Shown: positions 1-64,000 of the stretch, one piece after another
How positions within the stretch are numbered: position 1 is the first letter of the stretch
Layout of the letters: each line of letters begins with the position of its first letter
Assembly (NCBI GenBank): GCA_020725385.1
Contig: DYFC01000054.1
Coordinates: 58,555 to 122,554, forward strand
Direction: 5' to 3'
Source: Nitrospira japonica
GTDB taxonomy: Bacteria > Nitrospirota > Thermodesulfovibrionia > Thermodesulfovibrionales > SM23-35
DNA: 64,000 bases
Translations under genes and position numbers: made by a program
The notes under the pieces: model-generated
What the model was told of the DNA's origin: nothing
The model's database searches: none
What the model saw: only the letters and a program-made list of their open reading frames with translations

Positions 1-753
1 TATCCCAACCTGGGCAATTATCAATGAATTCGAGCCAATTTTTACATTGTGAGCTATTTGGGAAAGGTTATCAATCTTTGTCCCTTTACCTATTATTGTG
101 TTTCCCAAGGTTGCTCTGTCAATTGATACATTTGAGCCAATTTCAACATCATCTTCGATGATAACACCACCTACTTGAGGGATTTTGTTGTGAACTCCAT
201 TATCAAATACATAACCAAAACCATCTGAGCCTATGACTGTGCCTGAATGAATAATTACTTTATTGCCAATTTCGATATTTTCTCTAACAGTAACATTTGG
301 GTATATCAAACAGTTGTTGCCTATTTTTGTATTTTCTCCTATATATACAAAAGGGTATATAATCGTTTCATCTCCAATAACAGCGCCTTCACTTATGAAA
401 ACAGATGGGAAAATAGTCACATTATTACCAATAGTAGCTTTATCAGAGATAATTGCTGATTTACTAATTCCTTTATGAATGAATGGTTTTACATAGAAGA
501 ACTCAAGAAGTTTTGCAAAGGCAAGATAGGGATTTGAAACTTTTAGCTGAGAAATGGAGATACCTTCAACTGGTTCTTTTACGATTAATGCCGATGCTTT
601 GCAATTACCAATTTCTTTGAGATATTTCTTAGATGATATAAAAGTTATATCACCCGGCTTAGCATCAAGTATCCCAGAGACGCCTGTGATTTCGAGTTCA
701 TGGTCTCCAAAGATTTCTCCGTTTACTAATTTTGCAATATCTTCAAGCTTCAT
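1..753 (-). CDS. lpxD: UDP-3-O-acyl-glucosamine N-acyltransferase (5' part; runs off the window)
   Basis: Not in the ORF track; translated by hand from the ATG at 753: [17 protein letters not shown]...hexapeptide repeats...IGSDGFGY...[29 protein letters not shown]...[12 protein letters not shown]. Sits in the canonical bamA-skp-lpxD order. Confidence 0.95.
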
Positions 754-770
754 AAGTAAGAAATTACCTT

Positions 771-1568
771 TTATTTTTGAGGATTTTTTTCAATACCTGA
801 TGGAACAGGTTTTTTAGTTTCATCGTATTTTTTTATGAATAAATCCGTTATATCTATTTTTTCGTCTCCGTACAAGATTTGACCTTTATCGAGTATCAAA
901 GTATATTTTTCTTTTTCGCCAATAATACTTGATAATGTTAGAATTTCATGAAGCATATTGGTATAGAGTTCATCATATTTAGATTCGAGTTCTTTTTCAG
1001 AGTCCTGTCCGAATCTTTCAAGCTCTGTCTCGAGTCTGTCTATTTCTTCAAATTTTTTCTTCAAAGCAGCTTCAGTTAAACCAGCTTTCTGAATCTCAAG
1101 ATTAAACCTTAGATTATCAATAGATTTTCTCTTTTCATCGATGACTTCCTGTTTTAATTTAGCCAAAGAATTATATTCATCAGTTGCTTTTCTACCTGCA
1201 ATGGACTCTTCGGCAACTTTCTGCAAATCAATAACTCCGAGTTTAAATATATCCTCTGCTGTAATTTCAGATTCCTTTTTTATTTGCGATTCTTTTAATG
1301 GTGATTCAGCAGGTTTTTCAGATGGTTCAATGATTTCTGTTTTAGATGGATGTTCTTCAATAACTTCTTTCATTTGTACGGGTGGTTCTTGTACTTTTAC
1401 ATTTTCTACTTTAGTAGTCTCTTTTGGAGCTTCCAAGATAACATTAGTTTCAACAGGTTTCTTGCTTTTGGAAGAACAACCTGATGAAAGCAAACTCAAG
1501 CTTAGAAATATTATTAATGCTGCAAATATATTCATTATTGTTTTATTTTTCTTAAAATTAAATCTCAT
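771..1568 (-). CDS. OmpH/Skp-family protein with N-terminal lipoprotein signal and long Pro/Glu/Lys linker
   Basis: C-terminal ~160 aa are Skp-like ([10 protein letters not shown]...YTLILDK..ILYG..IDITD). The N-terminus has a hydrophobic stretch ending LSSGC (lipobox-like), followed by a low-complexity linker. Confidence 0.8.
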
Positions 1569-1707
1569 AGTTTAAAAATAGAAAGTAATAAAGTATGCGG
1601 CTTGATAATGCATTTATTGTTCTCAAAACGTGAAACGTAACAACTAATATACTGTCATTCTGTGTCCCTCTGGTTAATCCAAAGGTAGATTTTACTTGAG
1701 GAACCGA

Positions 1708-1780
1708 TCATACCACAACTTGATTGTGGTATCCAGAGAAAAGAGCTTCTAGATTACCCGATTAAATCGGGTAATGACAA
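1708..1780. repeat. Pair of inverted REP-like palindromic units
   Basis: tcataccacaacttgattgtggtatccag ... ctagattacccgattaaatcgggtaatgac: two hairpins with (G)TCAT...ATCCAG-type ends in opposite orientation, intergenic. Confidence 0.7.
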
Positions 1781-1834
1781 ATTGGAACACGGTATCGACA
1801 TTTCAAATAACATTTTACTAGTTTATTTTGAATT

Positions 1835-2356
1835 CTATTTCTTTAGTTCATTGAATTTCTTGAGTACTGTGTCTGTAATATCAATAACTTTGTTTGAGTA
1901 AAGTATTACAGTTGCAGGAAGAATCAGGGTGTAATCTCCTTCTTTGCCAATTTTCTGTATGATATTAACAAGGTCATTTAATATTGAATTTTCCATTTCT
2001 CTCTGTTTTTTTGCAAGTTCTGCCTCTGAATCAGAAACAAATCTTCTAATATCTCTATCCATTTTTTCGAGTTCTTCGACCTTTGACTTTTTTGCTTCAT
2101 CAGAGAGAATGTTTTGTTGTTTCTTTAATTCTTCGTCAAGTTTCTTTGCAGTGTTTACCATTTTTTCGAGTTCTTTTTCTTTTGATGATTTTAGTGATTC
2201 AAGAGTGCTTCTTACTTTTTTGGATTCATCAGATTGCTCTAATACTTTTTGAATATCAACATAACCTATTTTTATCATATCTGCTGCAGAAGCAAAACTA
2301 CATAAGAATAAAGAAATAATAATTGATGTGCATAACAAAAGTTTTCTATTTTTCAT
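1835..2356 (-). CDS. skp: Periplasmic chaperone Skp/OmpH
   Basis: Signal peptide, KIGYVDIQKVL, coiled-coil body and YTLIL...IDITD C-terminus; directly downstream of bamA. Confidence 0.92.
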   Translation of the reverse strand: MKNRKLLLCTSIIISLFLCSFASAADMIKIGYVDIQKVLEQSDESKKVRSTLESLKSSKEKELEKMVNTAKKLDEELKKQQNILSDEAKKSKVEELEKMDRDIRRFVSDSEAELAKKQREMENSILNDLVNIIQKIGKEGDYTLILPATVILYSNKVIDITDTVLKKFNELKK

Positions 2357-2374
2357 TTTTCCTCCTGAAAAAAA

Positions 2375-4633
2375 TTAAAAGAATGTTCCGAATGCAAATT
2401 CGAATCTGCTTGATTCTTCGCCGGGTTTTTTATCAATATTGTAACCCCATTCAAGCCTTATTGGTCCCATTGGAGAGATCCATCTAACACCAAGGCCTGT
2501 TGTATATCTTAATTTACCAAAATCATGCATTTTATCATACGCATTTCCTGCATCAAAGAATGTCACACCCTTTAGCCTTATTTCACTAACGAGCGGGAAA
2601 ATATATTCAATATTAAAGATTAGTTCTTCTGTTCCACCAATAAGATCGCCTTCTTTGGATGTGTCTTCAACTTTTCCTCTTGGTCCTGCTTCTCCGTATC
2701 CAAGACCTCTGATAGTATAAATACCTCCGACATAAAATCTTTCATACAAAGGCAATTCTTTTCCACCAAGTCCTCTTGCGTAACCAAATCTTCCTCTAAA
2801 CATTACTGATGTACTCCCAATGGGGAAATACCAAGCTGAATCAATCTCGCTTTTTACAAAATTATTAGTCCCGCCTATGCCTGCATAGGTTACATATAAA
2901 GAATTTCTTGAGCCTCTTGAAGGGTCAAGATAATTATCTCTTGAATCTCTTGTAACAGAAGGTGTAATGCTACTTGTTGTTCTTGTTCCTTTCTGATCCT
3001 TTACTATAGAAGAAGCATCATCGGATATATTTGATATTTTTGCTTTTTCAAAATTATAAGAAATATCTCCAGCCCAGTATTCAGAGAATCTTTTACCGAA
3101 AGATATCCCAAAACCAGTTGCATTTTTATCATAATCTATGTAATTTCGACTTATTTTATATATATTTGTTGAAAATGTAAGGGGCTTATCAAGAAACCAA
3201 GGATCTCTAAAAGAAATGTCGTAATAATTTGTTCTTCCACCAAGTTCTGCTCTTAGTTTAATATATTGTCCTCTTCCGAAAAGATTACCCTGAGATAATT
3301 CTGCCATTGCGATAAATTTTTCAACAGAACTATATCCACCACCAATACTGAAAAAGCCTGTTGGTCTTTCTTTTACTTTTACGTCTAAATCAACAATCTT
3401 TTCTTCTGGCTGTGGTTTTGGTATCAATTCAACTGTCTCAAAATAATTTAGATTATTGATTCTTTCATAACTTCTTTTAATTAACGCACTATTAAAGGTA
3501 TCACCTTCATCGAGCCTTATTTCCCGTCTAATGACTTTATCCCTGGTTTTTGTGTTCCCTATTATTTCGATTCTTCCAATTTTATATTTATCTCCTTCGT
3601 CTATTTTCAAGCCGAGTTTTAAAGTTTTAGTAGCATCATCCGGGAAAAGTTCTGGGGATACTGAAACCATTGCATATCCATTTTCAGTGTATTGCTCGGA
3701 AATAGAAATTATGTCTTTTCTTAACATCTCTTTACTGAAAGGTTTATCGATTGCCATTTTCAGACGTTTTCTTAATATATCTTCATTGAATACTTTATTG
3801 CCCGACAAAGAAATTGAAGAGACCTTGTATTGTTCTCCTTCTGAAACAGGTATGGAAATATTCATCCCCTTTTTATCATCTGTAAGACTTATTTTCGGCT
3901 CACCAATTGTAATCTTGATATAGCCATTGTTTAGATAAAAGTCCCTTATTTTTTCGATGTCCATATCCATCCGCTCTTTTTGGAAATAGCCTGATGAGGT
4001 AATAAAAGAGAAAAGCCACCATTCTTTTGTATCCATCTGTTTTTTAATTTTGCTATCACTGAAAACTTTATTGCCTTCGATGTCAATTTTCTTAATGCGA
4101 ACTTTTGAACCTTCTGTTATCTGATAGGTAAGGCTTACTTCGTCTTGGTTTATTATCCTAATTACGGGGACTATTTGAGAAAGCCAGTAGCCTTCTTCTT
4201 CATAAAATGCTCTTATTTTATTTGCATTGTCCTGTATTAAAACAGAGTCTGCTATTGCGCCTGCTGTAATATTTATTTTTTCTTTAATCTTATCATCATC
4301 AAATTCTTTATTGCCCTGAAAATCTATTTTTATAATTGTTGGTTTTTCTCTGACAACATAAATTAATTTGATTCCACCTTCAAAAGAATCAATTTCAGCT
4401 CTTACATCATCAAAATATCCCATTTTGAAAATGGCCTTAATATCATCATTTGTCTTATCCTGCGACAAAGGTTCTCCTGCTTTCTGGGATATTTTTGCCT
4501 TAACAGAAGACTCCTCGATTCTTTTAAGACCTTTAATTTCAATAGAATTAATGAGAGGTTGTGCCTCTGCAAAAAGTAATGCAGGTATGGCTAAAATTGC
4601 AATCAGGATAATTAATATTTTTTTATAACACAT
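2375..4633 (-). CDS. bamA: Outer membrane protein assembly factor BamA
   Basis: Signal peptide, POTRA repeats (IEIIGNTKTRDKVIRRE), barrel motif FYVGGIYTIRG, GVRWISPMGPIRLEWG and terminal Phe. Confidence 0.97.
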   Translation of the reverse strand: MCYKKILIILIAILAIPALLFAEAQPLINSIEIKGLKRIEESSVKAKISQKAGEPLSQDKTNDDIKAIFKMGYFDDVRAEIDSFEGGIKLIYVVREKPTIIKIDFQGNKEFDDDKIKEKINITAGAIADSVLIQDNANKIRAFYEEEGYWLSQIVPVIRIINQDEVSLTYQITEGSKVRIKKIDIEGNKVFSDSKIKKQMDTKEWWLFSFITSSGYFQKERMDMDIEKIRDFYLNNGYIKITIGEPKISLTDDKKGMNISIPVSEGEQYKVSSISLSGNKVFNEDILRKRLKMAIDKPFSKEMLRKDIISISEQYTENGYAMVSVSPELFPDDATKTLKLGLKIDEGDKYKIGRIEIIGNTKTRDKVIRREIRLDEGDTFNSALIKRSYERINNLNYFETVELIPKPQPEEKIVDLDVKVKERPTGFFSIGGGYSSVEKFIAMAELSQGNLFGRGQYIKLRAELGGRTNYYDISFRDPWFLDKPLTFSTNIYKISRNYIDYDKNATGFGISFGKRFSEYWAGDISYNFEKAKISNISDDASSIVKDQKGTRTTSSITPSVTRDSRDNYLDPSRGSRNSLYVTYAGIGGTNNFVKSEIDSAWYFPIGSTSVMFRGRFGYARGLGGKELPLYERFYVGGIYTIRGLGYGEAGPRGKVEDTSKEGDLIGGTEELIFNIEYIFPLVSEIRLKGVTFFDAGNAYDKMHDFGKLRYTTGLGVRWISPMGPIRLEWGYNIDKKPGEESSRFEFAFGTFF

Positions 4634-4705
4634 ACAATCAATTTTTAAGTATTATAGATTCAAAAAGTATAGCATAAAAAGTATGACAATTTATAGAGAT
4701 ATTTT

Positions 4706-5350
4706 ATGAGTTTAAAAATTGAAATAAACGAATTACTCAAAGGGCGGAATTTTGAAGAACTTATAAATCGTTGCGATAAAGAAAAGCGCGCATGGCAGGA
4801 GGTGCGGTATAGACTATACTCGCTTGATGAAGTTATCCGCTGGGCTACAATTGAGACAATTGGATATTTGATGAAATTCTGGTGGCAGGATAAGAGGGAA
4901 GAAAAAGTCAGAAATTATATCAGGACTTTATTTTGGTCAATGAATGACGAATCAGGAGGAATTGGCTGGAGTTCACCCCAGACTGTTGCAGAAATAATAG
5001 CAAATATACCCGAAATAATAGACCCGTATGGAAGCATGATGATAGCTCATTGTATAGATGAGCCTCCACTTATTAAAGGGTGTCTCTGGGGAATCGGTCG
5101 CCTTGGTGTTTTAATAACTGATTCGGTTGAATTTTTTAAAAATCAGATATTTAAGCTTTTTAATTCAGAAGACCCGGAAATTATCGGACTTTTATGCTGG
5201 GCAATGGGACAAGCAAAATTTATTCCTGCAAAATCTTATATAAAACAAAAATTTTTTATAAGTGATCAAATAAAAATTTATATTAAAGGAAATTTTATTA
5301 TAAAGCCTGTTTCTCTATGGGCAAAAGAAGCAATATCAAAAATTGATTAG
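4706..5350 (+). CDS. HEAT-repeat protein (DVU0298-like family of sulfate reducers)
   Basis: LYSLDEVIRW, LFWSMNDESGGIGWSSPQ, LWGIGRL and GLLCWAMG helical repeats; paralogous to the C-terminal part of 11234..12310. Confidence 0.65.
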   Translation: MSLKIEINELLKGRNFEELINRCDKEKRAWQEVRYRLYSLDEVIRWATIETIGYLMKFWWQDKREEKVRNYIRTLFWSMNDESGGIGWSSPQTVAEIIANIPEIIDPYGSMMIAHCIDEPPLIKGCLWGIGRLGVLITDSVEFFKNQIFKLFNSEDPEIIGLLCWAMGQAKFIPAKSYIKQKFFISDQIKIYIKGNFIIKPVSLWAKEAISKID

Positions 5351-5361
5351 CGCATAACTTA

Positions 5362-5375
5362 TTGATTTAAATCAA
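5362..5375. promoter_or_regulatory. FNR/CRP-family box upstream of dsrA
   Basis: TTGAT-TTAA-ATCAA matches the FNR consensus TTGAT-N4-ATCAA exactly. The region is AT-rich, so a chance match is possible. Confidence 0.45.
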
Positions 5376-5489
5376 AAAATTATATAATATTTAATAGCTA
5401 AATTTAATCCCGCATAAAATAAATTCAAAATAAAGAAATGTAAAATTATGATAATCAGGTGATTTAATTAAAATATAATAATTCCTTAC

Positions 5490-5518
5490 TTGACAAAAAA
5501 AAAAGAGTTGATTATCAT
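5490..5518 (+). promoter_or_regulatory. Sigma70-type promoter for dsrABD
   Basis: TTGACA (5490-5495), 17-nt spacer, TATCAT (5513-5518); AAGGAGG ribosome-binding site before the dsrA ATG. Confidence 0.65.
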
Positions 5519-5675
5519 TAAACACCTTTCTTTTGAGCTCAAAAAGCAGAATGTATATTTCTGTTTAAACAATGTTAGTAAAAATCTAATGCAGGAAGGG
5601 GGTGGAAGAAGCAGGTTAGGGAAGTATTAACAGTTCAAGTTTTTTAAAAAAAATCCTATCGTAAGGAGGTTACAT

Positions 5676-7115
5676 ATGGGAATCCCAGGACAAGAGAAGC
5701 TATGGGATAAAGAAGAAAAAGGCCACAGAACGTATAATGATGTAAGAATATTTACAGATGACCAATTAAATAATTATACCGAGGAAGAATTAAAAAACTT
5801 CAAGAACAAACATGATATTCCAATGCTTGAAGAGCTGGAAAAAGGGCCATGGCCCAGCTTTGTCAGCGATCTAAAAAGAGAAGCATTGCACAGAAGAAAA
5901 CTCGGTAAGGATAATTTAATGATCGAGCAGGATGTTGCTGAAGATTTGCTCGGACTTATGGAGCTTTCTTATAAAGAAGGTGAAACTCACTGGAAACATG
6001 GAGGAATAGTCGGAGTTCTCGGTTATGGTGGAGGAGTTATTGGCCGTTATTGCGATCAGCAACAGAAATTTCCTGCTATTGCTCATTTCCATACTGTTCG
6101 TGTTGCCCAACCCGGTGGAAAATTCTATACAACCGATTATTTAAGAACTTTCTGTGATATTGCCGAATATCGTGGAAGCGGTATTACAAATTTACATGGT
6201 TCAACAGGTGATATGGTTATTCTCGGAACATTTACAGATCAGCTAGAACCAATATTCTTTGATCTTACCCATGATCTTGGTGTAGATCTTGGTGGTTCCG
6301 GATCCAACCTTCGTACTCCCTCGGATTGTATAGGACCTGCAAGATGTGAATTTGCATGTTACGATACTTTGGATATGTGTTATAACTTAACAATGACATA
6401 TCAGGATGAATTACACAGACCTGCTTTCCCGTATAAATTTAAATTTAAATTTGATGGATGTCCTAATGGTTGTGTCGCAAGTATTGCACGGTCTGATATG
6501 GCATTCATTGGAACATGGAAGGATGATATAAGAATTAATCAGGACGCAGTACAGGAATATGTAGCAAACAAAATACCCCGTGACGGTGGTGGAATGAGCG
6601 GAAAAGATTGGGGCAAATTTGATATTCAGGCTGAAGTTATTGACCTTTGCCCGACAAAATGTATGAATTGGGACGGGAAAAAACTTACAATTAATAATGC
6701 TGAATGTAACCGTTGTATGCATTGCATAAATACAATGCCCGAAGCACTGAGAATAGGAAAAGATACAGGAGTTAGTATTCTCTTGGGCGCAAAAGCTCCT
6801 ATTCTTGAAGGTGCGCAGATGTCTGTATTAACCATCCCGTTTGCTTATGCAAAAAATCCATATGATAACATTAAAAATGGTGTAATAAGCAAAATCTTTG
6901 ATTGGTGGATTGAAGAAGGAAAGAACCGTGAACGTCTTGGCGAACTCATACAACGTATGGGCTTGAAAACATTAATAGAAGTACTTGGTATTCCTGCAAT
7001 GCCTCAGATGGTCAAAGAGCCTCGTTCCAATCCTTATGTATTCTTTAAAGAGGAAGAGGTTCCGGGTGGATGGACAAGAGATATTAACGATTACAGAAGC
7101 AGACATCCAAGATAA
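5676..7115 (+). CDS. dsrA: Dissimilatory sulfite reductase alpha subunit
   Basis: LEKGPWPSFV, THWKHGGIVGVLGYGGGVIGRY, siroheme/FeS ligands CIGPARC...FPYKFKFKFDGCPNGC, ferredoxin insert. Confidence 0.99.
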   Translation: MGIPGQEKLWDKEEKGHRTYNDVRIFTDDQLNNYTEEELKNFKNKHDIPMLEELEKGPWPSFVSDLKREALHRRKLGKDNLMIEQDVAEDLLGLMELSYKEGETHWKHGGIVGVLGYGGGVIGRYCDQQQKFPAIAHFHTVRVAQPGGKFYTTDYLRTFCDIAEYRGSGITNLHGSTGDMVILGTFTDQLEPIFFDLTHDLGVDLGGSGSNLRTPSDCIGPARCEFACYDTLDMCYNLTMTYQDELHRPAFPYKFKFKFDGCPNGCVASIARSDMAFIGTWKDDIRINQDAVQEYVANKIPRDGGGMSGKDWGKFDIQAEVIDLCPTKCMNWDGKKLTINNAECNRCMHCINTMPEALRIGKDTGVSILLGAKAPILEGAQMSVLTIPFAYAKNPYDNIKNGVISKIFDWWIEEGKNRERLGELIQRMGLKTLIEVLGIPAMPQMVKEPRSNPYVFFKEEEVPGGWTRDINDYRSRHPR

Positions 7116-7135
7116 TATAAAGGAGGGTATATATT

Positions 7136-8314
7136 ATGTCTAAGGGCAAATTTGGTTATTACAATCCTCAAAAGCCTCAGGAAAACAGGATAACAGATGT
7201 TGGTCCTGTTCACTATATGCAGTTATTACCACCGAGCCTGAGGAAGAATTACGGACAATGGGTTTCTCACAGGGTTATTGAACCCGGAATCCTTATGCAT
7301 GTTGCTGAATCAGGAGACAAAGTATATTCAGTAAGATGCGGTGGTGCACGTATTATGTCTGCAGAACACATCCGTGAAATTTGTGATATTGCAGATAAAT
7401 TTGCAAATGGTTATGTTAGATGGACAACCAGGAATAATGTAGAATTTATAGTTGACAGCGAGCAAAAAGCAAAAGACCTTAAAAAAGAACTTGATAACAG
7501 AAAATTTGTGGCAGGTTCTCATAAATTTCCTGTTGGTGGTACAGGTAATTGCATAACAAATATTGTTCATACACAGGGATGGATTCACTGCCATACTCCT
7601 GCTACAGATGCATCGGGACCTGTCAAAGTTGTTATGGACGAATTATTTGACTATTTTAAATCCATGACATTACCGGCAAAACTTAGAATCTCACTTGCAT
7701 GTTGTCTTAATATGTGCGGTGCTGTTCATTGCTCGGATATTGCTATGCTCGGCTATCACCGTAAACCACCTGCAGAAGACCATGAAGTTCTTGGTAAGGT
7801 TTGCGAAATTCCATTGGTTGTCGCAGCATGTCCGTTGTATGCGATTAAACCTATTACACTTGAAGATGGAAGGAAAAGTGTAACAGTAAATAAAGAAAAA
7901 TGTATGTATTGTGGTAACTGCTATACAATGTGTATGGCTTTGCCACTTGCTGACAAGGAAGGTGACGGTGTTGCAATACTTGCAGGCGGTAAGATCTCGA
8001 ACAGAATAAATCCTCCTAAATTCTCAAAAGTTATAGTTCCATGGCTTCCAAATAATATGCCGCGTTGGCCTGAAGTTGTTTCAACTATCAAGAAGATCGT
8101 TGAAGTATATGCAAAAGAAGCGAATAAATATGAACGTCTTGGTGACTGGGCAGAAAGAATCGGCTGGGAAAGATTCTTTGAGAAAGTTGGTCTTGAATTC
8201 TCCTGGCACTTGCTTGATGATTATCGTCTTGCTTATGATACATTCAGAACATCAACCCAGTTTAAATATACCGACCATGCATGGGCTGTATCAAAAGCTG
8301 CTGGTGTTATATAA
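7136..8314 (+). CDS. dsrB: Dissimilatory sulfite reductase beta subunit
   Basis: [59 protein letters not shown]. Confidence 0.99.
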
Positions 8315-8335
8315 TTAAAAGTAAGGAGAATTAAA

Positions 8336-8593
8336 ATGGGAAGAGAAGAAGATATCAGGCAAGCAATTCTTGATTATGGCTCAAAAGGCGCGAAATCAAA
8401 ATTCTATTTTAAAGATATGCTTGCAGGCGTGAAAAAAGTTATACCCGATGCAGGAGCCTCTGAAGTAAAAAATGTTGCTTCAAAAATGGTGGCAGAAGGT
8501 GTAATGGAATATTTTTCAACAGGGAGTTCTACTATGTATGGTGTAAAGGGAAGGGGTATCTCTGTTGAAAAATCAGGTGATTCGGGCGGATAA
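8336..8593 (+). CDS. dsrD: DsrD, activator of DsrAB
   Basis: KSKFYFKD and YFSTGSSTMYG motifs; directly after dsrB. Confidence 0.93.
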   Translation: MGREEDIRQAILDYGSKGAKSKFYFKDMLAGVKKVIPDAGASEVKNVASKMVAEGVMEYFSTGSSTMYGVKGRGISVEKSGDSGG

Positions 8594-8627
8594 AATTATT
8601 TTACTGTTTTAAGTTGTACTGATTGAA

Positions 8628-8668
8628 AATGCACATGGGGGTATAAAAGGCTCCCATGTGCATTATTT
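8628..8668 (+). terminator. Putative intrinsic terminator after dsrD
   Basis: aatgcacatgggg...ctcccatgtgcatt stem followed by an AT-rich tail. Confidence 0.6.
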
Positions 8669-8763
8669 ATCTGCTGCAGGAATAGACTATCTTTTCTTAA
8701 AATTATTCTATGGCCTGCCTATTACATGAAAATTTCTTAAATAATGAAGTAACAGGATAATTT

Positions 8764-9483
8764 ATGGATAAATTAAAAAATGTAGAAGAATTTATCGCTG
8801 AACAGAAACTCAGATTATTACAGAAACCTGATTGTGCTACATCTTTGTACAATTTAGGTGTAGCTTTAATGTCAGAAGGTAAATTTGATGAAGCTATAGA
8901 TGCTTTTGAAGAATCTATTGAAACCGGCGTAAGAATGTTTGAATCATTTGTAAATCTTGGGTACATCTACTACAAAGAAGGAGACCTTGAGAAGGTTGTA
9001 AAAGCTAATCAGCGGGCAGTAGAAATTGAGCCAAGATACGCTCGCGGGTATTCGAATATAGGATTTGCATATCTTCAGATGGGAAAAACTGACGAGGCGA
9101 TTCAGGCTCTTGAAAAAGCGCTTGAACTGAATCCGAATATTGTTCAGGCGATGTGTAATCTTGCGAATGCATATCTTCAGAAAGGGGATCTTGAAAAAAG
9201 CCTTGAGATGAATAAGAAGATGCTTGAACTTGCACCAAATTTTGCACTTGGTCATAATAATCTCGCTAATGTTTATTATTCTATTGGTGAATTTGAAAAA
9301 GCAATAGAGTCATGTGACAAAGCAATAGAACTCGGGTTTGATGTTCATCCGGATTTCCTAAAATTACTTGAACCATATAGAAAGAAGATTAAAAAACAAG
9401 CCAATTCAAGGGGTAAAAAGAAACAAGCAATAGCGACTGAAAATAAGAAAGTTACAAAGAAAAAAGAGAAGAAAAATGATTGA
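8764..9483 (+). CDS. Tetratricopeptide-repeat protein with Lys-rich C-terminal tail
   Basis: About five TPR units (YNLGVAL, VNLGYIY, SNIGFAY, CNLANAY, NNLANVY). Confidence 0.85.
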   Translation: MDKLKNVEEFIAEQKLRLLQKPDCATSLYNLGVALMSEGKFDEAIDAFEESIETGVRMFESFVNLGYIYYKEGDLEKVVKANQRAVEIEPRYARGYSNIGFAYLQMGKTDEAIQALEKALELNPNIVQAMCNLANAYLQKGDLEKSLEMNKKMLELAPNFALGHNNLANVYYSIGEFEKAIESCDKAIELGFDVHPDFLKLLEPYRKKIKKQANSRGKKKQAIATENKKVTKKKEKKND

Positions 9484-10123
9484 TAACCTGTTTTCAGAAT
9501 ATGAGACAATAACAAAAAAAGCTGATATTCTTTTTCATACTGTGAAAGAAAAATATCCTGACAGCGTGAGATGTAGAATCCGATGCTGCGATTGTTGTCA
9601 TGCTGTTTTTGGAATATTTCCAATAGAAGCTGCTTTCATCAATTATCATTTCAATAGGCTTGAAAGAAAGATGAGAAGAGATATTTTAAGGAGGGCAGAA
9701 AAAGGGGAAAATGAGATGCTCAAAGCCAAAGATGTTCTCAAAGTTTTTGAGGAAGACCCGAAAATGAAAGTTTATGGTCTTGGCAAACAGCGTGTGAGAT
9801 GCCCCTTTTTAAGTGATAGGGATGAATGTCAGTTTTATGAGCACCGTCCCGTGATTTGTAGAATATATGGAATACCATATAGCCTTGAAAAAGATAAAAA
9901 GACCCGTTCTTATGTTTGCGGACTTTCTGCATTTGAAGAAAAGGCAACATATCCTACAGTAAAACTTGACAAAATTTATGATCAACTCTGTAAACTTTCT
10001 CTGGAGCTTCTGAAAGAGGGCAAGGCATTGCATGCAGAAACGAAAGCAACTTTAATGATACCACTTGCAAGGGTATTGAGAATGCCATTTAAAGATATTA
10101 TTGAAGGAAAGTTTCAAGAGTAA
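9476..10123 (+). CDS. YkgJ-family (CxxCxxCC) cysteine-cluster protein
   Basis: CRIRCCDCC, RCPFL..DECQFYEHRPVICRIYG; overlaps the stop of the TPR gene. Confidence 0.85.
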   Translation: MIDNLFSEYETITKKADILFHTVKEKYPDSVRCRIRCCDCCHAVFGIFPIEAAFINYHFNRLERKMRRDILRRAEKGENEMLKAKDVLKVFEEDPKMKVYGLGKQRVRCPFLSDRDECQFYEHRPVICRIYGIPYSLEKDKKTRSYVCGLSAFEEKATYPTVKLDKIYDQLCKLSLELLKEGKALHAETKATLMIPLARVLRMPFKDIIEGKFQE

Positions 10124-11237
10124 AAATAAACTCGTCTACATGAGCCTCAAGGTTTTCATTTATCACAGGAAAATCTTTAGTGTTTTCAAAATTTTCAACA
10201 ATAGGCATAAATGTTTTTAATAGGTTCTCTTTATTGAAAGATTTTAAGAGTCTTATAAAATCTGTTACACTTCCAAAATTTTCGATAAAATCTTCTTTCG
10301 ATTCCAAACCTTCCAAAAATCCTTTTAATGTTGCTTTAAGGCAATCAATGTCAGCCCATACGATATTTCCTGTGCCATCTATTTTGTCCAGCCTCATTTG
10401 AATGGATAAATGTAGTAGAAAATAAAACAATCCAATTACAGGATTAAGATTCCCGGATTCATCGGATCCCATAAAAGGCTCATAACCACGAACTGTTGTT
10501 AATTTTACAGAAACATTATTTTTGATTTCAATTTGATTCTTTTCATCTTTCAAGTTAATTTTAGCAACAAAATCGCCTGCTGCATGGTGCCATGGATATA
10601 TTAGTCTGAAATTATTTACGTCGTAATATAAGGTAAGTATCATAGCTGATTGGCGATAAAGCTCATAAGATTGTTCGTTAGAAAGGAGGCTTTCGCCTTT
10701 GCCATACTCCCAGAATTTCACTTTGCTCTTGCCGTCTTTTATTTCAGAGATGTGAAATTCATGATAATCTTCAAACCACTCTTCAACAAGAAAAACCATA
10801 GCATCATTTTCATCGAGGGAATAAGGTTCAGGAATATATTTAAAATTAAATTTGTTAAGCAGCATTTCAAGAATTGCAAATTCTTTTTTAAGAGAATCTT
10901 TTCCTGTTTCTGTTATCGCGACGTTAAGGCCGAATTTAATTCTATTTTCATTAAAAAAAATTTCCAGGCTTGCTGGGTGATAAAGAGCACCATGTTTTTC
11001 GGTTCTCACAATAATTTTCTGAATCTCATTTAGTTTTATTTCGGTGCGGACCGCTTTATTTATTGAAGAGATGATAGAAGAATATTTGTTTTTTAAAAGG
11101 AAATTCTTAATTGAATCGAAGTATGTTTTGTATGAAGTTTTTAACGGGTCTCCTTCCAACGGGAAATCAAGTTTTTTTTCGTCAATCGGAATATCTCCGG
11201 CTGGAGATGCAACAAGGAACTTTATTTCAGGAATCAT
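10098..11237 (-). CDS. Conserved hypothetical protein, possibly kinase-like fold
   Basis: 379-aa ORF coupled (ATGA) to the upstream HEAT gene; motifs EKHGALYHPAS and IYPWHHAAGDFV. The fold assignment is inference. Confidence 0.6.
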   Translation of the reverse strand: MIPEIKFLVASPAGDIPIDEKKLDFPLEGDPLKTSYKTYFDSIKNFLLKNKYSSIISSINKAVRTEIKLNEIQKIIVRTEKHGALYHPASLEIFFNENRIKFGLNVAITETGKDSLKKEFAILEMLLNKFNFKYIPEPYSLDENDAMVFLVEEWFEDYHEFHISEIKDGKSKVKFWEYGKGESLLSNEQSYELYRQSAMILTLYYDVNNFRLIYPWHHAAGDFVAKINLKDEKNQIEIKNNVSVKLTTVRGYEPFMGSDESGNLNPVIGLFYFLLHLSIQMRLDKIDGTGNIVWADIDCLKATLKGFLEGLESKEDFIENFGSVTDFIRLLKSFNKENLLKTFMPIVENFENTKDFPVINENLEAHVDEFIFTLETFLQ

Positions 11238-12310
11238 TGTCTTGATATTTTCGAAATAGCTTCTTTCACTATCCCGGAAATTGTTGTTTCCTGAAGGCTT
11301 CCATTGTGCCAGATGGAGACACTTGTTTGATCATCTTCAAGATTTCTTAATTTATCAATAACATCATTAAATCCTATGTTTCCAAGTGCCCAAGCAGCAT
11401 AACCACGAACAGCAGGATCTTCGTCATCAAGAAAGGAAGTTAGAGCGCGAAAGGAGTATTTTACAAGCCCTGGTTCAACTTCGGCAATTTTACCGATAGC
11501 CCACGAAACCTGTTTTCTGAAGTTTTTTTGTACTAAGAATGACAAAAGTGGCTTGGTGAATTCACCGAACATATCTGGAAGATTGCTTATAATTGAACCA
11601 ATTGTTTCCAATGCACCCCATGCAGATGCTCCGGGATAAGCTGCGCTTTGAAGAAGGTTATTTATAAATTTATTTACAATATCGGGTTTTTTTTTAGCAA
11701 CATTTTTACAGATAAATCCAAGAATGTTTATAATCTTCCAGCGAAGATTTTCATCAGGAGTATAAAGCATTTTTTGTAATTCTTTTATTACACGACTATC
11801 TTCTTTTGCAAGACTCGCGAGTTCTTCTAAACTGTTTTTTCTGACGTATTCCTGAACTTTTTCTTTTGAGAAATTTTCTGAACGCAGACTTGTTTTAGGC
11901 ATGGGCTGCAAAATTTTTGTTTTTTCTTTAATTTTTTCTTCTGTTGTTTCACGAAATTCATCGTGAAGTCTTACAAAAACAAGAGCACCTCTGACATAAC
12001 GGTCGTGATAGAATTTTTCCGGGATTACCTTGTGAGTTGTAATATCATAATTGCCTATGACCGCATCATCATAATCCTGACCGTATGACAGTGAAAATGC
12101 AAAATAATCATCGTCATTGCATGCAAATAATAAAGCTTCGATAAAAGCAGAACCCATATTATGGCCGGTAATATCGAATGCATATACCGCGCTGCAATGC
12201 TCGCAGACGCCAAGAGGGTATTCAAGTATTTTTCTACCAAGTTGTTCTTTCGGTGGTTCTAAAGTATGGTAGCAGAAAGGACATCTTAATTCTTCCGGAG
12301 TTGCTTTCAT
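11234..12310 (-). CDS. Zn-ribbon plus HEAT-repeat protein (DVU0298-like)
   Basis: N-terminal CPFC...CEHC; C-terminal HEAT repeats (LYTPDENLRW, SWAIGKI, DEDPAVRGYAAWALGNIG). Confidence 0.7.
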   Translation of the reverse strand: MKATPEELRCPFCYHTLEPPKEQLGRKILEYPLGVCEHCSAVYAFDITGHNMGSAFIEALLFACNDDDYFAFSLSYGQDYDDAVIGNYDITTHKVIPEKFYHDRYVRGALVFVRLHDEFRETTEEKIKEKTKILQPMPKTSLRSENFSKEKVQEYVRKNSLEELASLAKEDSRVIKELQKMLYTPDENLRWKIINILGFICKNVAKKKPDIVNKFINNLLQSAAYPGASAWGALETIGSIISNLPDMFGEFTKPLLSFLVQKNFRKQVSWAIGKIAEVEPGLVKYSFRALTSFLDDEDPAVRGYAAWALGNIGFNDVIDKLRNLEDDQTSVSIWHNGSLQETTISGIVKEAISKISRQ

Positions 12311-12497
12311 TATTCTTTCCTCAGTATAATATTAGACTTTTTGCTCCTTATATTATATTCTATAGAGCTAAAAATTTTCTTACCCAACCGGAATGAATTT
12401 ATGTAATCTATCAAATATATTCTTGACTTTTATTAAAAAGCATAGATATTGTAAATCTTTGAAGAGAAATAATTTAGAATCAGGGAAAGGAGAATAG

Positions 12498-12740
12498 ATG
12501 CCGATTTACGAATTCAAATGTTTAAAATGTGGACACATATTTGAACTTTTAAAATTAAAGAAAGACAGTGAAAAAGCTTCAATGAAGTGCCCCGAGTGTA
12601 ATGCGGAAGAGATTGAAAGAGTATTAAGTGTTGTAAGCTATGTAAAAGCACCCGAGGGTAGAAAAACAAAAAGGACAATGAAAAGCTGCGGTAGTGGTAC
12701 CTGTGCTACTTTTGAAGTGCCGGGACCAAGCCGGAGATGA
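12498..12740 (+). CDS. FmdB-family zinc-ribbon protein
   Basis: [16 protein letters not shown]...CPEC..IERVLS signature; ATGA-coupled to dsrN. Confidence 0.88.
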
Positions 12741-14134
12741 TAAGTTCTCCACGAATTATAATTGCTGGACTTGGAGGGGATACAGGAAAGACAGCAATCA
12801 GCGTTGGCTTATGCCATTACTGGCAGAAAAAAGGTATCAAGGTTATTCCATTTAAAAAAGGACCTGATTATATTGATATGGGATGGCTTGAGAGGGCAGC
12901 AAGACATCCTTGTTATAATCTTGACCTTTTTATGATGAATAAAGAACAGGTACTCACTTCATTTGCTATACATTCAGCAGAAGCTAATGGTATCGCAGTC
13001 ATAGAAGGTAATAGAGGTCTTTACGATGGAATGGATATAGAAGGCAGTGTAAGTACTGCCGAGGTTGCAAAATTAATCAAATCTCCTGTTATTTTAATAG
13101 TTGACTGTACAAAGGTAACCCGAACGGTTTCAGCTATTGTATTTGGATGTCAGATGTTTGATAAGGATGTTTCAATAAAGGGGGTAATTCTTAACAAACT
13201 TGCCACTTCAAGGCATGAAGATATAATTAAGAAAAGTATTGAATATTATTGTAAAATACCTGTTATAGGAGGAATTCCAAAATTAAAAGATGTTACTTTT
13301 CCAGGGAGGCATCTTGGATTGGTTCCGCCACAGGAACACCCGCAGGCTGAAGAAGCTATTGAAACATCATCTGACATAGTTTCAAAGTATTTAGACATCG
13401 ATTTAATACTCGATATTGCTAAAGATTCACCTTCAATAGATTTTACTCCGAAAGAACAAATTGAACCAATAAAAAAGAAAGCAAGAATAGGCATTATAAA
13501 AGATTCTGCTTTTCAGTTTTATTATCCCGAGAATATAAATTCCTTAAGGATTGAAGGAGCTGAAATTGTTGAATTCAGTGCTTTGAGAGATAGACTTCCA
13601 TCTGAATTGGATGCTCTTTATATAGGTGGTGGCTTCCCGGAGACACATGCCGAACAATTAGCAGAAAATAAAGAATTAAGAAGATCAATAAGAGAAGCCG
13701 CTTTTCAAGGATTACCTATATATGCAGAATGTGGCGGTTTAATGTACCTCTGTGAAGAACTTATCTGGAATGAAAAGCATTATCCTATGGCAGGCGTATT
13801 CCCTATAACCATCGGGGTTAGCAAAAAACCGCAGGGACATGGTTATGCCGAAGTTCTTGTGACAGGGAGAAATCCATTTTTTAGAACCGGAAGTATTTTG
13901 AGGGGACATGAATTCCATTATTCATATGTTCTGGAAATAAAAGATGAAAAGGTTTTTTCTTTTGTATTTAAATTAAATAAAGGCAACGGAGTTGTTAAAG
14001 GCTTTGATGGTTTATACAGGGAAAAAACACTCGCAACCTATGTGCATTTACATTCCTACGGAACTTCTGAATGGGCAAAAGGCTTGGTAACTGCGGGTGA
14101 AAATAATAGAAAAAAAAATATTATCAGTAAATAA
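12737..14134 (+). CDS. dsrN: Siroheme amidase DsrN (CobB/CbiA family)
   Basis: [53 protein letters not shown]; dsr gene context. Confidence 0.9.
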
Positions 14135-14311
14135 AATTTTTTTATTTGACCATCTGTATGTCTTTGTATTAAGTTGTATAACCCATTCAAAAGGAAATCA
14201 TTATTATATTTTATTCTATTGAAAGACATAAGAATTATGTGTTAAGATACTCGGGCTGAAAATCAGGCATATTTTTCAACAAAATAAACCAAAGTAAAAG
14301 GAGGAACAAAA

Positions 14312-14647
14312 ATGCCGTATTTAGAATTTGAAGGACAGCAGTATGAGGTTGATGAGGATGGCTATCTTGTTGACTGGCAGGCATGGAAAGAAGGAATGGC
14401 TCAGGTTATGGCAGCTCAGGATGGCATAACACTCGGGAATGAACACTGGGAAATTATTAAATTTCTAAGAGAGTATTTCATCAAATTCCAGATTGCTCCG
14501 ATGATTAAGATCCTTGTCAAAGAGATTGGTAAAGCTTTTGGTCCGGAAAAAGGCAACACAAAATATCTTTATGAGTTATTCCCGGGCGGACCTGCAAAAC
14601 AGGCTTGTAGGTATGCCGGACTTCCTAAACCAACAGGTTGTGTATAG
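14312..14647 (+). CDS. dsrC: DsrC sulfur carrier
   Basis: C-terminal PAKQACRYAGLPKPTGCV carries both conserved cysteines (C-x10-C). Confidence 0.97.
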   Translation: MPYLEFEGQQYEVDEDGYLVDWQAWKEGMAQVMAAQDGITLGNEHWEIIKFLREYFIKFQIAPMIKILVKEIGKAFGPEKGNTKYLYELFPGGPAKQACRYAGLPKPTGCV

Positions 14648-14657
14648 TTAGTATATT

Positions 14658-14699
14658 TGAAGAGCAGGAAGTTGAAATTTCCTTGCCTCCTGCTCTTCA
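14658..14699 (+). terminator. Stem-loop after dsrC
   Basis: tgaagagcagga...tcctgctcttca, 12-bp inverted repeat. Confidence 0.55.
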
Positions 14700-14779
14700 T
14701 GTTTAAGATTTCTGAAAACACAATTCTTTCTTCGTTTTTACTATAACTGTAATGGCAAAAGGAGAAGTATAGACGGGAT

Positions 14780-15343
14780 ATGGGTTTTAAAGAAATTCTC
14801 TCAGAAAAAAAGCCTCTAATCGTTGAAAAATGGCTTGATGCTATTTTAAATAATTATCCTGCCGATGCTTCTAAGTTTTTTAAGAAGCAGAAAGATGGTT
14901 TCCGGAATCCTGTGGGCTATACTATTTCGACAAGCATTAAAGGTCTTTTTGATGAGATAATTGAAGACCCTGAATCAGAAAAAATATATCCTTATCTTGA
15001 TGATATTATGAAAATTAAGGCAGTTCAGGATTTCTCTCCTTCAAAAGCAGTCCAATTTATCTATCTTTTAAAGAAAATTATAAGAATAGAGCTCGACAAT
15101 GAAATCACACAAAAAAATCTCTCAAATGATTTGAAAATATTCGAAGACCAATTGGATAAACTTGCTCTTCTTGCCTTTGATATTTATATGCTTTGCAGGG
15201 AGAGAATTTTTGAAATCAGAGTAAAAGAACTTAAGAATATGTCATACAGACTTTTAAAAAGAGCAAATCTTGTCCGGGAATTAGAGGAACAAGAGTCTAA
15301 CTTTGCAGCTGAAACAGTATTAACTCAAAACATAAAGGGGTAA
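14780..15343 (+). CDS. dsrT: DsrT (RsbRD_N domain)
   Basis: FRNPVGYTI, IKAVQDFSPSKAV, AFDIYMLCRERIFEIR; immediately upstream of dsrM. Confidence 0.9.
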   Translation: MGFKEILSEKKPLIVEKWLDAILNNYPADASKFFKKQKDGFRNPVGYTISTSIKGLFDEIIEDPESEKIYPYLDDIMKIKAVQDFSPSKAVQFIYLLKKIIRIELDNEITQKNLSNDLKIFEDQLDKLALLAFDIYMLCRERIFEIRVKELKNMSYRLLKRANLVRELEEQESNFAAETVLTQNIKG

Positions 15344-15347
15344 GATT

Positions 15348-16340
15348 ATGGGAATTATATTTTCATTCTTCGCAGTTATTGCGCTAATTGTTATTGTGTT
15401 TATTGGCGTGCAGGGCGCCAATCTTCATTACCTGTTTGGCGTTGTTATTCCCTATGCAGCTTTCTTTATTTTTTTACTCGGTGTTATTTATCGTGTTTTG
15501 CAGTGGGGGCGTATCCCTGTTCCATTCAGAATACCTACAACCGCCGGACAGCAAAAGAGTCATCCATGGATTAAAACCAATCCAATTGACAACCCCTTTA
15601 CTGCAACAGGTGTTTTTATAAGAATGGCTTTTGAGGTTCTTTTGTTCCGTTCGCTTTTCCGGAATACTAAAGCAGAACTCAGAGACGGTCCTATTCTTTC
15701 ATATGGCTCAACAAAATGGTTATGGCTTGGCGGACTTGCATTTCACTATACTTTTCTAATTATTCTTACAAGACATCTTAGATTTTTCTTTGAACCGATT
15801 CCCGGCGTAATAAAAATAATAGAATCTCTTGATGGTTTCTTCCAGGTAGGTGCACCTGTACTTTATCTAACCGATTTGATATTTATCGCTGCTGTAACAT
15901 TTCTCTTTTTAAGAAGAGTGGTAATTCCACAAGTCAGATATATCTCTCTTGCGCAGGATTATTTCCCGTTATTCCTTATCTTTTCAATAGGTCTTACAGG
16001 TGTATTAATGAGATATTTTCTTAAAACAGATGTTGTTGGAATAAAAGAATTGACAATGGGTCTCGTGACATTCAAACCTGTAGTTCCAAAAGATATTAAT
16101 ATAATTTTTTATATACATCTTTTTCTTGTAAGTACCCTTTTTATATATTTCCCCATGAGTAAATTAATGCACATGGCAGGAGTTTTTCTTAGTCCAACAA
16201 GAAATCTTGCAAACAATAACCGGGCAGAAATGCATGTCAATCCATGGAATTATCCAGTTAAAGTTCACACATATGAAGAATATGAAAATGATTTCAGAGA
16301 TAAAATGAAAGCAGCTGGATTACCGGTAGAAAAGGAGTAA
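15348..16340 (+). CDS. dsrM: DsrM membrane cytochrome b
   Basis: PFRIPTTAGQQ, FHY..., HLR, HLFLV..FPMSKLMH, SPTRNLAN; multiple transmembrane helices. Confidence 0.96.
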   Translation: MGIIFSFFAVIALIVIVFIGVQGANLHYLFGVVIPYAAFFIFLLGVIYRVLQWGRIPVPFRIPTTAGQQKSHPWIKTNPIDNPFTATGVFIRMAFEVLLFRSLFRNTKAELRDGPILSYGSTKWLWLGGLAFHYTFLIILTRHLRFFFEPIPGVIKIIESLDGFFQVGAPVLYLTDLIFIAAVTFLFLRRVVIPQVRYISLAQDYFPLFLIFSIGLTGVLMRYFLKTDVVGIKELTMGLVTFKPVVPKDINIIFYIHLFLVSTLFIYFPMSKLMHMAGVFLSPTRNLANNNRAEMHVNPWNYPVKVHTYEEYENDFRDKMKAAGLPVEKE

Positions 16341-16342
16341 AT

Positions 16343-17947
16343 ATGGCAAATCCAAAACCAGAAGAACTTGCAAAGATTGATTACCAGCCTCCAAAAACAG
16401 GATGGATGGATACACCGACTGTTTTCAAGCCCGGTATCTTTCCATATGCATGCAAACCAAAGTCCCTTGAAACTGTCGGGTTCCCCAATCCCAGGCAATG
16501 GTCAGTAAAGGATGAAGACTGGAAGCTTCCTCCAAACTGGCAGGAAATATTCATTGAAGGACTTAGAGAAAGGGTAAGCAAATACCGCTCTTTCAGGCTT
16601 TTTCTCGATATTTGTGTAAGATGCGGTGCATGCGCAGACAAATGTCACTTTTTCATCGGCGGTGGCGACCCCAAAAACATGCCTGTATTAAGGGGTGAAC
16701 TCTTAAGATCAGTCTATAGAAAATATTGCACCACTACAGGCAGAATTATGGGTAAAATAGCCGGTGCAAGAGACCTTACTACAGATGTACTCAAAGAAAT
16801 ATGGTATTACGCATTTCAATGTACCGAATGCAGACGTTGCTCTCTTTTCTGTCCATATGGTATTGACACTGCTGAAATTACTATACTCGCAAGAGAACTG
16901 CTTAATCTCTTAGGTTTAAATATTGAATGGATCGCTGGTCCTGTTGCAAATTGCTGGCTTACAGGTAATCATTTAGGACTCCAACCTCATACAATTAAAG
17001 ATGCATTTGATATGTTTTGCGATGATATAGAAACAATAACCGGAATTAGGGTAACTCCTACATTTAATCGTAAGGGTGCAGAAATACTTTTTGTAATCCC
17101 TTCAGGAAGTATGTTTGCTGACCCAGGGACTTTTACATGTATGGGAGAATTGTTACTACTGCATGAACTTGGATTAGATTATACATGGAGTACTTTTGCA
17201 TCAGAAGGCGGAGATTTTGGTTTCTTTACAACAAATGAGATGGCAAAAAGACTTCATGCAAAGATTTATGAGGAGGCAAAAAGACTAAAAGTTAAGTGGA
17301 TTATGGGTGGTGAATGTGGCCATATGTGGAGAGTTTGGCACCAATATCATAATACATGGTATGGTCCTGTAGATTTTCTCGAGGAGCCGGTCTCTCCGAT
17401 TACTGGAACTAAATTTGAGAATGCAAAATCAAATAAAACAATACATATATGTGAATTTACTGCAGATTTAATAAAACATGGTAAACTAAATTTTGATAAA
17501 AGTAGAAATGACAATTTAATAGTAACATTCCATGATTCATGCAATGTATCAAGAGGAATGGGAATGTTTGAAGAACCGAGATATATTATTCAAAATGTGT
17601 GCAATAATTTCTATGAAATGCCTCCTCAAACAATACGCGAACAAACGTTCTGTTGCGGAAGCGGTGCTGGATTAAATGCCTCGGAAAATATGGAGAGCAG
17701 ATTAAGAGGAGGTTTACCAAGAGCAAATGCTGTTAAATATGTTGCAAAAAAATACGGGGTAAACATGCTTGCATGCATCTGTGCTATTGACAGAGCTGCA
17801 CTTCCTCCTCTTATGGATTACTGGGTGCCGGGAGTTCGTGTTACAGGTGTTCATGAGATGGTTGCAAATGCATTAATTTGTAAAGGAGAGAAGAAGCGAA
17901 CGACGAATTTACGCGGTGAGCCACTCCCGGGAATGGAGGGTGAATAA
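16343..17947 (+). CDS. dsrK: DsrK (HdrD-like Fe-S protein)
   Basis: CVRCGACADKC, CTECRRCSLFCP, GECGH, HDSCN, CCGSG (CCG domain). Confidence 0.96.
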   Translation: MANPKPEELAKIDYQPPKTGWMDTPTVFKPGIFPYACKPKSLETVGFPNPRQWSVKDEDWKLPPNWQEIFIEGLRERVSKYRSFRLFLDICVRCGACADKCHFFIGGGDPKNMPVLRGELLRSVYRKYCTTTGRIMGKIAGARDLTTDVLKEIWYYAFQCTECRRCSLFCPYGIDTAEITILARELLNLLGLNIEWIAGPVANCWLTGNHLGLQPHTIKDAFDMFCDDIETITGIRVTPTFNRKGAEILFVIPSGSMFADPGTFTCMGELLLLHELGLDYTWSTFASEGGDFGFFTTNEMAKRLHAKIYEEAKRLKVKWIMGGECGHMWRVWHQYHNTWYGPVDFLEEPVSPITGTKFENAKSNKTIHICEFTADLIKHGKLNFDKSRNDNLIVTFHDSCNVSRGMGMFEEPRYIIQNVCNNFYEMPPQTIREQTFCCGSGAGLNASENMESRLRGGLPRANAVKYVAKKYGVNMLACICAIDRAALPPLMDYWVPGVRVTGVHEMVANALICKGEKKRTTNLRGEPLPGMEGE

Positions 17948-17948
17948 G

Positions 17949-18353
17949 ATGTATAACGGTGGAAAAATAATCATAGGTCTGATTATTTTTGTCGGGCTAA
18001 TAGCTTTACCCTTTGTGTTTAGCGGTAAAGGTGCCTCCGCAAAACCTGAACCAAAGCTTGACACTCCCGAAATACTCAAACTGCCTGAAACAGAAAGAAA
18101 GTGTGTTGAATCAAAAGAATATATGAAAAGAGAACATATGAAATTACTTAATGAGTGGAGGGACTGGGTGGTTCGTGATGGGCTGACAATATATACATCT
18201 TCCAGCGGAAAACAATATACAATGAGCCTTCAGAATACATGTATGAAATGCCACTCTAATAAAACAAAATTCTGTGATGAATGTCATAATTATACGGCGG
18301 TTAAACCATATTGCTGGGATTGCCACATTAAGCCGAAGGAAAAGGAGTTATAA
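17949..18353 (+). CDS. dsrJ: DsrJ triheme cytochrome c
   Basis: Three CxxCH motifs (CMKCH, CDECH, CWDCH) and an N-terminal TM. The ATG at 17949 is preferred to the track start at 17916. Confidence 0.95.
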   Translation: MYNGGKIIIGLIIFVGLIALPFVFSGKGASAKPEPKLDTPEILKLPETERKCVESKEYMKREHMKLLNEWRDWVVRDGLTIYTSSSGKQYTMSLQNTCMKCHSNKTKFCDECHNYTAVKPYCWDCHIKPKEKEL

Positions 18354-18355
18354 TT

Positions 18356-19144
18356 ATGGACAGAAGAGAATTTATAAAAATAGCCGGAATTTCATCCATC
18401 TTCGGATTGGGAGGCTTAACCGCTTTCGGAACATTGAAGGGAAAATTAGAAGCCTCGCAAACAGGTCCATCTCAGAACCCTCAAGCACTTAAAGCTAAAA
18501 GATGGGCACTTGTAATTGATACAACAAAATTCAAGACAGAAGAAGATTTTAAAAGATGTATTGATGCTTGCCACAAAGCTCATAACGTCCCACACATTAC
18601 GGATAATATAAAACATGAAATCAAATGGATGTGGACCGATACATATGAGCATGTATTTCCGGGCGTAGAGGATGAATATCTTGCAGAAAAAGTTAAAGAA
18701 ATGCCGATGCTCGTTTTATGCAATCATTGCGATAACCCTGCATGCGTTAGGGTTTGTCCTACAAAAGCAACTTTTAAAAGAAAAAGCGATGGAATTGTTA
18801 TGATGGATATGCATCGTTGTATCGGTTGTAGGTTCTGCATGGCAGCATGTCCTTATGGTGCAAGGAGCTTTAATTATAAAGACCCGAGACCATATATGAA
18901 AGAAGAAGACATGAATCCTGAATTTCCTACAAGAATGAAAGGTGTTGTGGAAAAATGCACATTCTGTTACGAGAGACTTGCTAAAGGGCTTATGCCTGCA
19001 TGTGTCGAGGCATCCAATGGTGCATTAATATTTGGTGATTTGGAAGACCCGAATTCCGAAGTCAGGAAGATCCTGAGCGAAAGACATAGTTATAGACGCA
19101 GACCTGAACTTGGAACACGGCCCAGTGTTTATTATTTATTTTAG
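18356..19144 (+). CDS. dsrO: DsrO Fe-S protein
   Basis: Tat signal MDRREFIK; CNHCDNPACVRVCP, CIGCRFCMAACP, KCTFC. Confidence 0.95.
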   Translation: MDRREFIKIAGISSIFGLGGLTAFGTLKGKLEASQTGPSQNPQALKAKRWALVIDTTKFKTEEDFKRCIDACHKAHNVPHITDNIKHEIKWMWTDTYEHVFPGVEDEYLAEKVKEMPMLVLCNHCDNPACVRVCPTKATFKRKSDGIVMMDMHRCIGCRFCMAACPYGARSFNYKDPRPYMKEEDMNPEFPTRMKGVVEKCTFCYERLAKGLMPACVEASNGALIFGDLEDPNSEVRKILSERHSYRRRPELGTRPSVYYLF

Positions 19145-19153
19145 GAGGTTATA

Positions 19154-20341
19154 ATGCTCGAGAAAGCTATACAGGGAAGTTCAAGATACTGGGTATGGAT
19201 ATTATTTCTTTTATCCTTAATTGGTGCCGGAGTTATAGCCTATATTTACCAGTTCCAGAATGGATTAGGTGTAACAGGAATGAGCAGGGATGTATCGTGG
19301 GGACTTTACATCGGTCAGTTTACATTCCTTGTTGGTGTCGCAGCTTCCGGTGTTATGGTAGTGCTCCCTTATTATCTCCATCACTATAAGAAATTTGCCA
19401 GATTGACAATTTTGGGCGAATTTCTTGCAATTGCTGCTGTTATTATGTGTATGTTATTTATATTCGTTGATATGGGGCAACCATTACGTGTTCTGAATGT
19501 TCTCCTACATCCAACCCCGAATTCTGTCATGTTTTACGATATGTGTGTTCTTGCCGGTTACTTGATACTTAATCTTATCGTTGGTTGGACGGTTCTTGGC
19601 GCTGAAAGAAAAGATGTTCCTCCTCCAAAGTGGGTAAAACCAGTTATATACCTATCAATTGCATGGGCTCCTTCTATTCACACAGTTACAGCGTTCTTAT
19701 ACGCAGGTCTTCCGGGAAGACATTTCTGGCTTTCTGCAATTATGGCTGCGAGATTTCTTGCCTCGGCATTTGCTGGTGGCCCCGCGCTTTTAATTCTTCT
19801 TTGCCTAATTGTAAGAAAATATACAAAATTTGACCCTGGTAAGGAAGCGATTCAAGCTATCGGGAAAATTGTTACATATTGTATGTTGATCAATGTTTTC
19901 TTCCTCGGATTAGAATTCTTCACAGCTTTCTATAGTGGGATACCCGGACATATGCATTCCTTTATTTATCTTTATGCTGGGTTACACGGACATAGCCAGC
20001 TTGTTCCTGTTATGTGGATTTCATCAATACTTGCAGTAATAGCAATATTTCTTCTCATATTCCCGCAATTCAGGAAAAATGAAGGGCTTTTAGCTGTTGC
20101 CTGCGCAAGCACTTTTCTTTCATTATGGATTGACAAAGGCTTTGGGCTTGTTATCGGTGGATTTGTACCTAACCCAATGGAAAGAATTACCGAGTATTGG
20201 CCAACATTCCCTGAAACAGTTATCAGCATAGCTGTCTGGGCAGTTGGATTCCTTGTATTGACAATCCTATATAAAATTGCTGTATCTGTTAAAGAAGAAG
20301 TTGTTTTTGATAAATACGGTGAAAAACAGATTCAAGGTTAA
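19154..20341 (+). CDS. dsrP: DsrP (NrfD-family membrane protein)
   Basis: GVTGMSRDVSWGLYI, DMGQP, IHTVTAFL, ARFLASAF; about ten TMs. Confidence 0.95.
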   Translation: MLEKAIQGSSRYWVWILFLLSLIGAGVIAYIYQFQNGLGVTGMSRDVSWGLYIGQFTFLVGVAASGVMVVLPYYLHHYKKFARLTILGEFLAIAAVIMCMLFIFVDMGQPLRVLNVLLHPTPNSVMFYDMCVLAGYLILNLIVGWTVLGAERKDVPPPKWVKPVIYLSIAWAPSIHTVTAFLYAGLPGRHFWLSAIMAARFLASAFAGGPALLILLCLIVRKYTKFDPGKEAIQAIGKIVTYCMLINVFFLGLEFFTAFYSGIPGHMHSFIYLYAGLHGHSQLVPVMWISSILAVIAIFLLIFPQFRKNEGLLAVACASTFLSLWIDKGFGLVIGGFVPNPMERITEYWPTFPETVISIAVWAVGFLVLTILYKIAVSVKEEVVFDKYGEKQIQG

Positions 20342-20417
20342 AATATATTGGATTTATTGATTTGCAATAGTAAATAATAAATTATCAGGCTAATAAAACC
20401 AAGGAGGTGAAAAAGAA

Positions 20418-20606
20418 GTGGGTGTTATTCCAATAGTAGATGTAAGCAAATGTGATGGTTGTGAAGAATGTGTAAACAATTGCCCAGTAGGTGTTTTCCA
20501 GATTACAAATGGAAAATCAGACCCTTATCAGGCAGATGCATGTGAAGGTTGTGAAACATGTGTTAGTGTTTGCCCGAATGGAGCTATTACACTAAAAGAG
20601 CAGTAA
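20418..20606 (+). CDS. 2[4Fe-4S] ferredoxin
   Basis: CDGCEECVNNCP and CEGCETCVSVCP; GTG start with AGGAGG RBS. Confidence 0.92.
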   Translation: MGVIPIVDVSKCDGCEECVNNCPVGVFQITNGKSDPYQADACEGCETCVSVCPNGAITLKEQ

Positions 20607-20635
20607 TTGTTATTAAACATGTTTCAATAAAAAGC

Positions 20636-20671
20636 AAAAAGGGGATGCCCGGCAAACGGCATCCCCTTTTT
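20636..20671. terminator. Intrinsic, potentially bidirectional terminator ending dsrTMKJOP-fdx
   Basis: aaaaaggggatgcc-cggcaaac-ggcatccccttttt. Confidence 0.8.
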
Positions 20672-21260
20672 GTTAATATTATTTATTACCCGGCCGGGGG
20701 ATTTTCTGGAAGAACTTATTCCAAAATATGGATATATAGCAATTTTTATCCTCACTTTTTTTGAAGGAGAAAGTGTATTAATTGCAGCAGGTTTTCTTGC
20801 ATTTAGCGGATATCTGAATGCAATTGGAGTAATAGCAGTGTCAACAGCAGCATCTTATGTTGGCCACGGGACATTTTTTCTGATCGCATTATATAAACGT
20901 GATACCTTTATAAAATTTATACGTAAATTTATAAAGGTTGACATTACAAAACTTGAAAACCTGATGGTTAAATATGGAATCGCAGCTTTATTTATAAGTC
21001 AATGGCTATATGGCTTCAGACTACTTAGTGCTGCTGTTCTCGGGCTTTCACGCATGGGCACTTCTAAATATTTCTCATATCAATTTATAAGTTGTCTGCT
21101 CTGGGCTGTTATATGTACATCAGCAGGATATTTTTTCGGCGCAACAATAAAAAAATTTGTTGGTGATATAAAAAAATATGAACCATTAATCGCAATAGGA
21201 GTACTTATTGCAGGTTTCTTAATCTGGTTTGTTAAGAGATGGTTACAAAAGAAAAAATAA
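20670..21260 (+). CDS. DedA-family membrane protein (start uncertain)
   Basis: YGYIAIFILTFFEGE, LIAAGFLA, KYG..LFISQWLYGFR, W...GYFFG. Confidence 0.85.
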   Translation: MLILFITRPGDFLEELIPKYGYIAIFILTFFEGESVLIAAGFLAFSGYLNAIGVIAVSTAASYVGHGTFFLIALYKRDTFIKFIRKFIKVDITKLENLMVKYGIAALFISQWLYGFRLLSAAVLGLSRMGTSKYFSYQFISCLLWAVICTSAGYFFGATIKKFVGDIKKYEPLIAIGVLIAGFLIWFVKRWLQKKK

Positions 21261-21263
21261 AAA

Positions 21264-21515
21264 TTATCTCTTAAGAATATAAATTTCCCAGAATCCATTA
21301 TCCTCGGTTTTATTTATTTCAAAGACGAAATTCTTTTTTTCACAATATCTCGGAATAGCGTCCTCAGCGGTTTCAGCAGAATCACACAGAACTTTTAATA
21401 AAGAGCCCGCAGGTAATTTTTCCATTTCCTTTTTTACAAGCATAATAGGATGTGGACAGGCAAGTCCCTGCACATCAAGAACTATAGCAGGAGTAATTGA
21501 TTTCAGTGTTCCCAT
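21264..21515 (-). CDS. tusA: TusA/SirA-family sulfurtransferase
   Basis: LDVQGLACPHP (CPxP) motif, 83 aa. Confidence 0.85.
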   Translation of the reverse strand: MGTLKSITPAIVLDVQGLACPHPIMLVKKEMEKLPAGSLLKVLCDSAETAEDAIPRYCEKKNFVFEINKTEDNGFWEIYILKR

Positions 21516-21602
21516 AACTACCCTCTTTTTTGGAATTATTTAACTTATGCTTAATGTAGTTAATTTTATAACTTTTTGGATTGAATTTCGTCAATAGAAA
21601 AA

Positions 21603-22688
21603 TTATTCCACATTATTGAGCCTTAGTACTTTTTCAGTATTTTCAAGAATTGAGTCAGAGAATCCATGGCAATGTTTTATCTTAATATCTCTATCAAAAG
21701 GGTTTTTTGTTCTTACTATATCAATATATTCTGAAGGTGTAATATTATCGGTAATAAAAGGCAAATGTGTCCAGCCATCAATTGGTATAGGGAAATCCGT
21801 GCCATGAACAAGCCATTTTGCCGGGAAAGTTTTTCTTATTTCTTTTATATACGGAATCCTTGATGATAAAGAAAGAGCTGATGTATCAGCCCACAATTTT
21901 ATTTTTCCACCTTTATTATATTCCTTCATCATCTGGAAAAAATCCTGCATAAAGTTTTTGTCTATAACAGGGAAAACAGGTGAAGCACAATGCGCAGCTA
22001 TAACAGTGACTCCGCAATCCAAAGGCTTTCTGAGATTTTTATAATGGTCAAGTTGCATATTTCGTATGCCTTCAGGAAATGAATATTCAGGACCTACATG
22101 ACAGAGTAGAGGCATACTATTTGAAGCGAGGGTTTTATAAAATTCTTCATGTCTTCTGTCCATTAACTCAATGTGTTGTGCAGATGGTATAAGTTTTATT
22201 AAAACAGCATCTGTTTCGTTTATTACAAAAGATAATTCATCTTTCCAGTCTTTGCGATTTGGGCTGACTGATGCACCGAAAAAGAAGCGTTTTTCCCTTA
22301 ATTCAAGATTTTCTTCAGATTGTAGTCTCTGATTCAGTTCCTTTACTTTCTTAAAAAGAAATTTGTTTGAAATCCATAAATCTGTTTCTTTCTTGTTTAG
22401 TTTTCCTGTTTTCTGAGAGAAGACAGCATCAAGCGCAAGCAGTACAACTCCATCAGTTTCTTTTGATTCACAGAGAAGATTATAAATCAAATTAAAATAT
22501 TCATCAGTGGAAATCATACCATCTTTGTTTAAATCTGCCTCAAATTTCTCCATTTCTTTTTCAAAAAGATTGTAAAGTATCCTTGTAAACCAGTGCTGGT
22601 TGTCTTCTGCAAGAAAATAGACATTATTTTCAATATTACTAATATCCTTTCCGTTACCTGCAACATGACAATGTATATCAATTCTCAT
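21603..22688 (-). CDS. Amidohydrolase_2-family metallohydrolase with an EF-hand-like loop
   Basis: IDIHCH, LLCHVG, IAAHCA, WADTSA, HGTDFP; GGAGGTG RBS before the ATG at 22688. Confidence 0.85.
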   Translation of the reverse strand: MRIDIHCHVAGNGKDISNIENNVYFLAEDNQHWFTRILYNLFEKEMEKFEADLNKDGMISTDEYFNLIYNLLCESKETDGVVLLALDAVFSQKTGKLNKKETDLWISNKFLFKKVKELNQRLQSEENLELREKRFFFGASVSPNRKDWKDELSFVINETDAVLIKLIPSAQHIELMDRRHEEFYKTLASNSMPLLCHVGPEYSFPEGIRNMQLDHYKNLRKPLDCGVTVIAAHCASPVFPVIDKNFMQDFFQMMKEYNKGGKIKLWADTSALSLSSRIPYIKEIRKTFPAKWLVHGTDFPIPIDGWTHLPFITDNITPSEYIDIVRTKNPFDRDIKIKHCHGFSDSILENTEKVLRLNNVE

Positions 22689-22879
22689 AACACCTCCGAT
22701 TAACCCAAATAATGCAGACATTGCTCAAAAATTTATTTAACTCGATAATTTTTATATCAAAAGATATTTATTGGCAATGAATAAAAAAGTTCATGGTAAA
22801 TCATCTTTAAGCGTACACTAAGGTATCGAAAAATAAATTTTCTCGCAACACCTGCATTATTTCAAATGCATTTTTTAGG

Positions 22880-24598
22880 TTAAATAAGTAATTTATAAAT
22901 TCCAATTTCGTGTTGTGTAAGATTAAGTCTTACTGCATTTCTTGCCCCGGTTTTAATTATTTCAATAGCTTCTTCTGGATTAAGTAGATTCACCATTTTT
23001 TTGCCTTGCGGAGACAAATAAGAATCAACGGTTACATAGTCTATTCTTGGTTCAGAATCTAAATTTAAAGCTATTAAAATTTCTGTATCATCAAGTATTC
23101 TTGAGTATGCAAGAGTGCATTTACCATCAATAGGGAATCCAAAATCTATGCCATTACCTGAAATTTCCCTGAAATATTGTCTTCCATAACGAAGAGCCGG
23201 CTCTTTTTTTCTTATCCCTGCAATTTGTCTTATATTTTTATATAAAGGATGTTCTGCGTTAAAAAAATGATAGCCAGTTGTATTGAATGCTCCCCATTTG
23301 CCACCGAACATGCATTCTCTTAAATATTTATCATTATCACCACCTCCATTAAAACCCTGCTCAGTTCCATAATATATACACGGTATTCCTATGCTTGTAA
23401 GAAGATAGCCAATTGCAAGTTTTGCCTGATTCTGAAAAGGATTATTATAAAGAAATCTTCCTTTTGGATTTCTTCCTATTTGGTCATGGTTATCAACAAA
23501 TGTAACAAAATACTGAGAAGCCTGACCATGATCACTATATAATTCTTTAAATCTTTCATATCTTGCTCTAAGTTCATAAGGATTTGAAAGACCTTTTATT
23601 ACCCATTCAAGAACTCCCCATAAAGGAAAATCAAGTGCAGCATCAAGGGATGGGAAACGTTCATTTGAATCAGGTAGTCTTGCATTTCTTCCAATATATT
23701 GATCAATTAATTTATCATCTCCTATAATTTCACCAAATAAGAAAAAATTTTTCTTCCCTATCTTTTCAGCATATTCACGAATTGCTGAACAAAATATTGA
23801 TGTACTTGAATCCTCAATATGCTTTATTGCATCAAGTCTGTAACCATCAATATCTGTCATAGCTATCCAGAATTTGTAAATATCTATTAATGATTTGAGT
23901 ACCATTTTATTTGAAGTATCAAGCTCTTTTAATGAGCAGAAATCACCCTCCCGAGCCTCTGGAAATTCATCCCAATGGACAATCTCTCCTTTTCTTCTGT
24001 AAAATTCAGGATTTTGAAATTCAACTGGCCAGACAGCATCATTAGGCCATTGAATACCTTTTTCTTGCTCAATTGTTCTCCATGAACCAAAAGGAAATTT
24101 TTCACCGTTTGAATAGTAATATGTATAACCTCCGGGATACATCCAATTGTCACCTGTATGATTGACAACAATGTCAAGAATTACATACATGTCTTTTTTA
24201 TGTGCTGTCTGAACAAGTTTTTGTAAATCTTTAATTGTTCCAAAACGAGGGTCAATATCAAGAAAATTCTGAATTGCATAGCCATGATATGTATTCATTT
24301 CTTTCCTGTTTTTAAAAACAGGGCTCAGCCAGATTGCAGTGCATCCAAGATTTTTTATATAGTCAAGCTTATCAATAATACCTTTTAAAGTTCCTCTCTG
24401 CCATTTCTCACCTTCTGAATCATCCCTATTATGAATAGCAGTAGTGGGATTATATGCAGGAATTTTTTTGTCACCATTATTAAAACGATCTACAAGTAGG
24501 AAATAGATAAAATGATCTCTCCAATCTATAGGTGAGGGGAAGGCTTTGTTTTTAAATTTGAAATCTATTTCAGAAAGGCTTTTAAATATATCAGACAT
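22880..24598 (-). CDS. GH13 alpha-amylase-family glycoside hydrolase
   Basis: LLVDRF, YHGY, DIVVNH, DGYRLDAIKH, GEI, FVDNHD, GIPCIYYGTEQ; no signal peptide. Confidence 0.92.
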   Translation of the reverse strand: MSDIFKSLSEIDFKFKNKAFPSPIDWRDHFIYFLLVDRFNNGDKKIPAYNPTTAIHNRDDSEGEKWQRGTLKGIIDKLDYIKNLGCTAIWLSPVFKNRKEMNTYHGYAIQNFLDIDPRFGTIKDLQKLVQTAHKKDMYVILDIVVNHTGDNWMYPGGYTYYYSNGEKFPFGSWRTIEQEKGIQWPNDAVWPVEFQNPEFYRRKGEIVHWDEFPEAREGDFCSLKELDTSNKMVLKSLIDIYKFWIAMTDIDGYRLDAIKHIEDSSTSIFCSAIREYAEKIGKKNFFLFGEIIGDDKLIDQYIGRNARLPDSNERFPSLDAALDFPLWGVLEWVIKGLSNPYELRARYERFKELYSDHGQASQYFVTFVDNHDQIGRNPKGRFLYNNPFQNQAKLAIGYLLTSIGIPCIYYGTEQGFNGGGDNDKYLRECMFGGKWGAFNTTGYHFFNAEHPLYKNIRQIAGIRKKEPALRYGRQYFREISGNGIDFGFPIDGKCTLAYSRILDDTEILIALNLDSEPRIDYVTVDSYLSPQGKKMVNLLNPEEAIEIIKTGARNAVRLNLTQHEIGIYKLLI

Positions 24599-24620
24599 TT
24601 TAACCCCCTTTTTTTATTCA

Positions 24621-25184
24621 TTATGCGATAGACACTCCTTCGCCAAGATTAATTGAGCCGGGTAATGAAATTGATTCGCTCTCTTTTTCCATAATTACGA
24701 AATCTTCTAATTTCAAAATACCTTTACCTTTACAAGAACCTGTTTTTATCTCTTTAATCTTCCCATCCTGAATCTTCAAAATTATTCCTTTAAGGGTAAG
24801 AGAAATATTAATATTGAAATTAATTTTACCAATAGATTTATCATTTATTAGAATTTCAAGATAAGGTTTATGTTCAGATTTTATTTTATGTTCAACAAGA
24901 GGAACAAGTACACTTACATCTGGAGGATATTTTTCTTTATCAGTATATTTCAGGAGTTCCCCGTATTTGTTCCATGCTTTTACCATTATATCTACGACAT
25001 TGATATTTAATAAATCCTTTACTTTTTCTGTAATCTCATTTAAAGCTATAGTCCAATTTATTTCGGTGCTTTCCTTTTGTATCTTTTCTTTTAGAGATGT
25101 AATACCTTTACTTGAGTCAATTGTTGAAAATACATCTTCTTTCAGAGGGAAAAATTGATTTAATGTAATGTCCAAACTATCCAT
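24621..25184 (-). CDS. Hypothetical protein
   Basis: 187-aa ORF overlapping the stop of the upstream PKD gene; no recognised motif. Confidence 0.7.
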   Translation of the reverse strand: MDSLDITLNQFFPLKEDVFSTIDSSKGITSLKEKIQKESTEINWTIALNEITEKVKDLLNINVVDIMVKAWNKYGELLKYTDKEKYPPDVSVLVPLVEHKIKSEHKPYLEILINDKSIGKINFNINISLTLKGIILKIQDGKIKEIKTGSCKGKGILKLEDFVIMEKESESISLPGSINLGEGVSIA

Positions 25185-26400
25185 GTTCCCTTCTTTCTTC
25201 TAATAATAAAGAACCGTTAATTTCTATATCTTGTTTGCCTTTATCTAAAACAGGTTTTAAATATATTTCGAAACCTGTTAACAAAGGATATTTTGATTCA
25301 ATTTGCTGAGTTCCAATATCTTTCATTGGTTCAATGTTAATAGATGTCTCCATATGTTTCTCTTTTTTTTGCTTATCAACCTTTTTTGAAAGATAATATC
25401 CAGCACAAAATACTAAGATTAATCCCAAAATTATACCGAAAGATTTTAACCATAAAGGAATTTCTTGATTTCTATCAATAGGTACAATTGGCTCTCTTTT
25501 TGTTCTATCTTCAGGCGGTAATTGAATACGATATATTTCAATATCTATTGGCTTACTTTCTGCGATTATCTCCCTTTCTTTTCTAACTATAACAAATGGA
25601 TGATATATTCCAGTTGAAGAATAAAAGTGTTGTATTTCAGGCTCAAATCTCCAATCACTCCATTGGTCACCAAAATTGAATCTATATTGAACATCTTGAA
25701 TTGGAGGATGAAGGATTGCCTTGAACTTTAAATTTCCACCTTCTTCTATTCTTGTATTGTCTGCTTCTAAGATAACGTTGTATTTAACAACATGTATAAT
25801 ATTAAACCTAAAATCGTCAACATTAATATGTCCCCATCCTTGCGATGATTCATCAACTATACGAATTTTTCCTGTTTTACCTGCATAAGGCATAAGATTC
25901 CATTCAATCCTATGCATGGTTTCTGTATTTTGACCTGATGCATATAAAACTCTTATGTATCCTTCGATAGGGTCTTGCACAAGGAGTTCAACCCTTGTTT
26001 CAAAACTGCTTCCACCGCCTATTAAAAAACTTAGTGTGCCTTGTGGAATTGTGAAGGAGGCTGAAGTTAATGTGCCTATTGGTCTGTCTCCTTGAATATC
26101 ACCAGGTTCTTGTCTATATCTCCCCTGATATTTCTCATATGTACCAATCCAGTATTTTCCTTGATAGTTTGAAGGTTGACCTCTATGTCTTGCAGTTGGA
26201 TTATCATCAAATGTTGGTTGATAATCAAAGGCTGTTCCTGTCCTTTCCCAGCCTCGTAAATTCCCTTCTTCAAAATCGAGAGTAAAATTTATGGGCTGCG
26301 CATTAACACATACTATATGGGAAAATATTATGCAAAACACTATTATTGTTTGTGCTGCTAATATTTTTAACATCTTAAGTTTTAGGTTTAAAAGCTCCAT
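25177..26400 (-). CDS. Exported, membrane-anchored protein with a beta-sandwich module and a PKD domain
   Basis: Signal peptide; DFEEG..GWERTGTAF...GTLTSASFTI...SFLIGGG...WGHINVDDF module (resembles modules appended to GH32 enzymes); PKD-like YRFNFGD...HFYSSTGIY; one TM near the C-terminus. Confidence 0.65.
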   Translation of the reverse strand: MELLNLKLKMLKILAAQTIIVFCIIFSHIVCVNAQPINFTLDFEEGNLRGWERTGTAFDYQPTFDDNPTARHRGQPSNYQGKYWIGTYEKYQGRYRQEPGDIQGDRPIGTLTSASFTIPQGTLSFLIGGGSSFETRVELLVQDPIEGYIRVLYASGQNTETMHRIEWNLMPYAGKTGKIRIVDESSQGWGHINVDDFRFNIIHVVKYNVILEADNTRIEEGGNLKFKAILHPPIQDVQYRFNFGDQWSDWRFEPEIQHFYSSTGIYHPFVIVRKEREIIAESKPIDIEIYRIQLPPEDRTKREPIVPIDRNQEIPLWLKSFGIILGLILVFCAGYYLSKKVDKQKKEKHMETSINIEPMKDIGTQQIESKYPLLTGFEIYLKPVLDKGKQDIEINGSLLLEERREHG

Positions 26401-26432
26401 ATCTTTGCGATTCTTTTCTCGGACCTATTACC

Positions 26433-27680
26433 CTATCTAATAGATATGGAGTTAAAGCCTTTATTTGTTTCATAGGTAAATATTTCTGCACCGCAAAACT
26501 TACCACCTTCTTCAAGCCAGCCTCCCATATTATGCAATGTCAAACGCTTTGGAGAGGCAGAAGATACTGTATCGAGTTTCGGGGGATTAAGAGCATTCCA
26601 TGGTATTGGTTGATGTGTATGTCCAAAAATAATACGCCAGGGTGCGGGAATATTTAAGTTAGTTCTTGAATTTATATCTCCTATCTCAAGAAGACTTGAT
26701 GCATAGAATCTCTTGAACCTTTCTTTTACATCTTCTTTATAAATAAATTCTTCACTATATCTTGTCCGTTCAATTTTGCTTATAGATTTAATTATCTCTT
26801 CCTCTGCTTTCTTTATGATATAATCTACAACAATTTCTTTAAGCCAGCTATAATCTGTCATGTCATCAATTTCTTTTCCAAGTCTTTTTAGATATTTTTT
26901 TATCTTGCTAAAATCTCCATTTTTTACATCTTTCTCTACCATCCTCACAACCTTGGTTAAAACTCCTGCCTGACCAATTCCTGTACATGCAAGTTGATTC
27001 AAAGGAAAATTCATCTCAACCATTTCTTCTATATCAACCTCGCCAACTTTTAAATCATCATAAGCTATTTTCATTCCTATTTCACCAAGAATAGCCCAAT
27101 AAGGTTCAAGATATTGACCATGTGTTACAAGAACACTTTCAGTATCAGTAACAATGTAAAGGTTAGGATATGCAAAATTAAAGAATGTATCTGGAGAAGT
27201 TATTTTATCGAGAAACATTCCAGCATACTTGGGCTTACCAGGTATATTTCTTACTGTTACTTTATCAAGAATAAAACCTTTCTGCGGACTTCCTGTTCTA
27301 TCGTCAATAATTCCTGCAACAGAGTGATCAAATGATTCTGGAAGAAGTCCCCTTTGCAATCTGTTTATAATAGCTCTTTGATGCTGGATAATATGCCATA
27401 TATCAGCATCATGGTTGCCTGCCAGATAAATTATTTCTTTTGCAATATTATCTTCTTTTATTTTTTGAAAGAAAAATTGTGCATACCTGTATGCTTCTTC
27501 ATAACTTGATACTGAAAAATCCAGTATATCTCCTGCAAGAATAAGATAATCATTATCCTGTCCAACAGCATCTTTAAAATCATCATACTTTGCACCTTTA
27601 GTTATTACACCATTCTTTAATGTAACAAGCATACAACTGCTGTCACCGAAATGCGTATCAGAAATAATGCAAATTTTCAT
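26433..27680 (-). CDS. Calcineurin-like metallophosphoesterase
   Basis: ISDTHFG, LAGDILD, LAGNHD, VTHG, FGHTH; GGAGGTG RBS before the ATG at 27680. Confidence 0.88.
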   Translation of the reverse strand: MKICIISDTHFGDSSCMLVTLKNGVITKGAKYDDFKDAVGQDNDYLILAGDILDFSVSSYEEAYRYAQFFFQKIKEDNIAKEIIYLAGNHDADIWHIIQHQRAIINRLQRGLLPESFDHSVAGIIDDRTGSPQKGFILDKVTVRNIPGKPKYAGMFLDKITSPDTFFNFAYPNLYIVTDTESVLVTHGQYLEPYWAILGEIGMKIAYDDLKVGEVDIEEMVEMNFPLNQLACTGIGQAGVLTKVVRMVEKDVKNGDFSKIKKYLKRLGKEIDDMTDYSWLKEIVVDYIIKKAEEEIIKSISKIERTRYSEEFIYKEDVKERFKRFYASSLLEIGDINSRTNLNIPAPWRIIFGHTHQPIPWNALNPPKLDTVSSASPKRLTLHNMGGWLEEGGKFCGAEIFTYETNKGFNSISIR

Positions 27681-27736
27681 AATCACACCTCCAGAATTGA
27701 ACAATTAGTATGTTTATAAAAAATACTTTGATTACT

Positions 27737-27789
27737 GATTCTCGTGTCAAGTTTATCCTCTGGCTTTACCAGAGGGCTCGAGAATGACA
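27737..27789. repeat. REP-like palindrome with nested hairpin
   Basis: gattctcg-tgtcaag-[tttatcctctggctttaccagaggg]-ctcgagaatgac; same ...AATGAC end as the units at 1708 and 46309. Confidence 0.55.
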
Positions 27790-27804
27790 GGAGTAGAAGT
27801 TTTA

Positions 27805-28515
27805 TTATTTTTTTGAATTACTTTCTGATTTTTTTTCTTCCCAAGTAGTTAGGACACCCATAAGTTTATCAATCATCTTTAAAGTGAATCTTTCACTAAA
27901 TCCAGCAAGAAAAGCTATAACATACGGTAATTCACGGGTATGGATTTTAACATTGTCAAATCCCTGGACTGAAACTAAACCAATAAAATAAATCATATAG
28001 ACAAACCAGCCGAAGATACCTCCCATTATAGGTTTGCAATAATACCACAATTCATATTTTGGGTCAAAATCTCTTGCTTGTATATGCTGATATATTCCAT
28101 AGATTGCAATAGTTATTCCGCCAAGAGCGCCAAACCATACAGTTTGAAGATGAAGTAGAATAGGGTCTTGCAAAAATCCATTCCATAAAACAAAATTTGG
28201 TAATTTAAAGGAGCAATAGCCTATGAATAAAAGAAAGAAAAGATAGCCCAATTCGATCCATAATAATTTTCTTGCAAGAGGAATTGATTTTTGACTTATT
28301 TCAATTGTTTCTACTTTTTGCAAAACCTCTTTATATTTTTTTTCAAACTCCTGCTGATTTCCGCTGGTTAACAAATCTTCTATTTCTTTAATATGCATTG
28401 AAATTTGACTCGTAATAAATTCGTTTTCTTTTAAATGTCTTGCTTTTTCTTTTAAGCCTTTTAATAATTCATGAGCTTTTTCTTTATGTTCATTTTTATC
28501 AGAAGTCGGTGACAT
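27805..28515 (-). CDS. Multi-pass membrane protein (holin-like candidate)
   Basis: Charged N-terminal region, then about four hydrophobic segments with FGALGG, YCKPIMGGIFG and AFLAGFSE; directly after the lysin-like gene. Confidence 0.6.
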   Translation of the reverse strand: MSPTSDKNEHKEKAHELLKGLKEKARHLKENEFITSQISMHIKEIEDLLTSGNQQEFEKKYKEVLQKVETIEISQKSIPLARKLLWIELGYLFFLLFIGYCSFKLPNFVLWNGFLQDPILLHLQTVWFGALGGITIAIYGIYQHIQARDFDPKYELWYYCKPIMGGIFGWFVYMIYFIGLVSVQGFDNVKIHTRELPYVIAFLAGFSERFTLKMIDKLMGVLTTWEEKKSESNSKK

Positions 28516-28544
28516 TTTAGTGCTCCTTTTTATTTCTTAAATAT

Positions 28545-29474
28545 TTACAATCCAAGAGCTGCTCGTGTTGCAGGCCCGACTTTGCCATCAGGTATTAATC
28601 CATGAGCACTCTGAAAATCCTTTACTGCCTGTCCTGTTACTTTTCCAAAAACTCCATCTGCTTCATTTTCATCAAATCCAAGTGCGAGTTGAAGCTTTCT
28701 TACATCTTCGCCTTTCATTAAAGGTTTAGTGTAAAACAATACTCTTTCATCTGTATTTTCTGCTGAGGCTATAACAGGAGTTGTATGTTGTCCTAAAAGT
28801 ATTTCTTCGGTAATTAGAACATTCCTGATATTTAAAGGCAATGGCAAGTCCCACTTATTTTCTTCAATAAGTTCTAAAAATGTATCCATTCTATAAACAG
28901 TCTTATGAAGAAGAGCGTTACTGTGGTTTGCAAGCCATTGTCTTCTCGTTTCTACATATGCTTTTATCCAATTTTCTTCTCCTATGCCTTCAGCTCCACC
29001 ATATTGTTCATTGGTCATATTTTTAGTTCTTTCGAAAGAGCCATGTATTTTACTGTCATAAACTACAGTGACTCCAAGAGGTTTGCTAATACCTATTGAA
29101 TCCGCTGAAATTAATGCTGGCGTCCAGTATATCCTGTCAAAAAACTCATCCTGTGTCTTATGCATGACAGGATCATTACCTGCCTGACGGAGTAAGGACT
29201 TGACCTTTTCATTTGTGTCAAGTTTTATATCCCTTCTATCGAATGCTGAAAGAAAAGGCTTCAAAGCTTCAGAAAATTCACCTCCTGCATTACAGTAAGC
29301 ATGAATCAAAAGCGCAAGATTACCGCTTGAAAGAGTTGTTTGGCTTTTTCCATAAGTAAGATGTCCTGTATCTCCTTTAAGAACGGTAACCGAACCGTAA
29401 TCACCAATTGGCTTCCCGGTCTCAAAAATATTAACTATTGCCTGTGCAGTTTTCTTTTGTAATTCAGTAAACAT
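28545..29474 (-). CDS. GH46 chitosanase/lysozyme-superfamily hydrolase with C-terminal peptidoglycan-binding domain
   Basis: IVNIFETG...DTGHLTYG catalytic region, YDSKIHG, and PG_binding_1 (GEDVRKLQ..DGVFG..T..AVKDFQ..GL..DGKVGPAT); no signal peptide. Confidence 0.8.
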   Translation of the reverse strand: MFTELQKKTAQAIVNIFETGKPIGDYGSVTVLKGDTGHLTYGKSQTTLSSGNLALLIHAYCNAGGEFSEALKPFLSAFDRRDIKLDTNEKVKSLLRQAGNDPVMHKTQDEFFDRIYWTPALISADSIGISKPLGVTVVYDSKIHGSFERTKNMTNEQYGGAEGIGEENWIKAYVETRRQWLANHSNALLHKTVYRMDTFLELIEENKWDLPLPLNIRNVLITEEILLGQHTTPVIASAENTDERVLFYTKPLMKGEDVRKLQLALGFDENEADGVFGKVTGQAVKDFQSAHGLIPDGKVGPATRAALGL

Positions 29475-29486
29475 ATTTATTACTCC

Positions 29487-30797
29487 TTATATATCATTAT
29501 CAGGTCTTACAAAAATGGTATCATCATACATTGCAATAAAAGGCTCGTTTGCATCAGACATCCAGAAAGTAAAACGAACTGTTCCATTTTGAGAAATAGT
29601 AAAATCAAAGTTAGGTGAAAAATCCACAAGAAGTGGCAATTCAGGCCCTAAATATCCAGGGTGCAAATCTCTATGTTCGTATAAAGCCGTAGCATTTTGA
29701 CTCTCATCAGATGGAATAAATAGTATTTGAGTACGGACTTCAGGTAGTGTATAATTTTGTGGCATTGGCATATCTGTTGTGTCAGTATAAAAACGTACCT
29801 GTCCTCTAAAACGTATTGGTTGCACACTTGGGAAAGGCGCTTCTATTGAACGTCTAACTTCAGAAAGATAGTGTCTTTGCCCCTGACCTTCATAACATAA
29901 TTCATTTAAAGGCTGGTTGAACATTACCTGAGAAGACATATAGGCAATGCTCCAATTTGTTGTAAGCGGAACAGGAGGCGCCGGTACAGGAGGAGCAGGT
30001 GGTCCTGTAAAATATTCAGTTACAAGTAAAGCATAGGATTCAGCATTATTCATTGCACGATTCAAGGGCAGATTAATCACCTCATCACGCGGTATAACAT
30101 TTCTCATCAAACCAATATGATGAGCTGATTCATGGATGATTGTACTTAACTGATCATTTAAGCCAAGCTCAAAAAAAGCAGGGCATATTGATATTCTCGT
30201 TCCTTGTCCTGCATATGCATATGCATTCGGGTCATGATCTGAATTTTCCCTTCCACAAGTTTGACGTGTTACACATCTAAATAGTCTTGGATTTTCAATA
30301 GCCTGCCTCATTCTACGCAAACGCCTGATGATTATACTTAAAGTTTCAGGATCATGGCGGCCTGCGATTCTGCCCCGAGGCGCTGGCGGTGGGTGAAAGA
30401 AACGGTTCAGTGTGCTTTCAATAACAGTAATAATTTCACGCGGATTATTCAAATGATCTTCAAGAGCAGATATAGTCGAAGTTATCCATCTTGGCGCTCT
30501 CATTCTTGCAAAATCAACATGAAAATCCTGTACTGCATTGCAACCGCGATAATCTCTTGTTCTAAGTTCTTCAGCAGTTTCTTCGCTTATACTGCGTGAT
30601 ATAGTTGTCTGATTGTTTCTTGCTTTTTGCTCTGTGCTTGAATTTAAAAGGCGTTGAATCGCTTTATTCCCAATAGTTTTTTGTAGAAATAAAATGCGGT
30701 TAACTGGAGTAGAAGTTCTGGAAGTCCTGATAGAATGGCGTTTAGTCCCATCAGTTTTATCAGATGACTTTGATGTGAAAAGGAAGCGTTCAAACAT
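29487..30797 (-). CDS. Putative eCIS cargo: M35/aspzincin-like metallopeptidase with N-terminal LQxTIGN motif
   Basis: PVNRILFLQKTIGNKAIQRLL at the N-terminus; ISICPAFF...IIHESAHHIG...AMNNAESY; Pro-rich linker and a C-terminal domain. The ATG at 30797 is preferred. Confidence 0.75.
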   Translation of the reverse strand: MFERFLFTSKSSDKTDGTKRHSIRTSRTSTPVNRILFLQKTIGNKAIQRLLNSSTEQKARNNQTTISRSISEETAEELRTRDYRGCNAVQDFHVDFARMRAPRWITSTISALEDHLNNPREIITVIESTLNRFFHPPPAPRGRIAGRHDPETLSIIIRRLRRMRQAIENPRLFRCVTRQTCGRENSDHDPNAYAYAGQGTRISICPAFFELGLNDQLSTIIHESAHHIGLMRNVIPRDEVINLPLNRAMNNAESYALLVTEYFTGPPAPPVPAPPVPLTTNWSIAYMSSQVMFNQPLNELCYEGQGQRHYLSEVRRSIEAPFPSVQPIRFRGQVRFYTDTTDMPMPQNYTLPEVRTQILFIPSDESQNATALYEHRDLHPGYLGPELPLLVDFSPNFDFTISQNGTVRFTFWMSDANEPFIAMYDDTIFVRPDNDI

Positions 30798-30804
30798 TTT
30801 ATAT

Positions 30805-33030
30805 TTAACCTTTAACACCCCAGAAGTGTTCTTTATAATCCTCTGCCAATCCTGGATATGCTTCTGTTTGTGCTTCTGTAACTCCTGGCATCATCCTTGC
30901 CAACGCTGCATAAATCTTGATAATCCTAATATGTTCGTTATTTAATTGAATAAATCTCGGACAGATAAATATAGTTGCGGGCAATAACCATCTGCAAAAT
31001 CTATTGCCGGCACATGCAGCGTCAGAGTCAGGCACACAAAATATATTTAATTGGTGTTCGAAATTATCGCCCATCTGTCTGTATCTGTCATAAATACCAG
31101 CCATTGCTGCACGGTCTCCTCTCCCGAACCATCTGAAAAAATATGGCCTCATATGATTTTCATTATTTGTATTTCCATATGTCTGTCCGATGCCAAAAAT
31201 AGCATATGTGTTCCATCTCTCAGCCCAAGCAACTGCCTTTCTTACCTTTTCTTCATTAGGTCCCATACCGGCTGTGACGCTGGGATCGCATCCTGCTACT
31301 ACATCCTCGACAGTAGGTCCTATATGGGATGGGTGCTGGTTTTGGATTAACTCAAAGACAAAACGAGTGAGACTTTGAGCATTATCAATTGCCTGATCAC
31401 GTGTAAGAAAAACGAATACTCTTTCACGTTCGTATGCACGATCATGAACTTCATATCTTGAGCCATGAGCTGATTCATGTACAATAACTTCTTCTTTGCC
31501 ACTACCAGTGAAAAAAACTGGGCATACTATTAAGTTTTCTGGATTCGCAGCAGCCCAGCCACCTGCACGACAAGTTGGATCTTCATCATCAGCGCATTTA
31601 AGGATTGTTGTTAGTAAATTCGGCTGAGTTAAAAAATCACTCATAGCTTGAAGTCTATTTCTAACTTCTAGTGCAGTTGCAGCACTATGATCATTTGCAA
31701 AATTGTTGTCCAATGCTATCCTCACATTATTTTGTGGGTCAGTCTGCATAGATGGATTTCCTCTGTATGTATCTAATCGATGAACTGCATCATTTAGCAT
31801 TGGCACAACCCTATCACGTACTTGGCGTACTATATCCTGTCTTGTCTGATCACAAGGTTGTATATGAGAACCTGTTGAACCTGTTCTGTTTGAAGCTTGG
31901 CTGTCAGGCTTCATTTCTACAGAACGCCAGAAGCGGTAATCAATCTGTCCAGAACTTTTATGTAATAGAGGCACATGATATATGATTCCATCATATCCTT
32001 CATCTATAATAAGGTTGGCAACAGCCTCTATGCGTTTCTCAGCCAAGAGATGGTTATATGTACGGTTACCTTCTTCGGAAGCATAACCATATAAGTTTAT
32101 ATCCTGTACCCCGCTTGAAGCCATTCTGCGTGAAAATCTTCTGGCTTTTTCTGCTTCAATAGGATCTAAATCATTTTCAGGGGAAGAATTATAAAGTCCT
32201 GGTTTATCAAAATCAAAAAAAACATCATCAGGATAATTATCGCGATTTTCATATAATCCTGTAACTCTAAAGGATTCTGGAGTAGTCCTTTGTAATATAT
32301 TACTATTACTCGAATCTTGCTGCATCACATGAGTTAGTTCATGCGCCAGAAGATATTTTCCCGAGGCTGTGTATGGTTGATATTGCCCTGTGCCAAATAC
32401 AATATCATTTCCAACAGTAAATGCAAGAGCACTTACCGAATCCGCAAGAGAGGATGCTTTTGCATCAGTATGTATTCTTACATTGGTGAAATTATGATTA
32501 AAACGAGGTTCAAAGTATTTGCGTATTTGTGTCGACAAAGGATTGCCTCCACCTCTTATTTCATTAATGCGGCATTCTACATCAGTGGAAATTTCAGGGT
32601 TATCATCAGAATATGCTTTTAATAATGAATTTGTTATTAAGGGTTTTAATTTAATTTCTTCTTCATCCCCGCACGAGAGACCTTTTGCAAAAGGTCAAGT
32701 CGGTTTCATCTGGATTCCGGGCTCCGGCATCCGCATAACCATATCGGCCACCCTGTCTGCCTCTTGTTCATAAATATCATAGGATCGGCTAATTTTGAGT
32801 TTTGTATGTATCCCTAGCCTTATGCCCTGTCCCCTGAACCCCATACCCTGAACCCTATACCCTGTACCCCTTAAGATCTTTCCCGCTGCCTGATTACCAA
32901 TTGTCTTATGTAAAAATAAGATTTGGTCAACAGGCGAATTTATAGTCTTAGAGAATTCAGTCTTTCGTGTTTGAGAAATTGAGTTCTCTTTCTTTGATTC
33001 AAGTTCTTTTATTTTAGTTTTCTCATTCAT
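30805..33030 (-). CDS. Putative eCIS cargo DUF4157-OmpA-M35 peptidase, with one in-frame TGA at 32695-32697
   Basis: Track ORFs 32695..33030 and 30805..32538 share a frame, and the 52 codons between them contain no stop. DUF4157 (FEPRF..VRIHTD..ALAFTVG..LLAHELTHVMQQ), OmpA-like region (VFFDFDK, GYASEEG..YN..LAEKR), HESAH peptidase, then a degenerate second peptidase repeat. Confidence 0.8.
32812..32867. repeat. Eight-unit degenerate heptamer tandem repeat inside a coding region
   Basis: ccctagc cttatgc cctgtcc cctgaac cccatac cctgaac cctatac cctgtac; encodes GTGYRVQGMGFRGQGIRLG. Confidence 0.75.
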
Positions 33031-34621
33031 TAATTCTAAACTTTCTATTAATACCTGTGCCTGTAAAAGCTATTACTCCTCTTTCAATTAAAGGATTTAT
33101 TATTTCATCAGCCTCATCATTTGCAATGCTGTATTTGGTTATCAATGTTTTATAAGGAATATTTGGATTTGCAATAATATCTTTGACAATATCATCTTCT
33201 AAAACTTTTCTATCCGGTCTTATGATAATTTCTTCATGTTCTGCTGTTACAGATACTGCCCACCATCTGACTCTGGCTTCATTGATTGGTTCTTTTGAAC
33301 GATTTGTAAAGATAATAACAAGTTCATTTTTATCTATATCAAATGAAGAACTTAATTCAATGCCTTTATTCCAGATTTCATCTCCGGTAATAATAAAACT
33401 TTTACGTGCAATTGGATTTCTATATTCGATTCCAAGCATTACACCATAAATTTTATTTTTAAGTTTAATAGGAAGTGAATTACGGGTTGTTCCCGGAGCT
33501 ATATCTAAAAATACACAAATCCCTGTAATACATTCTGCTCCATTTCCACCTGAAGAAGAAATAGTTATACCATTTGTCCCGGAAGCAATTGAAACATTGC
33601 TGCCTGCATTTATTGAAAAATTGCCGCTATTGTCAGGCCTGATATTATTGATATTAAAAATAGCGCTATTCCATTTTCTTGCATCAGAATTTGAGACATG
33701 TTTATCTCTTACTGTATCTGTGCTGGATGGGTCAACTTGTTTCATTGAATGGTTCTCACCGATAGTAATAGTATTAGCAGCATCATTTGGAGTTATGGTA
33801 ATACTATTTACTGAAATTAGATCAATGTTACCACCTGGATTGCTTACACCATCTATACTGACAATAGCGCCTATCTGTGATGCAGTTGTTTTATGAGGGT
33901 TATTAATATCAGATACATGACACATTAAAAGGTCAGTTAAAACTTTATGATTGTTAATTAAACAAATATATTTTTTTGTTTCATTTTTATCAATTGTCCA
34001 ATCAGTTTTTAGGGCAAGGAAAAAAACTTTAAGTTCTTCATCATTAGGACATGCTTTGTTTTTTTCATTAAGCCACGATTTAATTTCTTCTCTAATAGCA
34101 TTGCTATTAGATGCTCCTGAAAGATCAGGACATGAAAGAGCAGATATTGCAGGTGCATCAGGAGTTGCGATAACTTCAAAGTCTTCTATTATTCTATTAG
34201 GACAGCATGTTTCATCACAACTCGAGGGATTTGATGCTGAATGTACAAGCTCTCCATAAACAGGTTTGTGTCTTAGGTATAAATACCAGAATGTAGTTGC
34301 TGTTGTTTTCTCAAAAATAATTTTTTTCTGTATTCCTGATGGAACATAAATCTCATGCCCGCATACATCCAGCGCAAAACTACTTTTATTGAATGTCAAA
34401 TATATATCTGTGCTACCTTTTAAAGAGATAGCTATCTGGTCAGGGTCAAAGCCACAAACAATTCCATTTCCATGAAGCGTTTGATTAAGTAAAAATCTTT
34501 TGTTATTCATATATTTTTGTTCTTCTTCAAAATCCCTGACAGTCATTAGTTTCCCATAAAAATAATTATTTCTCTGAAACAATTGATATTCGCAATTTTT
34601 ATCATCTTTTCCGTTTGACAT
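33023..34621 (-). CDS. eCIS tail fibre-like protein (Afp13-type N-terminus)
   Basis: RNNYFYGKLMTVRDFEEEQKY..LHGNGIVCG N-terminus; fibre-like H..DINNPHKTTASQIGA and SIDGV/NINNIRPD repeats. Confidence 0.75.
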   Translation of the reverse strand: MSNGKDDKNCEYQLFQRNNYFYGKLMTVRDFEEEQKYMNNKRFLLNQTLHGNGIVCGFDPDQIAISLKGSTDIYLTFNKSSFALDVCGHEIYVPSGIQKKIIFEKTTATTFWYLYLRHKPVYGELVHSASNPSSCDETCCPNRIIEDFEVIATPDAPAISALSCPDLSGASNSNAIREEIKSWLNEKNKACPNDEELKVFFLALKTDWTIDKNETKKYICLINNHKVLTDLLMCHVSDINNPHKTTASQIGAIVSIDGVSNPGGNIDLISVNSITITPNDAANTITIGENHSMKQVDPSSTDTVRDKHVSNSDARKWNSAIFNINNIRPDNSGNFSINAGSNVSIASGTNGITISSSGGNGAECITGICVFLDIAPGTTRNSLPIKLKNKIYGVMLGIEYRNPIARKSFIITGDEIWNKGIELSSSFDIDKNELVIIFTNRSKEPINEARVRWWAVSVTAEHEEIIIRPDRKVLEDDIVKDIIANPNIPYKTLITKYSIANDEADEIINPLIERGVIAFTGTGINRKFRINE

Positions 34622-34639
34622 TTTAAATCCTCCTTATTT

Positions 34640-36697
34640 TTATGTTAATTTCGTATCTATTCCTAATCTTGCTTTTATTTTTACCTGTCCAGCATCTTCT
34701 GTATCCTTAAGTATTGTATCTCTGCCAATAACAGAACTTTCCCCTAATATAAAAATAGGTTCATTGAGCAAAGTATTCATTCCAAGATATGTATGCATAT
34801 CAAGATAAAACCATTGCTCAAGCACTTTAAGCCCATAACATGTATGCGCAGGTTTATGTTCATCTATTATTTTTTTAATTGTTTCTGTCTTTTGATTTTT
34901 CAACGCCTGTGATGGAAGAAGAACGAAAAAGCAAAATCTTTCTTTTCCGAATAATGCTTCTTTTAGAGAAATATTTTCACCATCAATTGTTTTGACTTTT
35001 GATTTATCAGAAGGTAAATAAATTGAATTCTCTTCATGTAAGGAATCCCATTTGTCAGCGCACTTTGTGCTGTAAGAGGAATCAATATTTATATTTTCAA
35101 ATATAAAAGGTTTATACCCTGTAAAAAGCTCTAATATTTCTTCGAGCCCTTTTCTCGTGCCTCTCATTTTATAAAAATGAATAGCTTTCTTTATAAAAGC
35201 TCTTGTTTTTTCTTCAGACCAATTTGCATCAGTACAAATAGAAAGCCATGTGCCAAGCCATGAAAGAAATTCAGATGGAGTGCCTTCTGCATCAAAAAAG
35301 CGTGTTAAATGTTTTATCTCAAAATCTACTTCATATATCAAACTATCAAAGATAGACAGAAAACGCTCTAAAAAATCTTTTGCTTTTGGATTCTCCTGAT
35401 AATTGGCAGGAAGGTAATCAAGTAAAGTTAAACGCGGGAAAAACAAAGTAAGCATTTTAATAATAGGAGTTAACTTTTCGTCTCCAAATAACACAAGCTT
35501 AAACCAAAGGTATCTGCCATTAATATTTTTTAGAAAAAGTGCATCTCTTTTATTTTCTTCTTGAATACCTGATTTCTCGCTAAGGCATTTGTTCCATCTA
35601 TTTTCTGGCATTGAAATAATTTCATTATCGGGCATTAAAGAATCTGACGTAAAATATGAAAATTCAAGCTGAGTTCCTTTTACAAATTCACCGTCTATAA
35701 GGAACCTATGCCATCTAATGTTGTCTTCATTACTATCAATTGCCTTTGAAATGAAAACTCCTTTAAAATGTTCTTCCTTATCTTTTGTATTTACGATTGA
35801 ATATTCCAGAAATGCAATTGACTTTCCCTTGCTATCTATAATATAAAGGTTTCCTCTTGAATCATTTATCAATCTTCTTGTAGCATCTCTATAAGACCAA
35901 ATTGGGATTGTGCTACCATCATGCATTACTTTATAAATGGTTTTCTTGGAATCAAATGTATCTGGTTCACCAGCAAATATTTGGGCTTCTCTACTGACTG
36001 ATATGCCTTTTAGATGTAATGTAGTATTTATGACTTCTGATAAGGTATTCTCTTTAAAAAGAAAGATCTTAGAACCATCAAGTATATAAATAACCCCTTT
36101 TTCATCTACTGTAATATCTGTTGGTTCGGATAAAGTGTTGTCTTTAATAAAACCTGCAATTTCACCTGACCTTCTGATTATTATTGCCTGTTTATTGCCT
36201 TTATCAAGAGCATAAAGATTGTTAAGGTCAATAACAAGGTCGGTAATTTCTGTAAAATGATTACCTTTATCATCTGAATCACATATCCAGCGAATTTGCA
36301 GGTTTGAACGGGCAAGGGCAATTATTCGGGATTTGTTTTGTATTTTATTGAAACCAGAAATATAAATCGTGTCTTTATCGATAGCAATTCCCGTAGGAGA
36401 ATAAAGTTTTAATGGCAATAATCCATTTTTGCAACCTGCTTCATTTATTTCTCCATAAAGTCTATTATACGTGAGTATCTTATCTCTGCTTCTATCAATA
36501 ATCCAGAGGGTATCACATTCATCGATAGCAATATCTGTTATATCAAACGATGAGTCTTTTATTATGAATTCTTTAAAAATATAAATCCCTGCATTATTAA
36601 GCCTGATTCCATTTTGAAAACTCAGGTTTTCAGAAAAAAGATGAAAGTTATGGTATAAATCATAGGAACTTAGCCGGATATAATTAATATGATTCAT
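34640..36697 (-). CDS. Phage tail protein I (P2 gpI-like) with N-terminal NHL/beta-propeller region
   Basis: SPTGIAID and EPTDITVDEKG repeats; LDYLPANYQE..FLERFLSIF...FLSWLGTWL...YKMRGT..GL...KPAHT. Confidence 0.85.
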   Translation of the reverse strand: MNHINYIRLSSYDLYHNFHLFSENLSFQNGIRLNNAGIYIFKEFIIKDSSFDITDIAIDECDTLWIIDRSRDKILTYNRLYGEINEAGCKNGLLPLKLYSPTGIAIDKDTIYISGFNKIQNKSRIIALARSNLQIRWICDSDDKGNHFTEITDLVIDLNNLYALDKGNKQAIIIRRSGEIAGFIKDNTLSEPTDITVDEKGVIYILDGSKIFLFKENTLSEVINTTLHLKGISVSREAQIFAGEPDTFDSKKTIYKVMHDGSTIPIWSYRDATRRLINDSRGNLYIIDSKGKSIAFLEYSIVNTKDKEEHFKGVFISKAIDSNEDNIRWHRFLIDGEFVKGTQLEFSYFTSDSLMPDNEIISMPENRWNKCLSEKSGIQEENKRDALFLKNINGRYLWFKLVLFGDEKLTPIIKMLTLFFPRLTLLDYLPANYQENPKAKDFLERFLSIFDSLIYEVDFEIKHLTRFFDAEGTPSEFLSWLGTWLSICTDANWSEEKTRAFIKKAIHFYKMRGTRKGLEEILELFTGYKPFIFENINIDSSYSTKCADKWDSLHEENSIYLPSDKSKVKTIDGENISLKEALFGKERFCFFVLLPSQALKNQKTETIKKIIDEHKPAHTCYGLKVLEQWFYLDMHTYLGMNTLLNEPIFILGESSVIGRDTILKDTEDAGQVKIKARLGIDTKLT

Positions 36698-36698
36698 C

Positions 36699-38618
36699 TT
36701 AGCCTTTCTTTTTACACAGAACCTGCTCAATTATTATTGAGACTGAGTGTTTGCCCGAATAAATAGTATGCAAAGGAGATGGCAGGATAAGATTGCCTTC
36801 ATTGTCAGAATTACTTTGATCTCCATAAATATGCAGTTTTGTAATACATCTTATCCCGTTAATCTTCTCGATTTCCTCGTATATTTCAGAGCGATAAACA
36901 TTTCTTCCAATTGGCCAACCTTTATGGTCATTACCACCAAATACTGGATGAAGAAATTTATTTAATGCCATTATTACAGAATTTTTTACATCTTCTATTT
37001 GATATGATTCTGATACAGAAATCTCAATATCTACTGTTACTTTCACATATTCAGGTCCTATAATATAAATTGCTGTTCCAAGCAGACGATGCTCATTTAG
37101 ATGCCTACATATAGCATCTCTGAATCCGTCTGAAGGTTGAGGGGGTTTCTCAAAATATTCAAGAGGAGTAAAGGGAATAACTATAACTGTTACAGAACCT
37201 CTAAGACGGCCTTTTTCAGGATGATAGTTTGGAAGTGCTTTTGCTTTTGCAACTCTTAAACCCGGTGTATTAATAGCAATATATTCAAAATCTGAAGAAG
37301 TAACAGCTACAAACGGTATGCGAAGTTCTTTAATAAATCTTGCATTTGCATCATCAATAGTTTCATTATCTGCACCACCTGTGGCAGAAACAAAATTAGT
37401 AATCTTCAGTTTTTTTGAATCTTCTTCTTTTAATTTCCACGAATATCCTTCCTTTAAATTGCCTTCTTTACCATTACATATCCTGTATCTTTCAACCCTT
37501 ATGTTTGAACCTGATAATGGTACTTTGCCGTTAAATCCATCTCCAAAAATTATTTCGCCTTCTTTGCTATTTAGAACAAAGTGATTATCCTGTGGGCATG
37601 AGCCATCAAAATCAATTCGCTCTACTGCATAGCTATTATCAATGGACACTAAGAGTGATTTATTTAGAACAGGCTTGAATTTAAGAGAATATTTCTGGTT
37701 GGGCAAACCATTGCTTGTCCACTCTTCTTTTTCTGTAATCGTCTCTCCCTGAATAGCTGAACATGTATTCAACCTGATTTTCTCGATTCTCGGTGGATAT
37801 TCAAATAGAGATTCAACAACAACACATCTGAGCCAGTAATAATTTTCTTCTGAAGCATAAATTTTTGAGGGCAACCAATCATTCAAATCTTTAAAATCAA
37901 TTCTTCCACTTTTTTTAAAATTTTTTGTATCATCTTTTGTGGGTTTTATAGATTTCCATCCACTTCCTGTAAAATATTCCCACTGAAGTACTGAATTTTT
38001 AAAATCATATTCAGGTTCTTCACCATGCTGACCGGGCTTCATAAGGTCTTTTTCATATAGATAACATGTAAAATTTATCGTATCCGAAGGTCTATCAAAA
38101 CCAAGATATAGGGCGCAATTTTTTTGTATATTTAATCCAAATGGAGCAAAAAACTGATTAACTTGTTCATTCATTTTTGTCCTATCATATATGCCCCCGG
38201 TCATTTCATCTACAATAATTTCTACAAGTCTTGCGTTTGTAACTTTTATATCTTCTTTTAATTCAAAACTAATTTTTTCCCCGGATATAGTTGTATAAAC
38301 CTTTTCTCCTTTTTTTAATAAAACTGTTTCTTCAGACTCAAATGTAAGATCAACTACAGAGGGTTTGATAGGCACAGGATATATATCAAGCAATTTAAGA
38401 TATTTAAGTTTATGTCTTTCACTGATATAATTGATGCGATATAAATATGTTTCTGTAATCCAGGAAAAAAGCTCTAATAATGTTATGCCAGGGTCACTCA
38501 GATTATGGTCTGTCCATTCAGGAGCAAAACCAGGTATAAGTTTAATAGCTTCATCAATTAGTTGCGCAAAATTCCTGTCATCAAGATTTGGTTTAGGCAG
38601 CTCTTTTTTAATCAGCAA
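36699..38618 (-). CDS. Baseplate J-like wedge protein
   Basis: LDDRNF...PEWTDHNLSDPGITLLELF, FGDG..GKVP, ATGGADNET, AVTSSDFE, GWPIGR. Confidence 0.92.
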   Translation of the reverse strand: MLIKKELPKPNLDDRNFAQLIDEAIKLIPGFAPEWTDHNLSDPGITLLELFSWITETYLYRINYISERHKLKYLKLLDIYPVPIKPSVVDLTFESEETVLLKKGEKVYTTISGEKISFELKEDIKVTNARLVEIIVDEMTGGIYDRTKMNEQVNQFFAPFGLNIQKNCALYLGFDRPSDTINFTCYLYEKDLMKPGQHGEEPEYDFKNSVLQWEYFTGSGWKSIKPTKDDTKNFKKSGRIDFKDLNDWLPSKIYASEENYYWLRCVVVESLFEYPPRIEKIRLNTCSAIQGETITEKEEWTSNGLPNQKYSLKFKPVLNKSLLVSIDNSYAVERIDFDGSCPQDNHFVLNSKEGEIIFGDGFNGKVPLSGSNIRVERYRICNGKEGNLKEGYSWKLKEEDSKKLKITNFVSATGGADNETIDDANARFIKELRIPFVAVTSSDFEYIAINTPGLRVAKAKALPNYHPEKGRLRGSVTVIVIPFTPLEYFEKPPQPSDGFRDAICRHLNEHRLLGTAIYIIGPEYVKVTVDIEISVSESYQIEDVKNSVIMALNKFLHPVFGGNDHKGWPIGRNVYRSEIYEEIEKINGIRCITKLHIYGDQSNSDNEGNLILPSPLHTIYSGKHSVSIIIEQVLCKKKG

Positions 38619-41600
38619 CTTTTACTCCTTACTTTTATTTTGTGTTCTCCGCCATAAATTAATGCGTAATCTGGGATTTTTACATTTATGTTTAAATCAG
38701 TAATATCCACAATTTTTATGCCTTTTTCCGAATAAAGAGTCATTGTTAAAGTCTTTATATAATCCACATCCTTAATCTTTCCAAGCATAGCATATAAGTC
38801 AGAAAGGCATGGTATCTCGCCAAACTGCCAGCCTTTAAATTCAAAACCCCCTTTAAGTGGATGAAAGAAATCAGAAATTATCTTTCTTGCATCATTTTCT
38901 ATTTCTGCTGCATCTTCTATATTTTTTGAATATATCTCGATATATGTGTCGGCCTTTATATATAAAGGAGGTATAACTCTTACTGAAGCTACATTTGAAG
39001 AACGCTCAAGCAAATACTCCTTTACTTTTTTACAAAGACTCGGTGTGGGGAAAGGTTTATTTTCAGTGCTAAAAGGAAGTATAACTACCGTGACCCAACC
39101 GGTCTCATATTCATTCTTATCGTTTAAGTTTGGCAGGATTTTAACTTTTGCAATATCCCTTGAAGATTCTTTCACAATATAAATAAAGTCATCTAATGCT
39201 GTTGCTCTTCCTCTGTTTTTTAATATATTAGGAGCACGCTTTAACAAAGAATCTACATCTTCACTATCTGTGCCACCTTCGGCAGCTATCGGATTAAAGA
39301 CCTTATCTATTGATGCTACAGAACTCTGTAATTTATTTATCTCTCCTGATTTTAGATTCCCCTTTTCTCCTCCACCTGTTCTATAATTTACTTTAATATT
39401 ATCTTTCCCTGATGGAGGAAGCATCCCATGAACTTCATCACCAAACCATATAATTCCTGTTAGCCTATCTATAACATAGTGGCGGTCTTTGCTTCCTGAG
39501 CCTGTAAAATCAATTACTTCTTTCCATTCAACCCAAAATTCGATAATCTTTCCTTTAATATCTTTCTTTTCTTCAATAGTGACACCTGATTTGCGTAACG
39601 TATTCATTTCACTTTCTGAATGAATATTGATTTCATTAACCATTATAGAGATGTCTATGACAGGTGAATTCATAACCTTAAAAAGCTGTAAAGCTACATC
39701 ACTGCCAGAACCAATTATTTCATCTTTAATAGTTTGAACCTGTGATGCCCATACTGAATTTAGATAAAAACCCTTAATAGTAGGAAGCATCTCAGTTTCA
39801 TAAAAATCACCTGTTATCGAAGCTTTAAGCCAGAACTTTTCGTTTTCTCCGAAAAAACTGGCTGGTTTCATTTCTTCGTCTATAGAAAAAAAGAGAATAC
39901 CTTTTTTTGTAAATCCTTTGGTCTCATCCTTTATATCAAGTTCTTTCCAGCCCTGTGGCTCTGAATAGTAACTCCACCTGACATCTGGTAGAAAATCTTC
40001 AGGATATTCAAATTTTTCATCAATGTCTATGAAAATACTCAATGGTCCTTTTTTCAATTTTTTATCAAAACTGAAATATACTGAAGGATATAAATCAAAC
40101 AGAGGCTTAAAAGGGGTAAAAGATTCTTTTATACTCTTTTGTTCACAATTATTCTCAACTATTAAATAATCAGGACTATTTTCTTCATCATTAAAATATT
40201 CAAGTTTTATAGAATGAATTTGAGGTGGGTTAAATTCACTGGGTATAATTTCTTTTGAATTGCTTATCTTAAATTCACAACCATAATCACCTTCAACAAG
40301 ACGTACTCTTATCCAGTAATTTTCTTTGCCATTTATTTTTACCTTCTGTATTTTGGGTAAATTCAATATTGAAATAAGGCACTCTTGAGCTTTTGTCTCA
40401 ATATTAACAATAGTTGAATAAAATGCTCCCGGTGATGAAGCCATATTTTCATTTATACCTTCAATTAATCCCCATGTTTCACCATCCCAGTATTCCCATG
40501 AAAGCTTTGGAATATTTTTAACAGAAGAAGGGATACCACGAATTAATTTTAAAAGAATATTTACTTTATATCCTTTTTTAGAAAATGCTTCTTCGCTTGC
40601 CATATAAAAAGTTGAATAAAGTCTTGGTTTTATTCCAAAAGGATATATTTTCCCTGATAAATCAACAGGAACATCATTACAAAATGCCATATCAGGAGTA
40701 ATTCCAGCTTCTTCTATAATTTTTAGTTCTCCCTTTTTGTCATAAAATTCCTTTTTTGCAGCTTCAAGAATATTTTCTGCTCTATATTTTCCACAACCAA
40801 GCAATTCTGAAACCTCTTCCGAAGAGTATCTTAATAATTTAGTTATAGTGTCAATTTTAATTGCGGCTTTTTCCCCTGCGAGTTTTTCATAAAATTCATC
40901 GCCGATACCATGTATCTTTTTAATATCAATAGATGTCTGATATGCGTTAAATGATCTAATGCCTATTTCTCCAATTTTTATTTTGCTAAACAGATTTATG
41001 TTTAAATTTTTATTAATACATCTAATCCATCTGCTTTTAATTTCAAAAAGATTAATTTCTGAGATCTCCTCATCCGAATCTTTATGAAGCAATATATTTC
41101 CGGATGTCTTATCAATTTCTGTTTTGTCAAACTCCTTCCATAAAATATGCTTTTCCTCTTTTTCATCTTTTTTCTCGATTCTTTCAATGCCATATTGCCA
41201 AGAAACATTATCATCAGAAAGAAGTTTTAATATTTTTATAGAAGTATTTTTAAAATTGATTATTAATGTTGCTTTCTTAATGTTAAAAACATTGATGGAG
41301 CCAATATAAAGAATATGCTTTTGAAGATTTAAACCATTAAATAGTTTAGAAGATTTAACTCCATTTATCGAGATAGCATGATTGAATATTTCGTCAGAAT
41401 TCCTATTGGCACTAAACACATTTAACAGTTTAGACGGAGTGGCAAGGATTGAAGTTTCTGTCTCAAAATATATGGGTTTCCCATTTTTATCCTGCGCAGA
41501 AGCCTGCGTTCCTGAAGGAATTAGTATATTATCAATTGTGCCCTGACTTAACAAAAATGTTAGAGGCGTCCTGCTTGGTTTTGGAGGCAAAAGAGATACA

Positions 41601-41815
41601 CCAAATGTCTCAAGAAAAGCTATAGAATGTCTGTAAGGAGCGAGATTTAAACGATTTGCAATAATTTCGTAGAGGTGCATAAAAATCTTTGATAGAGCAG
41701 TGCCAAATTCACCTTCAATTCCATATGTCCATTCTGGAGTATAATATGGTATTTTACCTGTGATTTCTTTGAGAATAATTTCTTTGTCTTTCTTAACTAT
41801 ATCAGGAATATTCAT
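38612..41815 (-). CDS. Large baseplate J-like protein with an inserted helix-hairpin-helix domain
   Basis: YYTPEW, RLNLAP, FGDEVHGMLPP, YRTGGG..GN, AEGGTDSE, RGRATALDDF, GWQFG. Confidence 0.9.
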   Translation of the reverse strand: MNIPDIVKKDKEIILKEITGKIPYYTPEWTYGIEGEFGTALSKIFMHLYEIIANRLNLAPYRHSIAFLETFGVSLLPPKPSRTPLTFLLSQGTIDNILIPSGTQASAQDKNGKPIYFETETSILATPSKLLNVFSANRNSDEIFNHAISINGVKSSKLFNGLNLQKHILYIGSINVFNIKKATLIINFKNTSIKILKLLSDDNVSWQYGIERIEKKDEKEEKHILWKEFDKTEIDKTSGNILLHKDSDEEISEINLFEIKSRWIRCINKNLNINLFSKIKIGEIGIRSFNAYQTSIDIKKIHGIGDEFYEKLAGEKAAIKIDTITKLLRYSSEEVSELLGCGKYRAENILEAAKKEFYDKKGELKIIEEAGITPDMAFCNDVPVDLSGKIYPFGIKPRLYSTFYMASEEAFSKKGYKVNILLKLIRGIPSSVKNIPKLSWEYWDGETWGLIEGINENMASSPGAFYSTIVNIETKAQECLISILNLPKIQKVKINGKENYWIRVRLVEGDYGCEFKISNSKEIIPSEFNPPQIHSIKLEYFNDEENSPDYLIVENNCEQKSIKESFTPFKPLFDLYPSVYFSFDKKLKKGPLSIFIDIDEKFEYPEDFLPDVRWSYYSEPQGWKELDIKDETKGFTKKGILFFSIDEEMKPASFFGENEKFWLKASITGDFYETEMLPTIKGFYLNSVWASQVQTIKDEIIGSGSDVALQLFKVMNSPVIDISIMVNEINIHSESEMNTLRKSGVTIEEKKDIKGKIIEFWVEWKEVIDFTGSGSKDRHYVIDRLTGIIWFGDEVHGMLPPSGKDNIKVNYRTGGGEKGNLKSGEINKLQSSVASIDKVFNPIAAEGGTDSEDVDSLLKRAPNILKNRGRATALDDFIYIVKESSRDIAKVKILPNLNDKNEYETGWVTVVILPFSTENKPFPTPSLCKKVKEYLLERSSNVASVRVIPPLYIKADTYIEIYSKNIEDAAEIENDARKIISDFFHPLKGGFEFKGWQFGEIPCLSDLYAMLGKIKDVDYIKTLTMTLYSEKGIKIVDITDLNINVKIPDYALIYGGEHKIKVRSKSC

Positions 41816-41817
41816 AT

Positions 41818-42210
41818 CTATTTTTCTTTCAAATAAAATGGATAAACAAGATTAAACCTGTTGTTAGTATTTCTTATTCTATAATCTATATTTATAAGAA
41901 GCTTTCCATTACTAATTTCTTTTGTGTCAATATTAATTGACATTAATTCAATTCGGGGTTCCCATGTAATAAGAGCTTCCCTTACAGTTTTTTCTATTAA
42001 TGTAATAGTAGCGGTATTAACAGAAGCAAAGACAAAATCATGGATTCCGCAACCAAAGTCAGGACGCATGACCCTTTCACCTTTTGAAGTGCTGAGAATT
42101 ATTAAAATTGCTTCTTTTATATCTTCTTCATAAGAAGACTCAGCAATCTTGCCTTCATATGTCACTTGTATAGGAAATTTCCATCCTCTGCCAAGAAAAT
42201 TCTTATCCAT
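41818..42210 (-). CDS. gpW/gp25-family baseplate protein
   Basis: FLGRGWKFP, ILSTSKGERVMRPDFGCG, WEPRI, NLVYPFY. Confidence 0.95.
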   Translation of the reverse strand: MDKNFLGRGWKFPIQVTYEGKIAESSYEEDIKEAILIILSTSKGERVMRPDFGCGIHDFVFASVNTATITLIEKTVREALITWEPRIELMSINIDTKEISNGKLLINIDYRIRNTNNRFNLVYPFYLKEK

Positions 42211-42212
42211 AT

Positions 42213-42506
42213 TTATCCTATTAACACTGTTGTACAACCAATTGAAATAGTATTTGGAGGCCCTGTTTCAATGATTGTATCTCCCTGGCGCACTGCCGGA
42301 AAATTATTAATTAATACTGTCAAACTCCCTATAGCAACTACACCACCTGCATGAGGAACTGTGCCTGATACTAAAGGACATGTATGAAAATCAATTCCAG
42401 CACGCCATGCAGGCATTCCACCAATTAAAACATTTGCGCTCCCTGGCCCTGGACCAAGTGGAGTGCCATGACTTGTCATATCGCCTACTCTTGCCGCTAA
42501 CGACAT
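42213..42506 (-). CDS. PAAR spike-tip protein
   Basis: AARVGD..HG, VLIGGMPAWR, HTCP..PH, VLINNFPAVRQGD. Confidence 0.93.
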   Translation of the reverse strand: MSLAARVGDMTSHGTPLGPGPGSANVLIGGMPAWRAGIDFHTCPLVSGTVPHAGGVVAIGSLTVLINNFPAVRQGDTIIETGPPNTISIGCTTVLIG

Positions 42507-42535
42507 ATAATCCTCCGAGTTTTCAGGGTAAGCTG

Positions 42536-43192
42536 CTAATTTATCTTCACTAGCGCTCCTTGTATTGTTAGTGTTGCTCCTGCTTTTATAGTCATCATGG
42601 AATCTGATGAAATTTCTATAATGTTTGCTTTGATCTTCAATTGCATTCTACATTCAATATTTATAGAATTCTGAACAGAATCTATAGTCATCTTATTACT
42701 GCCTGTTTTATCAACTATTTCTATTTTTTCCTGACCTGATGAATCATCTAAAAGAATTTTATGTCCTGCTTTAGTGTGTATCTCTATCTTTTCTTGAGAA
42801 GATGAATCATTATCATTAAATATAATTTCATGTCCACTCCGTGATTTTATTTTCCTTATATTATTCCCACCATCTTGATTTGATTCAGGAGGCTGAGCTG
42901 TATTATTCCAGAGCGAACCAATAACATATGGATGATTTATATCACCATGTTCAAATGCAATTAGGACTTCATCACCTGTTTCTGGAAGAAAGAAAGTCCC
43001 GCGATTACTTCCTGACATTAAAGTTGCAACACGTATCCAATCTGTTTCATTATTGTCTGAAAGCCACGGGAACCTCACTTTTACCCTTCCCAATCCATCA
43101 GGGTCCTGATTATTTGTTACTATACCCGGTGCAACACCGTACATTCTTCTTTGAGTCTCTGTGCTAATATCAAGAGCATCCAGTAGGCTCAT
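42536..43192 (-). CDS. Baseplate assembly protein V / gp5-like spike (C-terminal half of VgrG)
   Basis: VTNNQDPDGLGRVKVRFPWL, WIRV, FLPETGDEVLIAFEHGD..PYVIGSLW, SRSGH. Confidence 0.93.
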   Translation of the reverse strand: MSLLDALDISTETQRRMYGVAPGIVTNNQDPDGLGRVKVRFPWLSDNNETDWIRVATLMSGSNRGTFFLPETGDEVLIAFEHGDINHPYVIGSLWNNTAQPPESNQDGGNNIRKIKSRSGHEIIFNDNDSSSQEKIEIHTKAGHKILLDDSSGQEKIEIVDKTGSNKMTIDSVQNSINIECRMQLKIKANIIEISSDSMMTIKAGATLTIQGALVKIN

Positions 43193-44280
43193 AACGAACT
43201 CCTCCTGACTGAAAATCTGGTTCTGTAACCATTTGAACTAATAGTATGAACTGTTCCTTTTACATAGTATTTGCCGCTAAATCTTTCACCGAGTTTATCA
43301 AGCTTGATTGTAACTCCCGGCTTTATCTGAGGGATGCCAATACATTCACCCTCTCCTTCTATTAGAGAATTGCTTGCTCTATTTAATTCTGCCACTGCGA
43401 TTGAATTAGCATGTTCCTGAGAAGTTACAGGTATGTTCGTTATAACTCTCCGTATCGTACCAATTCTCTCTTCAGCTATCTGGCTTCCTGTCCGTGTACC
43501 TGGTTCATGTGTTCTTTCATTTCCTGAAGAAGCACGTCCGACAAAAGGACTTGAAGGATCAGCAGGATTATGGCCTCTAACTTCTACCTCAGTTACAAGA
43601 CCTGATGTTTTTAATGTTGGACGAAAACTGATAATATCTTTCCCAAGAGACAATGTAAGTATTTCTGTTGAGTTGTCTCTTGGATTAATAAAATATAGTG
43701 TCTGTCTCTGGACATTAAATTCATAATTAATCTCCTGTGTAAGTCTTAGAAGAAATGAGTAGTATGTCTCGGTACTATTCTTTCTTATAAAGTTTATAGT
43801 TATAGATGAATCATCAGCAACGCAAGACAACTGTGCTTCGTTTGCAATTGTCCTTGCAATATCACTATATTTTTGTCTTATGAATGTTCTTTCAGGAGAA
43901 GACCTCTTAATAAAATCATAAGACATATCCTGACCGCTTACAGTAATCTCTGGAAGTTCACCGGTAAAATAACCTGGTTCAATTGAAGTAATTTTCCCTG
44001 TGATCATTTGTTCGAGATTCCCGCTATATCCAGCCTTAATTATTATTTTGTTGCCTACATTTAATAATTCATGGTCAAGCCATTTAAATTTTTGTGTTTT
44101 CATGTCAAAGCCATCATGCAATGTCATTCTGAAGCTTGCACCTTCATCAAGTTTTTCTTCTATACTTACATCAAGAATAGATTTAGACATATCTGCATAA
44201 AGTTTTTGATTCTCTATCTCAATCTCAAAATAAGGAGCATAGAAATTTGAAGCTGTAAGAGATAATAGTTCTAATGCCAT
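43189..44280 (-). CDS. Phage late control D / gp27-like hub (N-terminal half of VgrG)
   Basis: VTEVEVRG, GEGECIGIPQIKPG, LGERFSGKYYV..VH...GYRTRF. Confidence 0.9.
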   Translation of the reverse strand: MALELLSLTASNFYAPYFEIEIENQKLYADMSKSILDVSIEEKLDEGASFRMTLHDGFDMKTQKFKWLDHELLNVGNKIIIKAGYSGNLEQMITGKITSIEPGYFTGELPEITVSGQDMSYDFIKRSSPERTFIRQKYSDIARTIANEAQLSCVADDSSITINFIRKNSTETYYSFLLRLTQEINYEFNVQRQTLYFINPRDNSTEILTLSLGKDIISFRPTLKTSGLVTEVEVRGHNPADPSSPFVGRASSGNERTHEPGTRTGSQIAEERIGTIRRVITNIPVTSQEHANSIAVAELNRASNSLIEGEGECIGIPQIKPGVTIKLDKLGERFSGKYYVKGTVHTISSNGYRTRFSVRRSSL

Positions 44281-44283
44281 AAA

Positions 44284-44952
44284 TTATTCCTTTGCTGGAA
44301 TTATAATTTCCTGTCCCGGTGATAATACCATCGGATTTTCAATTTCATTTGCATATGCAATTAATCTCCAATCTGCAGGATTACCATATTCCTTTGCAGC
44401 GATTAACCAGATGCTATCACCGCTTTTAACAATATATTTTTTAGTAATATCAGAAGAATGAAGATCAATTTCCCTAACCTGAACATCTACTTCACGGTAT
44501 TCTTTCAAAGTTACATTGAGCGTAGCTCTAACAGGAATTCCTTCCGGAAGAAACATTGTAAACCTCTTTGATACGCGTTCGATAATGCATTGGAAAATAA
44601 ATGCTCCCCATACAAAGAGACAGATAGGAGGAGCGTGCAGATCCGAGTCAATATCCATAAGTCCTTTAGTTATCCCCGGAAGATTGCTGAACATGCTGCC
44701 AGCATCCCAGCCAGTAATTCGATCTGTAAAAATTCTCACATCAATACCTTCTTCATAAGTATCAAAGAAAAGATCAAGGGTTACTGTACGTGCATTTCCT
44801 CTTACAAATTGAAAAACAGGAGAAGCAAGTCCCGGAATGTTTACTTCAGCAAATTGATTGCTTTTTTCAACACTCAATTCTTTCGGATTGAAAAGGAATG
44901 GGACTACAAGCAGTGGATTATCTTTTCTAGTAAGAAAAGCTTTTACCAACAT
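44284..44952 (-). CDS. CIS tube initiator with LysM domain (Afp7-like)
   Basis: FNPKEL, QFVRGN..TLDLFFD, HAPP.CLFVWG, G.PVRA; C-terminal LysM (YIVKSGDSIW.IA..YG..WRLIA.AN). Confidence 0.92.
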   Translation of the reverse strand: MLVKAFLTRKDNPLLVVPFLFNPKELSVEKSNQFAEVNIPGLASPVFQFVRGNARTVTLDLFFDTYEEGIDVRIFTDRITGWDAGSMFSNLPGITKGLMDIDSDLHAPPICLFVWGAFIFQCIIERVSKRFTMFLPEGIPVRATLNVTLKEYREVDVQVREIDLHSSDITKKYIVKSGDSIWLIAAKEYGNPADWRLIAYANEIENPMVLSPGQEIIIPAKE

Positions 44953-45007
44953 CTGTTATTTCCTTTATCTTGTAACTTGAGTACTTGGAAATTTGGACAC
45001 TTATGAA

Positions 45008-46084
45008 TCATGTCAGTCCTCTCCTTTCTCTTTCCAGCCTTATTCTTCTTTCAATATTTTGATAAACCTGATCAGAAATACGATTTATATCAAGATGTTG
45101 TTTTATCGCTACGCTAATATCCCTGGAAGAGTAATGATTTTTTTGTCTCATTGCCTCTTTTGTCTCAAATATAACCTTTTTGATTTCCTCAACCTCATGT
45201 TCCATCTTGCGCTGACTATGGAAATAAACATTATCAATTGTAGTCTTGTAACTGTCTATTTCCCCAAATTTTTTCCTTTCGATAGGAAATCTTCCTGTCC
45301 CCCCTTTCTCAAAGGGGAAACTATTTTTATTGTCTTTTTCTTCTTTATGAAACATGAATTTTTTGTAGGACATTTCAATTGTTTTAGGCATATAATTATG
45401 GGACATGAATTTAGTGTGAGCATCATAGTCTCTGATTCCTATATAGATAAAATTATTCGTTGACATGAGTCTTTGTAGTTGGTGAACAAAAGGAGATTGT
45501 AAAGTGTTAAGAAAAATTCCTCTTAGCCCTCCTTTCCCTATAAAACCATACGAGAATGTGTTTTCAAGAGTAGGGGTATAGTTTATAATTTTTTTCAAAA
45601 AAGGAATGCAGCGAGTACCCCCTTTTTGCAAATAGGGATAAGGTAGGATTTGGGAAAACTTAACTGTTACTGGGTTAAAAATAAGAAAAGGTTTATTATA
45701 TTTATTAAAGTAATCAAACTGCCAGATAACTAAGTTATCAGGTAAATAAGTATTTTGTTTATCTTGGTTACTTGAATTAATGTTTGTTGTTTGATAATTG
45801 GGGATTTTCCTTGCAAAATTTAATTGATTAAACATCCTTAAATAAAAATTAAAATTTAGCCTGAAGTGGTTGTTGATTAGTTCTGTGCGATAAATATTTG
45901 TTAGTTTACTTATAATATTTCTGTCAAATAATCTGAGGAAAACAAGTGCAGGAAATTTGCTTGAGTTTGTGAAAAGTTTATGCTTACCGGTAATTCTGTC
46001 ACAAAAATTTAAAATATAAAAACCAATATGCAATTTTAAAGTTTTATCATTTTTAAATAAGTTAATTTTTTTGTATAATTTCAT
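45008..46084 (-). CDS. eCIS-associated protein with conserved C-terminal helix and repeat-derived middle
   Basis: C-terminal DINRISDQVYQNIERRIRLERERRG, typical of the gene preceding LysM in eCIS loci; the remainder has atypical composition. Confidence 0.6.
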   Translation of the reverse strand: MKLYKKINLFKNDKTLKLHIGFYILNFCDRITGKHKLFTNSSKFPALVFLRLFDRNIISKLTNIYRTELINNHFRLNFNFYLRMFNQLNFARKIPNYQTTNINSSNQDKQNTYLPDNLVIWQFDYFNKYNKPFLIFNPVTVKFSQILPYPYLQKGGTRCIPFLKKIINYTPTLENTFSYGFIGKGGLRGIFLNTLQSPFVHQLQRLMSTNNFIYIGIRDYDAHTKFMSHNYMPKTIEMSYKKFMFHKEEKDNKNSFPFEKGGTGRFPIERKKFGEIDSYKTTIDNVYFHSQRKMEHEVEEIKKVIFETKEAMRQKNHYSSRDISVAIKQHLDINRISDQVYQNIERRIRLERERRGLT

Positions 46085-46145
46085 TTTTTTATTAATTCTT
46101 ATGTTTATTCTTAGTTTTTCTCTAATTTAGCTGGTTCAAAACCTC

Positions 46146-46360
46146 TTTTGATGCTCTTGTAAAAACTTCTGTGTCATTCCTGCGACAGCAGGAAAAAAGT
46201 TTCTTCACATATTGTTACATACAAGTCTATCCAACTTAGGATTCTTTTCCTTAATCATCTGTAACTTTTAATCCCTTTTCGACTTCTTTATTTGTTTTTC
46301 ATATTTTTCTGGATTCCCGCTTTCGCGGGAATGACATATATAATTCTTTCTACCATCAAA
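46146..46360. repeat. MITE/REP-like composite palindromic element
   Basis: Outer tttgatg...catcaaa ends. Inner inverted units are gtcattcctgcgacagcaggaa (46173) and ctggattcccgctttcgcgggaatgaca (46309-46336). Confidence 0.7.
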
Positions 46361-46411
46361 GTAACAGTTCTTCTACTTGTTCAGTAACTTTTAGGAGATG
46401 AACCTTATTAT

Positions 46412-47725
46412 TTAAGTAGTAGTTACCCGCCTTCCAAACACATTAATATCCCGACAAAGATCAGGGGTTCCGCTACCTGCTCCATAACAAGAAGCCTCAC
46501 AAGAAGCTGGCAAACCTTCACTGTATACTCCTCTTGTAAGGTGAACAATTTCATGTAAGATTGTTGACGCCAGAGGCTGACATCCCGGAGAAGAATCTGG
46601 ATGAGTAGGAAAAGACCGACTTCCAATTGTCATTATGTTCGCGGGAATAGAATAACCAGTAGCTTCAGCACAGGCACCGCCAATTACAGCCGAACGCCTG
46701 CAGCGAATATCTAATCCATGTCTAATAAGATTTCTTTGTATTCTGGAACGCCGAGATTCTTCAATACAGTCTGTATTAAAAATCTTATCCAAAGCATCCC
46801 GTGTAGCCATTTCAGCTGTTGCAAACCCAAAATCAGATGGCGAGCAACTACGCCGAACAACAACACTAACTCCTTCTGCTGTGAACCTATAATCTTCAGA
46901 TACAGACCCGCCACCATCTCCTTGTAATTGAATCCTTGTCATATTTATATTTGTGAACCCACTCTGTTGAACAACATGTGTTAACTCATGTGCTAATAGT
47001 TTCTTGCCCTGTGTTGTAGTCGGACTATATCTTCCTGCATTGAAAAATATATCCCTCCCAATAGTAAATGCTTCGGCATTCAACTCATTTGATTTCTTTG
47101 AAGCATATGAGTCTGTATGAAGTCTTACGTGGTTGAAGTCATATCCAAATCTGTTTTCCATGAATGAACGAGTATTGTCATCAAGCCTTTGGCCTGAACC
47201 CTTTTTCGACATTATCTCACCAATCTGTGCTTGCTCATTATTAATAGACGCCGAATTGCCAACCAAGTCAGAACTGCTAAGGTTTAATAGTTGGCCACTT
47301 GGCGATTTAAAAGCTTGACTCCTTTTTTCCATTTTCATTATACTAACTGATACCCTTTCTGCCTCCTCTTCAGCTTTACAACCTGGACAACTGCCACCGC
47401 AGGAACACTTACGGCTTATAGCTAATGGCTTATTGCTTATAGCTGGTTCATGATTGCCTAATGATGACTGACTTAACAGACTTGCAGTAAAATTATTCCC
47501 GTAATTTTTCTGCATAAATGACATTGCACAAGATTCTTTACCTAAAGACTTTGCCTGAGATAGAGCTAAATTCAGACCTTCAGATGATATGTGAGGACTC
47601 CTTAACCTGTGGCATATCCCGCAAGAATTACAGGAATTTGCCTCTATGTTCTTATTTAGTTTTTTGAGAGCAGTATGGTTTATTTTAGCCTTATCGTTTC
47701 TCTCTATCAGAATTCTCTCTTTCAA
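46412..47725 (-). CDS. DUF4157 (eCIS core) protein with C-terminal Cys-rich HExxH domain; putative cargo
   Basis: MQKNYGN, RKCSCGGSCPGC, MENRFGYDFNHVRLHTD..AEAFTIG..LLAHELTHVVQQ, then STILHEIVH...E..CEASC. Confidence 0.85.
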   Translation of the reverse strand: MKERILIERNDKAKINHTALKKLNKNIEANSCNSCGICHRLRSPHISSEGLNLALSQAKSLGKESCAMSFMQKNYGNNFTASLLSQSSLGNHEPAISNKPLAISRKCSCGGSCPGCKAEEEAERVSVSIMKMEKRSQAFKSPSGQLLNLSSSDLVGNSASINNEQAQIGEIMSKKGSGQRLDDNTRSFMENRFGYDFNHVRLHTDSYASKKSNELNAEAFTIGRDIFFNAGRYSPTTTQGKKLLAHELTHVVQQSGFTNINMTRIQLQGDGGGSVSEDYRFTAEGVSVVVRRSCSPSDFGFATAEMATRDALDKIFNTDCIEESRRSRIQRNLIRHGLDIRCRRSAVIGGACAEATGYSIPANIMTIGSRSFPTHPDSSPGCQPLASTILHEIVHLTRGVYSEGLPASCEASCYGAGSGTPDLCRDINVFGRRVTTT

Positions 47726-47779
47726 CTTAAAATCCTCCTTTGCTACTTGGCTACTCAGTATTTTTTAACTTCTTTTTTA

Positions 47780-47862
47780 CTCTATGCTCTCTGCTCTAAG
47801 CTCTATGCTTACAAACTTGGCATCTTGACAACTTGGTTACTCGGAGTCTTGGTTACTTATTT
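47780..47862. repeat. Intergenic 7-mer and 8-mer degenerate tandem repeats
   Basis: ctctatg ctctctg ctctaag ctctatg, then acttggca tcttgaca acttggtt actcggag tcttggtt. Confidence 0.65.
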
Positions 47863-47868
47863 CTACGG

Positions 47869-48303
47869 TTACTCTTTACTAATCCCATGATGTACAATCT
47901 CAATTGTTTCAAATGCTATTGAGCTGCTTTCAGCTTTTAAATCTGGGCCTGACCATTTCACCGGATATGCCTGAACAAAATTCCATCTCCATTTGTCATT
48001 TCCCGCAGAATCAATTAAGATGATAGAACCATTTTTCCTTTTAAATCTTCCAGAAACTACATCTTGATACCATTTCCATAATTCATCAGAATCCGTTAAT
48101 CCACGTTTCAATATTAAATGCTGATATTTTGTTCTTTTTGGAAAATAATGAACATAATCGTTAACTCCACCTTCCTCAATTGCTTCTGTTTCTGTTTCAA
48201 TCTGAAGACCTGAAACATCTGAGAAATAAGCGCTTATGATTCCATTTATTTCAATCCTAAATCTAAACGCTGTAAAGGGATATTTTTTTTCACCAACAGG
48301 CAT
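47869..48303 (-). CDS. Tail tube protein 2 (T4 gp19-like)
   Basis: FRFRIEI, SGL, EGGVN, LKRG, W.F..AYPVKWSGP.L.A...AFETIEIVH. Confidence 0.95.
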   Translation of the reverse strand: MPVGEKKYPFTAFRFRIEINGIISAYFSDVSGLQIETETEAIEEGGVNDYVHYFPKRTKYQHLILKRGLTDSDELWKWYQDVVSGRFKRKNGSIILIDSAGNDKWRWNFVQAYPVKWSGPDLKAESSSIAFETIEIVHHGISKE

Positions 48304-48308
48304 TTATT

Positions 48309-48491
48309 TTATCCTTCCAAAATACTCTTCTTTTCCTCACCACTTATCTTACTGTTTATTTTTGATATTTCCTCGCACCACCTTTGTCTTTCTCTATGTT
48401 CCATGTTCATTATATCTTCATGTTGCCAGTGAAAATGATATGCAATAAAGGCTACCTCCTCATAGATTCTATCGAGGGGGTAGCCTATCAT
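48309..48491 (-). CDS. DUF6760 / P2 gpE'-like small protein (probable -1 frameshift extension of the tail chaperone)
   Basis: YEEVAFIAYHFHW...IMNMEHRERQRW; lies in the -1 frame of the upstream gene with an ATGA overlap. Confidence 0.8.
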   Translation of the reverse strand: MIGYPLDRIYEEVAFIAYHFHWQHEDIMNMEHRERQRWCEEISKINSKISGEEKKSILEG

Positions 48492-48853
48492 TCCCCCGAC
48501 TTTTGTATTTCCACCTCAAATTGATGTTCACATTTTGGACATACTACTTTAATGCCCGAAGCTCCGTTGCTGTTGATTCTGTTATAAAGCTCCTGAAGAT
48601 AAGACAGATCTGATGTAAAGAGATTTTCAATTACCTTTGGATTAATTACATCTAATGTCCCAAGTTTCTTAATAACTCTTGATAGTACTATTATCGAAAG
48701 ATATGCTGGATTTGCTTGCACTCTTGGGTCTTTCATTGGCAGTATCTCATCTGCTGCTGTTGCAAGTCTCATTAGACCATTTTTATGGAGATTTCCTTCC
48801 TCATCAATATATCCTTTTGGAAGCATGAATTCAAATTCTGTTTGAAAAGCCAT
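48488..48853 (-). CDS. Tail assembly chaperone
   Basis: FQTEFEF.LPKGYID..G.LH..G.MRLATAADEI.P..DPRV...DL.YLQ.LY..IN...CPKC; follows the tube gene; GGAGGG RBS fits the ATG at 48853. Confidence 0.85.
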   Translation of the reverse strand: MAFQTEFEFMLPKGYIDEEGNLHKNGLMRLATAADEILPMKDPRVQANPAYLSIIVLSRVIKKLGTLDVINPKVIENLFTSDLSYLQELYNRINSNGASGIKVVCPKCEHQFEVEIQKSGE

Positions 48854-48885
48854 TAACATCCCTCCGTATATTTATATTCTTCAAA

Positions 48886-49329
48886 TTATGAAACCCTCTG
48901 TATACCCTCATGAACAATTTCAAGAGTTTCAATCGCTACATCATTACCTTTAGCGGTAAAGTCAGGAGCATCATATTTTGTAGGCCATGCCTGAATAATA
49001 TTCCACCTTGCCTTGTCACTTCCTACTTCATCAACGAGTATGATGGAAATATTTTTCCTTGCTCCATCTGCTCCTGTATCTATAACCTGCTTCCTCCAGT
49101 TGTATAAATCCATAGAATCAGTAATTCCCCATTTAAGTGTTATATTTGAGTATTTTGTTAGCCCTGAAAGTTTTCTAACAGTTGTCGGGTCAGTTCCTTC
49201 CCTATATTCAATAGGATCTGTAGTGGTATCACCAATAGTGCATTCACTGAATCCTGCTTGGGTGATACCATCAATTTCAACTCTAAATCTAAAATTTCTA
49301 TAAGGGTCTTTTCTTTGCCCAACCGCCAT
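48886..49329 (-). CDS. Major tail tube protein (T4 gp19-like)
   Basis: DPYRNFRFRVEIDG, YREG, ITLKWG, AWPTKY.APDF.A.GNDVAIETLEIVHEG. Confidence 0.96.
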   Translation of the reverse strand: MAVGQRKDPYRNFRFRVEIDGITQAGFSECTIGDTTTDPIEYREGTDPTTVRKLSGLTKYSNITLKWGITDSMDLYNWRKQVIDTGADGARKNISIILVDEVGSDKARWNIIQAWPTKYDAPDFTAKGNDVAIETLEIVHEGIQRVS

Positions 49330-49421
49330 ATATACCTCCTCTTTTAAGTAACAATACTGTTAACAATCCATTATTTATTTGCTTCATTTATGTGTTATTA
49401 CGATTCCCAATTTCCTCATTT

Positions 49422-49475
49422 TCAACCGTATAAACTGTGTAAACCTTGTAAACTATGTAAACTGTGTAAACTTAT
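49422..49475. repeat. 9-mer tandem repeat between sheath and tube genes
   Basis: tcaaccgta taaactgtg taaaccttg taaactatg taaactgtg taaacttat. Confidence 0.8.
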
Positions 49476-51506
49476 TTATTCGGTTATTGCTGAACCACCT
49501 GCCCATTGAGCAATTCGGAATATTACAAATTCTGCTGGTTTCACAGGCGCTACTCCAATAACACAGATAAGCCTGCCATTATCTATATCATCCTGTGTCA
49601 TAGTTGTTCTGTCACATTTTACAAAGAAAGCTTCTTCAGCTTTTGTTCCCATAAGAGCACCTTCCCGCCACACCCTTGTGAGAAATTCTGTTATAGTAGC
49701 CCTCACTCTTGCCCACAGCTTTTCATTATTAGGCTCAAAAACAACCCATTGGGTTCCTTCATCAATAGATTCTTCAAGATAGAGAAAAAGACGTCTTACA
49801 TTTATATACTTCCAGAGGGAATTTGATGAACATGTACGGGCTCCCCATACTCTTATGCCTCGTCCTGGAAACGCACGTATAAGATTGATGCCCGCTGGAT
49901 TTAATATATCTTGCTCACCTTTATTTAATTGATATTTAAGATCAACAACACCTGAGAGTTTTTCATTTGCTGGAGCTTTATGGACTCCTCTTGCTTGGTC
50001 GCTTCTTGCATAAATTCCCATTACTGCTCCTGATGGTGGAATAAATATATCTTTCTTTTCCAATGAGTCATAAACTTTTATCCAGGGATGATACAATGCA
50101 GCATATGAAGTATCAATAAGATTTCTGTGAGCTTGTAAATCAGATACTTTCTGAGCATTTTCCTGCATATCAAGAACTGCAAATCTATCTTTAAGGTTCT
50201 CACAATGAGCTATCAAAGCAAGCTGGACATTTATATCAGTTATACCTGGCGCTGCAATAATATTTACTTCATCAATATCTTTAAATGCTTCAATCCCAGA
50301 ACGTTTGCCCGGCCCATTATCAAGTCCCTTAAAGTCAGATGCAGTAAGCCCGGAAATAGTTCCATCACTTCCGTTTGCTAGTTTAATATAAAGTTTTCCA
50401 TTTATAAGATCATTGTTTGTTGGCATATCAAATGGGTCTGTACGGGTATAATCTGCTGAGGCAGAATAAGGTGATTTAAGAGTTATTAATGATGAACGAT
50501 TATTGACAACTTTAATAAAATAATTTGATGCATCAGGATTCATTGAGAGATAATTAAATGTTTCCACGTCATTTTTATAAATTACCTGAAGATCAAACTC
50601 ACATGTTGAAATTGTTTTTATCGGAGGTGCTGATGTATCAATAACTCCTGCATCTCCAGTAAGATGAGAGGAAAGTGTAATTATATCGTCTTGAATTGAA
50701 GTAATTTTTCTATATTGTTTGTTTGAACCATTATCATAGACAATGATTGCTCCTTTATAAAATCCGTTTTTATTCTTTATCTTGTAACGCGTAGAAGTTG
50801 CTGCATCTCCTATAACTTCTATTATCTGTGTCTTTGCCTGAGAAGATGGCATACTGCGTATAATAATATCTTCTCCCCAGTCACCTTTGTTTATTGCAAA
50901 AATATCAAGTGTCTTAGATGCAGCTGATGCTCCTCCTGCAAGTGTTGAAACAATTACACGGGTAGAATTTTTTGGATAGTTGCTGCCAATGGGGTTGCTC
51001 AATGTTACTGAATTTGATGAGTTGTTGTAAGAAGATATTGTTAAACCTGAATGTGATGATTCTACAGAGCCATCAGCTCTTAACTTTTCAAGACTAAGAC
51101 TGCTTGTTGTATCAATACCATGAAGTGATTCAAGCTTTAATACTGTATCTCCATTATTACAATCTTCAGTAAGTTGTGTAATTACGCCGCAATTTATAGA
51201 CATGTTTTTTGCTTCCAAAGCATCTGATGGCAGCACTCTTAGAACATAACACCTGCTTCCGCCATTCATAAAAAAACTCTCAACAGCATAAGGAAGAAAA
51301 CGATAATTGCTATAGCTTTCAGGTAAATATGAACCAAACTTTCTTTGAAATTCACCAAAACTCGTTATGAGTTCTGGCAACCCTTCTGCTGGCCCTTTTT
51401 CTGCAACACCAAGAAAACCTGCTGTACTTGTACTAACGCCTTCAATTGGCTTTGCGCCGATCTCTATTTCCTCAATATATACACCCGGTGATAAATACTC
51501 TGGCAT
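49476..51506 (-). CDS. Contractile tail sheath protein
   Basis: MPEYLSPGVYIEE, PPSG..G..AR.D..RGVHKAPAN, VWGART, YINVRRL, WVVFEPN, APVKPAEFVIFRI. Confidence 0.98.
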   Translation of the reverse strand: MPEYLSPGVYIEEIEIGAKPIEGVSTSTAGFLGVAEKGPAEGLPELITSFGEFQRKFGSYLPESYSNYRFLPYAVESFFMNGGSRCYVLRVLPSDALEAKNMSINCGVITQLTEDCNNGDTVLKLESLHGIDTTSSLSLEKLRADGSVESSHSGLTISSYNNSSNSVTLSNPIGSNYPKNSTRVIVSTLAGGASAASKTLDIFAINKGDWGEDIIIRSMPSSQAKTQIIEVIGDAATSTRYKIKNKNGFYKGAIIVYDNGSNKQYRKITSIQDDIITLSSHLTGDAGVIDTSAPPIKTISTCEFDLQVIYKNDVETFNYLSMNPDASNYFIKVVNNRSSLITLKSPYSASADYTRTDPFDMPTNNDLINGKLYIKLANGSDGTISGLTASDFKGLDNGPGKRSGIEAFKDIDEVNIIAAPGITDINVQLALIAHCENLKDRFAVLDMQENAQKVSDLQAHRNLIDTSYAALYHPWIKVYDSLEKKDIFIPPSGAVMGIYARSDQARGVHKAPANEKLSGVVDLKYQLNKGEQDILNPAGINLIRAFPGRGIRVWGARTCSSNSLWKYINVRRLFLYLEESIDEGTQWVVFEPNNEKLWARVRATITEFLTRVWREGALMGTKAEEAFFVKCDRTTMTQDDIDNGRLICVIGVAPVKPAEFVIFRIAQWAGGSAITE

Positions 51507-51575
51507 TTTTCCCTCCTTTTAAAATTTGTTCTAATAAATTTAATAATGTTTACATTGAGAAAGAAGAGTTATTTT

Positions 51576-52145
51576 CTATGGGAATGGTATAACCCCTATA
51601 GAAACCGTTCTTCTCTCAAGAACATCGGCAGAGATTACTTTTGTATCACCGCCTTTCTGTATATTTATTTGTATATGCTCATTTTTAATATCCTTAAAAT
51701 AAAGAGCAAATTCACCTCTTTCATCTGTCATAGTCTCAATTTGTTTACTTATAACCTTAATTGATGCATTTTCAATAGGACCTGCTATGCCGGTAACTAT
51801 ACCTCTTATTAATGTTGCATTTTCAGGAAAAGGATATGCTGGATTAGGAATTAAATTTATAGTTACTACAGGGTTTTTCGGGTCAAGAGAAGATATATCA
51901 ATTTGTTTATTAACTGGGAAAAATATTTCACTATCAATCGCTACTAAATAGTTATCTTCTTTAATATCTGTAAAAATAAAATAACCGCTTGGATTTTTAT
52001 AAGCTATTTTGTTATTTTCTGGTATTGACACTCTAATTGAATTAAGAACCATTTCACCAGTGAAGCTATCAGTAACCCGTAAAGCTATAGATAGTTTAGT
52101 AATTAAACTATCAGTTATATAGAAATTATCTATCGTTGGGTTCAT
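51576..52145 (-). CDS. Carboxypeptidase-regulatory-like (beta-sandwich) eCIS accessory protein
   Basis: L.PNPAYPFP..ATLIRG.V, TDERGEF; lies between DUF4255 and the sheath gene. Confidence 0.7.
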   Translation of the reverse strand: MNPTIDNFYITDSLITKLSIALRVTDSFTGEMVLNSIRVSIPENNKIAYKNPSGYFIFTDIKEDNYLVAIDSEIFFPVNKQIDISSLDPKNPVVTINLIPNPAYPFPENATLIRGIVTGIAGPIENASIKVISKQIETMTDERGEFALYFKDIKNEHIQINIQKGGDTKVISADVLERRTVSIGVIPFP

Positions 52146-52149
52146 AGAT

Positions 52150-52743
52150 TTATCCGCTGTTCCTTTTTGAAATTAGATGTCCATTATCTATTTCTTTAGA
52201 AATAACACGTTGCATACTCATTTCAATTGATGAATCTATAAGCACAGGAGTCACCATATAACTAATTGATAGTTTGTAAGGCACATCCTGAAAAGTACCC
52301 CATAACTTTGTAAGATCATCAATCGAAAGTGGATTGAAAATAATCTTAATTTCATTATTGCTACCCGAGAGGCTACCCTGAAGAACACTACCAGATAGTA
52401 CAGGGTTGTTGAAAAATACCTGCATTACTTTTCCAAGAATATATTTTTCCTGTGCAGGGTCATTGCTATATGTAGTAACAAGATAGAAAAGCTCAAGAAA
52501 TAAAGGAGGTTGAAGCACTCTGTTACTATCTATTATCTGCATCTTTTCATTTTTTAAAAAAATGTTTTCAGTAATTTGATAAAGAAAAATCAATACTTTA
52601 TTTGGATTGCCTGACTCGTTAATTATTTCTTTTGGTGATTTAAGGCTTATCATTGGTTTCGGACTTATGCCAGTCCATGGATCATCTTCCAGCAACTTCT
52701 GCAAGGTTTCGCTCACATCTCCTATAACTGTATAATTACTCAT
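52150..52743 (-). CDS. DUF4255 / Pvc16-Afp16 cap-terminator protein
   Basis: IFLYQITEN..LKN, PPL.LEL.YLVT, LGKVMQVF, LW......YKLSISY.V.PV.I. Confidence 0.9.
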   Translation of the reverse strand: MSNYTVIGDVSETLQKLLEDDPWTGISPKPMISLKSPKEIINESGNPNKVLIFLYQITENIFLKNEKMQIIDSNRVLQPPLFLELFYLVTTYSNDPAQEKYILGKVMQVFFNNPVLSGSVLQGSLSGSNNEIKIIFNPLSIDDLTKLWGTFQDVPYKLSISYMVTPVLIDSSIEMSMQRVISKEIDNGHLISKRNSG

Positions 52744-54938
52744 TGGCATCCCATCTCAAGCATTTCATAATATTCTCCAAAATCATTTTTAAGACATAAT
52801 TTCCCTATTTTTTCATATTCCATTTTTACAGCATTTATAAGATGAAAGATATTGATTTCTTTATTTTCAGATGCTGCAAGAAAAGCAGCATTAGTGGCAA
52901 CATTTCTTATATTGCCTCCTGAGAGCTTGAATTGACGGGCAAGAAAATTAAAATCTATGTCACTATTTAAAGGAGTATTTTCAGGAAATATAGAAAGCCA
53001 TATATCTTTTCTCATGGTTTCATCAGGATAAGGAAAATCTACAATATAATGCATTCTTCTTACGAATGCATCATCTATATTGCTTCTGAGATTTGTTGCA
53101 AGTATAACTATGCCGTTATACTCTTCGATTTTTTGTAAAAGATAAGCGATCTCTATATTTGCATAACGATCGTGTGCATCTTTTACTTCAGAACGTTTCC
53201 CGAAAAGGGCATCTGCTTCATCAAAAAAAAGTATAACATTGCTATTTCCTGCTGCTGTAAATATTTTGTCAAGATTTTTTTCTGTTTCACCTATATATTT
53301 ACTTACTATTCTTGAAAGGTCTATTCTGAAAATATCAATATTTAGTTCTTTTGCGATTATCTGGGCAGCCATTGTTTTGCCAGTGCCGGATGAACCTGAA
53401 AAGAGTACATTCAACCCATTTCCCATAGAAAATTTTTTCCCGAGACCCCACTCGCCAAGAACTTTATGCCTGAATTTCACATAATTACATATATTGCGCA
53501 ACACATTTTTTTTATCAGGAGGCAGAATAATATCGTTCCATGAATATGTGTAATCTAATTTTCTGGCAAGATAATTTAATTCTGAATCAGAATAAAGACG
53601 GCATGCATTATATATATCTTCAGGTTCAATTTGATTATTTCCATGTTGCCATAAGGCTAAATTACGGGCTGTTTCCAGAGCAATCTTTATCCTTCCCTCT
53701 GTAAAATGAAATTTGGAAGCTATTTCTTCTATATAATTAGAATTAATATTTCTACGGGTTCCGTTTAAATAAGTCTCCCATATATTTTTTCTTTCAAGAT
53801 CATCAAATTCAGGGAATTCAATATCTATAAATGAAAAATTATCTATAAAGGATGCATTATTGCATGGTTTTTTACTTAGGATAAAAGTTAATTTTGAGAA
53901 TGTCTTTAATGAATCTATTAAATAAAATATCATTGAAGCTTTTTCATTGTTTTCTGTTAAAGCTTCAATATTATCAATACATAGTGCTCCTTGTTGTAAA
54001 ATACATTCTCTTCCAAGAATCCATGAAAGTTCACCAAAACTAATAGGTTCTGTAATGAGTCTTTCAATATCAGAATATAAAACAGGAATCCTGAGGCTAT
54101 TACATATCCTTCTTACAGTGGTTTTTCTTCCTGAACCTTTCTTTCCATGAAAATAGAAAACGAGGTTTTTATTTGTTGGGTTTTGCTTACTAAAGTATCC
54201 GTCGACAAAATTAATAGTTTTTTGAATAAGACAATCTTGAAAATGGTCTTTGTGATAATTATTTTTACTTGTCAGATATTTAACAGATCTACCGAGTCTA
54301 ATATCTATAATATTTAAGCCTAACAAAAAAGAAGTAATACGCTCATCTAATTTTGTTGATTTTGAAAGAAGAGAACCAGGATTATCAGAAGATGTATCAT
54401 ATAATTGAATTAATCTGAATTTGCTTAAAGGAGCAGAGTGAAAAAAAGAAGAAAGGTGCAAGAGTCTTTCTTTATCTGAAGAAAATAAAAGATTTAAAAT
54501 CAGGTTAACAGTAGGTTTTTTAATAGTAATATCATCCTGTATGTACGCAAATAACTTTTCATATTTTTTATTCAATTCAGGAGCAAGGCAGATTAAAATA
54601 CACTTTTCTTCAAAATTATTCAGATGGAATAAACTTGAAAGATGTGGTAGTGAAAGATAGATTCCTTTGTTTAAACTAATTTTTTTACGGCTATCGATAA
54701 TTGTTTTAAGTTTCTTAACTTCCTGAAGTAAATCTGCTATTTCTTCATCTTCATTCCTTTCCAAAGAAAAATTTAGAAGGTTATTAATCTCTCCGTCTTC
54801 AATAACAAGACCCTTTAAATTGTTTCTGGTTGTATCATAAAGTTTCTGCTGTCTTAAGATATTGGTTTTTATAACCAAATCAAGCCATTTAAGTTCATCT
54901 GATAAATGCTCATAACTATCGGTATATGCTTCCTGCAT
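52740..54938 (-). CDS. eCIS AAA+ ATPase (Afp15/Pvc15-like)
   Basis: LAPEL..KYEKLFAYIQDD; Walker A GSSGTGKT; VSKYIGETEKNL; FFDEADALFGKRSEVKDAHDRYAN. Confidence 0.95.
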   Translation of the reverse strand: MQEAYTDSYEHLSDELKWLDLVIKTNILRQQKLYDTTRNNLKGLVIEDGEINNLLNFSLERNEDEEIADLLQEVKKLKTIIDSRKKISLNKGIYLSLPHLSSLFHLNNFEEKCILICLAPELNKKYEKLFAYIQDDITIKKPTVNLILNLLFSSDKERLLHLSSFFHSAPLSKFRLIQLYDTSSDNPGSLLSKSTKLDERITSFLLGLNIIDIRLGRSVKYLTSKNNYHKDHFQDCLIQKTINFVDGYFSKQNPTNKNLVFYFHGKKGSGRKTTVRRICNSLRIPVLYSDIERLITEPISFGELSWILGRECILQQGALCIDNIEALTENNEKASMIFYLIDSLKTFSKLTFILSKKPCNNASFIDNFSFIDIEFPEFDDLERKNIWETYLNGTRRNINSNYIEEIASKFHFTEGRIKIALETARNLALWQHGNNQIEPEDIYNACRLYSDSELNYLARKLDYTYSWNDIILPPDKKNVLRNICNYVKFRHKVLGEWGLGKKFSMGNGLNVLFSGSSGTGKTMAAQIIAKELNIDIFRIDLSRIVSKYIGETEKNLDKIFTAAGNSNVILFFDEADALFGKRSEVKDAHDRYANIEIAYLLQKIEEYNGIVILATNLRSNIDDAFVRRMHYIVDFPYPDETMRKDIWLSIFPENTPLNSDIDFNFLARQFKLSGGNIRNVATNAAFLAASENKEINIFHLINAVKMEYEKIGKLCLKNDFGEYYEMLEMGCQ

Positions 54939-55078
54939 ATCCTTCCTTTTTATTTTTACATTTATACTTTTAGCCCTTTTTAAAACAGGTAATTAAAAAG
55001 GTGAAATAAAACAATCCTGAATCTTCCAGGACAATACTAAAGAAAGGGTAATAGTTCAGTTATATTTAATGGCTTAAC

Positions 55079-55444
55079 CTATGGCAAATGCCTGCCTATT
55101 TTTTCGATCAAATCTCTTGGTCTAACAGGTTTTGGTATATAGTCATCAAACCCGTGCATCTTGAAGCCGTCATTGGGATTATTTATTTTTTCCGCAGTTA
55201 ATGCGATAGATGGTATATTCTTCGTTGATGACTCTGATTTTAGTATTTTAATCGCATCAAATCCATTCATTACAGGCATTTGTATATCCATTAAAATAAG
55301 ATTAGGCCTTTCCTGCATCGCTACTCTAATACCTTCTGCTCCATTTTTTGCCTGAAGTGGTTCATACCCTCCACATTTGAGGACTGTACAAAATAACTGT
55401 AAATTTTCCTCGTTATCCTCGATTACCAGGACTCTTTTGCCCAT
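55079..55444 (-). CDS. Single-domain response regulator (CheY/DivK-like)
   Basis: VLVIEDN, LILMDIQMPVMNG, IALTA, YIPKP. Confidence 0.92.
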   Translation of the reverse strand: MGKRVLVIEDNEENLQLFCTVLKCGGYEPLQAKNGAEGIRVAMQERPNLILMDIQMPVMNGFDAIKILKSESSTKNIPSIALTAEKINNPNDGFKMHGFDDYIPKPVRPRDLIEKIGRHLP

Positions 55445-55788
55445 TTTTTTATCTCCCTCAATAAAAAGACAGGTTTTTAATACCTTATTGTTATTAAAGA
55501 ATTAAAAAATCTTAATCCTTTAATCCCTATCAGCCTTCTACTATATCTATAAAATATTTATCACATGCTAAACAAAAAATCAAGTAAAAAATTAAGCAAT
55601 TGATATTTATGTTAAATAAAGAATGGAATATTGGTAGAATTTTTTAAGAAATTATAGGAATATTATTAACTTATGATTAATTTTTTGTGCTTCCAAATTT
55701 ATTCGGAGATTGCATTTTTCATGTTAATAGTAAAAGATGCAGGGTCCTGACCAAGATGCTTGAAATATTCCAAAAAACAAGATGATAA

Positions 55789-56508
55789 TTATTTTAGTGC
55801 CTTGTGTAAAGCTACGATTCCACCTGCCATAAGTCTATGTTCCACATTTTTCCATCCAGCAGATTCTATAAGCGAAGAGAGTTTTTCCGGGGAAGGAAAA
55901 TCTTTAATAGTATTTCCAAGATATTTATATGCTACTGGATCCGAACCAAAAACTCGGGCTATTAGAGGTGCAAAATTCATGAGATAGAAAAAATAGATTT
56001 TAGAAAAAACAGGGTTTACTGGCTGGCTGAATTCAAGGCATACAAAACAACCCCCGGGACGTGTTACTCTATGAAACTCTTTTAATGCTTTTAGTCTATT
56101 CTTTATATTGCGCAAACCAAAGGTTATTGTGATCGCGTCAAATTTTTCATCGTTATAAGGTAAATTTTCAGCATTACCTTCTGTAAAATTAATTTTATTT
56201 TCAAGTCTTAATTTTGTGACTTTTTTCTTGCCGATCTCAATTAATTCTTTTGAAAAATCCAGACCTTCAATATTTGCTCTACCTTTCCAGAATCTGCATA
56301 ATTCTATTGCCATATCTCCTGTGCCTGTACAGACATCAAGGATATTATTGCAACTTATAACTCCTGTTTCATATGCAACCTGTTTTCTCCATCCAAAATC
56401 GAGTCCGAGACTCAAGACATGATTCAGCAAATCATAACGATTTGCGATACCAGAAAACATTTGTTCGACTTTTTTTGCATCGCGTTCTTTATAATCTATT
56501 GTATTCAT
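55789..56508 (-). CDS. menG: Demethylmenaquinone methyltransferase
   Basis: MFSGIANRYDLLN.VLS.G, LDVCTGTGD, FGLRN, LEFS, YKYL. Confidence 0.93.
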   Translation of the reverse strand: MNTIDYKERDAKKVEQMFSGIANRYDLLNHVLSLGLDFGWRKQVAYETGVISCNNILDVCTGTGDMAIELCRFWKGRANIEGLDFSKELIEIGKKKVTKLRLENKINFTEGNAENLPYNDEKFDAITITFGLRNIKNRLKALKEFHRVTRPGGCFVCLEFSQPVNPVFSKIYFFYLMNFAPLIARVFGSDPVAYKYLGNTIKDFPSPEKLSSLIESAGWKNVEHRLMAGGIVALHKALK

Positions 56509-57324
56509 CTATTTTAATAAAGTCTTTTTTCTTAAACTCCTGCACCGGCAGGTTTTTTTATTTCTGTTTTTAACTTTTCTTAAGCTTTCAACAATAATCC
56601 TGCCCATATTTATAGCTTCATTGTAAAAAATTTTTTTTAATTCTTTATGACTCCAATCCGGTTTAATTCCTTCTGCCCTATTTACAATTAAATATATACC
56701 TCCATAACAGGCTCCTATCTCACGTGCAAGATATACTTCAGGACATAAACTCTGACCGATTACATCTCCGCCAAGCTTTTCGATCATTCTAACTTCAGCA
56801 GGGCTTTCAAAATGCTTTCCATCTGTAACAGCGTATATTCCCTTATGAGTATTCCTCTCAGGAAATAGATCGGATACTGTTTTTTCAATAATCTGTGAAA
56901 GAGCAGGGCATATCGGATCTCGCATTATTAAAAGATATTTATCAGTAAGATGAATATCTTTTCTCAGCGAGAAATCAAGATAATCATCAGGTATAATAAA
57001 ATCGCAAAGATTGAAGTTTCTGTTTATTGCTCCAACTCCGCCTTCAACAATAATATCTTTAACTCCTGCTTTTTCAAATACCCAGAATATTTGAAGCGAG
57101 GCATCGGCACGTTTAACACCCTTTCTCCAGCCATGCATCTTGAGTGTTATAATAGGCTCTCCGTCTATTTCAAAAAATGTAAATTCAGGTGAATCTCCAA
57201 AAGGAGTAGGATACATCCGCTTTTCTAAGACTTTTATACCCTTTATTTTTAAGTCTTCTGGAAAATTTAACGAATAGGTGCTTGAGCCACCAATAAATGC
57301 AATATTCGTTTTAATTAAAGACAT
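56509..57324 (-). CDS. MTAP-family purine nucleoside phosphorylase
   Basis: IAFIGGS, TPFG, GGVGAI, G.HFESPAE, DVIGQS..PE..LARE, VN.AEG. Confidence 0.85.
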   Translation of the reverse strand: MSLIKTNIAFIGGSSTYSLNFPEDLKIKGIKVLEKRMYPTPFGDSPEFTFFEIDGEPIITLKMHGWRKGVKRADASLQIFWVFEKAGVKDIIVEGGVGAINRNFNLCDFIIPDDYLDFSLRKDIHLTDKYLLIMRDPICPALSQIIEKTVSDLFPERNTHKGIYAVTDGKHFESPAEVRMIEKLGGDVIGQSLCPEVYLAREIGACYGGIYLIVNRAEGIKPDWSHKELKKIFYNEAINMGRIIVESLRKVKNRNKKTCRCRSLRKKTLLK

Positions 57325-58375
57325 TTAAAATATTAAACTCCGTATCCCTTAGCGCGGGTATTTTTCCTGCATTTTTTATTAAATCAACCATCTCATCAAC
57401 AGTCATTTTATATGAAACACCTGCTGCTTTTACAACATTTTCTTCGATCATTATACTGCCGAGATCATTTGCTCCAAAATGAAGACACATCTGCCCTATA
57501 TCTTTTCCCTGTGTAACCCATGACCCCTGAATATTAGTGAAATTATCAAGAAACAATCTGCTTATTGAGAGCATTTTTAGATATTCAAAGGATGAAACTG
57601 ATCTGCCTCCCAATTTTGTATTCCCAGGTTGAAATGTCCAAGGGATAAATGAAATAAAGCCATTGGTTTTATCTTGCAAATCTCTTATTTTTCTAAGATG
57701 TTCTATTCTATCTTCAATACTTTCAACAGTTCCGATCATCATTGTAGCAGTAGTTTTTAATCCAAGAGAATGCCCAGCTTCCATAACTTCAAGCCATTGT
57801 TGTGACATTATTTTTTTTGGACTTACACGTTGTCTTACATGATCAACAAGTATTTCTGCACCACCTCCTGGGAGGGAATCAAGTCCTGCTGAGATTAGCT
57901 CTTTGAGAGTGTCTTGAATTGATAATCCTGATATTTCTGCAAGATATGCTACTTCTGGAGGAGATAGGCTATGAATCCTGATATTGTAATTTTTCTTGAT
58001 TTCTTTAAACATATTAATGTAAAAATCAAGCTTAAGATCAGGATTGATTCCACCCTGAAGCATTACCTGTGTGCCCGAGAGTTCTATTGTTTCCTCAATC
58101 TTTTTGTTGATCTCATCCTGTGTTAATACATAGGCTTCAGGATGACCTTTTGGACGATAAAAAGCACAGAATAAGCATTCATTTCTACAAACATTTGTAT
58201 AATTGATATTACGGTCTATCTGGAATGTAGCAATTCCTTCAGGATGTTTTATTTTGCACAAAGTGTCAGCCGCATTTGCAAGTTCAAGCAAATCAGCTTC
58301 TTTAAATAAAAAAACTGCTTCATCCGGTGTAATACGTTCTTTTATTGATTTATCGATTATTATCGAAACATTCAT
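57311..58375 (-). CDS. mqnC: Cyclic dehypoxanthine futalosine synthase (radical SAM)
   Basis: IDRNINYTNVC..C.FCAF, LQGG, PGGGAEIL, FIPWTFQ, IQGSWVTQG, GANDLGS.MIEENV. Confidence 0.92.
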   Translation of the reverse strand: MNVSIIIDKSIKERITPDEAVFLFKEADLLELANAADTLCKIKHPEGIATFQIDRNINYTNVCRNECLFCAFYRPKGHPEAYVLTQDEINKKIEETIELSGTQVMLQGGINPDLKLDFYINMFKEIKKNYNIRIHSLSPPEVAYLAEISGLSIQDTLKELISAGLDSLPGGGAEILVDHVRQRVSPKKIMSQQWLEVMEAGHSLGLKTTATMMIGTVESIEDRIEHLRKIRDLQDKTNGFISFIPWTFQPGNTKLGGRSVSSFEYLKMLSISRLFLDNFTNIQGSWVTQGKDIGQMCLHFGANDLGSIMIEENVVKAAGVSYKMTVDEMVDLIKNAGKIPALRDTEFNILNVFN

Positions 58376-58383
58376 GTAGACTC

Positions 58384-59223
58384 TTACCTTTTTATATCTT
58401 GATATATATCGAAAAACTCAAGCTCTGGAATGTAGCTGAGTTCTCCTATTTCCGCAGCTTTGTTATAAAAGAAAAGTAATCCTTTTTGATATTCTTCCTC
58501 GAATCCAAAGTGTAAAGACCTGAAATATTCCATCATGGAATTGGAACTGAATGGTTCCCAGCGTTCGGCATAATCAGATATTTCCTGCAAATGGTCCATT
58601 GAATAGTCCATTGATTTTTTGAAAAGATCAAAAACATATTTGCACAATTCTTTCTTATTTATAGCAAAGTCTTTATTTATAGCCCAAACAGCATAAACCA
58701 TCTTATGACCTGTAAGTTTATTCCATTCATACCCGAGATCGTAAACATACATGCTTTTCCCGTTTAAATAATACTTTAGTGCAACATCTCCTATGAGCAA
58801 ACAAGCGTCTGATTCTGAAAGCATCTTCTCTGGTTCTGGAGGTGCTACGAAATACTCAGGCTTTATATTATAAGCATTAAATATTAATTTTAATAAGACA
58901 TGGGACGTTGCAGAAGTGCTTGTTAAAGCAATCTTTTTCCCTGGTAGCCTGTCGAGAGGATAGCGGCTCAAAAGAATAATGCTTTTAACTTCCTTATCAG
59001 AGCTTACTGTAAAATCAGGGAAAAGCATTAGTGACTTATAATTGCGGGCATATTCTATTGATGAAATTGGTGAAATATCAAGTTTTCCATTTATAAGAAG
59101 ATTATTCAGTTCAGTCGGATTTCCTTTAATAAGTTCAATATCAAGCAATGCATGACTTTTAACAAGTCCATAGTATAAAGGAAGACAGTTTAAAAATTGT
59201 ATATGTCCAACTCTCGGTTTCAA
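58384..59223 (-). CDS. mqnA: Chorismate dehydratase
   Basis: VGHIQFLNCLP, P.ELN, ISSIEY, V.SI, SATS, LLIGD.AL, DLG.EW..TG..MVYAVW. Confidence 0.9.
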   Translation of the reverse strand: MKPRVGHIQFLNCLPLYYGLVKSHALLDIELIKGNPTELNNLLINGKLDISPISSIEYARNYKSLMLFPDFTVSSDKEVKSIILLSRYPLDRLPGKKIALTSTSATSHVLLKLIFNAYNIKPEYFVAPPEPEKMLSESDACLLIGDVALKYYLNGKSMYVYDLGYEWNKLTGHKMVYAVWAINKDFAINKKELCKYVFDLFKKSMDYSMDHLQEISDYAERWEPFSSNSMMEYFRSLHFGFEEEYQKGLLFFYNKAAEIGELSYIPELEFFDIYQDIKR

Positions 59224-59233
59224 CTCAAACTCC

Positions 59234-60322
59234 TTAATTCTTATAGATTTTGATGAAGTTATATAAAGTATCTCTTTCTACAGGGATTCTGCCAGCCTCA
59301 TAAATAAGTTGAAGAAGTTCTTCTTTGGTAATTGACTGCTCTGTTTCGGCTCCTGCTGCATGTGTTATTTTTTCTTCAACTACAGTGCCATCAAGGTCAT
59401 CTACTCCAAACAATAGAGATAATTGCGCAACCTTTAACCCGAGCATTATCCAGAAAGCTTTAATATGCGGAAAATTATCAAGAACAAGTCTTGATACTGC
59501 AAGCATTTTAAGGCTCTCAAAAGCAGAAGGTTTTTTATATTGAGTTAGCTGAGTATTCTGTGGATGAAATGGTAACGGGATAAAAGATTGAAATCCTGAT
59601 GTTTCATCTTGAAGCTCTCTTAATCTTAAAAGGTGGTCAATTCTTTCTTCAATTGTTTCGATATGGCCGAAAAGCATTGTAGCATTTGATTTCAAGCCAA
59701 GTGAATGGGCTGTTCTCATAACTTCAAGCCATTCATCTGCAGTTGCTTTTTTTGAGCAAACAGCTTCCCTAACTCTATGATTCAATATCTCTGCTCCTCC
59801 TCCTGGAAGTGAGCCCAATCCTGAGTTTTTCAGGGTTGTTAGAACTTCCTTGATTGAAAGACCTGATATTTTTGAGAAATAAGCAATTTCAACAGCAGTG
59901 AATGCTTGAATATGAACCTCAGGCATAAGATTTTTTAAACATGATAAAACATCAACATAATATTGAAATGGAAAATCAGGATGAAGCCCGCTTACAATGT
60001 GAAATTCTGTTATTCCGATATCCATTGCAGAACGAGCTATTTTTTCAACTTCATCTAAAGACATTGCATAGGCATCAGCATCTCCTTTATCTCTGCTAAA
60101 AGCACAGAATTTGCAACGGGAGACACAGATATTTGTAAGATTAATATGACGGTTTACATTAAAAAAAACGTAATCGCCTGATTTTTTCTTCCTTACTTTA
60201 TCAGCAAGCCGAGCAATTGATAATATGTCATTTGATTCCATAAGAGCTGCTGAATCCTCTTTTGTGAGACGAATGTTCTTATCAACTTTTTCTGATATTT
60301 CTTCAAAAATTTTATGTGACAT
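59234..60322 (-). CDS. mqnE: Aminodeoxyfutalosine synthase (radical SAM)
   Basis: NRHINLTNICVSRCKFCAF, EFHIVSGLHP, AFTAVEI, HIKAFW, DLDGTVVEEKITHAAG. Confidence 0.93.
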   Translation of the reverse strand: MSHKIFEEISEKVDKNIRLTKEDSAALMESNDILSIARLADKVRKKKSGDYVFFNVNRHINLTNICVSRCKFCAFSRDKGDADAYAMSLDEVEKIARSAMDIGITEFHIVSGLHPDFPFQYYVDVLSCLKNLMPEVHIQAFTAVEIAYFSKISGLSIKEVLTTLKNSGLGSLPGGGAEILNHRVREAVCSKKATADEWLEVMRTAHSLGLKSNATMLFGHIETIEERIDHLLRLRELQDETSGFQSFIPLPFHPQNTQLTQYKKPSAFESLKMLAVSRLVLDNFPHIKAFWIMLGLKVAQLSLLFGVDDLDGTVVEEKITHAAGAETEQSITKEELLQLIYEAGRIPVERDTLYNFIKIYKN

Positions 60323-60339
60323 AATTTAAAACCTCACAA

Positions 60340-60930
60340 TTAATAATTTTTGTTATTTCTCCAACCTTTTAACAAATTGTGGTTAATGCCCAGTAAGTTC
60401 AGAACTTTTGCTACAACAAAATCAATGACATCCTCAATTTTTTTAGGATGATGATAAAATGCAGGCATAGCAGGTAATATAATTCCACCTGCTTTTGTAA
60501 CTCTAACCATGTTTTCGAGATGTATCAAACTAAAAGGAGTTTCGCGTACAACAAGAATTAATTTTCTTCTTTCTTTAAGAGCTACATCAGCGGTTCTTTC
60601 AAGAAGATTTGTAGAAATTCCACTAGCAATTGATGCAAGTTTTCCCATACTGCATGGGATTATTATAAGTGCATCAAAAGGATTTGAACCACTCATGAAA
60701 GGAGCTTCAAAATTGTTGTTATCCCAGATTCTTAAGAAGTTTTTGCATAAAGGAAGCTTACTTTTTAATTCTTTATCATTGGATATGTCCACTTCTTCTT
60801 TTAAAACCATTCTACCAGCATTTGTAATTATCAAATCAACATTATGCTTTTGCAGACAGAGTTCACGGATTAAATGGATACCATAAATACTACCGCTTGC
60901 TCCTGTTATACCAACAATATAATTAGCCAC
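60340..60930 (-). CDS. ubiX: Flavin prenyltransferase UbiX (MqnM-type)
   Basis: VGITGASG..YG, SGS, PCSM, R.ADV.LKE.R.L.LV.RETP, PAFY; GTG start at 60930 with AGGAG RBS. Confidence 0.93.
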   Translation of the reverse strand: MANYIVGITGASGSIYGIHLIRELCLQKHNVDLIITNAGRMVLKEEVDISNDKELKSKLPLCKNFLRIWDNNNFEAPFMSGSNPFDALIIIPCSMGKLASIASGISTNLLERTADVALKERRKLILVVRETPFSLIHLENMVRVTKAGGIILPAMPAFYHHPKKIEDVIDFVVAKVLNLLGINHNLLKGWRNNKNY

Positions 60931-61789
60931 CTGTACTCCTTTTTGAAATAATTTCAATCAAAGCGAAGGAAAACATTATGACACTTATAACACCATTCAT
61001 CGTAAAAAAAACCATATTAAGTCTTGATAAATCATTTTGCTTAATAATCAGATTTTCATAAGCAAGCAATATTCCCGAGATTGCAACTCCTGTAAAATAA
61101 AAAGTTCCAAGATTAAGTCTTATACCTACCCATATGAGCAAAATCACAGAACTTATATGAAGGATTTTGGTAAGTACCAGTGAATTATTAATGCCAAATT
61201 TTGCAGGAATTGAATAAAGTTTATTCTTGCGGTCAAAATCAATGTCCTGCAAAGCATAGAATATATCAAAACCAGCTACCCAAAATAAGACTGCTGCCCC
61301 TATAATGATAGGCTCCAAACTTATTTTATTAGTTATTGCAACCCATGCACCAATAGGAGCGAGACCAAGACATAAACCTAAAACAAAGTGAGAAAGCCAT
61401 GTGAATCTTTTTGTGTAAGGATATATAACAAAGGGGATTACAACAAAAGGCCATAGATAACGGCATATTGGAGCAAGCTGATAAACAGCTATTAAAAATA
61501 TAGTGAGGCTGATTATAGAAAAAAGAACTACATTTGAAACTGACAATAAACCTTTTGGCAATGCCCTATTAGCTGTTCGTGGATTTCTTCTATCAATATC
61601 AATATCTATCAAACGGTTTAATGCCATTGCAAAGCTTCTTGCGCCAACCATCGCAATTGTTATCCATAGTATTGTCATAAAATCAGGAACTTTCTTTTCA
61701 GCAAGAAATGCGCCTAAATAAGCAAAAGGAAGGGCAAAAATGCTGTGTTGAAACTTAATCATCTCAAGATAGATTTTTATCTTATTCAA
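60923..61789 (-). CDS. UbiA-family polyprenyltransferase (MqnP-type)
   Basis: IKFQHSIFALPFA, ARSFAM.LNRL.D..ID..NPRT..R.LP, YPYTKRF, GFDI.YALQD; the start is probably the TTG at 61789. Confidence 0.92.
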   Translation of the reverse strand: MNKIKIYLEMIKFQHSIFALPFAYLGAFLAEKKVPDFMTILWITIAMVGARSFAMALNRLIDIDIDRRNPRTANRALPKGLLSVSNVVLFSIISLTIFLIAVYQLAPICRYLWPFVVIPFVIYPYTKRFTWLSHFVLGLCLGLAPIGAWVAITNKISLEPIIIGAAVLFWVAGFDIFYALQDIDFDRKNKLYSIPAKFGINNSLVLTKILHISSVILLIWVGIRLNLGTFYFTGVAISGILLAYENLIIKQNDLSRLNMVFFTMNGVISVIMFSFALIEIISKRSTGG

Positions 61790-63227
61790 GTCCGTATTCC
61801 TTCCAGCGTCTTTCAACAAGCTTTTTTATGTCTTCAGACATATGAATTTCATCAGGCCATTCTCTCTGATAACCTTCTTCTTTCCATTTCTTTGTCGCAT
61901 CTACTCCCATCTTTGCTCCGTATAAAGGCCGTGGCGCAGAATGATCAAGGACATCGAGAGGACCTTCGGATATTAAAATATCTCTTGCAGGATCAACATT
62001 ATTGAAAGCTTTCCAGGCTGCTACGGAAGTATTCTGCACATCCACATCTTCATCATAAATGAATATGAATTTTGTAAACATCATCTGACCGAGTCCCCAT
62101 ATCGCATTTATTATTTTTCTTGCATGCATCGGGAAAGATTTTTTTATTGAAATTAAAGCACAGTTATGGAAGACTCCCTCCAATGGAAGATTTACATCCA
62201 CAATCTCAGGAAACTGCATTTTTATGAATGGAAGAAACAATCTCTCCGTTGCTTTTCCCATGTAACAATCTTCCATCGGTGGTTTGCCAACAATTGTTGC
62301 AGGATAAATTGGATTTTTTCTCTGAGTGATGCATGTAATATGAAAAACAGGATATGGCGCTGCTATTGAATAATATCCTGTATGGTCCCCAAAAGGTCCT
62401 TCAATTCTTTCATCACCAGCCTGTACATAACCTTCAAGAATAATTTCAGCATTAGCAGGAACTAATAAATTAACAGTTTTTGCTTTAACTACCTCAACAG
62501 GCTTTCCCCTTAAAAATCCTGCAAAAAATAGTTCCTCTATGTTGTATGGCAAAGGAGCTGTTGCTGCAAATATTGTAACAGGATCTCCACCAATTGCAAC
62601 AGCAACCTCCATCTTTCTGTTATTTTTTATAGTCTTTCTGAAATTTACTGCTCCATCATGGTGAGTATGCCAGTGCATACCTGTTGATTTCTCATCAAAA
62701 ACCTGCATTCTGTACATGCCAAGATTCTGCTTGCCTGTATCAGGATCTTTGGTAACAACAAGAGGCAAAGTTATGAATCTTCCTGCATCATCAGGCCATG
62801 TCTTTAGCACAGGATAATCAAATAACGAAAAATCTTTATCTTTTACAATTTCCTGACAGGGAGCTTTTTTTACTTCCTTAGGCTTTGAAGAACTTAATTT
62901 ATAAAGATCAAAAAGCACTTCAAGTTTTTGCTTAAGTTTCATTTCAGGGTCAGGCTTAAGAAGCGAAGAAAATTTATTTTCGATCTCCTTAAAATTATCA
63001 AAACCCAAAGCCCATGCCATACGCTGATAAGACCCGAAAAGATTAATAGCAACAGGATATTTTGAGCCCCTTACATTTTCGAAAAAAAGAGCAGGTCCAT
63101 TTTTCTTCGAAACTCTGTCAGTAATTTCTGAAATCTCAAGTACAGAATCAACCTCGGTCTTTATACGTTTAAGCTCTTTCTTCTTTTCAAGAAAATCTAT
63201 AAATTCTCTTAAATCATTAAAAATCAT
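61782..63227 (-). CDS. UbiD-family menaquinone biosynthesis decarboxylase (MqnL-type)
   Basis: WP.DAGRFITLP, NLGMYRMQ, MHW, EGPFGDHTGYY, GKPPMED, GPLDVLDH. Confidence 0.93.
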   Translation of the reverse strand: MIFNDLREFIDFLEKKKELKRIKTEVDSVLEISEITDRVSKKNGPALFFENVRGSKYPVAINLFGSYQRMAWALGFDNFKEIENKFSSLLKPDPEMKLKQKLEVLFDLYKLSSSKPKEVKKAPCQEIVKDKDFSLFDYPVLKTWPDDAGRFITLPLVVTKDPDTGKQNLGMYRMQVFDEKSTGMHWHTHHDGAVNFRKTIKNNRKMEVAVAIGGDPVTIFAATAPLPYNIEELFFAGFLRGKPVEVVKAKTVNLLVPANAEIILEGYVQAGDERIEGPFGDHTGYYSIAAPYPVFHITCITQRKNPIYPATIVGKPPMEDCYMGKATERLFLPFIKMQFPEIVDVNLPLEGVFHNCALISIKKSFPMHARKIINAIWGLGQMMFTKFIFIYDEDVDVQNTSVAAWKAFNNVDPARDILISEGPLDVLDHSAPRPLYGAKMGVDATKKWKEEGYQREWPDEIHMSEDIKKLVERRWKEYGLE

Positions 63228-63850
63228 TTTCTTTCTCCAATAAGTCCTGATTTAAAAATATCTTTTAAAGTCTTAGCTGCGCTAAAAAGCGAAAATTTAA
63301 AGGCTCTGCTTTTTTCAGCTTTTGATTCACTCAGAACCCAGCTTAATAATATTCCCTGCGCTGCACCAAATATAATCATTCTTGCAACACGTGTATCGAG
63401 ATTCTTTTTGTATAACCCTTTATTCTTCCCTTCAATTAAAACAGATTCAATAATATCGAGAAATTCAACTATTCTATTGATTGTGTAATTATTCAGGAAA
63501 ATATTGCTCTGTTTCATATCAATCATAAAAAGTTCTGCAAGATGCCTATTTTTTCTAAACATACTTACAATGGATGTAAAAATAGCTTTTAATTTATCAT
63601 TAGGGTCTTCAATCCTGTCGATTTTCTTTCTTATATCATTAATAATGATGTTCCATTTTTCATCAAAGAGAGCGAGCAGAAGCTCCTCTTTACTTTGAAA
63701 ATAATTATACAGGGTGCCTTCAGCCACTCCTGCTTCAGCAGCTATTTCAGCGACTTTAGTATCAGAATAGCCCCGCTTTGCGAATGTTCTAAGGGCAGCA
63801 TCAAGAATTAAAGAACGTTTGTCATTTATCTTCTTGTTAAATATTTTCAT
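63224..63850 (-). CDS. TetR/AcrR-family regulator (FadR/YsiA-like)
   Basis: ILDAALRTFAKRGY..T.V.EIA.EAGVAEGTLYNYFQSKEELL. The ATG at 63850 is preferred because the longer start overlaps the promoter. Confidence 0.92.
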   Translation of the reverse strand: MKIFNKKINDKRSLILDAALRTFAKRGYSDTKVAEIAAEAGVAEGTLYNYFQSKEELLLALFDEKWNIIINDIRKKIDRIEDPNDKLKAIFTSIVSMFRKNRHLAELFMIDMKQSNIFLNNYTINRIVEFLDIIESVLIEGKNKGLYKKNLDTRVARMIIFGAAQGILLSWVLSESKAEKSRAFKFSLFSAAKTLKDIFKSGLIGERK

Positions 63851-63856
63851 GCTTTT

Positions 63857-63878
63857 ATTGAGTGAGTGCTCACTCAAT
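63857..63878. promoter_or_regulatory. Palindromic operator, likely bound by the adjacent TetR
   Basis: ATTGAGTGAG-TG-CTCACTCAAT with perfect 10-bp arms, located between the -10 element and the ATG. Confidence 0.8.
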
Positions 63879-63906
63879 TTTAATGTATACAAATCCTTCA
63901 AGTCAA
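63877..63906 (-). promoter_or_regulatory. Sigma70-type promoter of the tetR-mqn operon
   Basis: Minus strand TTGACT-18 nt-TAAAAT. Confidence 0.55.
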
Positions 63907-63976
63907 TGATTCGAATTGCCTCATCAAAAATCTAACTGAAACTGATTCATTGCCTCATTTAAAAATCTAAATGAAA
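63907..63976. repeat. ~35-bp imperfect tandem duplication
   Basis: tgattcgaattgcctcatcaaaaatctaactgaaa / tgattcattgcctcatttaaaaatctaaatgaaa. Confidence 0.65.
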
Positions 63977-64000
63977 TAGAAAGACATTACAAGGATTAAA

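Follow-up and report, generated by a model that had tools for sequence, protein, structure and literature searches.

An Afp/PVC-type contractile injection system cluster with a conserved in-frame TGA in its main cargo gene

What is the long run of minus-strand genes that stands between the dsr and menaquinone genes of this genome, and can it still work when the gene for its main, toxin-like cargo protein contains an in-frame TGA? Within the window, that is, the whole stretch of 64,000 nucleotides analysed, positions 28545–54938 (minus strand) carry a complete phage-tail-like contractile injection system (CIS) cluster of the Afp/PVC type. We consider it likely that this is a complete, long-resident cluster of PLTS / dbeCIS lineage II which would work as its studied counterparts do, and that the UGA of its main cargo gene is read as selenocysteine.

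Setting and extent of the locus

The surroundings are as the earlier note on this DNA described them: dsrAB (5676–8314), dsrC (14312–14647) and dsrMKJOP-like genes (15348–20341) lie on one side, and futalosine-pathway menaquinone genes (55789–63227) on the other. Its description of the organism as a sulfate reducer is a fair inference, because the genome also harbours aprA (890.6 bits, above the cut-off) and sat. The extent proposed for the island, 27805–55444, proves too generous at both ends, where two genes drop out:

27805–28515, minus strand: membrane protein of 236 residues and doubtful membership, with about three to four hydrophobic segments behind an 80-residue polar N-terminus (hydropathy scan)
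55079–55444, minus strand: receiver-only response regulator of 121 residues, outside the system (Pfam Response_reg only)

The membrane protein matches no family in Pfam, NCBIfam or PHROG, and its homologue is absent behind the lysin gene of the sister species G003, where a caspase-like gene stands instead. As conservation of the locus in that species does not extend to this gene, 28545–54938 describes the island better. The response regulator had been counted as a component of the system and is rejected as such, being a conserved core neighbour: full-length orthologues of 70–71% identity are found in three of five congeners (G001, G002 and G004), all three devoid of a CIS, and in G001 the gene lies 4.8 kb from the same amidohydrolase gene that flanks the far side of the cluster here, as against 32 kb in the present genome. 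The insertion site is thus variable, with a core gene on either side: the one for the response regulator and the one for the amidohydrolase. The upstream DNA available for the related loci compared revealed no regulator, and a terminator-like hairpin (55032–55014) separates the regulator from the ATPase gene.

Structural genes, class and age

Arranged head to tail, the structural genes extend along the minus strand between 54938 and 33023, and cargo-type genes continue to 28545. Family matches (Pfam, NCBIfam and PHROG profiles) were found for every core part and include the eCIS-specific Pfam markers Pvc16_N, WHD-AAA ATPase and eCIS_core, bearing out along 28545–54938 the earlier claim of a full structural set with cargo candidates. 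The structural genes, all on the minus strand, are:

52740–54938: Afp15/Cis15-like AAA+ ATPase, 732 residues, first gene of the operon (Pfam WHD variant 7.7e-54, AAA 4.8e-32)
52150–52749: Afp16/Pvc16-type tail cap, 199 residues (Pfam Pvc16_N 2.5e-38)
51576–52145: CarboxypepD_reg-like beta-sandwich protein, 189 residues, clade-specific (Pfam PF13715 1.9e-08)
49476–51506: sheath, 676 residues (Pfam Phage_sheath_1 and Phage_sheath_1C)
48886–49329: inner tube protein, 147 residues, Cis1-like (Pfam Phage_T4_gp19 1.5e-48; TIGR02241 above cut-off)
48488–48859: tail assembly chaperone-like protein, 123 residues (phrog_508 'tail assembly chaperone' 3.4e-07)
47869–48303: second tube or tube adaptor, 144 residues, Cis5-like (Pfam gp19 2.1e-45)
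45008–46084: tape-measure-like protein, 358 residues, in the slot between tube 2 and Afp7
44284–44952: Afp7-like tube initiator with LysM, 222 residues (Pfam CIS_tube 6.7e-27, LysM 5.5e-08)
43189–44280: gp27/gpD-like half of a split spike, 363 residues (NCBIfam VgrG_rel 1.8e-32, model positions 4–348)
42536–43192: gp5-like half of the split spike, 218 residues (Pfam Phage_base_V 4.3e-29; VgrG_rel model positions 368–529)
42213–42506: PAAR spike tip, 97 residues (Pfam PAAR_motif 1.1e-13)
41818–42237: gp25-like baseplate wedge or sheath initiator, 139 residues (Pfam GPW_gp25 3e-28)
38612–41815: Baseplate_J protein 1, 1067 residues, Afp11/Cis11-like (Pfam Baseplate_J 1.8e-19; TIGR02243 above cut-off)
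36699–38618: Baseplate_J protein 2, 639 residues (Pfam Baseplate_J 3.2e-13; TIGR02243, 305 bits, above cut-off)
34640–36730: Afp12/Cis12-like baseplate protein with N-terminal NHL repeats, 696 residues (TIGR02242 above cut-off; Pfam Tail_P2_I and NHL)
33023–34621: Afp13/Cis13-like fibre, 532 residues (NCBIfam CIS13_fam 5.7e-30, residues 14–248, below cut-off)

The gene order from ATPase to Baseplate_J is the same in related bacterial and archaeal loci, as far as each locus extends. Full-length ATPase homologues of 38–44% identity occupy the same position in nine of 12 related loci, the other three being too short to reach it, and the CarboxypepD_reg-like protein is also found between cap and sheath in nine of the 12 compared. 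Among 80 named loci, tblastn matches to the cap occur in 31 and the chaperone-like protein is kept in 63. The sheath gene is the only one found in the genome. Of the two CIS tube models, CIS1_fam fits the inner tube better and CIS5_fam the second tube, both scoring below their cut-offs; CIS12_fam for the Cis12-like protein (2.6e-69) and Pfam Phage_GPD for the gp27/gpD-like spike half are below theirs as well. The tape-measure-like protein has no match in Pfam, NCBIfam or PHROG; its C-terminal ∼25 residues are common to a single ORF (372–974 residues) in the same slot in all eight relatives examined, and its position suggests a tape measure. Baseplate_J protein 1 aligns with its ANME-2 homologue over 1183 columns. 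The fibre has 226 homologues, those with names being mostly from Methanosarcinales/ANME, and its AF2 model (mean pLDDT 67.5) gives weak fold matches.

Sheath, tube and baseplate families are common to phages and pyocins, and the fibre model weakly resembles pyocin and phage receptor-binding domains (Foldseek E 0.02–0.09; VIA-align Z 7.9). It is nevertheless hardly credible that we are dealing with the tail of a defective prophage, or with an R-type tailocin, that kills by puncturing and injects nothing. Systems of the eCIS type are set apart from phage tails and pyocins by markers that are present here, namely the Afp15-type AAA+ ATPase, the Pvc16 cap and DUF4157 proteins with leaders, and the sheath matches pyocin and T4 structures in the PDB (E 1e-11 to 1e-13) far more weakly than CIS sheaths. 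The earlier note, which reported no capsid genes, no T6SS membrane complex and no integrase or att site, had named head or packaging genes elsewhere as a finding that would speak against it. Terminase_6N, HK97 capsid, Phage_portal, TssM and VipB/TssC were not found in the genome, a draft of 71 contigs and 96.6% completeness searched for these three head/packaging and two T6SS families; control genomes gave matches in the same searches. Within the window there is no integrase domain in the 57 ORFs scanned, no flanking att-like repeat and no tRNA. The evidence thus supports a stand-alone phage-tail-like injection system that is neither prophage nor T6SS.

The class can be narrowed by the subtype rules in section 10 of Chen 2019: with two afp11, a split afp8, and afp10 and afp12/13 present, the gene content fits PLTS / dbeCIS lineage II, IIa-like, an assignment made by gene content alone rather than by dbeCIS profiles or an Afp11 tree. 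As an eCIS the cluster is ordinary, belonging to a widespread known type. Finding an eCIS in a sulfate reducer is of little novelty, less than the earlier note implied: such eCIS/PLTS loci have been catalogued in syntrophic sulfate reducers and nearly all ANME-2 (PMC10553843, PMC9012536), and of 400 other genomes sampled from the phylum, 54 have sheath-like genes.

The cluster is long resident, because its composition equals that of the genome: its GC content is 0.344 versus 0.347, and 23% of random genome windows have a tetranucleotide distance at least as large. The sister species holds diverged pieces of the same locus, with 57–74% amino-acid identity in the cargo-lysin module. An alternative is a decaying or silent relic, complete on paper and out of use. 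The patchiness of the sheath among close kin (two of 40 relatives, one of five congeners) is in keeping with such a relic, and no listed run holding the locus is on record as RNA, which is not evidence either way. We nonetheless judge decay improbable. The conserved TGA aside, no frameshift or stop is seen in the 22 genes from 54938 to 28545; core structural proteins from the ATPase to gp25 match homologues over nearly their full length, and the fibre has full-length homologues. Furthermore, structural proteins are 61–90% identical to those of the sister species, compared with 65–68% for a housekeeping neighbour, and the locus recurs with many silent differences in contigs of four runs from four studies.

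Cargo set and site of action

Three leader-bearing proteins form the predicted cargo, comprising two DUF4157 domains, two M35-like zinc-peptidase domains and one OmpA-like region; a glycosidase gene follows them. All are encoded on the minus strand:

46412–47725: DUF4157 (eCIS_core) protein, 437 residues, cargo candidate 1 (Pfam eCIS_core 1.2e-33, residues 181–256)
30805–33030: main cargo gene, 741 codons with TGA readthrough (eCIS_core 8.5e-29, Aspzincin_M35 3.8e-09, weak OmpA)
29487–30818: M35-like protein with leader-type motif, 443 residues, cargo candidate 3 (Aspzincin_M35 29.4 bits, just under the cut-off of 30)
28545–29474: GH46 chitosanase-like glycosidase with PG_binding_1, 309 residues (Pfam Glyco_hydro_46 3.4e-14, PG_binding_1 3.6e-15)

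Candidate 1 displays a leader-type motif, two HExxH and 16 Cys, and has an orthologue at the corresponding place in a related locus (L088). Candidate 3 has an HExxH at residue 229 and a 57% identical homologue in the sister species; its Atlas neighbours are eCIS_core plus M35 clusters, with scores of just 0.79–0.80. The glycosidase matches PDB 7c6c (E 1.5e-15), retains the Glu of the IFE(N/T)G motif and has a 68% identical homologue directly 3' of the cargo genes in the sister species. It is a candidate release lysin or cell-wall effector, and the presence of a chitosanase-like enzyme with a peptidoglycan-binding domain behind the cargo points to one of two things: the system acts at a bacterial cell wall, or the producer lyses to release it.

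Systems studied elsewhere suggest how the machine would work. Its baseplate would be built of gp25, the two Baseplate_J proteins, Cis12, the fibre, Afp7, the split gp27/gp5 spike and PAAR; the tape-measure-like protein would guide polymerisation of tube and sheath, and the particle would be closed by the Pvc16-type cap. The AAA+ ATPase would load the cargo, including a main protein read through one conserved UGA as selenocysteine, via its N-terminal leader, a step for which the AlgoCIS work (bioRxiv 10.64898/2026.05.27.728243) describes the N-terminal region as needed and DUF4157 as dispensable. Following extracellular release, sheath contraction would drive spike and cargo into a target cell.

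Extracellular action remains an assumption, as it was in the earlier note; the closest solved sheaths come from cell-bound systems. The best PDB match is 9EZM (E 7.3e-131), the membrane-bound archaeal T6SS of Halogeometricum borinquense, which mediates contact-dependent antagonism with DUF4157 toxins; the next, 8BKY and 8BL4, are cytoplasmic Streptomyces CIS. These three matches make it a serious, if tentative, possibility that the same machine fires from inside the cell and that 'eCIS' is a misnomer. It might be anchored to the cytoplasmic membrane, like the haloarchaeal T6SS or the thylakoid-anchored CIS of cyanobacteria, or lie unattached in the cytoplasm, as do the CIS through which Streptomyces cells die. 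For the haloarchaeal system, the homologues of Cis11, Cis12 and Cis13 have been considered as potential contacts with the membrane, and Baseplate_J protein 1 bears an N-terminal extension of roughly 750 residues. No recognisable holin/spanin set was found in Pfam, NCBIfam or PHROG searches; no holin can be named, and the only membrane protein at the locus, 27805–28515, is the one lacking from the sister species. On the other hand, genes for BamA and OmpH in the window mark the producer as a diderm, and among the structural genes there is no trans-envelope or membrane-anchor protein and none with a hydrophobic segment in the scan, Baseplate_J protein 1 included. Two further features favour a particle that would leave the cell: the fibre gene, and the peptidoglycan-binding glycosidase, which two species have kept at the 3' end of the locus, as lytic release would predict.

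The in-frame TGA of the main cargo gene

The locus had been called apparently intact, a description that calls for qualification at the main cargo gene: ORF finders list it as 32695–33030 (111 residues) and 30805–32538 (577 residues), in one frame with a single TGA (32695–32697) between them. The in-frame TGA itself is absent from the earlier note. It sits between the leader, a loading-type N-terminal region, and DUF4157, which continues in frame behind it and is followed by the OmpA-like region and the M35-like zinc peptidase domain.

Contiguous leader-DUF4157 proteins are the norm (2508 matches at E<=1e-10 among 4116 candidates scored). Within this order, by contrast, 15 of the 17 matches that span the linker contain exactly one TGA and no other stop, the remaining two being without TGA. 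Residue-by-residue reading, which left out both TGA-less matches and two TGA rows, placed the codon at one motif position, KP[GTS]-U-[PS]x6-C, in all 14 genes read (10 genomes). Matches from other families of the phylum have no TGA, nor do the seven linker-spanning matches outside it (from three of five genomes). The motif recurs in four of 120 listed contiguous homologues, with Cys at the U position in two, Trp in one and Tyr in one; 34 of 89 homologues have a linker without any Cys. A tRNA-SeC gene was found in the genome, and SelB scores above the cut-off in five of five genomes tested. The UGA is probably read as selenocysteine, a prediction from sequence.

Evidence for a SECIS is weak. 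A hairpin whose loop contains GU can form ∼20 nt 3' of the UGA, with 86% of cells paired; in this gene, two rare codons, TCG (5% of Ser) and GGG (11% of Gly), are part of it. Its bases double as codons of a conserved peptide, no pair is altered on both sides, that is, there is no compensatory change, and 500 of 500 shuffles pair equally well. At −10.7 kcal/mol it is much weaker than the hairpins 3' of the formate-dehydrogenase-type UGAs of this genome (−21 to −23 kcal/mol, all over 63 nt), and Rfam gave no SECIS match. The lack of covariation, the weaker hairpin and the negative Rfam search would suit a TGA acting as a real stop, whether by a conserved two-gene design or an old inactivation. 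The locus would then encode the leader peptide (111 residues) on its own and, from TTG at 32538, a DUF4157-M35 protein of 577 residues that lacks a leader; by the AlgoCIS analogy, the large protein would then not be loaded. A GGAGG stands 6 nt ahead of that TTG, and a stand-alone leader-type ORF in the sister species ends soon past the same motif region. We regard a genuine stop as unlikely all the same. The GGAGG is there because the conserved Gly-Gly-Gly motif of the domain forces it. The 14 genes sharing the one position are only ∼40–50% identical, and the codon is always TGA, never TAA or TAG, and always in frame with conserved peptide on either side. Moreover, half of the motif-bearing homologues elsewhere have Cys there, and the TGA form was seen only in the order whose five tested genomes all have SelB.

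The literature searched yielded no description of selenocysteine in such cargo, and the in-frame TGA is the most unusual feature of the locus. Read as selenocysteine, it would create a U-x7-C pair within the linker that joins the loading leader to the HExxH-containing DUF4157 domain.

The injection locus and its gene content

The open reading frames (ORFs) of at least 80 aa with family matches between 27805 and 55444 all lie on the minus strand and abut or overlap one another. Their names are based on Pfam, NCBIfam and PHROGs, and the genes are given here in the order of transcription, with those at the borders.

Features of the minus-strand contractile injection system (CIS) locus (28545-54938) and its borders

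55079-55444, minus: receiver-only response regulator
AAA+ ATPase with the winged-helix N-domain typical of Afp15/Cis15 (Pfam: WHD 7.7e-54, AAA 4.8e-32)
Cap (Pfam: Pvc16_N 2.5e-38)
51576-52145, minus: 189-aa beta-sandwich protein
Sheath, one gene
Cis1-like tube
123-aa protein matching a phage tail assembly chaperone family
Cis5-like tube (tube 2)
437-aa DUF4157 (eCIS_core) protein (1.2e-33)
358-aa protein without family, in the slot between tube 2 and Afp7
Tube-LysM protein (Afp7)
VgrG-related spike, split into a gp27-like and a gp5-like ORF
PAAR protein
gp25
Two Baseplate_J proteins, 1067 and 639 aa
Cis12-like protein with NHL repeats (CIS12_fam match)
Cis13-like fibre (CIS13_fam match)
30805-33030, minus, main cargo gene, first part: 111-aa ORF, directly before the 577-aa ORF
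Main cargo gene, second part: 577-aa protein with eCIS_core (8.5e-29), an OmpA-like region and Aspzincin_M35
443-aa M35-like protein
GH46-like glycosidase fused to PG_binding_1 (the lysin)
236-aa membrane protein
21603-22721: amidohydrolase, used as an anchor for synteny

Sheath, inner tube, gp25, Baseplate_J, VgrG-like spike and PAAR form a contiguous set on one strand in the Pfam and NCBIfam searches, and the contractile injection system that the earlier note reported as an extracellular one (eCIS) is real: every core part has a family match. The Afp15-type ATPase, the Afp16/Pvc16 cap and DUF4157 are named as eCIS-specific markers in the relevant passages of Geller 2021, and all three kinds are present. 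The rules for subtype IIa, as worded in the classification passages of Chen 2019 (PMC6899500), comprise two afp11, a split afp8, afp10, divergent afp12 and afp13 and the absence of afp6; archaea are reported there among its members. The locus carries two Baseplate_J genes, split VgrG_rel halves, PAAR and matches to CIS12_fam and CIS13_fam, and no Afp6-like gene was recognised among the ORFs scanned by family searches, a set that holds no dedicated Afp6 model. By gene content the locus would fit dbeCIS subtype IIa. Among eCIS it thus represents a kind that is already well catalogued, to which it adds a new member.

In 8/8 relatives examined, a single ORF of 372–974 aa stands between tube 2 and Afp7 and shares with the 358-aa protein a C-terminal motif of ∼25 residues; from its position, we read the 358-aa protein as the tape-measure equivalent. 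The 189-aa protein at 51576-52145 is a carboxypeptidase-regulatory-like beta-sandwich whose place between cap and sheath is kept throughout this clade, archaeal systems included. A scan for sigma-70 promoters was uninformative, since it returned 48 sites against 54.2 expected. The sequencing runs that match the locus (14 rows from 9 studies, with no RNA among those listed) are silent on expression.

Genomic setting and kinship

The genome that carries the locus is a draft of 2.46 Mb in 71 contigs, with a GC content of 0.347 and 96.6% completeness. Genes for dsrAB, dsrC and a dsrMKJOP-like set occupy 5676-20341 on the plus strand and those of the futalosine pathway for menaquinone 55789-63227; as aprA and sat are also found in this genome, the dissimilatory sulfate-reduction pathway is encoded, and the placement of the system between dsr and menaquinone genes of a likely sulfate reducer is confirmed. 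The genes for BamA and OmpH in the window indicate a diderm envelope.

The statements of the earlier note that capsid genes, type VI secretion system (T6SS) membrane genes, an integrase and an att site are lacking are likewise borne out. Terminase_6N, the HK97-type capsid and Phage_portal (PF03237, PF05065, PF04860) had no match in the draft genome, the same searches giving matches in 4–5 of 14 control genomes; nor did TssM/IcmF (TIGR03348) and VipB/TssC (PF05943), for which control genomes matched. The absence of head, packaging and T6SS genes is accordingly one of five families in a draft of 71 contigs. No integrase domain occurs among the 57 window ORFs scanned, no flanking repeat pair at the borders of the island and no tRNA within the window. 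The stretch 28545-54938 has a GC content of 0.344, and its tetranucleotide distance from the genome mean is equalled or exceeded by 23% of random windows. Judged by composition and borders, the locus seems to bear no sign of recent mobility.

The upstream stand-alone response regulator, which had been counted as a part of the system, proved to be a core neighbour. Full-length orthologues at 70–71% identity are present in three congeneric genomes (G001, G002 and G004), all three without a CIS, and the identity of UbiE and the amidohydrolase between these genomes is at the same level. In G001 the order is regulator, caspase-like gene, four unknown genes, metallophosphoesterase and amidohydrolase orthologue, 4.8 kb in total. 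The distance from regulator to amidohydrolase is 32 kb in the window, against 4.8 kb in G001, and the CIS therefore occupies a variable spot directly after the core regulator. A terminator-like hairpin lies between regulator and CIS, and no such regulator was found in the available upstream DNA of the related loci compared. The orthologues in CIS-less congeners, together with the anchor synteny in G001, rule it out as the regulator of the system.

A fragmented sister species, G003, harbours pieces of the same system: tubes, chaperone and sheath end at 71–90% amino-acid identity, a piece from spike to Baseplate_J, the ATPase at 47% and the cargo-lysin module at 57–74%. There, the gene after the lysin is caspase-like and not the 236-aa membrane protein, for which reason the island was set at 28545-54938. 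The same replacement weakens a holin-endolysin reading of 27805-29474.

A Peptidase_C14 caspase-family gene follows the regulator in CIS-less G001 (L193:6287-7123) and the CIS lysin in G003 (L173:3169-4032), and is missing at the corresponding place in the window. The interval 22880-27704, between island and amidohydrolase, holds a metallophosphoesterase (423 aa), a PKD-domain protein (407 aa) with hydrophobic segments at its N- and C-terminus, a 187-aa unknown protein and a member of the alpha-amylase family (572 aa). Homologues of the 187-aa and PKD genes stand beside the amidohydrolase in G003; for the amylase no orthologue was found in 5 congeners, which gave weak local matches at E>=2e-6 only. 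The GC content of G003 is 0.49–0.53 on 7/7 contigs looked at (L168-L177), the one with the housekeeping amidohydrolase included, compared with 0.347 in the window's genome, a very large gap for one genus-level group.

Sheath homologues at E<=1e-20 number at least 7573 among the 8000 candidates scored. The nearest of those scored are metagenome proteins (74–89%), and the nearest named sheaths are those of Ca. Methanomarinus (69%), a Methanoperedenaceae archaeon (68%) and then an ANME-2 archaeon. In a tree of 47 sheaths (LG+G4, SH-aLRT support only, Streptomyces as outgroup, three rows shorter than 400 aa dropped beforehand), the phylogeny that the earlier note had proposed, the window sheath falls into a supported clade of 16, in which 2 rows come from its own phylum and 2 from archaea, the other 12 being unnamed. 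Neither the rows of the host phylum (9 rows, 5 changes) nor the archaeal rows (6 rows, 5 changes) are better clustered than shuffled labels, in agreement with the inconsistency between eCIS clades and taxonomy noted in the phylogenetic passages of Chen 2019 (PMC6899500). The system is patchy among kin: in the genomes sampled, the sheath is present in 2/40 relatives, and sheath-like genes (E<=1e-20) in 54/400 other genomes of the phylum.

The comparison of synteny, also put forward in the earlier note, succeeded in one part and failed in another. The order from ATPase to Baseplate_J is identical in Methanosarcina sp. DH2, an ANME-2 archaeon, a Methanobacteriota MAG, an uncultured bacterium and metagenome contigs; these related loci come from a contig scan with the sheath alignment, a broad and not a nearest set that served synteny and naming only. 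In the congeners, the region is rearranged across dsr and mqn, so that nucleotide alignment yielded no clean empty site.

The phage-like protein translocation structure (PLTS) of Methanomethylovorans hollandica was reportedly covered by Sarris 2014. PLTS clusters are described in all ANME groups in the PLTS passages of Chadwick 2022 (PMC9012536), and those of ANME-3 as horizontally acquired (PMC12180501); eCIS are described in Ca. Methanoperedens (PMC12246660) and, in a section of Murali 2023 (PMC10553843), in some syntrophic sulfate reducers. A search of paper texts found none on such systems specifically in the host phylum; those that mention Nitrospirota together with contractile injection are surveys, and Thermodesulfovibrio is mentioned alongside it in a Lake Cadagno study and its preprint, for another reason. 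Transfer of these machines between domains in anoxic habitats has been proposed in the literature, and the sheath identity of 68–69% to ANME-2/Methanosarcinales systems supports that view. The large known family of injection systems gains one lineage with this locus; what sets it apart is a conserved UGA in the linker of its cargo, common to related genomes.

The in-frame TGA of the main cargo gene

Three products of the locus, the proteins of 437 and 443 aa and the 111-aa ORF, each have a leader with the motif L-x2-T-x-G-N-x-A, which is invariant across an alignment of 15 leader-DUF4157 proteins. In the passages on cargo loading of a study of AlgoCIS, the region N-terminal of DUF4157 is needed for loading by the AAA+ ATPase and DUF4157 itself is dispensable (bioRxiv 10.64898/2026.05.27.728243). 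The C-terminal domains of the best 120 contiguous leader-DUF4157 homologues include OmpA, PG_binding_1, YkuD, VanY, phage lysozyme, LysM and M35; this repertoire and the window's own OmpA-like and PG_binding_1 modules point to bacterial cell walls as the putative site of action. In 80 named loci no counterpart was seen of the genes from 30818 down, which is what one would expect of variable cargo. The 577-aa protein has no PDB sequence match at E<=0.01, and in the ESM Atlas the 236-aa protein has unnamed neighbours only and the 443-aa protein neighbours all below 0.9.

The 111-aa and 577-aa ORFs share one frame, with a single TGA (32695-32697) between them. Translation across it gives the canonical architecture of leader, linker and DUF4157, of which contiguous representatives at E<=1e-10 number at least 2508 among the 4116 candidates scored. 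The TGA was at first taken for a nonsense mutation, a reading overturned by whole-genome searches with the read-through protein. Among 400 other genomes of the phylum, 5/5 linker-spanning matches from the same order (4 genomes) contain exactly one TGA, and matches from other families contain none, one having a TAG. Within the order, 14/317 genomes have a match and 15/17 linker-spanning matches exactly one TGA. The residue-level reading covers 14 genes (10 genomes) but neither the two TGA-less rows nor two more rows with the TGA: the TGA falls at one place, KP[GTS]-TGA-[PS]-x6-C-[GSR]-[DE]-E, in 14/14, in proteins that are otherwise only about 40–50% identical. This motif recurs in 4 of the 120 listed contiguous homologues, of which two have Cys at the TGA position, one has Trp and one Tyr. 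Outside the phylum (ANME-2, Methanosarcina, Methanobacteriota MAG, uncultured bacterium and Binatia), 7/7 linker-spanning matches, from 3/5 genomes, have no stop.

Of the machinery for selenocysteine (Sec), the tRNA and SelB were looked for and found. The host genome encodes tRNA-SeC(tca) at C13:40088-40185, and SelB scores above its cut-off in 5/5 tested genomes that carry the TGA form. Two full-length SelB-like genes over the curated cut-off occur in the host (C15:21101-22957 and C52:14715-16565; 384 and 358 bits), compared with one in each of the four other genomes tested. When the host genome was scanned for pairs of ORFs with a lone in-frame TGA between them, 51 candidates emerged, including five sites (two on C27, one each on C62, C31 and C23): two of formate-dehydrogenase type (U-H-S), one thioredoxin-like (D-P-D-U-P-F-C) and two further plausible Sec sites with downstream hairpins. 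The U-H-S and U-P-F-C sites look like classical selenoproteins.

The signal expected behind a Sec codon is less distinct. The candidate SECIS is a hairpin of five pairs with a CGUGC-type loop containing GU, 17–33 nt from the U of the UGA, that can form in most sequences; 86.2% of cells are paired, against 58–75% with the partner slid. There is no compensatory change, 500/500 shuffles pair as well, and the energy from RNAalifold is a mere -3.8 kcal/mol. The hairpin's bases double as codons of a conserved peptide, x-S-C-G-E; in the window gene they include TCG and GGG, which account for 5% and 11% of their codon families in 57 window genes, a single observation that hints at a constraint on the RNA. 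The hairpins behind the formate-dehydrogenase UGAs of the host are far stronger. A scan of 27000-56000 against Rfam at E<=1 returned five chance-level matches and no SECIS, and an earlier candidate hairpin that started inside the UGA codon was dropped, as it is not conserved in relatives.

Set against this weak SECIS, the invariable TGA, the frame kept across it, the homologues with Cys and the Sec machinery make it probable that the UGA of the main cargo gene is read as selenocysteine. That the TGA is a genuine conserved stop, as the poor hairpin might suggest, appears unlikely. Metagenomic variation touches the same linker. In contigs of three runs from three studies, 24 nt at 32699-32722, the 8 linker codons directly before the TGA, give way to 126 different letters, so that the length of the linker varies in frame from strain to strain. 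Contigs of 4 runs carry the locus with many differences, and no change at 32695-32697 is among those listed, which is not counted as proof that the TGA is kept.

If the UGA does encode Sec, gene callers would routinely split such cargo genes, eCIS toxin catalogues would lack them or give them wrong sizes where the anaerobe uses Sec, and selenium would have a use beyond redox enzymes, in an effector that is delivered. The position of Sec just before DUF4157, an unexplained domain with a zinc motif, would also provide a concrete idea on the role of domain and linker. A bolder proposal, which we regard as doubtful, is that CIS cargo proteins in this order are selenoproteins in which U-x7-C, in the linker between leader and DUF4157 HExxH, may serve as a latch that responds to redox state or zinc. 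Such a latch, akin to the cysteine switch in zymogens of metalloproteases, would hold the cargo inactive in the reduced producer and would release it after delivery. Were it true, secreted or injected effectors would have their first selenoprotein, and DUF4157 a first functional handle. A literature search found no description linking DUF4157 with selenocysteine or a selenoprotein with a contractile injection system, and the PLTS passages of Chadwick 2022 (PMC9012536) contain no selenocysteine.

Comparison with known systems and mode of action

The closest counterparts are the PLTS of M. hollandica and ANME-2. Loci of this kind share with the one in the window the order from ATPase to Baseplate_J (Methanosarcina sp. 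DH2, an ANME-2 archaeon and a Methanobacteriota MAG) and a sheath at 68–69% (Ca. Methanomarinus and a Methanoperedenaceae archaeon) within the supported clade of 16, and the homologues of the window fibre include Metho_1611 of M. hollandica; two afp11, a split afp8, PAAR and afp12/13 are common to PLTS/IIa and this locus. In contrast to PLTS, the locus belongs to a bacterium of another phylum, has a DUF4157 gene between tube 2 and the tape-measure-like gene (as does one related locus, L088), possesses a cargo set of its own, with no match in those 80 named loci from 30818 down, and contains a UGA in the cargo linker that none of the archaeal and outgroup homologues examined shows.

AlgoCIS of Algoriphagus machipongonensis is said to carry the cargo proteins Cgo1 and Cgo2. 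Both systems have an Alg15-type AAA+ ATPase, and the cargo passages of the AlgoCIS study (bioRxiv 10.64898/2026.05.27.728243) describe the same N-terminal loading region, DUF4157 and variable C-terminal domain; they report no selenocysteine in the Cgo proteins, whereas the main cargo gene here has its UGA between loading region and DUF4157. Bacterial selenoproteins (formate dehydrogenase, thioredoxin-like UxxC) resemble the window cargo in the conserved UGA, the Cys in some homologues, the frame kept on both sides and a host with tRNA-Sec and SelB. With few exceptions, known selenoproteins are redox enzymes that carry Sec in their active site, whereas here it would sit in the linker of an injected or secreted cargo, behind a SECIS candidate that is short and lacks covariation support.

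The solved sheath closest to that of the window is 9EZM of Halogeometricum borinquense (E 7.3e-131), described in the structural and functional sections of PMC11566945 as part of a contact-dependent archaeal T6SS bound to the cytoplasmic membrane of a monoderm archaeon. DUF4157 proteins serve as secreted or cargo proteins in both; the toxins described there have downstream immunity partners, whereas the window host is diderm and no immunity gene is evident. The second and third best are the cytoplasmic CIS of Streptomyces (8BKY, E 5e-114; 8BL4, E 3e-111), which act inside the producer and which, as outgroup of the sheath tree, fall into the same broad lineage there. In subtype IId, as defined in the classification passages of Chen 2019 (PMC6899500), afp11 is single, afp8 unsplit and afp12/13 mostly absent, and the locus is the opposite on all three counts. 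The sheaths of PVC, Afp, AlgoCIS (7adz, E 8.5e-44) and cyanobacterial systems are much more distant in the PDB search.

Because the closest solved sheaths are cell-bound or cytoplasmic and those of PVC, Afp and AlgoCIS far more distant, extracellular release is only assumed. It is favoured by the fibre gene, by the lack of a membrane segment in any structural protein in a hydropathy scan and by the conserved peptidoglycan-binding glycosidase at the end of the locus, which can be aligned along its whole length with GH46 chitosanases and retains the Glu altered in the 7c6d variant; the lack of a recognisable holin speaks against it. Extracellular action and a cell-bound mode are at roughly even odds. 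An attempt to infer the target of the fibre was dropped, as a low-pLDDT model with fold matches in the common range names no target: the AF2 model has a pLDDT of 67.5 and no Foldseek match at E<=0.001, and the VIA-align scores, Z 8–9.4 for 60 winged-helix-like residues at the C-terminus and Z 7.9 against the depolymerase domain of a Klebsiella phage, are within the range that the tool calls common.

Two kinds of repeat occur at the locus. Between sheath stop and tube start (49419-49471, minus) lie five tandem 9-nt units GTTTACANN, followed by GTTGAAA. The array is absent from the sheath-tube spacer of 9 related loci, and arrays of the same unit, some of them inverted pairs, occur at 10 other places in the genome (contigs C3, C9, C20 and C21, and six on C45); they may represent a family of repeats dispersed through the genome or, alternatively, binding sites in an array. 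Short GC-rich intergenic palindromes of the type GTCATTCC...GGAAT are found at 46305-46336, 46160-46194 and 27746-27776. Metagenome contigs pile up at 46305-46336 to a depth of up to 259 and run into many different flanks, and one contig joins 27776 to 46194 in opposite orientation. These palindromes look like REP-type elements common to the community.

Follow-up and report, generated by a model that had tools for sequence, protein, structure and literature searches.

Bacterial selenoprotein genes such as those for FdhA (alpha) and SelD carry an in-frame UGA where homologues elsewhere have cysteine, followed after ∼11–15 nt by a short hairpin with G and U in its loop, and depend on selA, selB, selC and selD. 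The G–U loop rule for SelB-binding hairpins comes from work on fdhF of E. coli. A second described class, the DUF4157 or eCIS_core cargo proteins (formerly ‘PVC-metallopeptidase’; for example AlgoCIS Cgo1 and Cgo2), belongs to extracellular contractile injection systems (eCIS), which are phage-tail-like machines; its members combine a disordered N-terminus, an HExxH-bearing DUF4157 domain and a C-terminal toxin domain that varies, and are encoded at the 3′ end of eCIS operons. This architecture of eCIS-associated toxins is set out by Geller et al. (2021; PMC8213781) and in a preprint (10.64898/2026.05.27.728243), the latter describing the N-terminal region as a disordered loading sequence.

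The gene analysed here, which lies in a 64,000-nt stretch of DNA (the window), resembles both classes. Unlike known DUF4157 cargo, its N-terminal region is broken by a UGA that is very probably recoded, and standard annotation splits the gene into two ORFs; because of this interruption, the cargo would be made only in a cell with working selenocysteine (Sec) machinery. Unlike FdhA and SelD, the window protein would carry its Sec in a linker for which disorder is predicted, within the precursor of an injected toxin and with no recognisable redox-enzyme active site. In the literature searched, no paper was found that ties DUF4157 or eCIS to selenoproteins; the first-pass annotation of this DNA likewise knew of no described selenoprotein among eCIS cargo. 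The window gene most likely belongs to a selenoprotein group not found described.

A DUF4157 cargo gene with one internal UGA

On the minus strand, the frame that opens with ATG at 33030 and closes with TAA at 30807–30805 contains a single internal stop, the TGA at 32697–32695, which is codon 112 of 741 (Table 1). The first-pass annotation had described the 111-aa ORF (33030–32695) and the 577-aa ORF with a TTG start (32538–30805) as one reading frame; the ORF list and the translation agree, and the joined protein was handled as P0001, with X placed at the TGA. It had also held that the TTG start would cut into the lead-in of DUF4157. This is so: the Pfam eCIS_core match opens at codon 164 and the TTG at 32538 is the next codon, 165, so that a product begun there would start at the first residues of the domain, with everything before it dropped. 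Elsewhere in the window TGA terminates 9 of the 52 long ORFs and is thus an ordinary stop, as had been claimed.

Table 1. Features of the window gene and its surroundings (positions in the window).
Feature	Position	Strand	Evidence
Whole cargo gene, 741 codons + TAA, proposed Sec at codon 112	30805–33030	minus	single internal TGA
N-terminal region ahead of UGA, 111 codons; conserved leader motifs	32698–33030	minus	homologue alignment
YEQEADRVA leader motif	32772–32746	minus	homologue alignment
In-frame TGA, proposed Sec codon (residue 112)	32695–32697	minus	same-column TGA in 17 genes
18-nt perfect palindrome GACCTTTTGCAAAAGGTC, overlaps TGA from its G, encodes P-F-A-K-G	32679–32696	minus	
SECIS-like hairpin, GUCUCU / loop CGUGC (32675–32671) / GGGGAU	32665–32681	minus	comparison, rare codons
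eCIS_core (DUF4157, PF13699), HExxH motif AHELTH	32311–32541	minus	Pfam E 1.7e-29, 102.3 bits (cut-off 22)
Weak OmpA-like stretch	31993–32172	minus	PF00691 22.4 bits, below Pfam cut-off (27.2)
C-terminal Aspzincin_M35-like metallopeptidase domain	31360–31692	minus	PF14521 E 5.5e-9, 37 bits (cut-off 30)
eCIS structural genes, upstream	34640–54938	minus	Pfam scans
Paralogous DUF4157 gene, same locus, no stop; four-Cys motif RKCSCGGSCPGC at the corresponding position	46412–47725	minus	

The gene has the marks of DUF4157 cargo, namely a PF13699 match above cut-off that includes HExxH and a position inside an eCIS locus. In Pfam terms the structural genes upstream comprise a tail-fibre/Tail_P2_I gene, two Baseplate_J genes, gp25, a spike (Phage_base_V, GPD), CIS_tube with LysM, two gp19 tubes, a sheath and an AAA ATPase. 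From this architecture and the AlgoCIS work, we infer that the window protein would be loaded into the tube and injected, its M35-like domain presumably being the toxic part. The cysteine motif attributed earlier to the paralogue of the same locus was borne out.

The UGA column and the hairpin among homologues

According to a script run over all fetched loci, 17 distinct DUF4157/eCIS_core cargo genes, spread over 12 genomes, have TGA at one linker column, a count that requires the frame to stay open for at least 40 codons after the TGA. One such gene was found in the window's own genome and in each of G365, G390, G430, G462, G463, G602 (which holds L038) and G041 (which holds L039), two each in G328, G518 and G579, and three in G371/G042. 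They share the motif KP[TG]-U-x6-7-[PS]SCG[ED]EE. An order-wide search gave 21 matches, 18 of them with one TGA; the remaining three cover query residues 2–30 or 69–101 only and so do not reach the column.

At the same column cysteine is present in P0102 (KPTCPFANDSSCRDEE), P0112 (RSCPFAKSSSCKEKE) and P0117 (KPTCAKGSCEEEE), the Cys form KPTCPFANDSSC standing against KPT-U-PFAKGLSC in the window. These homologues and the window gene share KPT-[C/U]-PF...SC and an acidic run behind it, and in P0102 the x7 spacing to the second Cys is kept too; the homologues have Cys in place of the proposed Sec, and what comes after their first Cys (ANDSSCRD in P0102) is unlike the P-S-C-G-E stretch by which the hairpin is encoded. 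Valine (P0110) and leucine (P0109) also occur at the column, and across public loci 91 of 142 leader-plus-core genes have a linker Cys. A check suggested in the first-pass annotation, whether homologues keep TGA or Cys at this column between conserved flanks, thus gives TGA in 17 genes and Cys in these three homologues, with coding conservation to either side of the TGA. In addition, going by protein sequence, 43 of 77 short database proteins (61–195 aa) akin to the 111-aa piece have ...KP[T/G/A] as their last residues, directly ahead of this column.

The TGA is also kept in other data: contigs of four runs from four studies (X1, X3, X5 and X6) cover it, with no difference listed over 32632–32754, though X1 may be the source sample of the window. 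Among the runs listed for this stretch, none was of RNA. In the X3, X5 and X6 contigs, 24 nt just 5′ of the TGA are replaced by 126 nt; the swap adds 102 nt, and both sides of the TGA therefore remain in one frame. A nonsense mutation unique to this strain, which the first-pass annotation had set as an outcome that would tell against recoding, is contradicted by the 17 genes in 12 genomes.

Several further loci were seen. The linker stop of L034 is TAA and the L159 match is spurious, on the opposite strand; both were left out of the TGA group. At L239 (G407) the TGA match falls inside the core domain, and the leader pattern gave no match at this locus. In G003, a contig break leaves just the 3′ end of a close homologue. 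A search of relatives, covering 41 genomes, returned almost no homologues and is therefore uninformative.

Two structures next to the TGA had been pointed out, a perfect 18-nt palindrome beginning inside it and a ‘weaker’ stem-loop beyond. The palindrome is found as described. In alignment A2, however, the palindrome is disrupted or lacking in G328_C31, G371_b, G371_c, G579_b, G518_b and L039, and we rejected it as a conserved element since it is missing in several TGA-bearing homologues; it is mostly a by-product of encoding P-F-A-K-G. It is the second stem-loop that is conserved, in a register (32681–32665) 1–2 nt off the one first drawn. In the window this hairpin spans nt 17–33 counted from the U of UGA, lies 13–14 nt behind the UGA codon (first paired base at nt 17–18) and includes the UGC codon of Cys120 in its loop. 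A hairpin with the consensus UCCCU-CGUGC-GGGGA starts 15–18 nt after the UGA in 16 of the 17 TGA genes, at nt 17–33 or, in the x6 variants, at nt 15–29. The exception, L038, fails the criterion applied (at least 4 bp, loop start at nt 20–26, G then U in the loop), which was fixed on the first three examples and which 13 of the 14 later ones pass. By the same criterion, a hairpin is present at 8.4% of 15,218 coding positions in the window's own genome and at 16 of 291 Cys codons (5.5%) in homologue linkers; on this sequence comparison, a same-column TGA in 17 genes together with a hairpin in 16 of them lies far beyond what chance would give, the hairpin background being 5.5–8.4%.

Pairing in alignment A2 is consistent with this: 82.4% of cells are paired in the conserved register, compared with 65.7% or less in six slid registers. 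Four of the six pairs change on both sides, a level reached by 7 of 500 shuffles; this covariation is modest and, because the A2 sequences are related, the shuffles make the support look stronger than it is. In L039 the peptide differs (KAAACPQVEE), yet there is a hairpin at the same place, nt 18–32, with the loop AGGUC. In this genome of 34.7% GC, the rare codons that make up the window hairpin, CTC, TCG, TGC and GGG, account for 10%, 7.1%, 37% and 11.5% of their synonymous sets. The hairpin itself is weak (−4.2 kcal/mol for nt 12–40, with two G–U pairs). Folded alone, an 81-nt stretch did no better than shuffles (z = −0.71), single-sequence folding picking the palindrome and not the element conserved in comparison, and an Rfam scan of 32560–32760 at E up to 10 gave only chance snoRNA and sRNA matches and no SECIS family. 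The loop, CGUGC, is unlike that of the genome's own fdhA (GGUCU); the size, place and G–U loop of the hairpin appear to be those of SelB-binding hairpins.

Selenocysteine machinery and the reading of the UGA

The genome of the window has tRNA-Sec (anticodon TCA), selA (628 bits), two selB genes over cut-off and two FdhA genes of the Sec type, with one in-frame TGA each. In its assembly (96.6% complete, 71 contigs) selD was not found, the best TIGR00476 match scoring 69 bits against a cut-off of 125, so that three of the four sel genes named in the first-pass annotation (selA, selB and selC) are present. A Sec-containing selD occurs in 11 of 13 genomes of the relatives search, the two without it being this assembly and that of G005, from the same genus (98% complete). 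SelB is over cut-off in all 12 TGA-bearing genomes, and tRNA-Sec is present in 11 of them (10 of 11 besides our own); in contrast, SelB and tRNA-Sec were each found in 0 of 10 same-phylum genomes, chosen for having DUF4157 genes without the stop.

Comparison thus shows, at the level of sequence, the signature of recoding: the UGA and the hairpin are both conserved, there is a Cys/Sec pair, and the machinery co-occurs. The TGA is very probably a genuine Sec codon with a SECIS, which would give an eCIS toxin with an M35-like protease domain and, in its disordered loading region, a U-x7-C motif. The first-pass annotation had proposed the same recoding and motif, and the TGA column, the Cys forms, the machinery and the frame of the indel all point to a Sec where homologues have Cys.

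It could be argued instead that the TGA is a true stop, giving a 111-residue leader peptide and, as a second product, a DUF4157 effector whose translation begins at TTG 32538 or through re-initiation, with the hairpin serving another role such as pausing or mRNA stability. A GGAGG does lie 7 nt 5′ of the TTG, and gene callers give both pieces (P0035, 577 aa; P0122, 111 aa); furthermore, at L025, a locus of a same-genus genome, TGA closes a leader-like ORF of 92 aa, and the ORF after it begins in another frame. Nevertheless, the 53 codons between TGA and TTG are open and in frame, and carry the acidic run and the x7 Cys common to stop-free homologues; the 102-nt indel of other strains leaves both sides in one frame; and the TGA form occurs in SelB-bearing genomes only (12/12 as against 0/10). 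An effector without the N-terminal region would also lose the part that AlgoCIS loading requires, according to 10.64898/2026.05.27.728243. We consider two separate products very unlikely.

There is similarly little chance, in our estimate, that the UGA is read without selenium, whether through a near-cognate tRNA (tRNA-Trp or tRNA-Cys) or with the help of a Sec-like tRNA-Cys, the hairpin stimulating read-through as part of a leaky switch. A Sec-like tRNA-Cys does adjoin the second selB of this genome, the assembly gave no selD, and PMC5389517 reports that selC* tRNA-Cys species whose anticodon is UCA can decode UGA as Cys. The tRNA-Cys here, however, has the anticodon GCA and should therefore read UGY rather than UGA. 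Moreover, a normal tRNA-Sec (TCA), selA and Sec-type FdhA genes are present, and the hairpin resembles those bound by SelB. That the TGA arose in a decaying gene, by nonsense mutation or through faulty assembly, has next to no probability, for the same TGA recurs in 17 genes of 12 genomes and in contigs of four studies, 43 of the 77 short ORFs end at this column, and the remaining 629 codons are intact, with two Pfam domains above cut-off. This holds even though one base change from TGT or TGC makes TGA and the related copy L051/G371_a appears to have lost its frame past the start of the DUF4157 core.

Decoding and possible role of the proposed selenocysteine

If the UGA encodes Sec, the gene specifies one 741-residue protein, not two. 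The hairpin at 32681–32665 would sit where the mRNA exits a ribosome paused on the UGA, and would act as a bacterial SECIS by recruiting SelB with Sec-tRNA(Sec). The product would be a single eCIS cargo of four parts: the disordered loading region, the U-x7-C motif (Sec112, Cys120) with its acidic stretch, the DUF4157 domain with HExxH, and the M35-like protease. Sec would take the place of the first Cys of the pair seen in homologues from organisms without Sec decoding. Failed insertion would end translation after 111 residues and yield a peptide consisting of the loading region only; that selenium supply sets the ratio of this short peptide to the full effector, as first suggested, is speculation.

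What the selenol might do can only be guessed at: it may form a redox-sensitive selenylsulfide with Cys120, or may serve as a metal ligand. An AlphaFold2 model of the Cys homologue P0102, built on a 77-sequence alignment, gave pLDDT <50 for residues 97–140 and >93 for the core. Since the linker with the Cys pair is predicted to be disordered, no catalytic pocket accounts for a need for Sec. A cysteine switch, with the linker Cys or Sec docked on the HExxH site, is likewise unsupported by the disordered linker of this metal-free model.

A more far-reaching proposal, which taken as a whole we regard as improbable, is that the recoded UGA ties the arming of the injection machine to selenium. With selenium present, full toxin would be made, and the Sec–Cys pair, as a selenylsulfide latch or as a metal ligand of the HExxH domain, would keep it inert or unfolded until it had left the reducing producer cell. 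Without selenium, the 111-residue loading-only peptide would fill the loader or tube as a blank. Were this true, many anaerobes of at least two phyla would control a toxin by a translational checkpoint built from the Sec machinery.

For selenium biology, the genes would form a selenoprotein group whose Sec, instead of occupying a classical redox-enzyme site, lies in the disordered region that targets a secreted toxin. The group recurs, with 17 genes at the DNA level and at least 43 database clusters of short ORFs that end at the same column. Annotation in Sec-decoding anaerobes would systematically turn each such cargo gene into two entries, a short ‘hypothetical protein’ and an effector that lacks its N-terminus, so that surveys of cargo and of loading signals would miss or misread the Sec-containing genes. 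For the loading region, the finding would mark its optional Cys pair as functionally important enough for an upgrade to Sec, and the Cys/Sec pair could offer a handle on the role of that region. The ∼17-nt hairpin, with its invariant codons, may serve as a compact SECIS for engineering in these lineages. A hairpin of similar size, with 7 bp at nt 14–30, is the bona fide SECIS of the selD genes of the same genus, which have one TGA each.

The TGA column in DUF4157 cargo genes

The Pfam domains of the gene and the contractile injection genes upstream mark it as coding for a DUF4157 cargo protein or toxin and as closing an extracellular contractile injection system (eCIS) operon on its 3' side. 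The upstream locus encodes a Tail_P2_I/NHL fibre-like protein, two Baseplate_J proteins, gp25, Phage_base_V and GPD spike parts, a CIS_tube+LysM protein, two gp19 tube proteins, a sheath and an AAA ATPase. Reading from ATG 33030 to TAA 30807-30805 on the minus strand, the sole internal stop is a TGA at 32697-32695 (codon 112 of 741), and both ORF pieces of the first-pass annotation were recovered as one frame broken at that codon only. All three Pfam matches lie 3' of it. TGA closes 9 of the 52 long ORFs in the window and is therefore an ordinary stop there, as had been stated. The GGTGGAGG stretch is probably the reason that gene callers choose TTG 32538 as the start of the C-terminal ORF.

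Features of the cargo gene and its eCIS locus
Feature	Position	Strand	Details
Contractile injection system genes	34640-54938	-	Upstream of the cargo gene, same strand
Paralogue in the eCIS locus	46412-47725	-	Stop-free; RKCSCGGSCPGC at the place equivalent to the TGA
N-terminal ORF	33030-32695	-	111 aa, ORF list
Palindrome GACCTTTTGCAAAAGGTC	32696-32679	-	18 nt
Second stem-loop	32681-32665 (nt 17-33 from U of UGA)	-	GUCUCU, loop CGUGC, GGGGAU; conserved register
GGTGGAGG stretch	32546-32556	-	Codes for conserved RGGG of the DUF4157 lead-in; 7 nt ahead of TTG 32538
C-terminal ORF	32538-30805	-	577 aa, TTG start, ORF list
eCIS_core/DUF4157 (PF13699)	after TGA	-	102 bits, cut-off 22; includes HExxH motif
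OmpA-like stretch	after TGA	-	Weak, under Pfam cut-off
Aspzincin_M35 domain	after TGA	-	37 bits, cut-off 30

A protein search with residues 1-260, the TGA read as X, gave 2,529 homologues, of which many span the column. The sequence around the TGA is IQMKPT-TGA-PFAKGLSCGDEEE. Among the best 120 of the 2,529, aligned with MAFFT, cysteine occupies the TGA column in P0102 (IQPKPTCPFANDSSCRDEE), P0112 (RSCPFAKSSSCKEKE) and P0117 (KPTCAKGSCEEEE), in agreement with the cysteine homologues that the first-pass annotation mentioned; the column holds Val in P0110 and Leu in P0109. The paralogue within the window to which it had also pointed does carry its motif at this place (table).

At the DNA level we surveyed 160 loci from public genome and metagenome contigs, 401 genomes of the phylum, 317 of the order and some extra stretches, scoring any in-frame stop within 70 codons past the YEQEAD leader motif that had 40 or more open codons after it. 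Among all fetched loci, 17 distinct genes have a TGA at the same column: the window gene, G430_C67, G328_C11, G328_C31, G365_C33 and G390_C75; three genes of G371 (the same genome as G042), one of them L051; two each of G579 and of G518, the latter from the same family as the window's organism; and single genes of G462, G463, a Desulfocapsa MAG (L038) and a Desulfobacterales MAG (L039). They share the motif KP[TG]-U-x6-7-[PS]SCG[ED]EE, with the exception of L039 (ART-U-KAAAC). The order-wide search found one TGA in 18 of 21 matches, one of the 18 being the differently arranged same-genus contig G003:C314; the remaining three span query residues 2-30 or 69-101 only, short of the column. In the public loci, this TGA occurs in 3 of 142 leader-plus-core genes and a linker cysteine in 91.

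When the 111-aa piece was searched against a 5.8-billion-protein collection, 77 short proteins (61-195 aa) were matched, 43 of which stop at ...KP[T/G/A], the residue ahead of the stop, as judged from the protein sequences. This suggests that metagenomes often contain the TGA form, which gene callers routinely split into two ORFs. A 104,423-nt Candidatus Brocadia contig encodes a 132-aa ORF ending ...SIQTKPG (P0160) and an 815-aa DUF4157 protein (P0027), a pair which suggests, at the protein level, that the form also occurs in anammox Planctomycetota. One eCIS locus of G371 (L238, G371:C6:788000-807000) holds at least three TGA-bearing DUF4157 genes, four by search matches.

A conserved hairpin 3' of the UGA

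Two structures had been described, a palindrome starting within the TGA and a stem-loop 3' of it, of which the second stem-loop proved to be conserved and the palindrome did not. In A2, the alignment of TGA-bearing genes anchored at the TGA, the stem-loop has the consensus (G)UCCCU, loop CGUGC, GGGGA(C) at nt 17/18-32/33, three nt closer to the TGA in the x6 variants. Changes that preserve pairing include G-C versus C-G in the outer pair (G328_C11 versus G328_C31), UCCUU/AAGGA in one G518 gene (G518_b), and CUCAC/GUGAG and U-A for U-G in the two G579 genes (G579_b and G579_a, respectively). Even L039, whose peptide differs, forms a hairpin of 5 bp (nt 18-32, loop AGGUC). In A2, 82.4% of cells are paired, whereas none of six slid registers exceeds 65.7%, and two-sided change occurs in four of six pairs, a level reached by 7 of 500 shuffles; given related sequences and a 3-nt misalignment of L039, these figures lend the hairpin modest support.

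As described for E. coli fdhF, SelB depends on a fixed spacing and on G and U residues in the loop. The hairpin was tested more fairly by a simple criterion fixed on the first three examples (at least 4 bp, loop start at nt 20-26, G then U in the loop), which was passed by 16 of the 17 genes, L038 being the one failure, and by 13 of the 14 found after it was set. As background, it was also passed by 8.4% of the 15,218 coding positions of the organism's genome and, within the linkers of homologues, by 16 of 291 Cys codons. The window hairpin is built of codons that are rare within their synonymous sets (CTC 10%, TCG 7.1%, TGC 37%, GGG 11.5%, in a genome of 34.7% GC), which points to selection on the RNA. 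Similar in size and place are hairpins in two genuine selenocysteine (Sec) genes from the lineage: the organism's own fdhA (5-bp stem, loop GGUCU at nt 22-26) and a same-genus selD (7-bp hairpin, nt 14-30).

The 18-nt palindrome mostly reflects complementarity of Pro-Phe-Ala-Lys-Gly codons. It is missing or broken in several TGA-bearing genes in A2 and must melt once the UGA enters the A site; it is therefore ruled out as the conserved signal.

Selenocysteine machinery

The genome assembly (96.6% complete, 71 contigs) contains tRNA-Sec with anticodon TCA, on a contig other than that of the cargo gene, selA (628 bits), two selB genes above cut-off, one of them on C52 near selA, and two FdhA genes with one in-frame TGA apiece. 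Of the Sec genes proposed for checking, only selD was not found in this assembly (best TIGR00476 match 69 bits, cut-off 125). In the search of relatives, selD, with one TGA of its own, was present in 11 of 13 genomes, often on 2-3 kb contigs, making it plausible that the own copy was lost in assembly or binning; it was likewise not found in the same-genus G005, which is 98% complete.

All 11 other TGA-bearing genomes have SelB above cut-off and 10 have tRNA-Sec, the one lacking a match being G365, in 310 contigs. Ten same-phylum genomes picked for stop-free DUF4157 genes, with linkers that carry CxxC...CxxC motifs or no Cys, gave no SelB above cut-off and no tRNA-Sec match at E 1e-9 or better. 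SelB is thus present in all 12 TGA-bearing genomes.

A 92-nt Sec-like tRNA with the Cys anticodon GCA lies ~50 nt from the second, full-length selB (384 bits; G000:C15:21101-23099, L002 and L009), and another of this type is found at G042:C10:176600-176691 (L190). The pair corresponds to what Mukai et al. (PMC5389517) called 'selC* tRNA-Cys', for which they reported an adjacent selB* in two deltaproteobacterial groups, whereas ours lies in a genome grouped into one phylum with a MAG labelled Nitrospiraceae (L051). In G371, the tRNA-Sec gene (C6:789410-789503) is ~3.7 kb from the nearest TGA-bearing gene of L238, which may be coincidence.

Probable recoding at the UGA and its alternatives

On sequence grounds, standard bacterial Sec insertion is the best-supported reading of the UGA. 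SelB loaded with Sec-tRNA(Sec) would bind the hairpin while the ribosome arrives at the UGA, giving a single 741-residue protein with Sec112 and Cys120; failed insertion would leave a 111-residue loading-region peptide. That cells use this peptide as a selenium-dependent gate is speculation. The AlgoCIS preprint (2026; 10.64898/2026.05.27.728243) reports that DUF4157 cargo is loaded by means of its disordered N-terminal region, a loading sequence which is required, and that DUF4157 itself is dispensable. This would place Sec either within the loading region or at its end. Geller et al. (2021; PMC8213781) describe DUF4157 as having an unknown role.

A mutational or assembly origin of the TGA is scarcely credible given 17 genes with TGA at this column, 43 of 77 short proteins ending there, and contigs from public runs X1, X3, X5 and X6 (four studies; X1 possibly the source sample), which cover the TGA and list no difference from the window over 32632-32754, with many differences at other places. 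Neither a sense codon in these contigs nor restriction of the TGA to one strain was seen. In X3, X5 and X6, 126 nt replace 24 nt directly 5' of the TGA (32699-32722), and the net change of +102 nt keeps the parts on either side in one frame.

We consider it very unlikely that the locus yields two separate products, because an effector begun at TTG 32538 would be without the loading region. Selenium-independent read-through or Cys insertion at the UGA has an equally slender chance: going by the tRNA described in PMC5389517, the own Sec-like tRNA-Cys, with anticodon GCA and not UCA, should not read UGA.

Sec insertion at the UGA would work as in other bacterial selenoprotein genes, and the protein belongs to the DUF4157 cargo family, with both Pfam domains above cut-off; what is new is the combination. 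Consistent with the first-pass annotation, which knew of no selenoprotein cargo, full-text searches (subscription journals and supplementary tables lying outside their scope) found no literature joining DUF4157 to selenocysteine or selenoprotein, or selenoprotein to 'contractile injection system'. Selenocysteine and 'contractile injection' co-occur in one ANME genomics paper, with each term used once. A selenoproteome survey may possibly have listed TGA-bearing DUF4157 genes earlier.

In the AlphaFold2 model of the Cys homologue P0102, the Cys pair falls in residues 97-140, a stretch of pLDDT <50 flanked by two N-terminal helices and the confident DUF4157 core; this model, built without metal, thus offers nothing to support a docked 'cysteine switch'. 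The second Cys of P0102 keeps the x7 spacing in a presumably hairpin-free form, and by this comparison the Cys/Sec pair is probably a feature of the protein and more than a by-product of the hairpin.

Strains with the +34-codon in-frame insertion before the TGA (X3, X5, X6) are related ones (90-99% identical), and P0123 (145 aa, 86% identical, ending ...IHLKPG) appears to be this longer form. Other DUF4157 loci are irregular. Contig G003:C314 begins with the 3' end of a gene closely homologous to the window gene; at 499-2141 (L025), a 92-aa leader-like ORF (…CEQEADRIADLAIRTPERRVR) is closed by a TGA overlapping the start codon (ATG) of a 455-aa ORF, which is in a different frame and has its own leader-like motif, and no UCCCU-CGUGC-type hairpin follows this TGA. 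Either a frameshift in a cargo gene or a genuine gene for the leader alone could explain L025. In four metagenome contigs (L127, L129, L130, L131), the DUF4157 frame is full of TAA, TAG and TGA from the core start on, ~20 stops per 400 codons in a near-identical pattern, which could be decay, frame change or something else. The one other stop scored in the survey, an unrelated linker TAA in a gammaproteobacterial MAG (L034, 637-639), lies ~13 codons ahead of a CxxC...C motif with an open frame after it and is probably a lesion or assembly error. Directly downstream of the window gene, a leaderless gene with a GTG start (29487-30818) overlaps its end by 14 nt and encodes a second, sub-threshold Aspzincin_M35-like domain (29.4 bits, cut-off 30); the next gene on (28545-29474) encodes a GH46 chitosanase-like protein with a peptidoglycan-binding domain, and both may be further effectors or accessory genes.

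Follow-up and report, generated by a model that had tools for sequence, protein, structure and literature searches.

Tail chaperones made by frameshifting are known from phages, as the gpG/gpGT pair of lambda, the E/E+E' pair of P2 and the gp41/FS-gp41 pair of Mu. The shift takes place on the heptamer G GGA AAG in lambda and on T TTT TTG in P2. In the dnaX gene of E. coli, a slippery heptamer is combined with a downstream stem-loop and an upstream SD-like element. The dnaX gene (tau/gamma) is described as a case of -1 frameshifting (PMC4344849), and the -1 frameshift of lambda yields gpG and gpGT in a ratio of 30:1 (Atkins et al. 2016, PMC5009743, citing Levin 1993; Xu, Hendrix & Duda 2004, 2013, 2014). 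T4 is stated, in a passage of the same review, to be without a G-T frameshift (PMC5009743). In Mu, the tape measure gp42 directly follows the chaperone (PMC11915804). 'Mu-gp41-like' ORFs have been noted in PLTS clusters (Sarris et al. 2014, PMC4122934), and the setting of eCIS particle length and the start of tube polymerisation are described as poorly understood (bioRxiv 10.64898/2026.05.27.728243).

Judging from its DNA, a phage-tail-like injection machine of a sulfate-reducing bacterium appears to make a longer second form of its chaperone by a programmed -1 ribosome slip. The locus belongs to an eCIS/PLTS cluster (Afp/PVC-like, with a lineage II type gene order) located at positions 38612-54938 of the window, i.e. 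the whole stretch of 64,000 nucleotides that was analysed. Pfam matches were obtained for nine components: sheath, gp19-type tube, LysM tube initiator, VgrG-type spike, PAAR, gp25, baseplate J, Pvc16-type cap and AAA+ ATPase. The genes follow each other in the order sheath, tube, tail assembly chaperone (TAC), DUF6760 and tube, and those around the junction are:

48886..49329, minus strand: tube protein gene 1 (gp19/Afp1-like; Phage_T4_gp19, E 1.5e-48), directly upstream of the TAC gene
48488..48853, minus strand: TAC gene, 0 frame, 121 aa plus TGA
48309-48491, minus strand: DUF6760 ORF in the annotated style, with its own ATG (48491-48489) and a predicted 60-aa product
47869..48303, minus strand: tube protein gene 2 (Afp5-like; Phage_T4_gp19, E 2.1e-45), directly downstream of DUF6760

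This junction was compared in a set of 81 loci, made up of the window and the best 80 of 589 confirmed genome-contig matches obtained with the 12 closest TAC sequences as query; the set covers at least 13 phyla and includes 8 archaeal loci. A tube gene ends at most 600 nt upstream of the TAC stop in 64/80 loci, and tube gene 2 is found within 200 nt downstream in 41/80. We consider, with a probability of roughly 0.8, that the chaperone and the DUF6760 ORF form a single -1 recoding unit giving a 181-aa fusion.

The TAC-bearing ORF (48488-48859, minus strand) ends with TCG (48499-97), GGG (48496-94), GAA (48493-91) and TGA (48490-88). The TAC homologues begin with MAFQTEFEF, which places the real start at the second ATG (48853, 121 aa), with GGAGGG 6 nt before it; translation probably does not begin at the in-frame ATG further upstream, at 48859. 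The elements of the junction are as follows:

48498..48515, minus strand: -1 frame already open upstream of the heptamer (it opens at 48515), with no conserved coding there
48491..48497, minus strand: putative shift site G GGG GAA, 0-frame GGG GAA after the G of TCG
48487..48490, minus strand: spacer TGAT, 4 nt from heptamer to stem, containing the 0-frame stop TGA
48309..48494, minus strand: -1-frame segment read after the predicted shift, i.e. the DUF6760 domain (GGA, ATG...GGA, TAA; 61 codons plus stop)
48449..48486, minus strand: predicted stimulatory hairpin of 38 nt, inside codons 2-14 of the DUF6760 frame

The preliminary description of this DNA had read the chaperone end as TCG GGG GAA TGA with G GGG GAA at 48497-48491, a strong hairpin 4 nt further at 48486-48449, and a DUF6760-like ORF in the -1 frame lacking a properly spaced SD, and all of these readings were confirmed on the minus strand. 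The hairpin has an MFE of -26.8 kcal/mol. The DUF6760 ORF is in the -1 frame since its ATG, at 48491, overlaps the TAC stop as ATGA, and it matches Pfam PF20546 (67.1 bits for a cut-off of 27, E 1.5e-18, residues 7-53). GGGGGA stands directly 5' of this ATG with zero spacer, so that an SD at proper spacing is missing. The heptamer G GGG GAA is near-canonical and not of the strict X XXY YYZ type, since re-pairing of GAA with GGA involves a G.U in the middle position. The spacer amounts to 5 nt without the terminal A-U pair and to 7-8 nt when measured from the GGG codon; its 4-5 nt are at the short end of the usual range, and the heptamer-spacer-stem geometry is invariant in an ungapped alignment of 58 G-run sequences. 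An SD-like GAGGTG is present 14 nt 5' of the heptamer.

The ATGA overlap of the window is the classic arrangement of translational coupling, so that a frameshift is not logically required at this locus alone, and likewise at 14 other loci of the set and at 7 of 12 DUF6760-carrying plasmid loci, where a start codon also occurs at the junction. With plain coupling, ribosomes would stop at TGA and reinitiate at the overlapping ATG, giving separate 121-aa and 60-aa proteins, the hairpin would hide the start, and the G-run would be a vestigial SD or Gly codons. The public annotation of TAC and DUF6760 as two separate CDSs agrees with this, as does the extended fold of the window, which pairs the AUG region, a hairpin over a start codon being suited to coupling too. 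The wider comparison, however, makes coupling on its own unlikely. In 81/81 loci, the DUF6760 ORF is read in the -1 frame and overlaps the stop codon of the TAC gene, and the same holds for 12/16 further, more distant plasmid loci, DUF6760 being absent in the other four. In 48/81 loci, among them L006 (Methanosarcina sp. DH2) and L089 (Kitasatospora), the stretch from the preceding -1-frame stop to the conserved Tyr-Pro contains no ATG, GTG or TTG, and yet the ORF is retained in both frame and sequence. Start candidates are found only at least 42 nt upstream, within the TAC coding sequence, in 18/81 loci, and a start codon at most 21 nt from the Tyr codon in 15/81, window included. Fourteen of these 15 (again with the window) have it at the two positions after the trans-frame Gly-Gly, or at the next one, the first of these positions being one of I, V or M; the fifteenth, L075, is atypical in that its ATG comes after an insertion. 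The window ATG thus sits where others have I, V or M, with ATA as the most frequent codon among relatives, and, on this alignment, is probably incidental. The G-run abuts the ATG, which makes it unusable as an SD, one clade has T TTT TTG or A AAT TTT in its place, without SD character, and the signal is common to archaeal and bacterial loci. Termination-reinitiation at ATG 48491 may still supply some free 60-aa DUF6760 beside the frameshifted fusion.

The opening point of the -1 frame ranges among loci from -15 to below -500 nt. Public annotations start DUF6760 at ATA (Nostoc), at CTG (Kitasatospora, S. cadmiisoli) or at a truncating internal TTG (Rhodococcus), and some public records hold no DUF6760 CDS, an absence that weighs less in PLSDB, whose gene tables are incomplete.

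The slippery site is conserved at the chaperone-DUF6760 junctions as a G-run in 58/81 loci, the others having mostly different slippery motifs. In these 58 loci, the distance from an in-frame G GGG G to the conserved Tyr codon downstream is exactly 15 nt (GGGGGAA in 30, GGGGGGG in 10, GGGGGGA in 9, GGGGGAG in 8 and GGGGGCG in 1), with the strict X XXY YYZ form G GGG GGN in 19/58. G GGG G was found at -18 in two further loci and G GGG TAA in two. The remaining 19/81 loci have T- or A-run sites, which are T TTT TTG/A or A AAT TTT in 18 of them, at -27 to -33 in 17; L075 has its site far upstream, before its insertion, and L017 has T TTT TCA only. Two haloarchaeal plasmids carry G GGA AAT/C. Over the 159,158 codon positions in long ORFs of the same loci that served as background, in-frame G GGG G occurred at 165 (0.10%) and any strict X XXY YYZ at 0.46%. 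Against this 0.10%, the occupation of one fixed position in 58/81 junctions places the G-run arrangement, on sequence counts, beyond chance. The -1 frame of L055 becomes open with the first G of the run, and in 28/58 G-run loci the 0-frame stop comes directly after the heptamer, which would confine the shift to these 7 nt. We rejected a view of the T/A-heptamer loci as several independent replacements, as they lie on one side of a single branch in a tree built on the TAC N-terminal 100 residues; according to this tree, the class is one Bacillota clade and counts as one independent replacement.

Homopolymer runs at the shift sites also raise the question of transcriptional slippage, in which RNA polymerase would add or drop a base in the G5 or T6 run and some mRNAs would encode the fusion in frame, with a nearly identical protein product. 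Runs of 5-7 G or 6 T fall short of the lengths known to make polymerases slip efficiently, the motifs A AAT TTT and G GGA AAY are of the ribosomal type and not homopolymers, and a selected hairpin at a fixed 4-8 nt downstream suits a ribosomal stimulator but has no role for a polymerase. Slippage of this kind is thus very unlikely, and a ribosomal -1 shift remains the preferred reading.

The predicted hairpin of the window has the layout AGGCTACC.CCTC.ATAG-aat-CTAT GAGG.GGTAGCCT, with an outer stem of 8 bp (AGGCUACC/GGUAGCCU), 1-nt bulges and inner stems of 4+4 bp. Its MFE compares with -15.4 +/- 2.9 kcal/mol for 200 dinucleotide shuffles (z -3.97, 0/200 as stable), and z falls to -7.1 when 200 synonymous recodings of this peptide serve as the reference. 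Over the 58 G-class loci, with 200 such recodings made for each locus, the median z was -3.78, with values below -2 in 52/58 loci and zero of 200 recodings as stable in 37/58; for the non-G class (n=22), it was -0.58. T-run loci displayed no consistent downstream structure (z -2.76 to +1.97, below -2 in only 2/18). A search of the hairpin with Rfam 15 covariance models returned only rli36, on the other strand (E 0.97, 19.4 bits for a gathering score of 50), and no match at gathering score was obtained across the whole window.

The stem arms lie within conserved codons (G-E of the chaperone C-terminus, G-Y-P and E-E-V-A of DUF6760), and ATA, ATC, ATT or CTG occurs near the junction in many loci. 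Hairpin and G-run could on these grounds be mere by-products of conserved residues, with DUF6760 starting at non-canonical codons and no recoding signal at all. This explanation is scarcely credible given that synonymous recodings of the same peptides fold far worse and that synonymous codons in the stem are nearly fixed, contrary to local usage: Val is GTA in 53/53 cases (8.2 expected), Gly GGC in 33/33 (10.7), Pro CCC in 55/57 (13.6) and Glu GAG in 58/58 (28.9). The codon before Tyr is NGC in 57/58 G-class loci (GTG in L016), so that GC is retained despite an amino acid varying between G, S, R and C. In Streptomycetaceae, the hairpin is kept with different residues, 5/6 loci folding it at the same place from another sequence (GUACGCGG/CCGCGUAC), and the stem of NBC_01426 presents a G-C to A-U compensation. 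Moreover, some loci (e.g. L022, L036, L044, L059, L077, L031, L072) have none of the seven start-type codons checked.

Pairing in the stem reached 89.8% of cells versus 85.3% in shuffles (0/500 as high) and fell to 33-59% when the partners were slid by 1-3 columns, and 27 double-change cells were counted versus 11.5 in shuffles (0/500 as high). Compensatory changes are thus seen beside the synonymous-site constraint, but covariation is modest, with double changes in only 5/13 pairs of these related sequences and two of five covariation measures not above shuffles (181/500 and 274/500). These comparisons indicate that the hairpin is under selection and accompanies the G-run.

The chaperone itself matches PHROG phrog_508 'tail assembly chaperone' (E 3.4e-7), and its relatives are named 'phage tail assembly protein' or 'FluMu gp41' in their sources. 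Its AlphaFold model (pLDDT 85.7) resembles Mu FS-gp41 (P0DJY4; Foldseek E 6.7e-4, probability 1.00, TMq 0.51), one of the 8 BFVD matches at E <= 1e-3, of which the best are T4-like 'baseplate hub assembly protein' entries (E 7.5e-8 to 2.8e-5, TMq 0.64-0.67). The kinship to known tail assembly chaperones is remote. Pfam TAC models were reached below threshold only (Phage_TAC_7 in 5/31, Gp41_Mu in 3/31), tblastn of TAC and DUF6760 against 50,697 phage records gave no match, and neither protein had a match in the PDB by sequence profile. The TAC family carries a C-terminal CPxC zinc-ribbon-like motif. The DUF6760 model consists of three helices (pLDDT 87.2), and DUF6760 members match phage families phrog_10636 in 41/80 loci and phrog_1756 'tail protein' in 17/80. 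By fold, no match at E <= 0.001 was obtained for DUF6760 in BFVD or PDB: the best BFVD match was an uncharacterised 55-aa myovirus protein (E 0.03, TMq 0.77), 'Tail assembly chaperone' entries appeared only at E 0.55-2.6, and nothing in the PDB was below E 3.8. The likeness of the modelled DUF6760 fold to phage tail entries is thus suggestive at most.

Natural in-frame TAC-DUF6760 fusions are rare, with one (P0263) among the 28 longer representatives scanned. Other candidates were rejected, namely the long top matches P0001 and P0003, which are tandem chaperone duplications, four of the 28 longer representatives, which contain RtcB, CIS_tube/LysM, ABC permease and N_BRCA1_IG domains and look chimeric, and P0182 and P0133, which look like out-of-frame read-through.

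In the proposed mechanism, most ribosomes would make the 121-aa chaperone and stop at TGA. Some would slip back one base on G GGG GAA (48497-48491), with GGG in either the P or the A site, helped by the 38-nt hairpin located 4-5 nt downstream, which would resist unwinding during the slip, and would read on in the -1 frame to give the 181-aa chaperone-DUF6760 fusion. A slip with GGG, before GAA is decoded, would create the junction peptide ...QKSGGMIGYPLDR, and a tandem slip incorporating Glu the junction peptide ...QKSGEMIGYPLDR. If the pair works like lambda gpG/gpGT, P2 E/E+E' and Mu gp41/FS-gp41, the common N-terminal domain would coat a tape-measure-like protein, tube subunits would be recruited by the three-helix DUF6760 domain at the C-terminus, and the efficiency of the slip would set the ratio of short and long forms. 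This scheme builds on the -1 arrangement, the missing starts, the conserved or replaced slippery sites, the hairpin under selection and a fold remotely like that of FS-gp41, from which we infer the production of the fusion, its ratio to the short form and its binding partners. The preliminary proposal that this eCIS retains a -1 frameshift of the G/GT or E/E+E' type is supported by the frame in 81/81 loci, the lack of a start in 48/81, the slippery motifs and the stem constraint, and the comparison of loci speaks equally for its idea of the small ORF as the C-terminus of a fusion of ~180 aa, predicted here at 181 aa. Literature searches found no description of such a 181-aa chaperone-DUF6760 fusion.

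The second tube gene, the DUF4157 gene and then a candidate tape-measure-like ORF lie downstream of the TAC-DUF6760 pair:

46412..47725, minus strand: eCIS_core (DUF4157) gene, 437 aa (Pfam PF13699, E 1.2e-33)
45008..46084, minus strand: 358-aa ORF, candidate tape-measure-like, positioned before the LysM tube initiator

The former has a phmmer match within 2.5 kb downstream in only 2/80 loci. The latter has no family in Pfam, NCBIfam or PHROG, and only short, weak repeats were found in 44900-46500; its C-terminal ~40-60 residues match a large ORF after tube 2 in 6/80 loci. From its sequence and position, it is an uncertain candidate for a tape-measure-like gene. One or other of these two genes had been proposed earlier for the tape-measure role. 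The C-terminus common to 6/80 loci and the naming of Streptomyces DUF4157 proteins as tape-measure-related (PMC11126660) lend partial support to this idea; a second tube gene is placed between the chaperone pair and these genes.

Should the frameshift prove real, the actual product would be the fusion of ~180 aa and separate DUF6760 records would be wrong. Engineered eCIS constructs would then have to retain the chaperone-DUF6760 part intact, including the overlap. A G/GT-like chaperone pair would provide a concrete, testable model of eCIS assembly, and would tie lineage-II eCIS/PLTS tails to Mu/P2-type chaperones although other parts of the machine are T4-like. It would also be a case of -1 shifting that is conserved, stimulated by RNA structure and based on an unusual G-rich heptamer, in bacterial and archaeal hosts, with natural variants available for comparison (T-run sites without hairpin, a rebuilt hairpin in Streptomyces). 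A bolder reading, to which we give even odds, is that G GGG GAR and a ~13-bp hairpin 4-5 nt downstream form a portable cassette that shifts frame in Bacteria and Archaea (Methanosarcinales, ANME-2, Hydrothermarchaeota) and moves horizontally with eCIS clusters. No cellular -1 frameshift signal known in archaea would then be as widespread as this cassette, and eCIS would build their tubes along a tape measure in the way of lambda G/GT, DUF6760 playing the part of the 'T' domain that recruits the tube. What is annotated as a 'DUF6760 family protein' would in that case, thousands of times, be the C-terminus of a fusion and not a gene.

The eCIS pair resembles lambda G/GT in having two overlapping ORFs beside a tube gene, the second one in the -1 frame and mostly without its own start, and G GGA AAT/C of the haloarchaeal relatives is near the lambda site G GGA AAG. 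In contrast to lambda, the eCIS pair belongs to an injection machine that is not a phage and has a contractile tail, its shift site G GGG GAA is followed by a strong and conserved hairpin, and between the pair and the tape-measure-like gene lie a second tube gene and, in the window, a DUF4157 gene. The lambda frameshift is not known to need such a hairpin, and no sequence similarity of the eCIS pair to lambda G/GT was detected. Mu gp41/FS-gp41 and P2 gpE/gpE+E' likewise come from contractile-tail systems. Product sizes are like those of Mu (121/181 aa here, 188 aa for FS-gp41, P0DJY4), and the Bacillota clade uses T TTT TTG, the site of P2. Differences from Mu are the Pfam matches to Gp41_Mu and Phage_TAC_7 below threshold only, the lack of a tblastn phage match and the second tube gene placed before the candidate tape-measure-like ORF; the CPxC zinc-ribbon-like motif and the DUF6760 domain, specific to the eCIS chaperone family, set it apart from both Mu and P2. 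As in dnaX, the shift would be cellular and non-viral, with a hairpin a few nt downstream of the heptamer as stimulator and, in the window, the upstream SD-like GAGGTG, whose role is putative; the dnaX shift truncates the protein, whereas the eCIS shift would add a domain, and the heptamers differ. The best TAC fold matches and the rest of the eCIS cluster (gp19, gp25, gp5/27) are T4-like, but the T4-like baseplate hub assembly proteins are twice as long as the eCIS TAC (~260-270 aa, BFVD). Taken together, these comparisons of sequence and gene order support the eCIS chaperone pair as a further case of the known frameshift-made tail chaperones of phages.

A complete phage-tail-like contractile injection system (eCIS/PLTS) cluster lies on the minus strand at 38.6-55 kb of the window, which has a G+C content of 34.5%. 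Its genes, in order, and the regions cited for host-type genes are as follows.

Minus strand, first part: AAA+ ATPase, Pvc16-type cap, CarboxypepD_reg-like protein, sheath, gp19-type tube
Minus strand, middle: 121-aa protein without Pfam family (48488-48853), 60-aa DUF6760 protein (48309-48491), second tube
Minus strand, next: eCIS_core (DUF4157) protein, 358-aa ORF without family, LysM tube initiator
Minus strand, last part: gpD and gpV spike parts, PAAR, gp25, baseplate J
2375-4633, 5676-8314 and 16343-20341: regions cited for host-type genes

Because BamA, DsrAB, DsrK and DsrP are also encoded in the window, the host is a diderm sulfate reducer, yet the nearest relatives of the 121-aa chaperone by tree path (48488-48853 compared with related loci L001-L007) are archaeal (Hydrothermarchaeota, Methanosarcinales, ANME-2, Methanosarcina), a pattern suggesting that eCIS clusters have moved between bacteria and methane-cycling archaea.

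The preliminary description had proposed a -1 frameshift from the chaperone gene into DUF6760, and re-reading of the window found all its sequence statements on this junction to be correct. The 121-aa gene ends in TCG GGG GAA TGA (48499-48488, minus strand), and the ATG within the ATGA overlap (48491, minus strand) is the first codon of the DUF6760 ORF, which is hence in the -1 frame. A properly spaced SD is absent: GGGGGA directly abuts the ATG at 48491 and is therefore unusable as such. The hairpin at 48486-48449 (minus strand) has an MFE of -26.8 kcal/mol versus -15.4 ± 2.9 in dinucleotide shuffles (z -3.97, 0/200 as stable). Any ATGA overlap necessarily puts the downstream ORF in the -1 frame, and a hairpin that covers the start codon suits translational coupling too, in which the DUF6760 start is reached via the overlap. 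Since the window alone is thus compatible with both readings, relatives were compared. An SD-like GAGGTG at 48512-48517 (minus strand), 14 nt 5' of the heptamer G GGG GAA, encodes part of a conserved F-E-V-E; its distance to the heptamer is not constant across loci (L001 and L003 have 8 nt), and by analogy it is conceivable as a dnaX-like upstream stimulator of the putative shift.

Scanning one genome per species confirmed 589 loci; the best 80 (at least 13 phyla; 8 archaeal) were kept, and the window makes 81. All evidence for the frameshift is comparative, from these 80 closest loci and 16 plasmid loci. In 81/81 loci DUF6760 is encoded by a -1-frame ORF that runs across the chaperone stop, and, apart from L075 with its insertion, homology sets in no more than a few codons away from this stop. 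ATG, GTG and TTG are wholly absent from the preceding -1-frame stop to the conserved Tyr-Pro in 48/81 loci, which argues against coupling as the general explanation; in 18 others the sole start candidates lie at least 42 nt upstream, within chaperone codons. The window is one of the minority of 15 loci with a start codon within 21 nt of the Tyr codon. At the residue of the window ATG, relatives encode I, V or M (trans-frame G-G-[I/V/M]-x-G-Y-P), so this ATG is an Ile/Val-to-Met variant. As the conserved DUF6760 segment mostly lacks a start codon, it must be reached from the upstream frame. Taken together, these comparisons support -1 recoding into DUF6760, and free DUF6760 may be made from the window ATG as well.

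Locus L075 (2845-3180, Anaerotruncus) keeps T TTT TTG, followed by a ~140-nt insertion before the DUF6760 domain, and has an ATG 9 nt before the Tyr codon; it may be evolving towards independent DUF6760 initiation. Public annotations of DUF6760 use an ATA start in Nostoc (L083, 2866) and CTG starts in Kitasatospora (L089, 1169) and S. cadmiisoli (L090, 1160), and in Rhodococcus (L084, 1181) an internal TTG start that removes the conserved N-terminus. The Brasilonema DUF6760 CDS (L095, 1157-1300) is absent from the PLSDB table, itself incomplete.

Conservation of the slippery run was borne out: an in-frame G GGG G precedes the Tyr codon by exactly 15 nt in 58/81 loci (G class), with the heptamers GGGGGAA (30), GGGGGGG (10), GGGGGGA (9), GGGGGAG (8) and GGGGGCG (1), against a background of 165 in 159,158 codon positions in long ORFs of the same loci. 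Of the others, two have G GGG G at -18, and another two G GGG TAA. T- or A-run sites occur in the remaining 19 loci, which are all Bacillota: T TTT TTG, T TTT TTA or A AAT TTT in 18, with the site 27-33 nt ahead of the Tyr codon in 17 and far upstream, before the insertion, in L075, while L017 has only T TTT TCA. A tree of the first 100 chaperone residues places all 19 together on one side of one branch (SH-aLRT 81), which points to a single replacement, after which the sites turned over further within this group. The first G of the run is where the -1 frame opens in L055, and a 0-frame stop directly follows the heptamer in 28/58 G-class loci; a shift site common to the loci must therefore be the heptamer itself.

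The hairpin was compared in each locus with 200 peptide-keeping recodings of the 51-nt segment, drawn from the locus's own codon usage. Median z was -3.78 in the 58 G-class loci (z < -2 in 52, and 0/200 recodings as stable as native in 37) and -0.58 in the 22 other loci; the window had z -7.1. The T-run loci displayed no consistent downstream structure (z < -2 in 2/18). On this sequence evidence, the hairpin accompanies the G-run. Codon choice within the stem was strongly biased relative to expectation from local usage: Val was GTA in 53/53 (8.2 expected), Gly GGC in 33/33 (10.7), Pro CCC in 55/57 (13.6) and Glu GAG in 58/58 (28.9). The codon before Tyr was NGC in 57/58 loci though encoding Gly, Ser, Arg or Cys (GTG in L016).

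The expected covariation was found in part. In an ungapped alignment of the 58 sequences, 89.8% of cells were paired versus 85.3% in shuffles (0/500 as high), sliding the partners lowered pairing to 33-59%, and double-change cells numbered 27 versus 11.5 (0/500), at pairs 21-46 (C-G 53, U-A 4), 27-40 (C-G 25, G-C 11) and 16-51. Two of the five measures were not above shuffles and the sequences are related, so that covariation alone is moderate evidence. No Rfam family matches the hairpin.

Sixteen of 46 annotated, more distant plasmid records were also compared. G GGG G is kept in 10/16 (five Streptomyces, Kitasatospora, Rhodococcus, Nostoc, Burkholderia, Brasilonema). In five of six Streptomycetaceae loci a hairpin recurs at an unchanged distance, built of other residues and bases (GUACGCGG/CCGCGUAC), one with a G-C to A-U exchange; z < -2 in only 3/6, in a G+C-rich context; Streptomyces sp. 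YIM 121038 (L094) is without hairpin. At the junctions of L082, L088, L089, L090 and L096, G GGG GAA is kept and the hairpin codons differ (T-Y-A ... A-Y). DUF6760 was not found in two Deinococcus, Pseudanabaena and Treponema plasmids. In the former two (L091 1194-1357, L092 1181-1360), a different small Pro/Ala-rich ORF, ending in ...VTRRVYALxLEDL, follows the chaperone via an ATGA overlap, and no slippery motif is present at this junction. Two haloarchaeal loci have G GGA AAT/C plus an ATG; their chaperones (L081 3005-3022, L085 1299-1316) bear a ~55-aa acidic tail and end in ...G GGA AAT/C CCA GCC GAA TGA. This heptamer is lambda-like and lies 9 nt before the ATGA overlap, and no hairpin was detected there (z +1.2 and +1.4). 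These two loci may use frameshifting, coupling or both.

Under the recoding reading, most ribosomes would complete the 121-aa chaperone and a fraction would slip -1 on G GGG GAA, with the stem, 4-5 nt past the heptamer, at the mRNA entrance. Slipped ribosomes would read GGA (or retain Glu), ATG, ATA, GGC and on to 48312, giving 181 aa; the slip could occur with GGG in the P site or with GGG in the A site, models that differ in the junction peptide they predict. If lambda is a guide (PMC5009743, in part), short and long forms would coat the tape measure via their shared domain, and the extra domain of the long form would bring in tube subunits.

The 121-aa protein is very widespread: 7,996 of 8,000 scored candidates in a word-indexed search had E <= 1e-3, with 53-92% identity among the 120 matches listed, as did 1,235 representatives in a 50%-identity library. 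Source names include 'phage tail assembly protein' and 'phage FluMu protein gp41'; the protein matches PHROG 508 'tail assembly chaperone' (E 3.4e-7), and Pfam Phage_TAC_7 and Gp41_Mu were matched below threshold in 5/31 and 3/31 members. DUF6760 members match phrog_10636 in 41/80 and phrog_1756 'tail protein' in 17/80; the DUF6760 model is a three-helix domain (pLDDT 87.2), for which fold searches gave no match at E <= 0.001. A natural in-frame chaperone-DUF6760 fusion (P0263, 1/28 longer representatives scanned) indicates that both parts can function within a single chain.

Only one conserved CPxC occurs in the chaperone C-terminus (residues 105-111, 48521-48541), and together with the two short strands after it looks like one half of a zinc ribbon (conservation of C105, P106 and C108 >= 90%; Zn_ribbon_4 below threshold in 10/31 members); the fusion P0263 lacks the CPxC. 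Several relatives (P0001, P0003, P0121-P0127) carry tandem duplications of the chaperone domain in single chains of 210-417 aa, with 2-3 matched stretches.

The suggestion that the DUF4157 or the 45008 gene takes the tape-measure role is plausible and unproven. In 6/80 loci the large ORF after the second tube gene is matched by the last 40-60 residues of the 358-aa ORF, DUF4157 matched in only 2/80 (2.5 kb downstream compared), a Streptomyces DUF4157 protein upstream of baseplate genes has been called tape-measure-related (PMC11126660, in part), and afp14 homologues are generally absent from lineage II (Chen et al., PMC6899500, in part); the plausibility comes from these points. The low-complexity 358-aa ORF (45008-46411 region) is conserved at its C-terminus alone, and between it and the DUF4157 gene lies a 327-nt ORF-free gap containing a 23-nt inverted repeat (46172-46194 / 46314-46336, 87% complementary).

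Our literature search, with subscription journals and supplements outside it, found no description of a chaperone frameshift in contractile injection systems and no mention of 'DUF6760'. Among the papers listed as joining frameshift and contractile injection, titles and abstracts held nothing on tail-chaperone frameshifting, and two of these papers use the word in another sense. 'Mu-gp41-like' ORFs (Sarris 2014, PMC4122934, in part) and unexplained lineage-II genes (Chen 2019, PMC6899500, in part) had been noted; the word 'frameshift' is absent from both papers, and from the AlgoCIS preprint and the S. davawensis paper.

The AlphaFold model of the chaperone (31 sequences, pLDDT 85.7, m7239294b0b2d) has 8 BFVD matches at E <= 1e-3. 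These include P0DJY4 'Probable tail assembly protein FS-gp41', Mu's own frameshift product (E 6.7e-4), and, scoring better and as the best fold matches, several 'baseplate hub assembly proteins' of T4-like type, ~260-270 aa long (E 7.5e-8 to 2.8e-5). T4 is said to lack the G-T frameshift; these matches hint that it retains a related domain within a longer protein. Frameshifting of the -1 kind in tail chaperone genes is textbook knowledge on long-tailed phages, among them archaeal viruses; T4 is the stated exception (PMC5009743, in part). The apparent coupling of a G-rich near-canonical heptamer to a selected hairpin, and the probable use of the shift signal in both bacterial and archaeal hosts, would be unusual traits.
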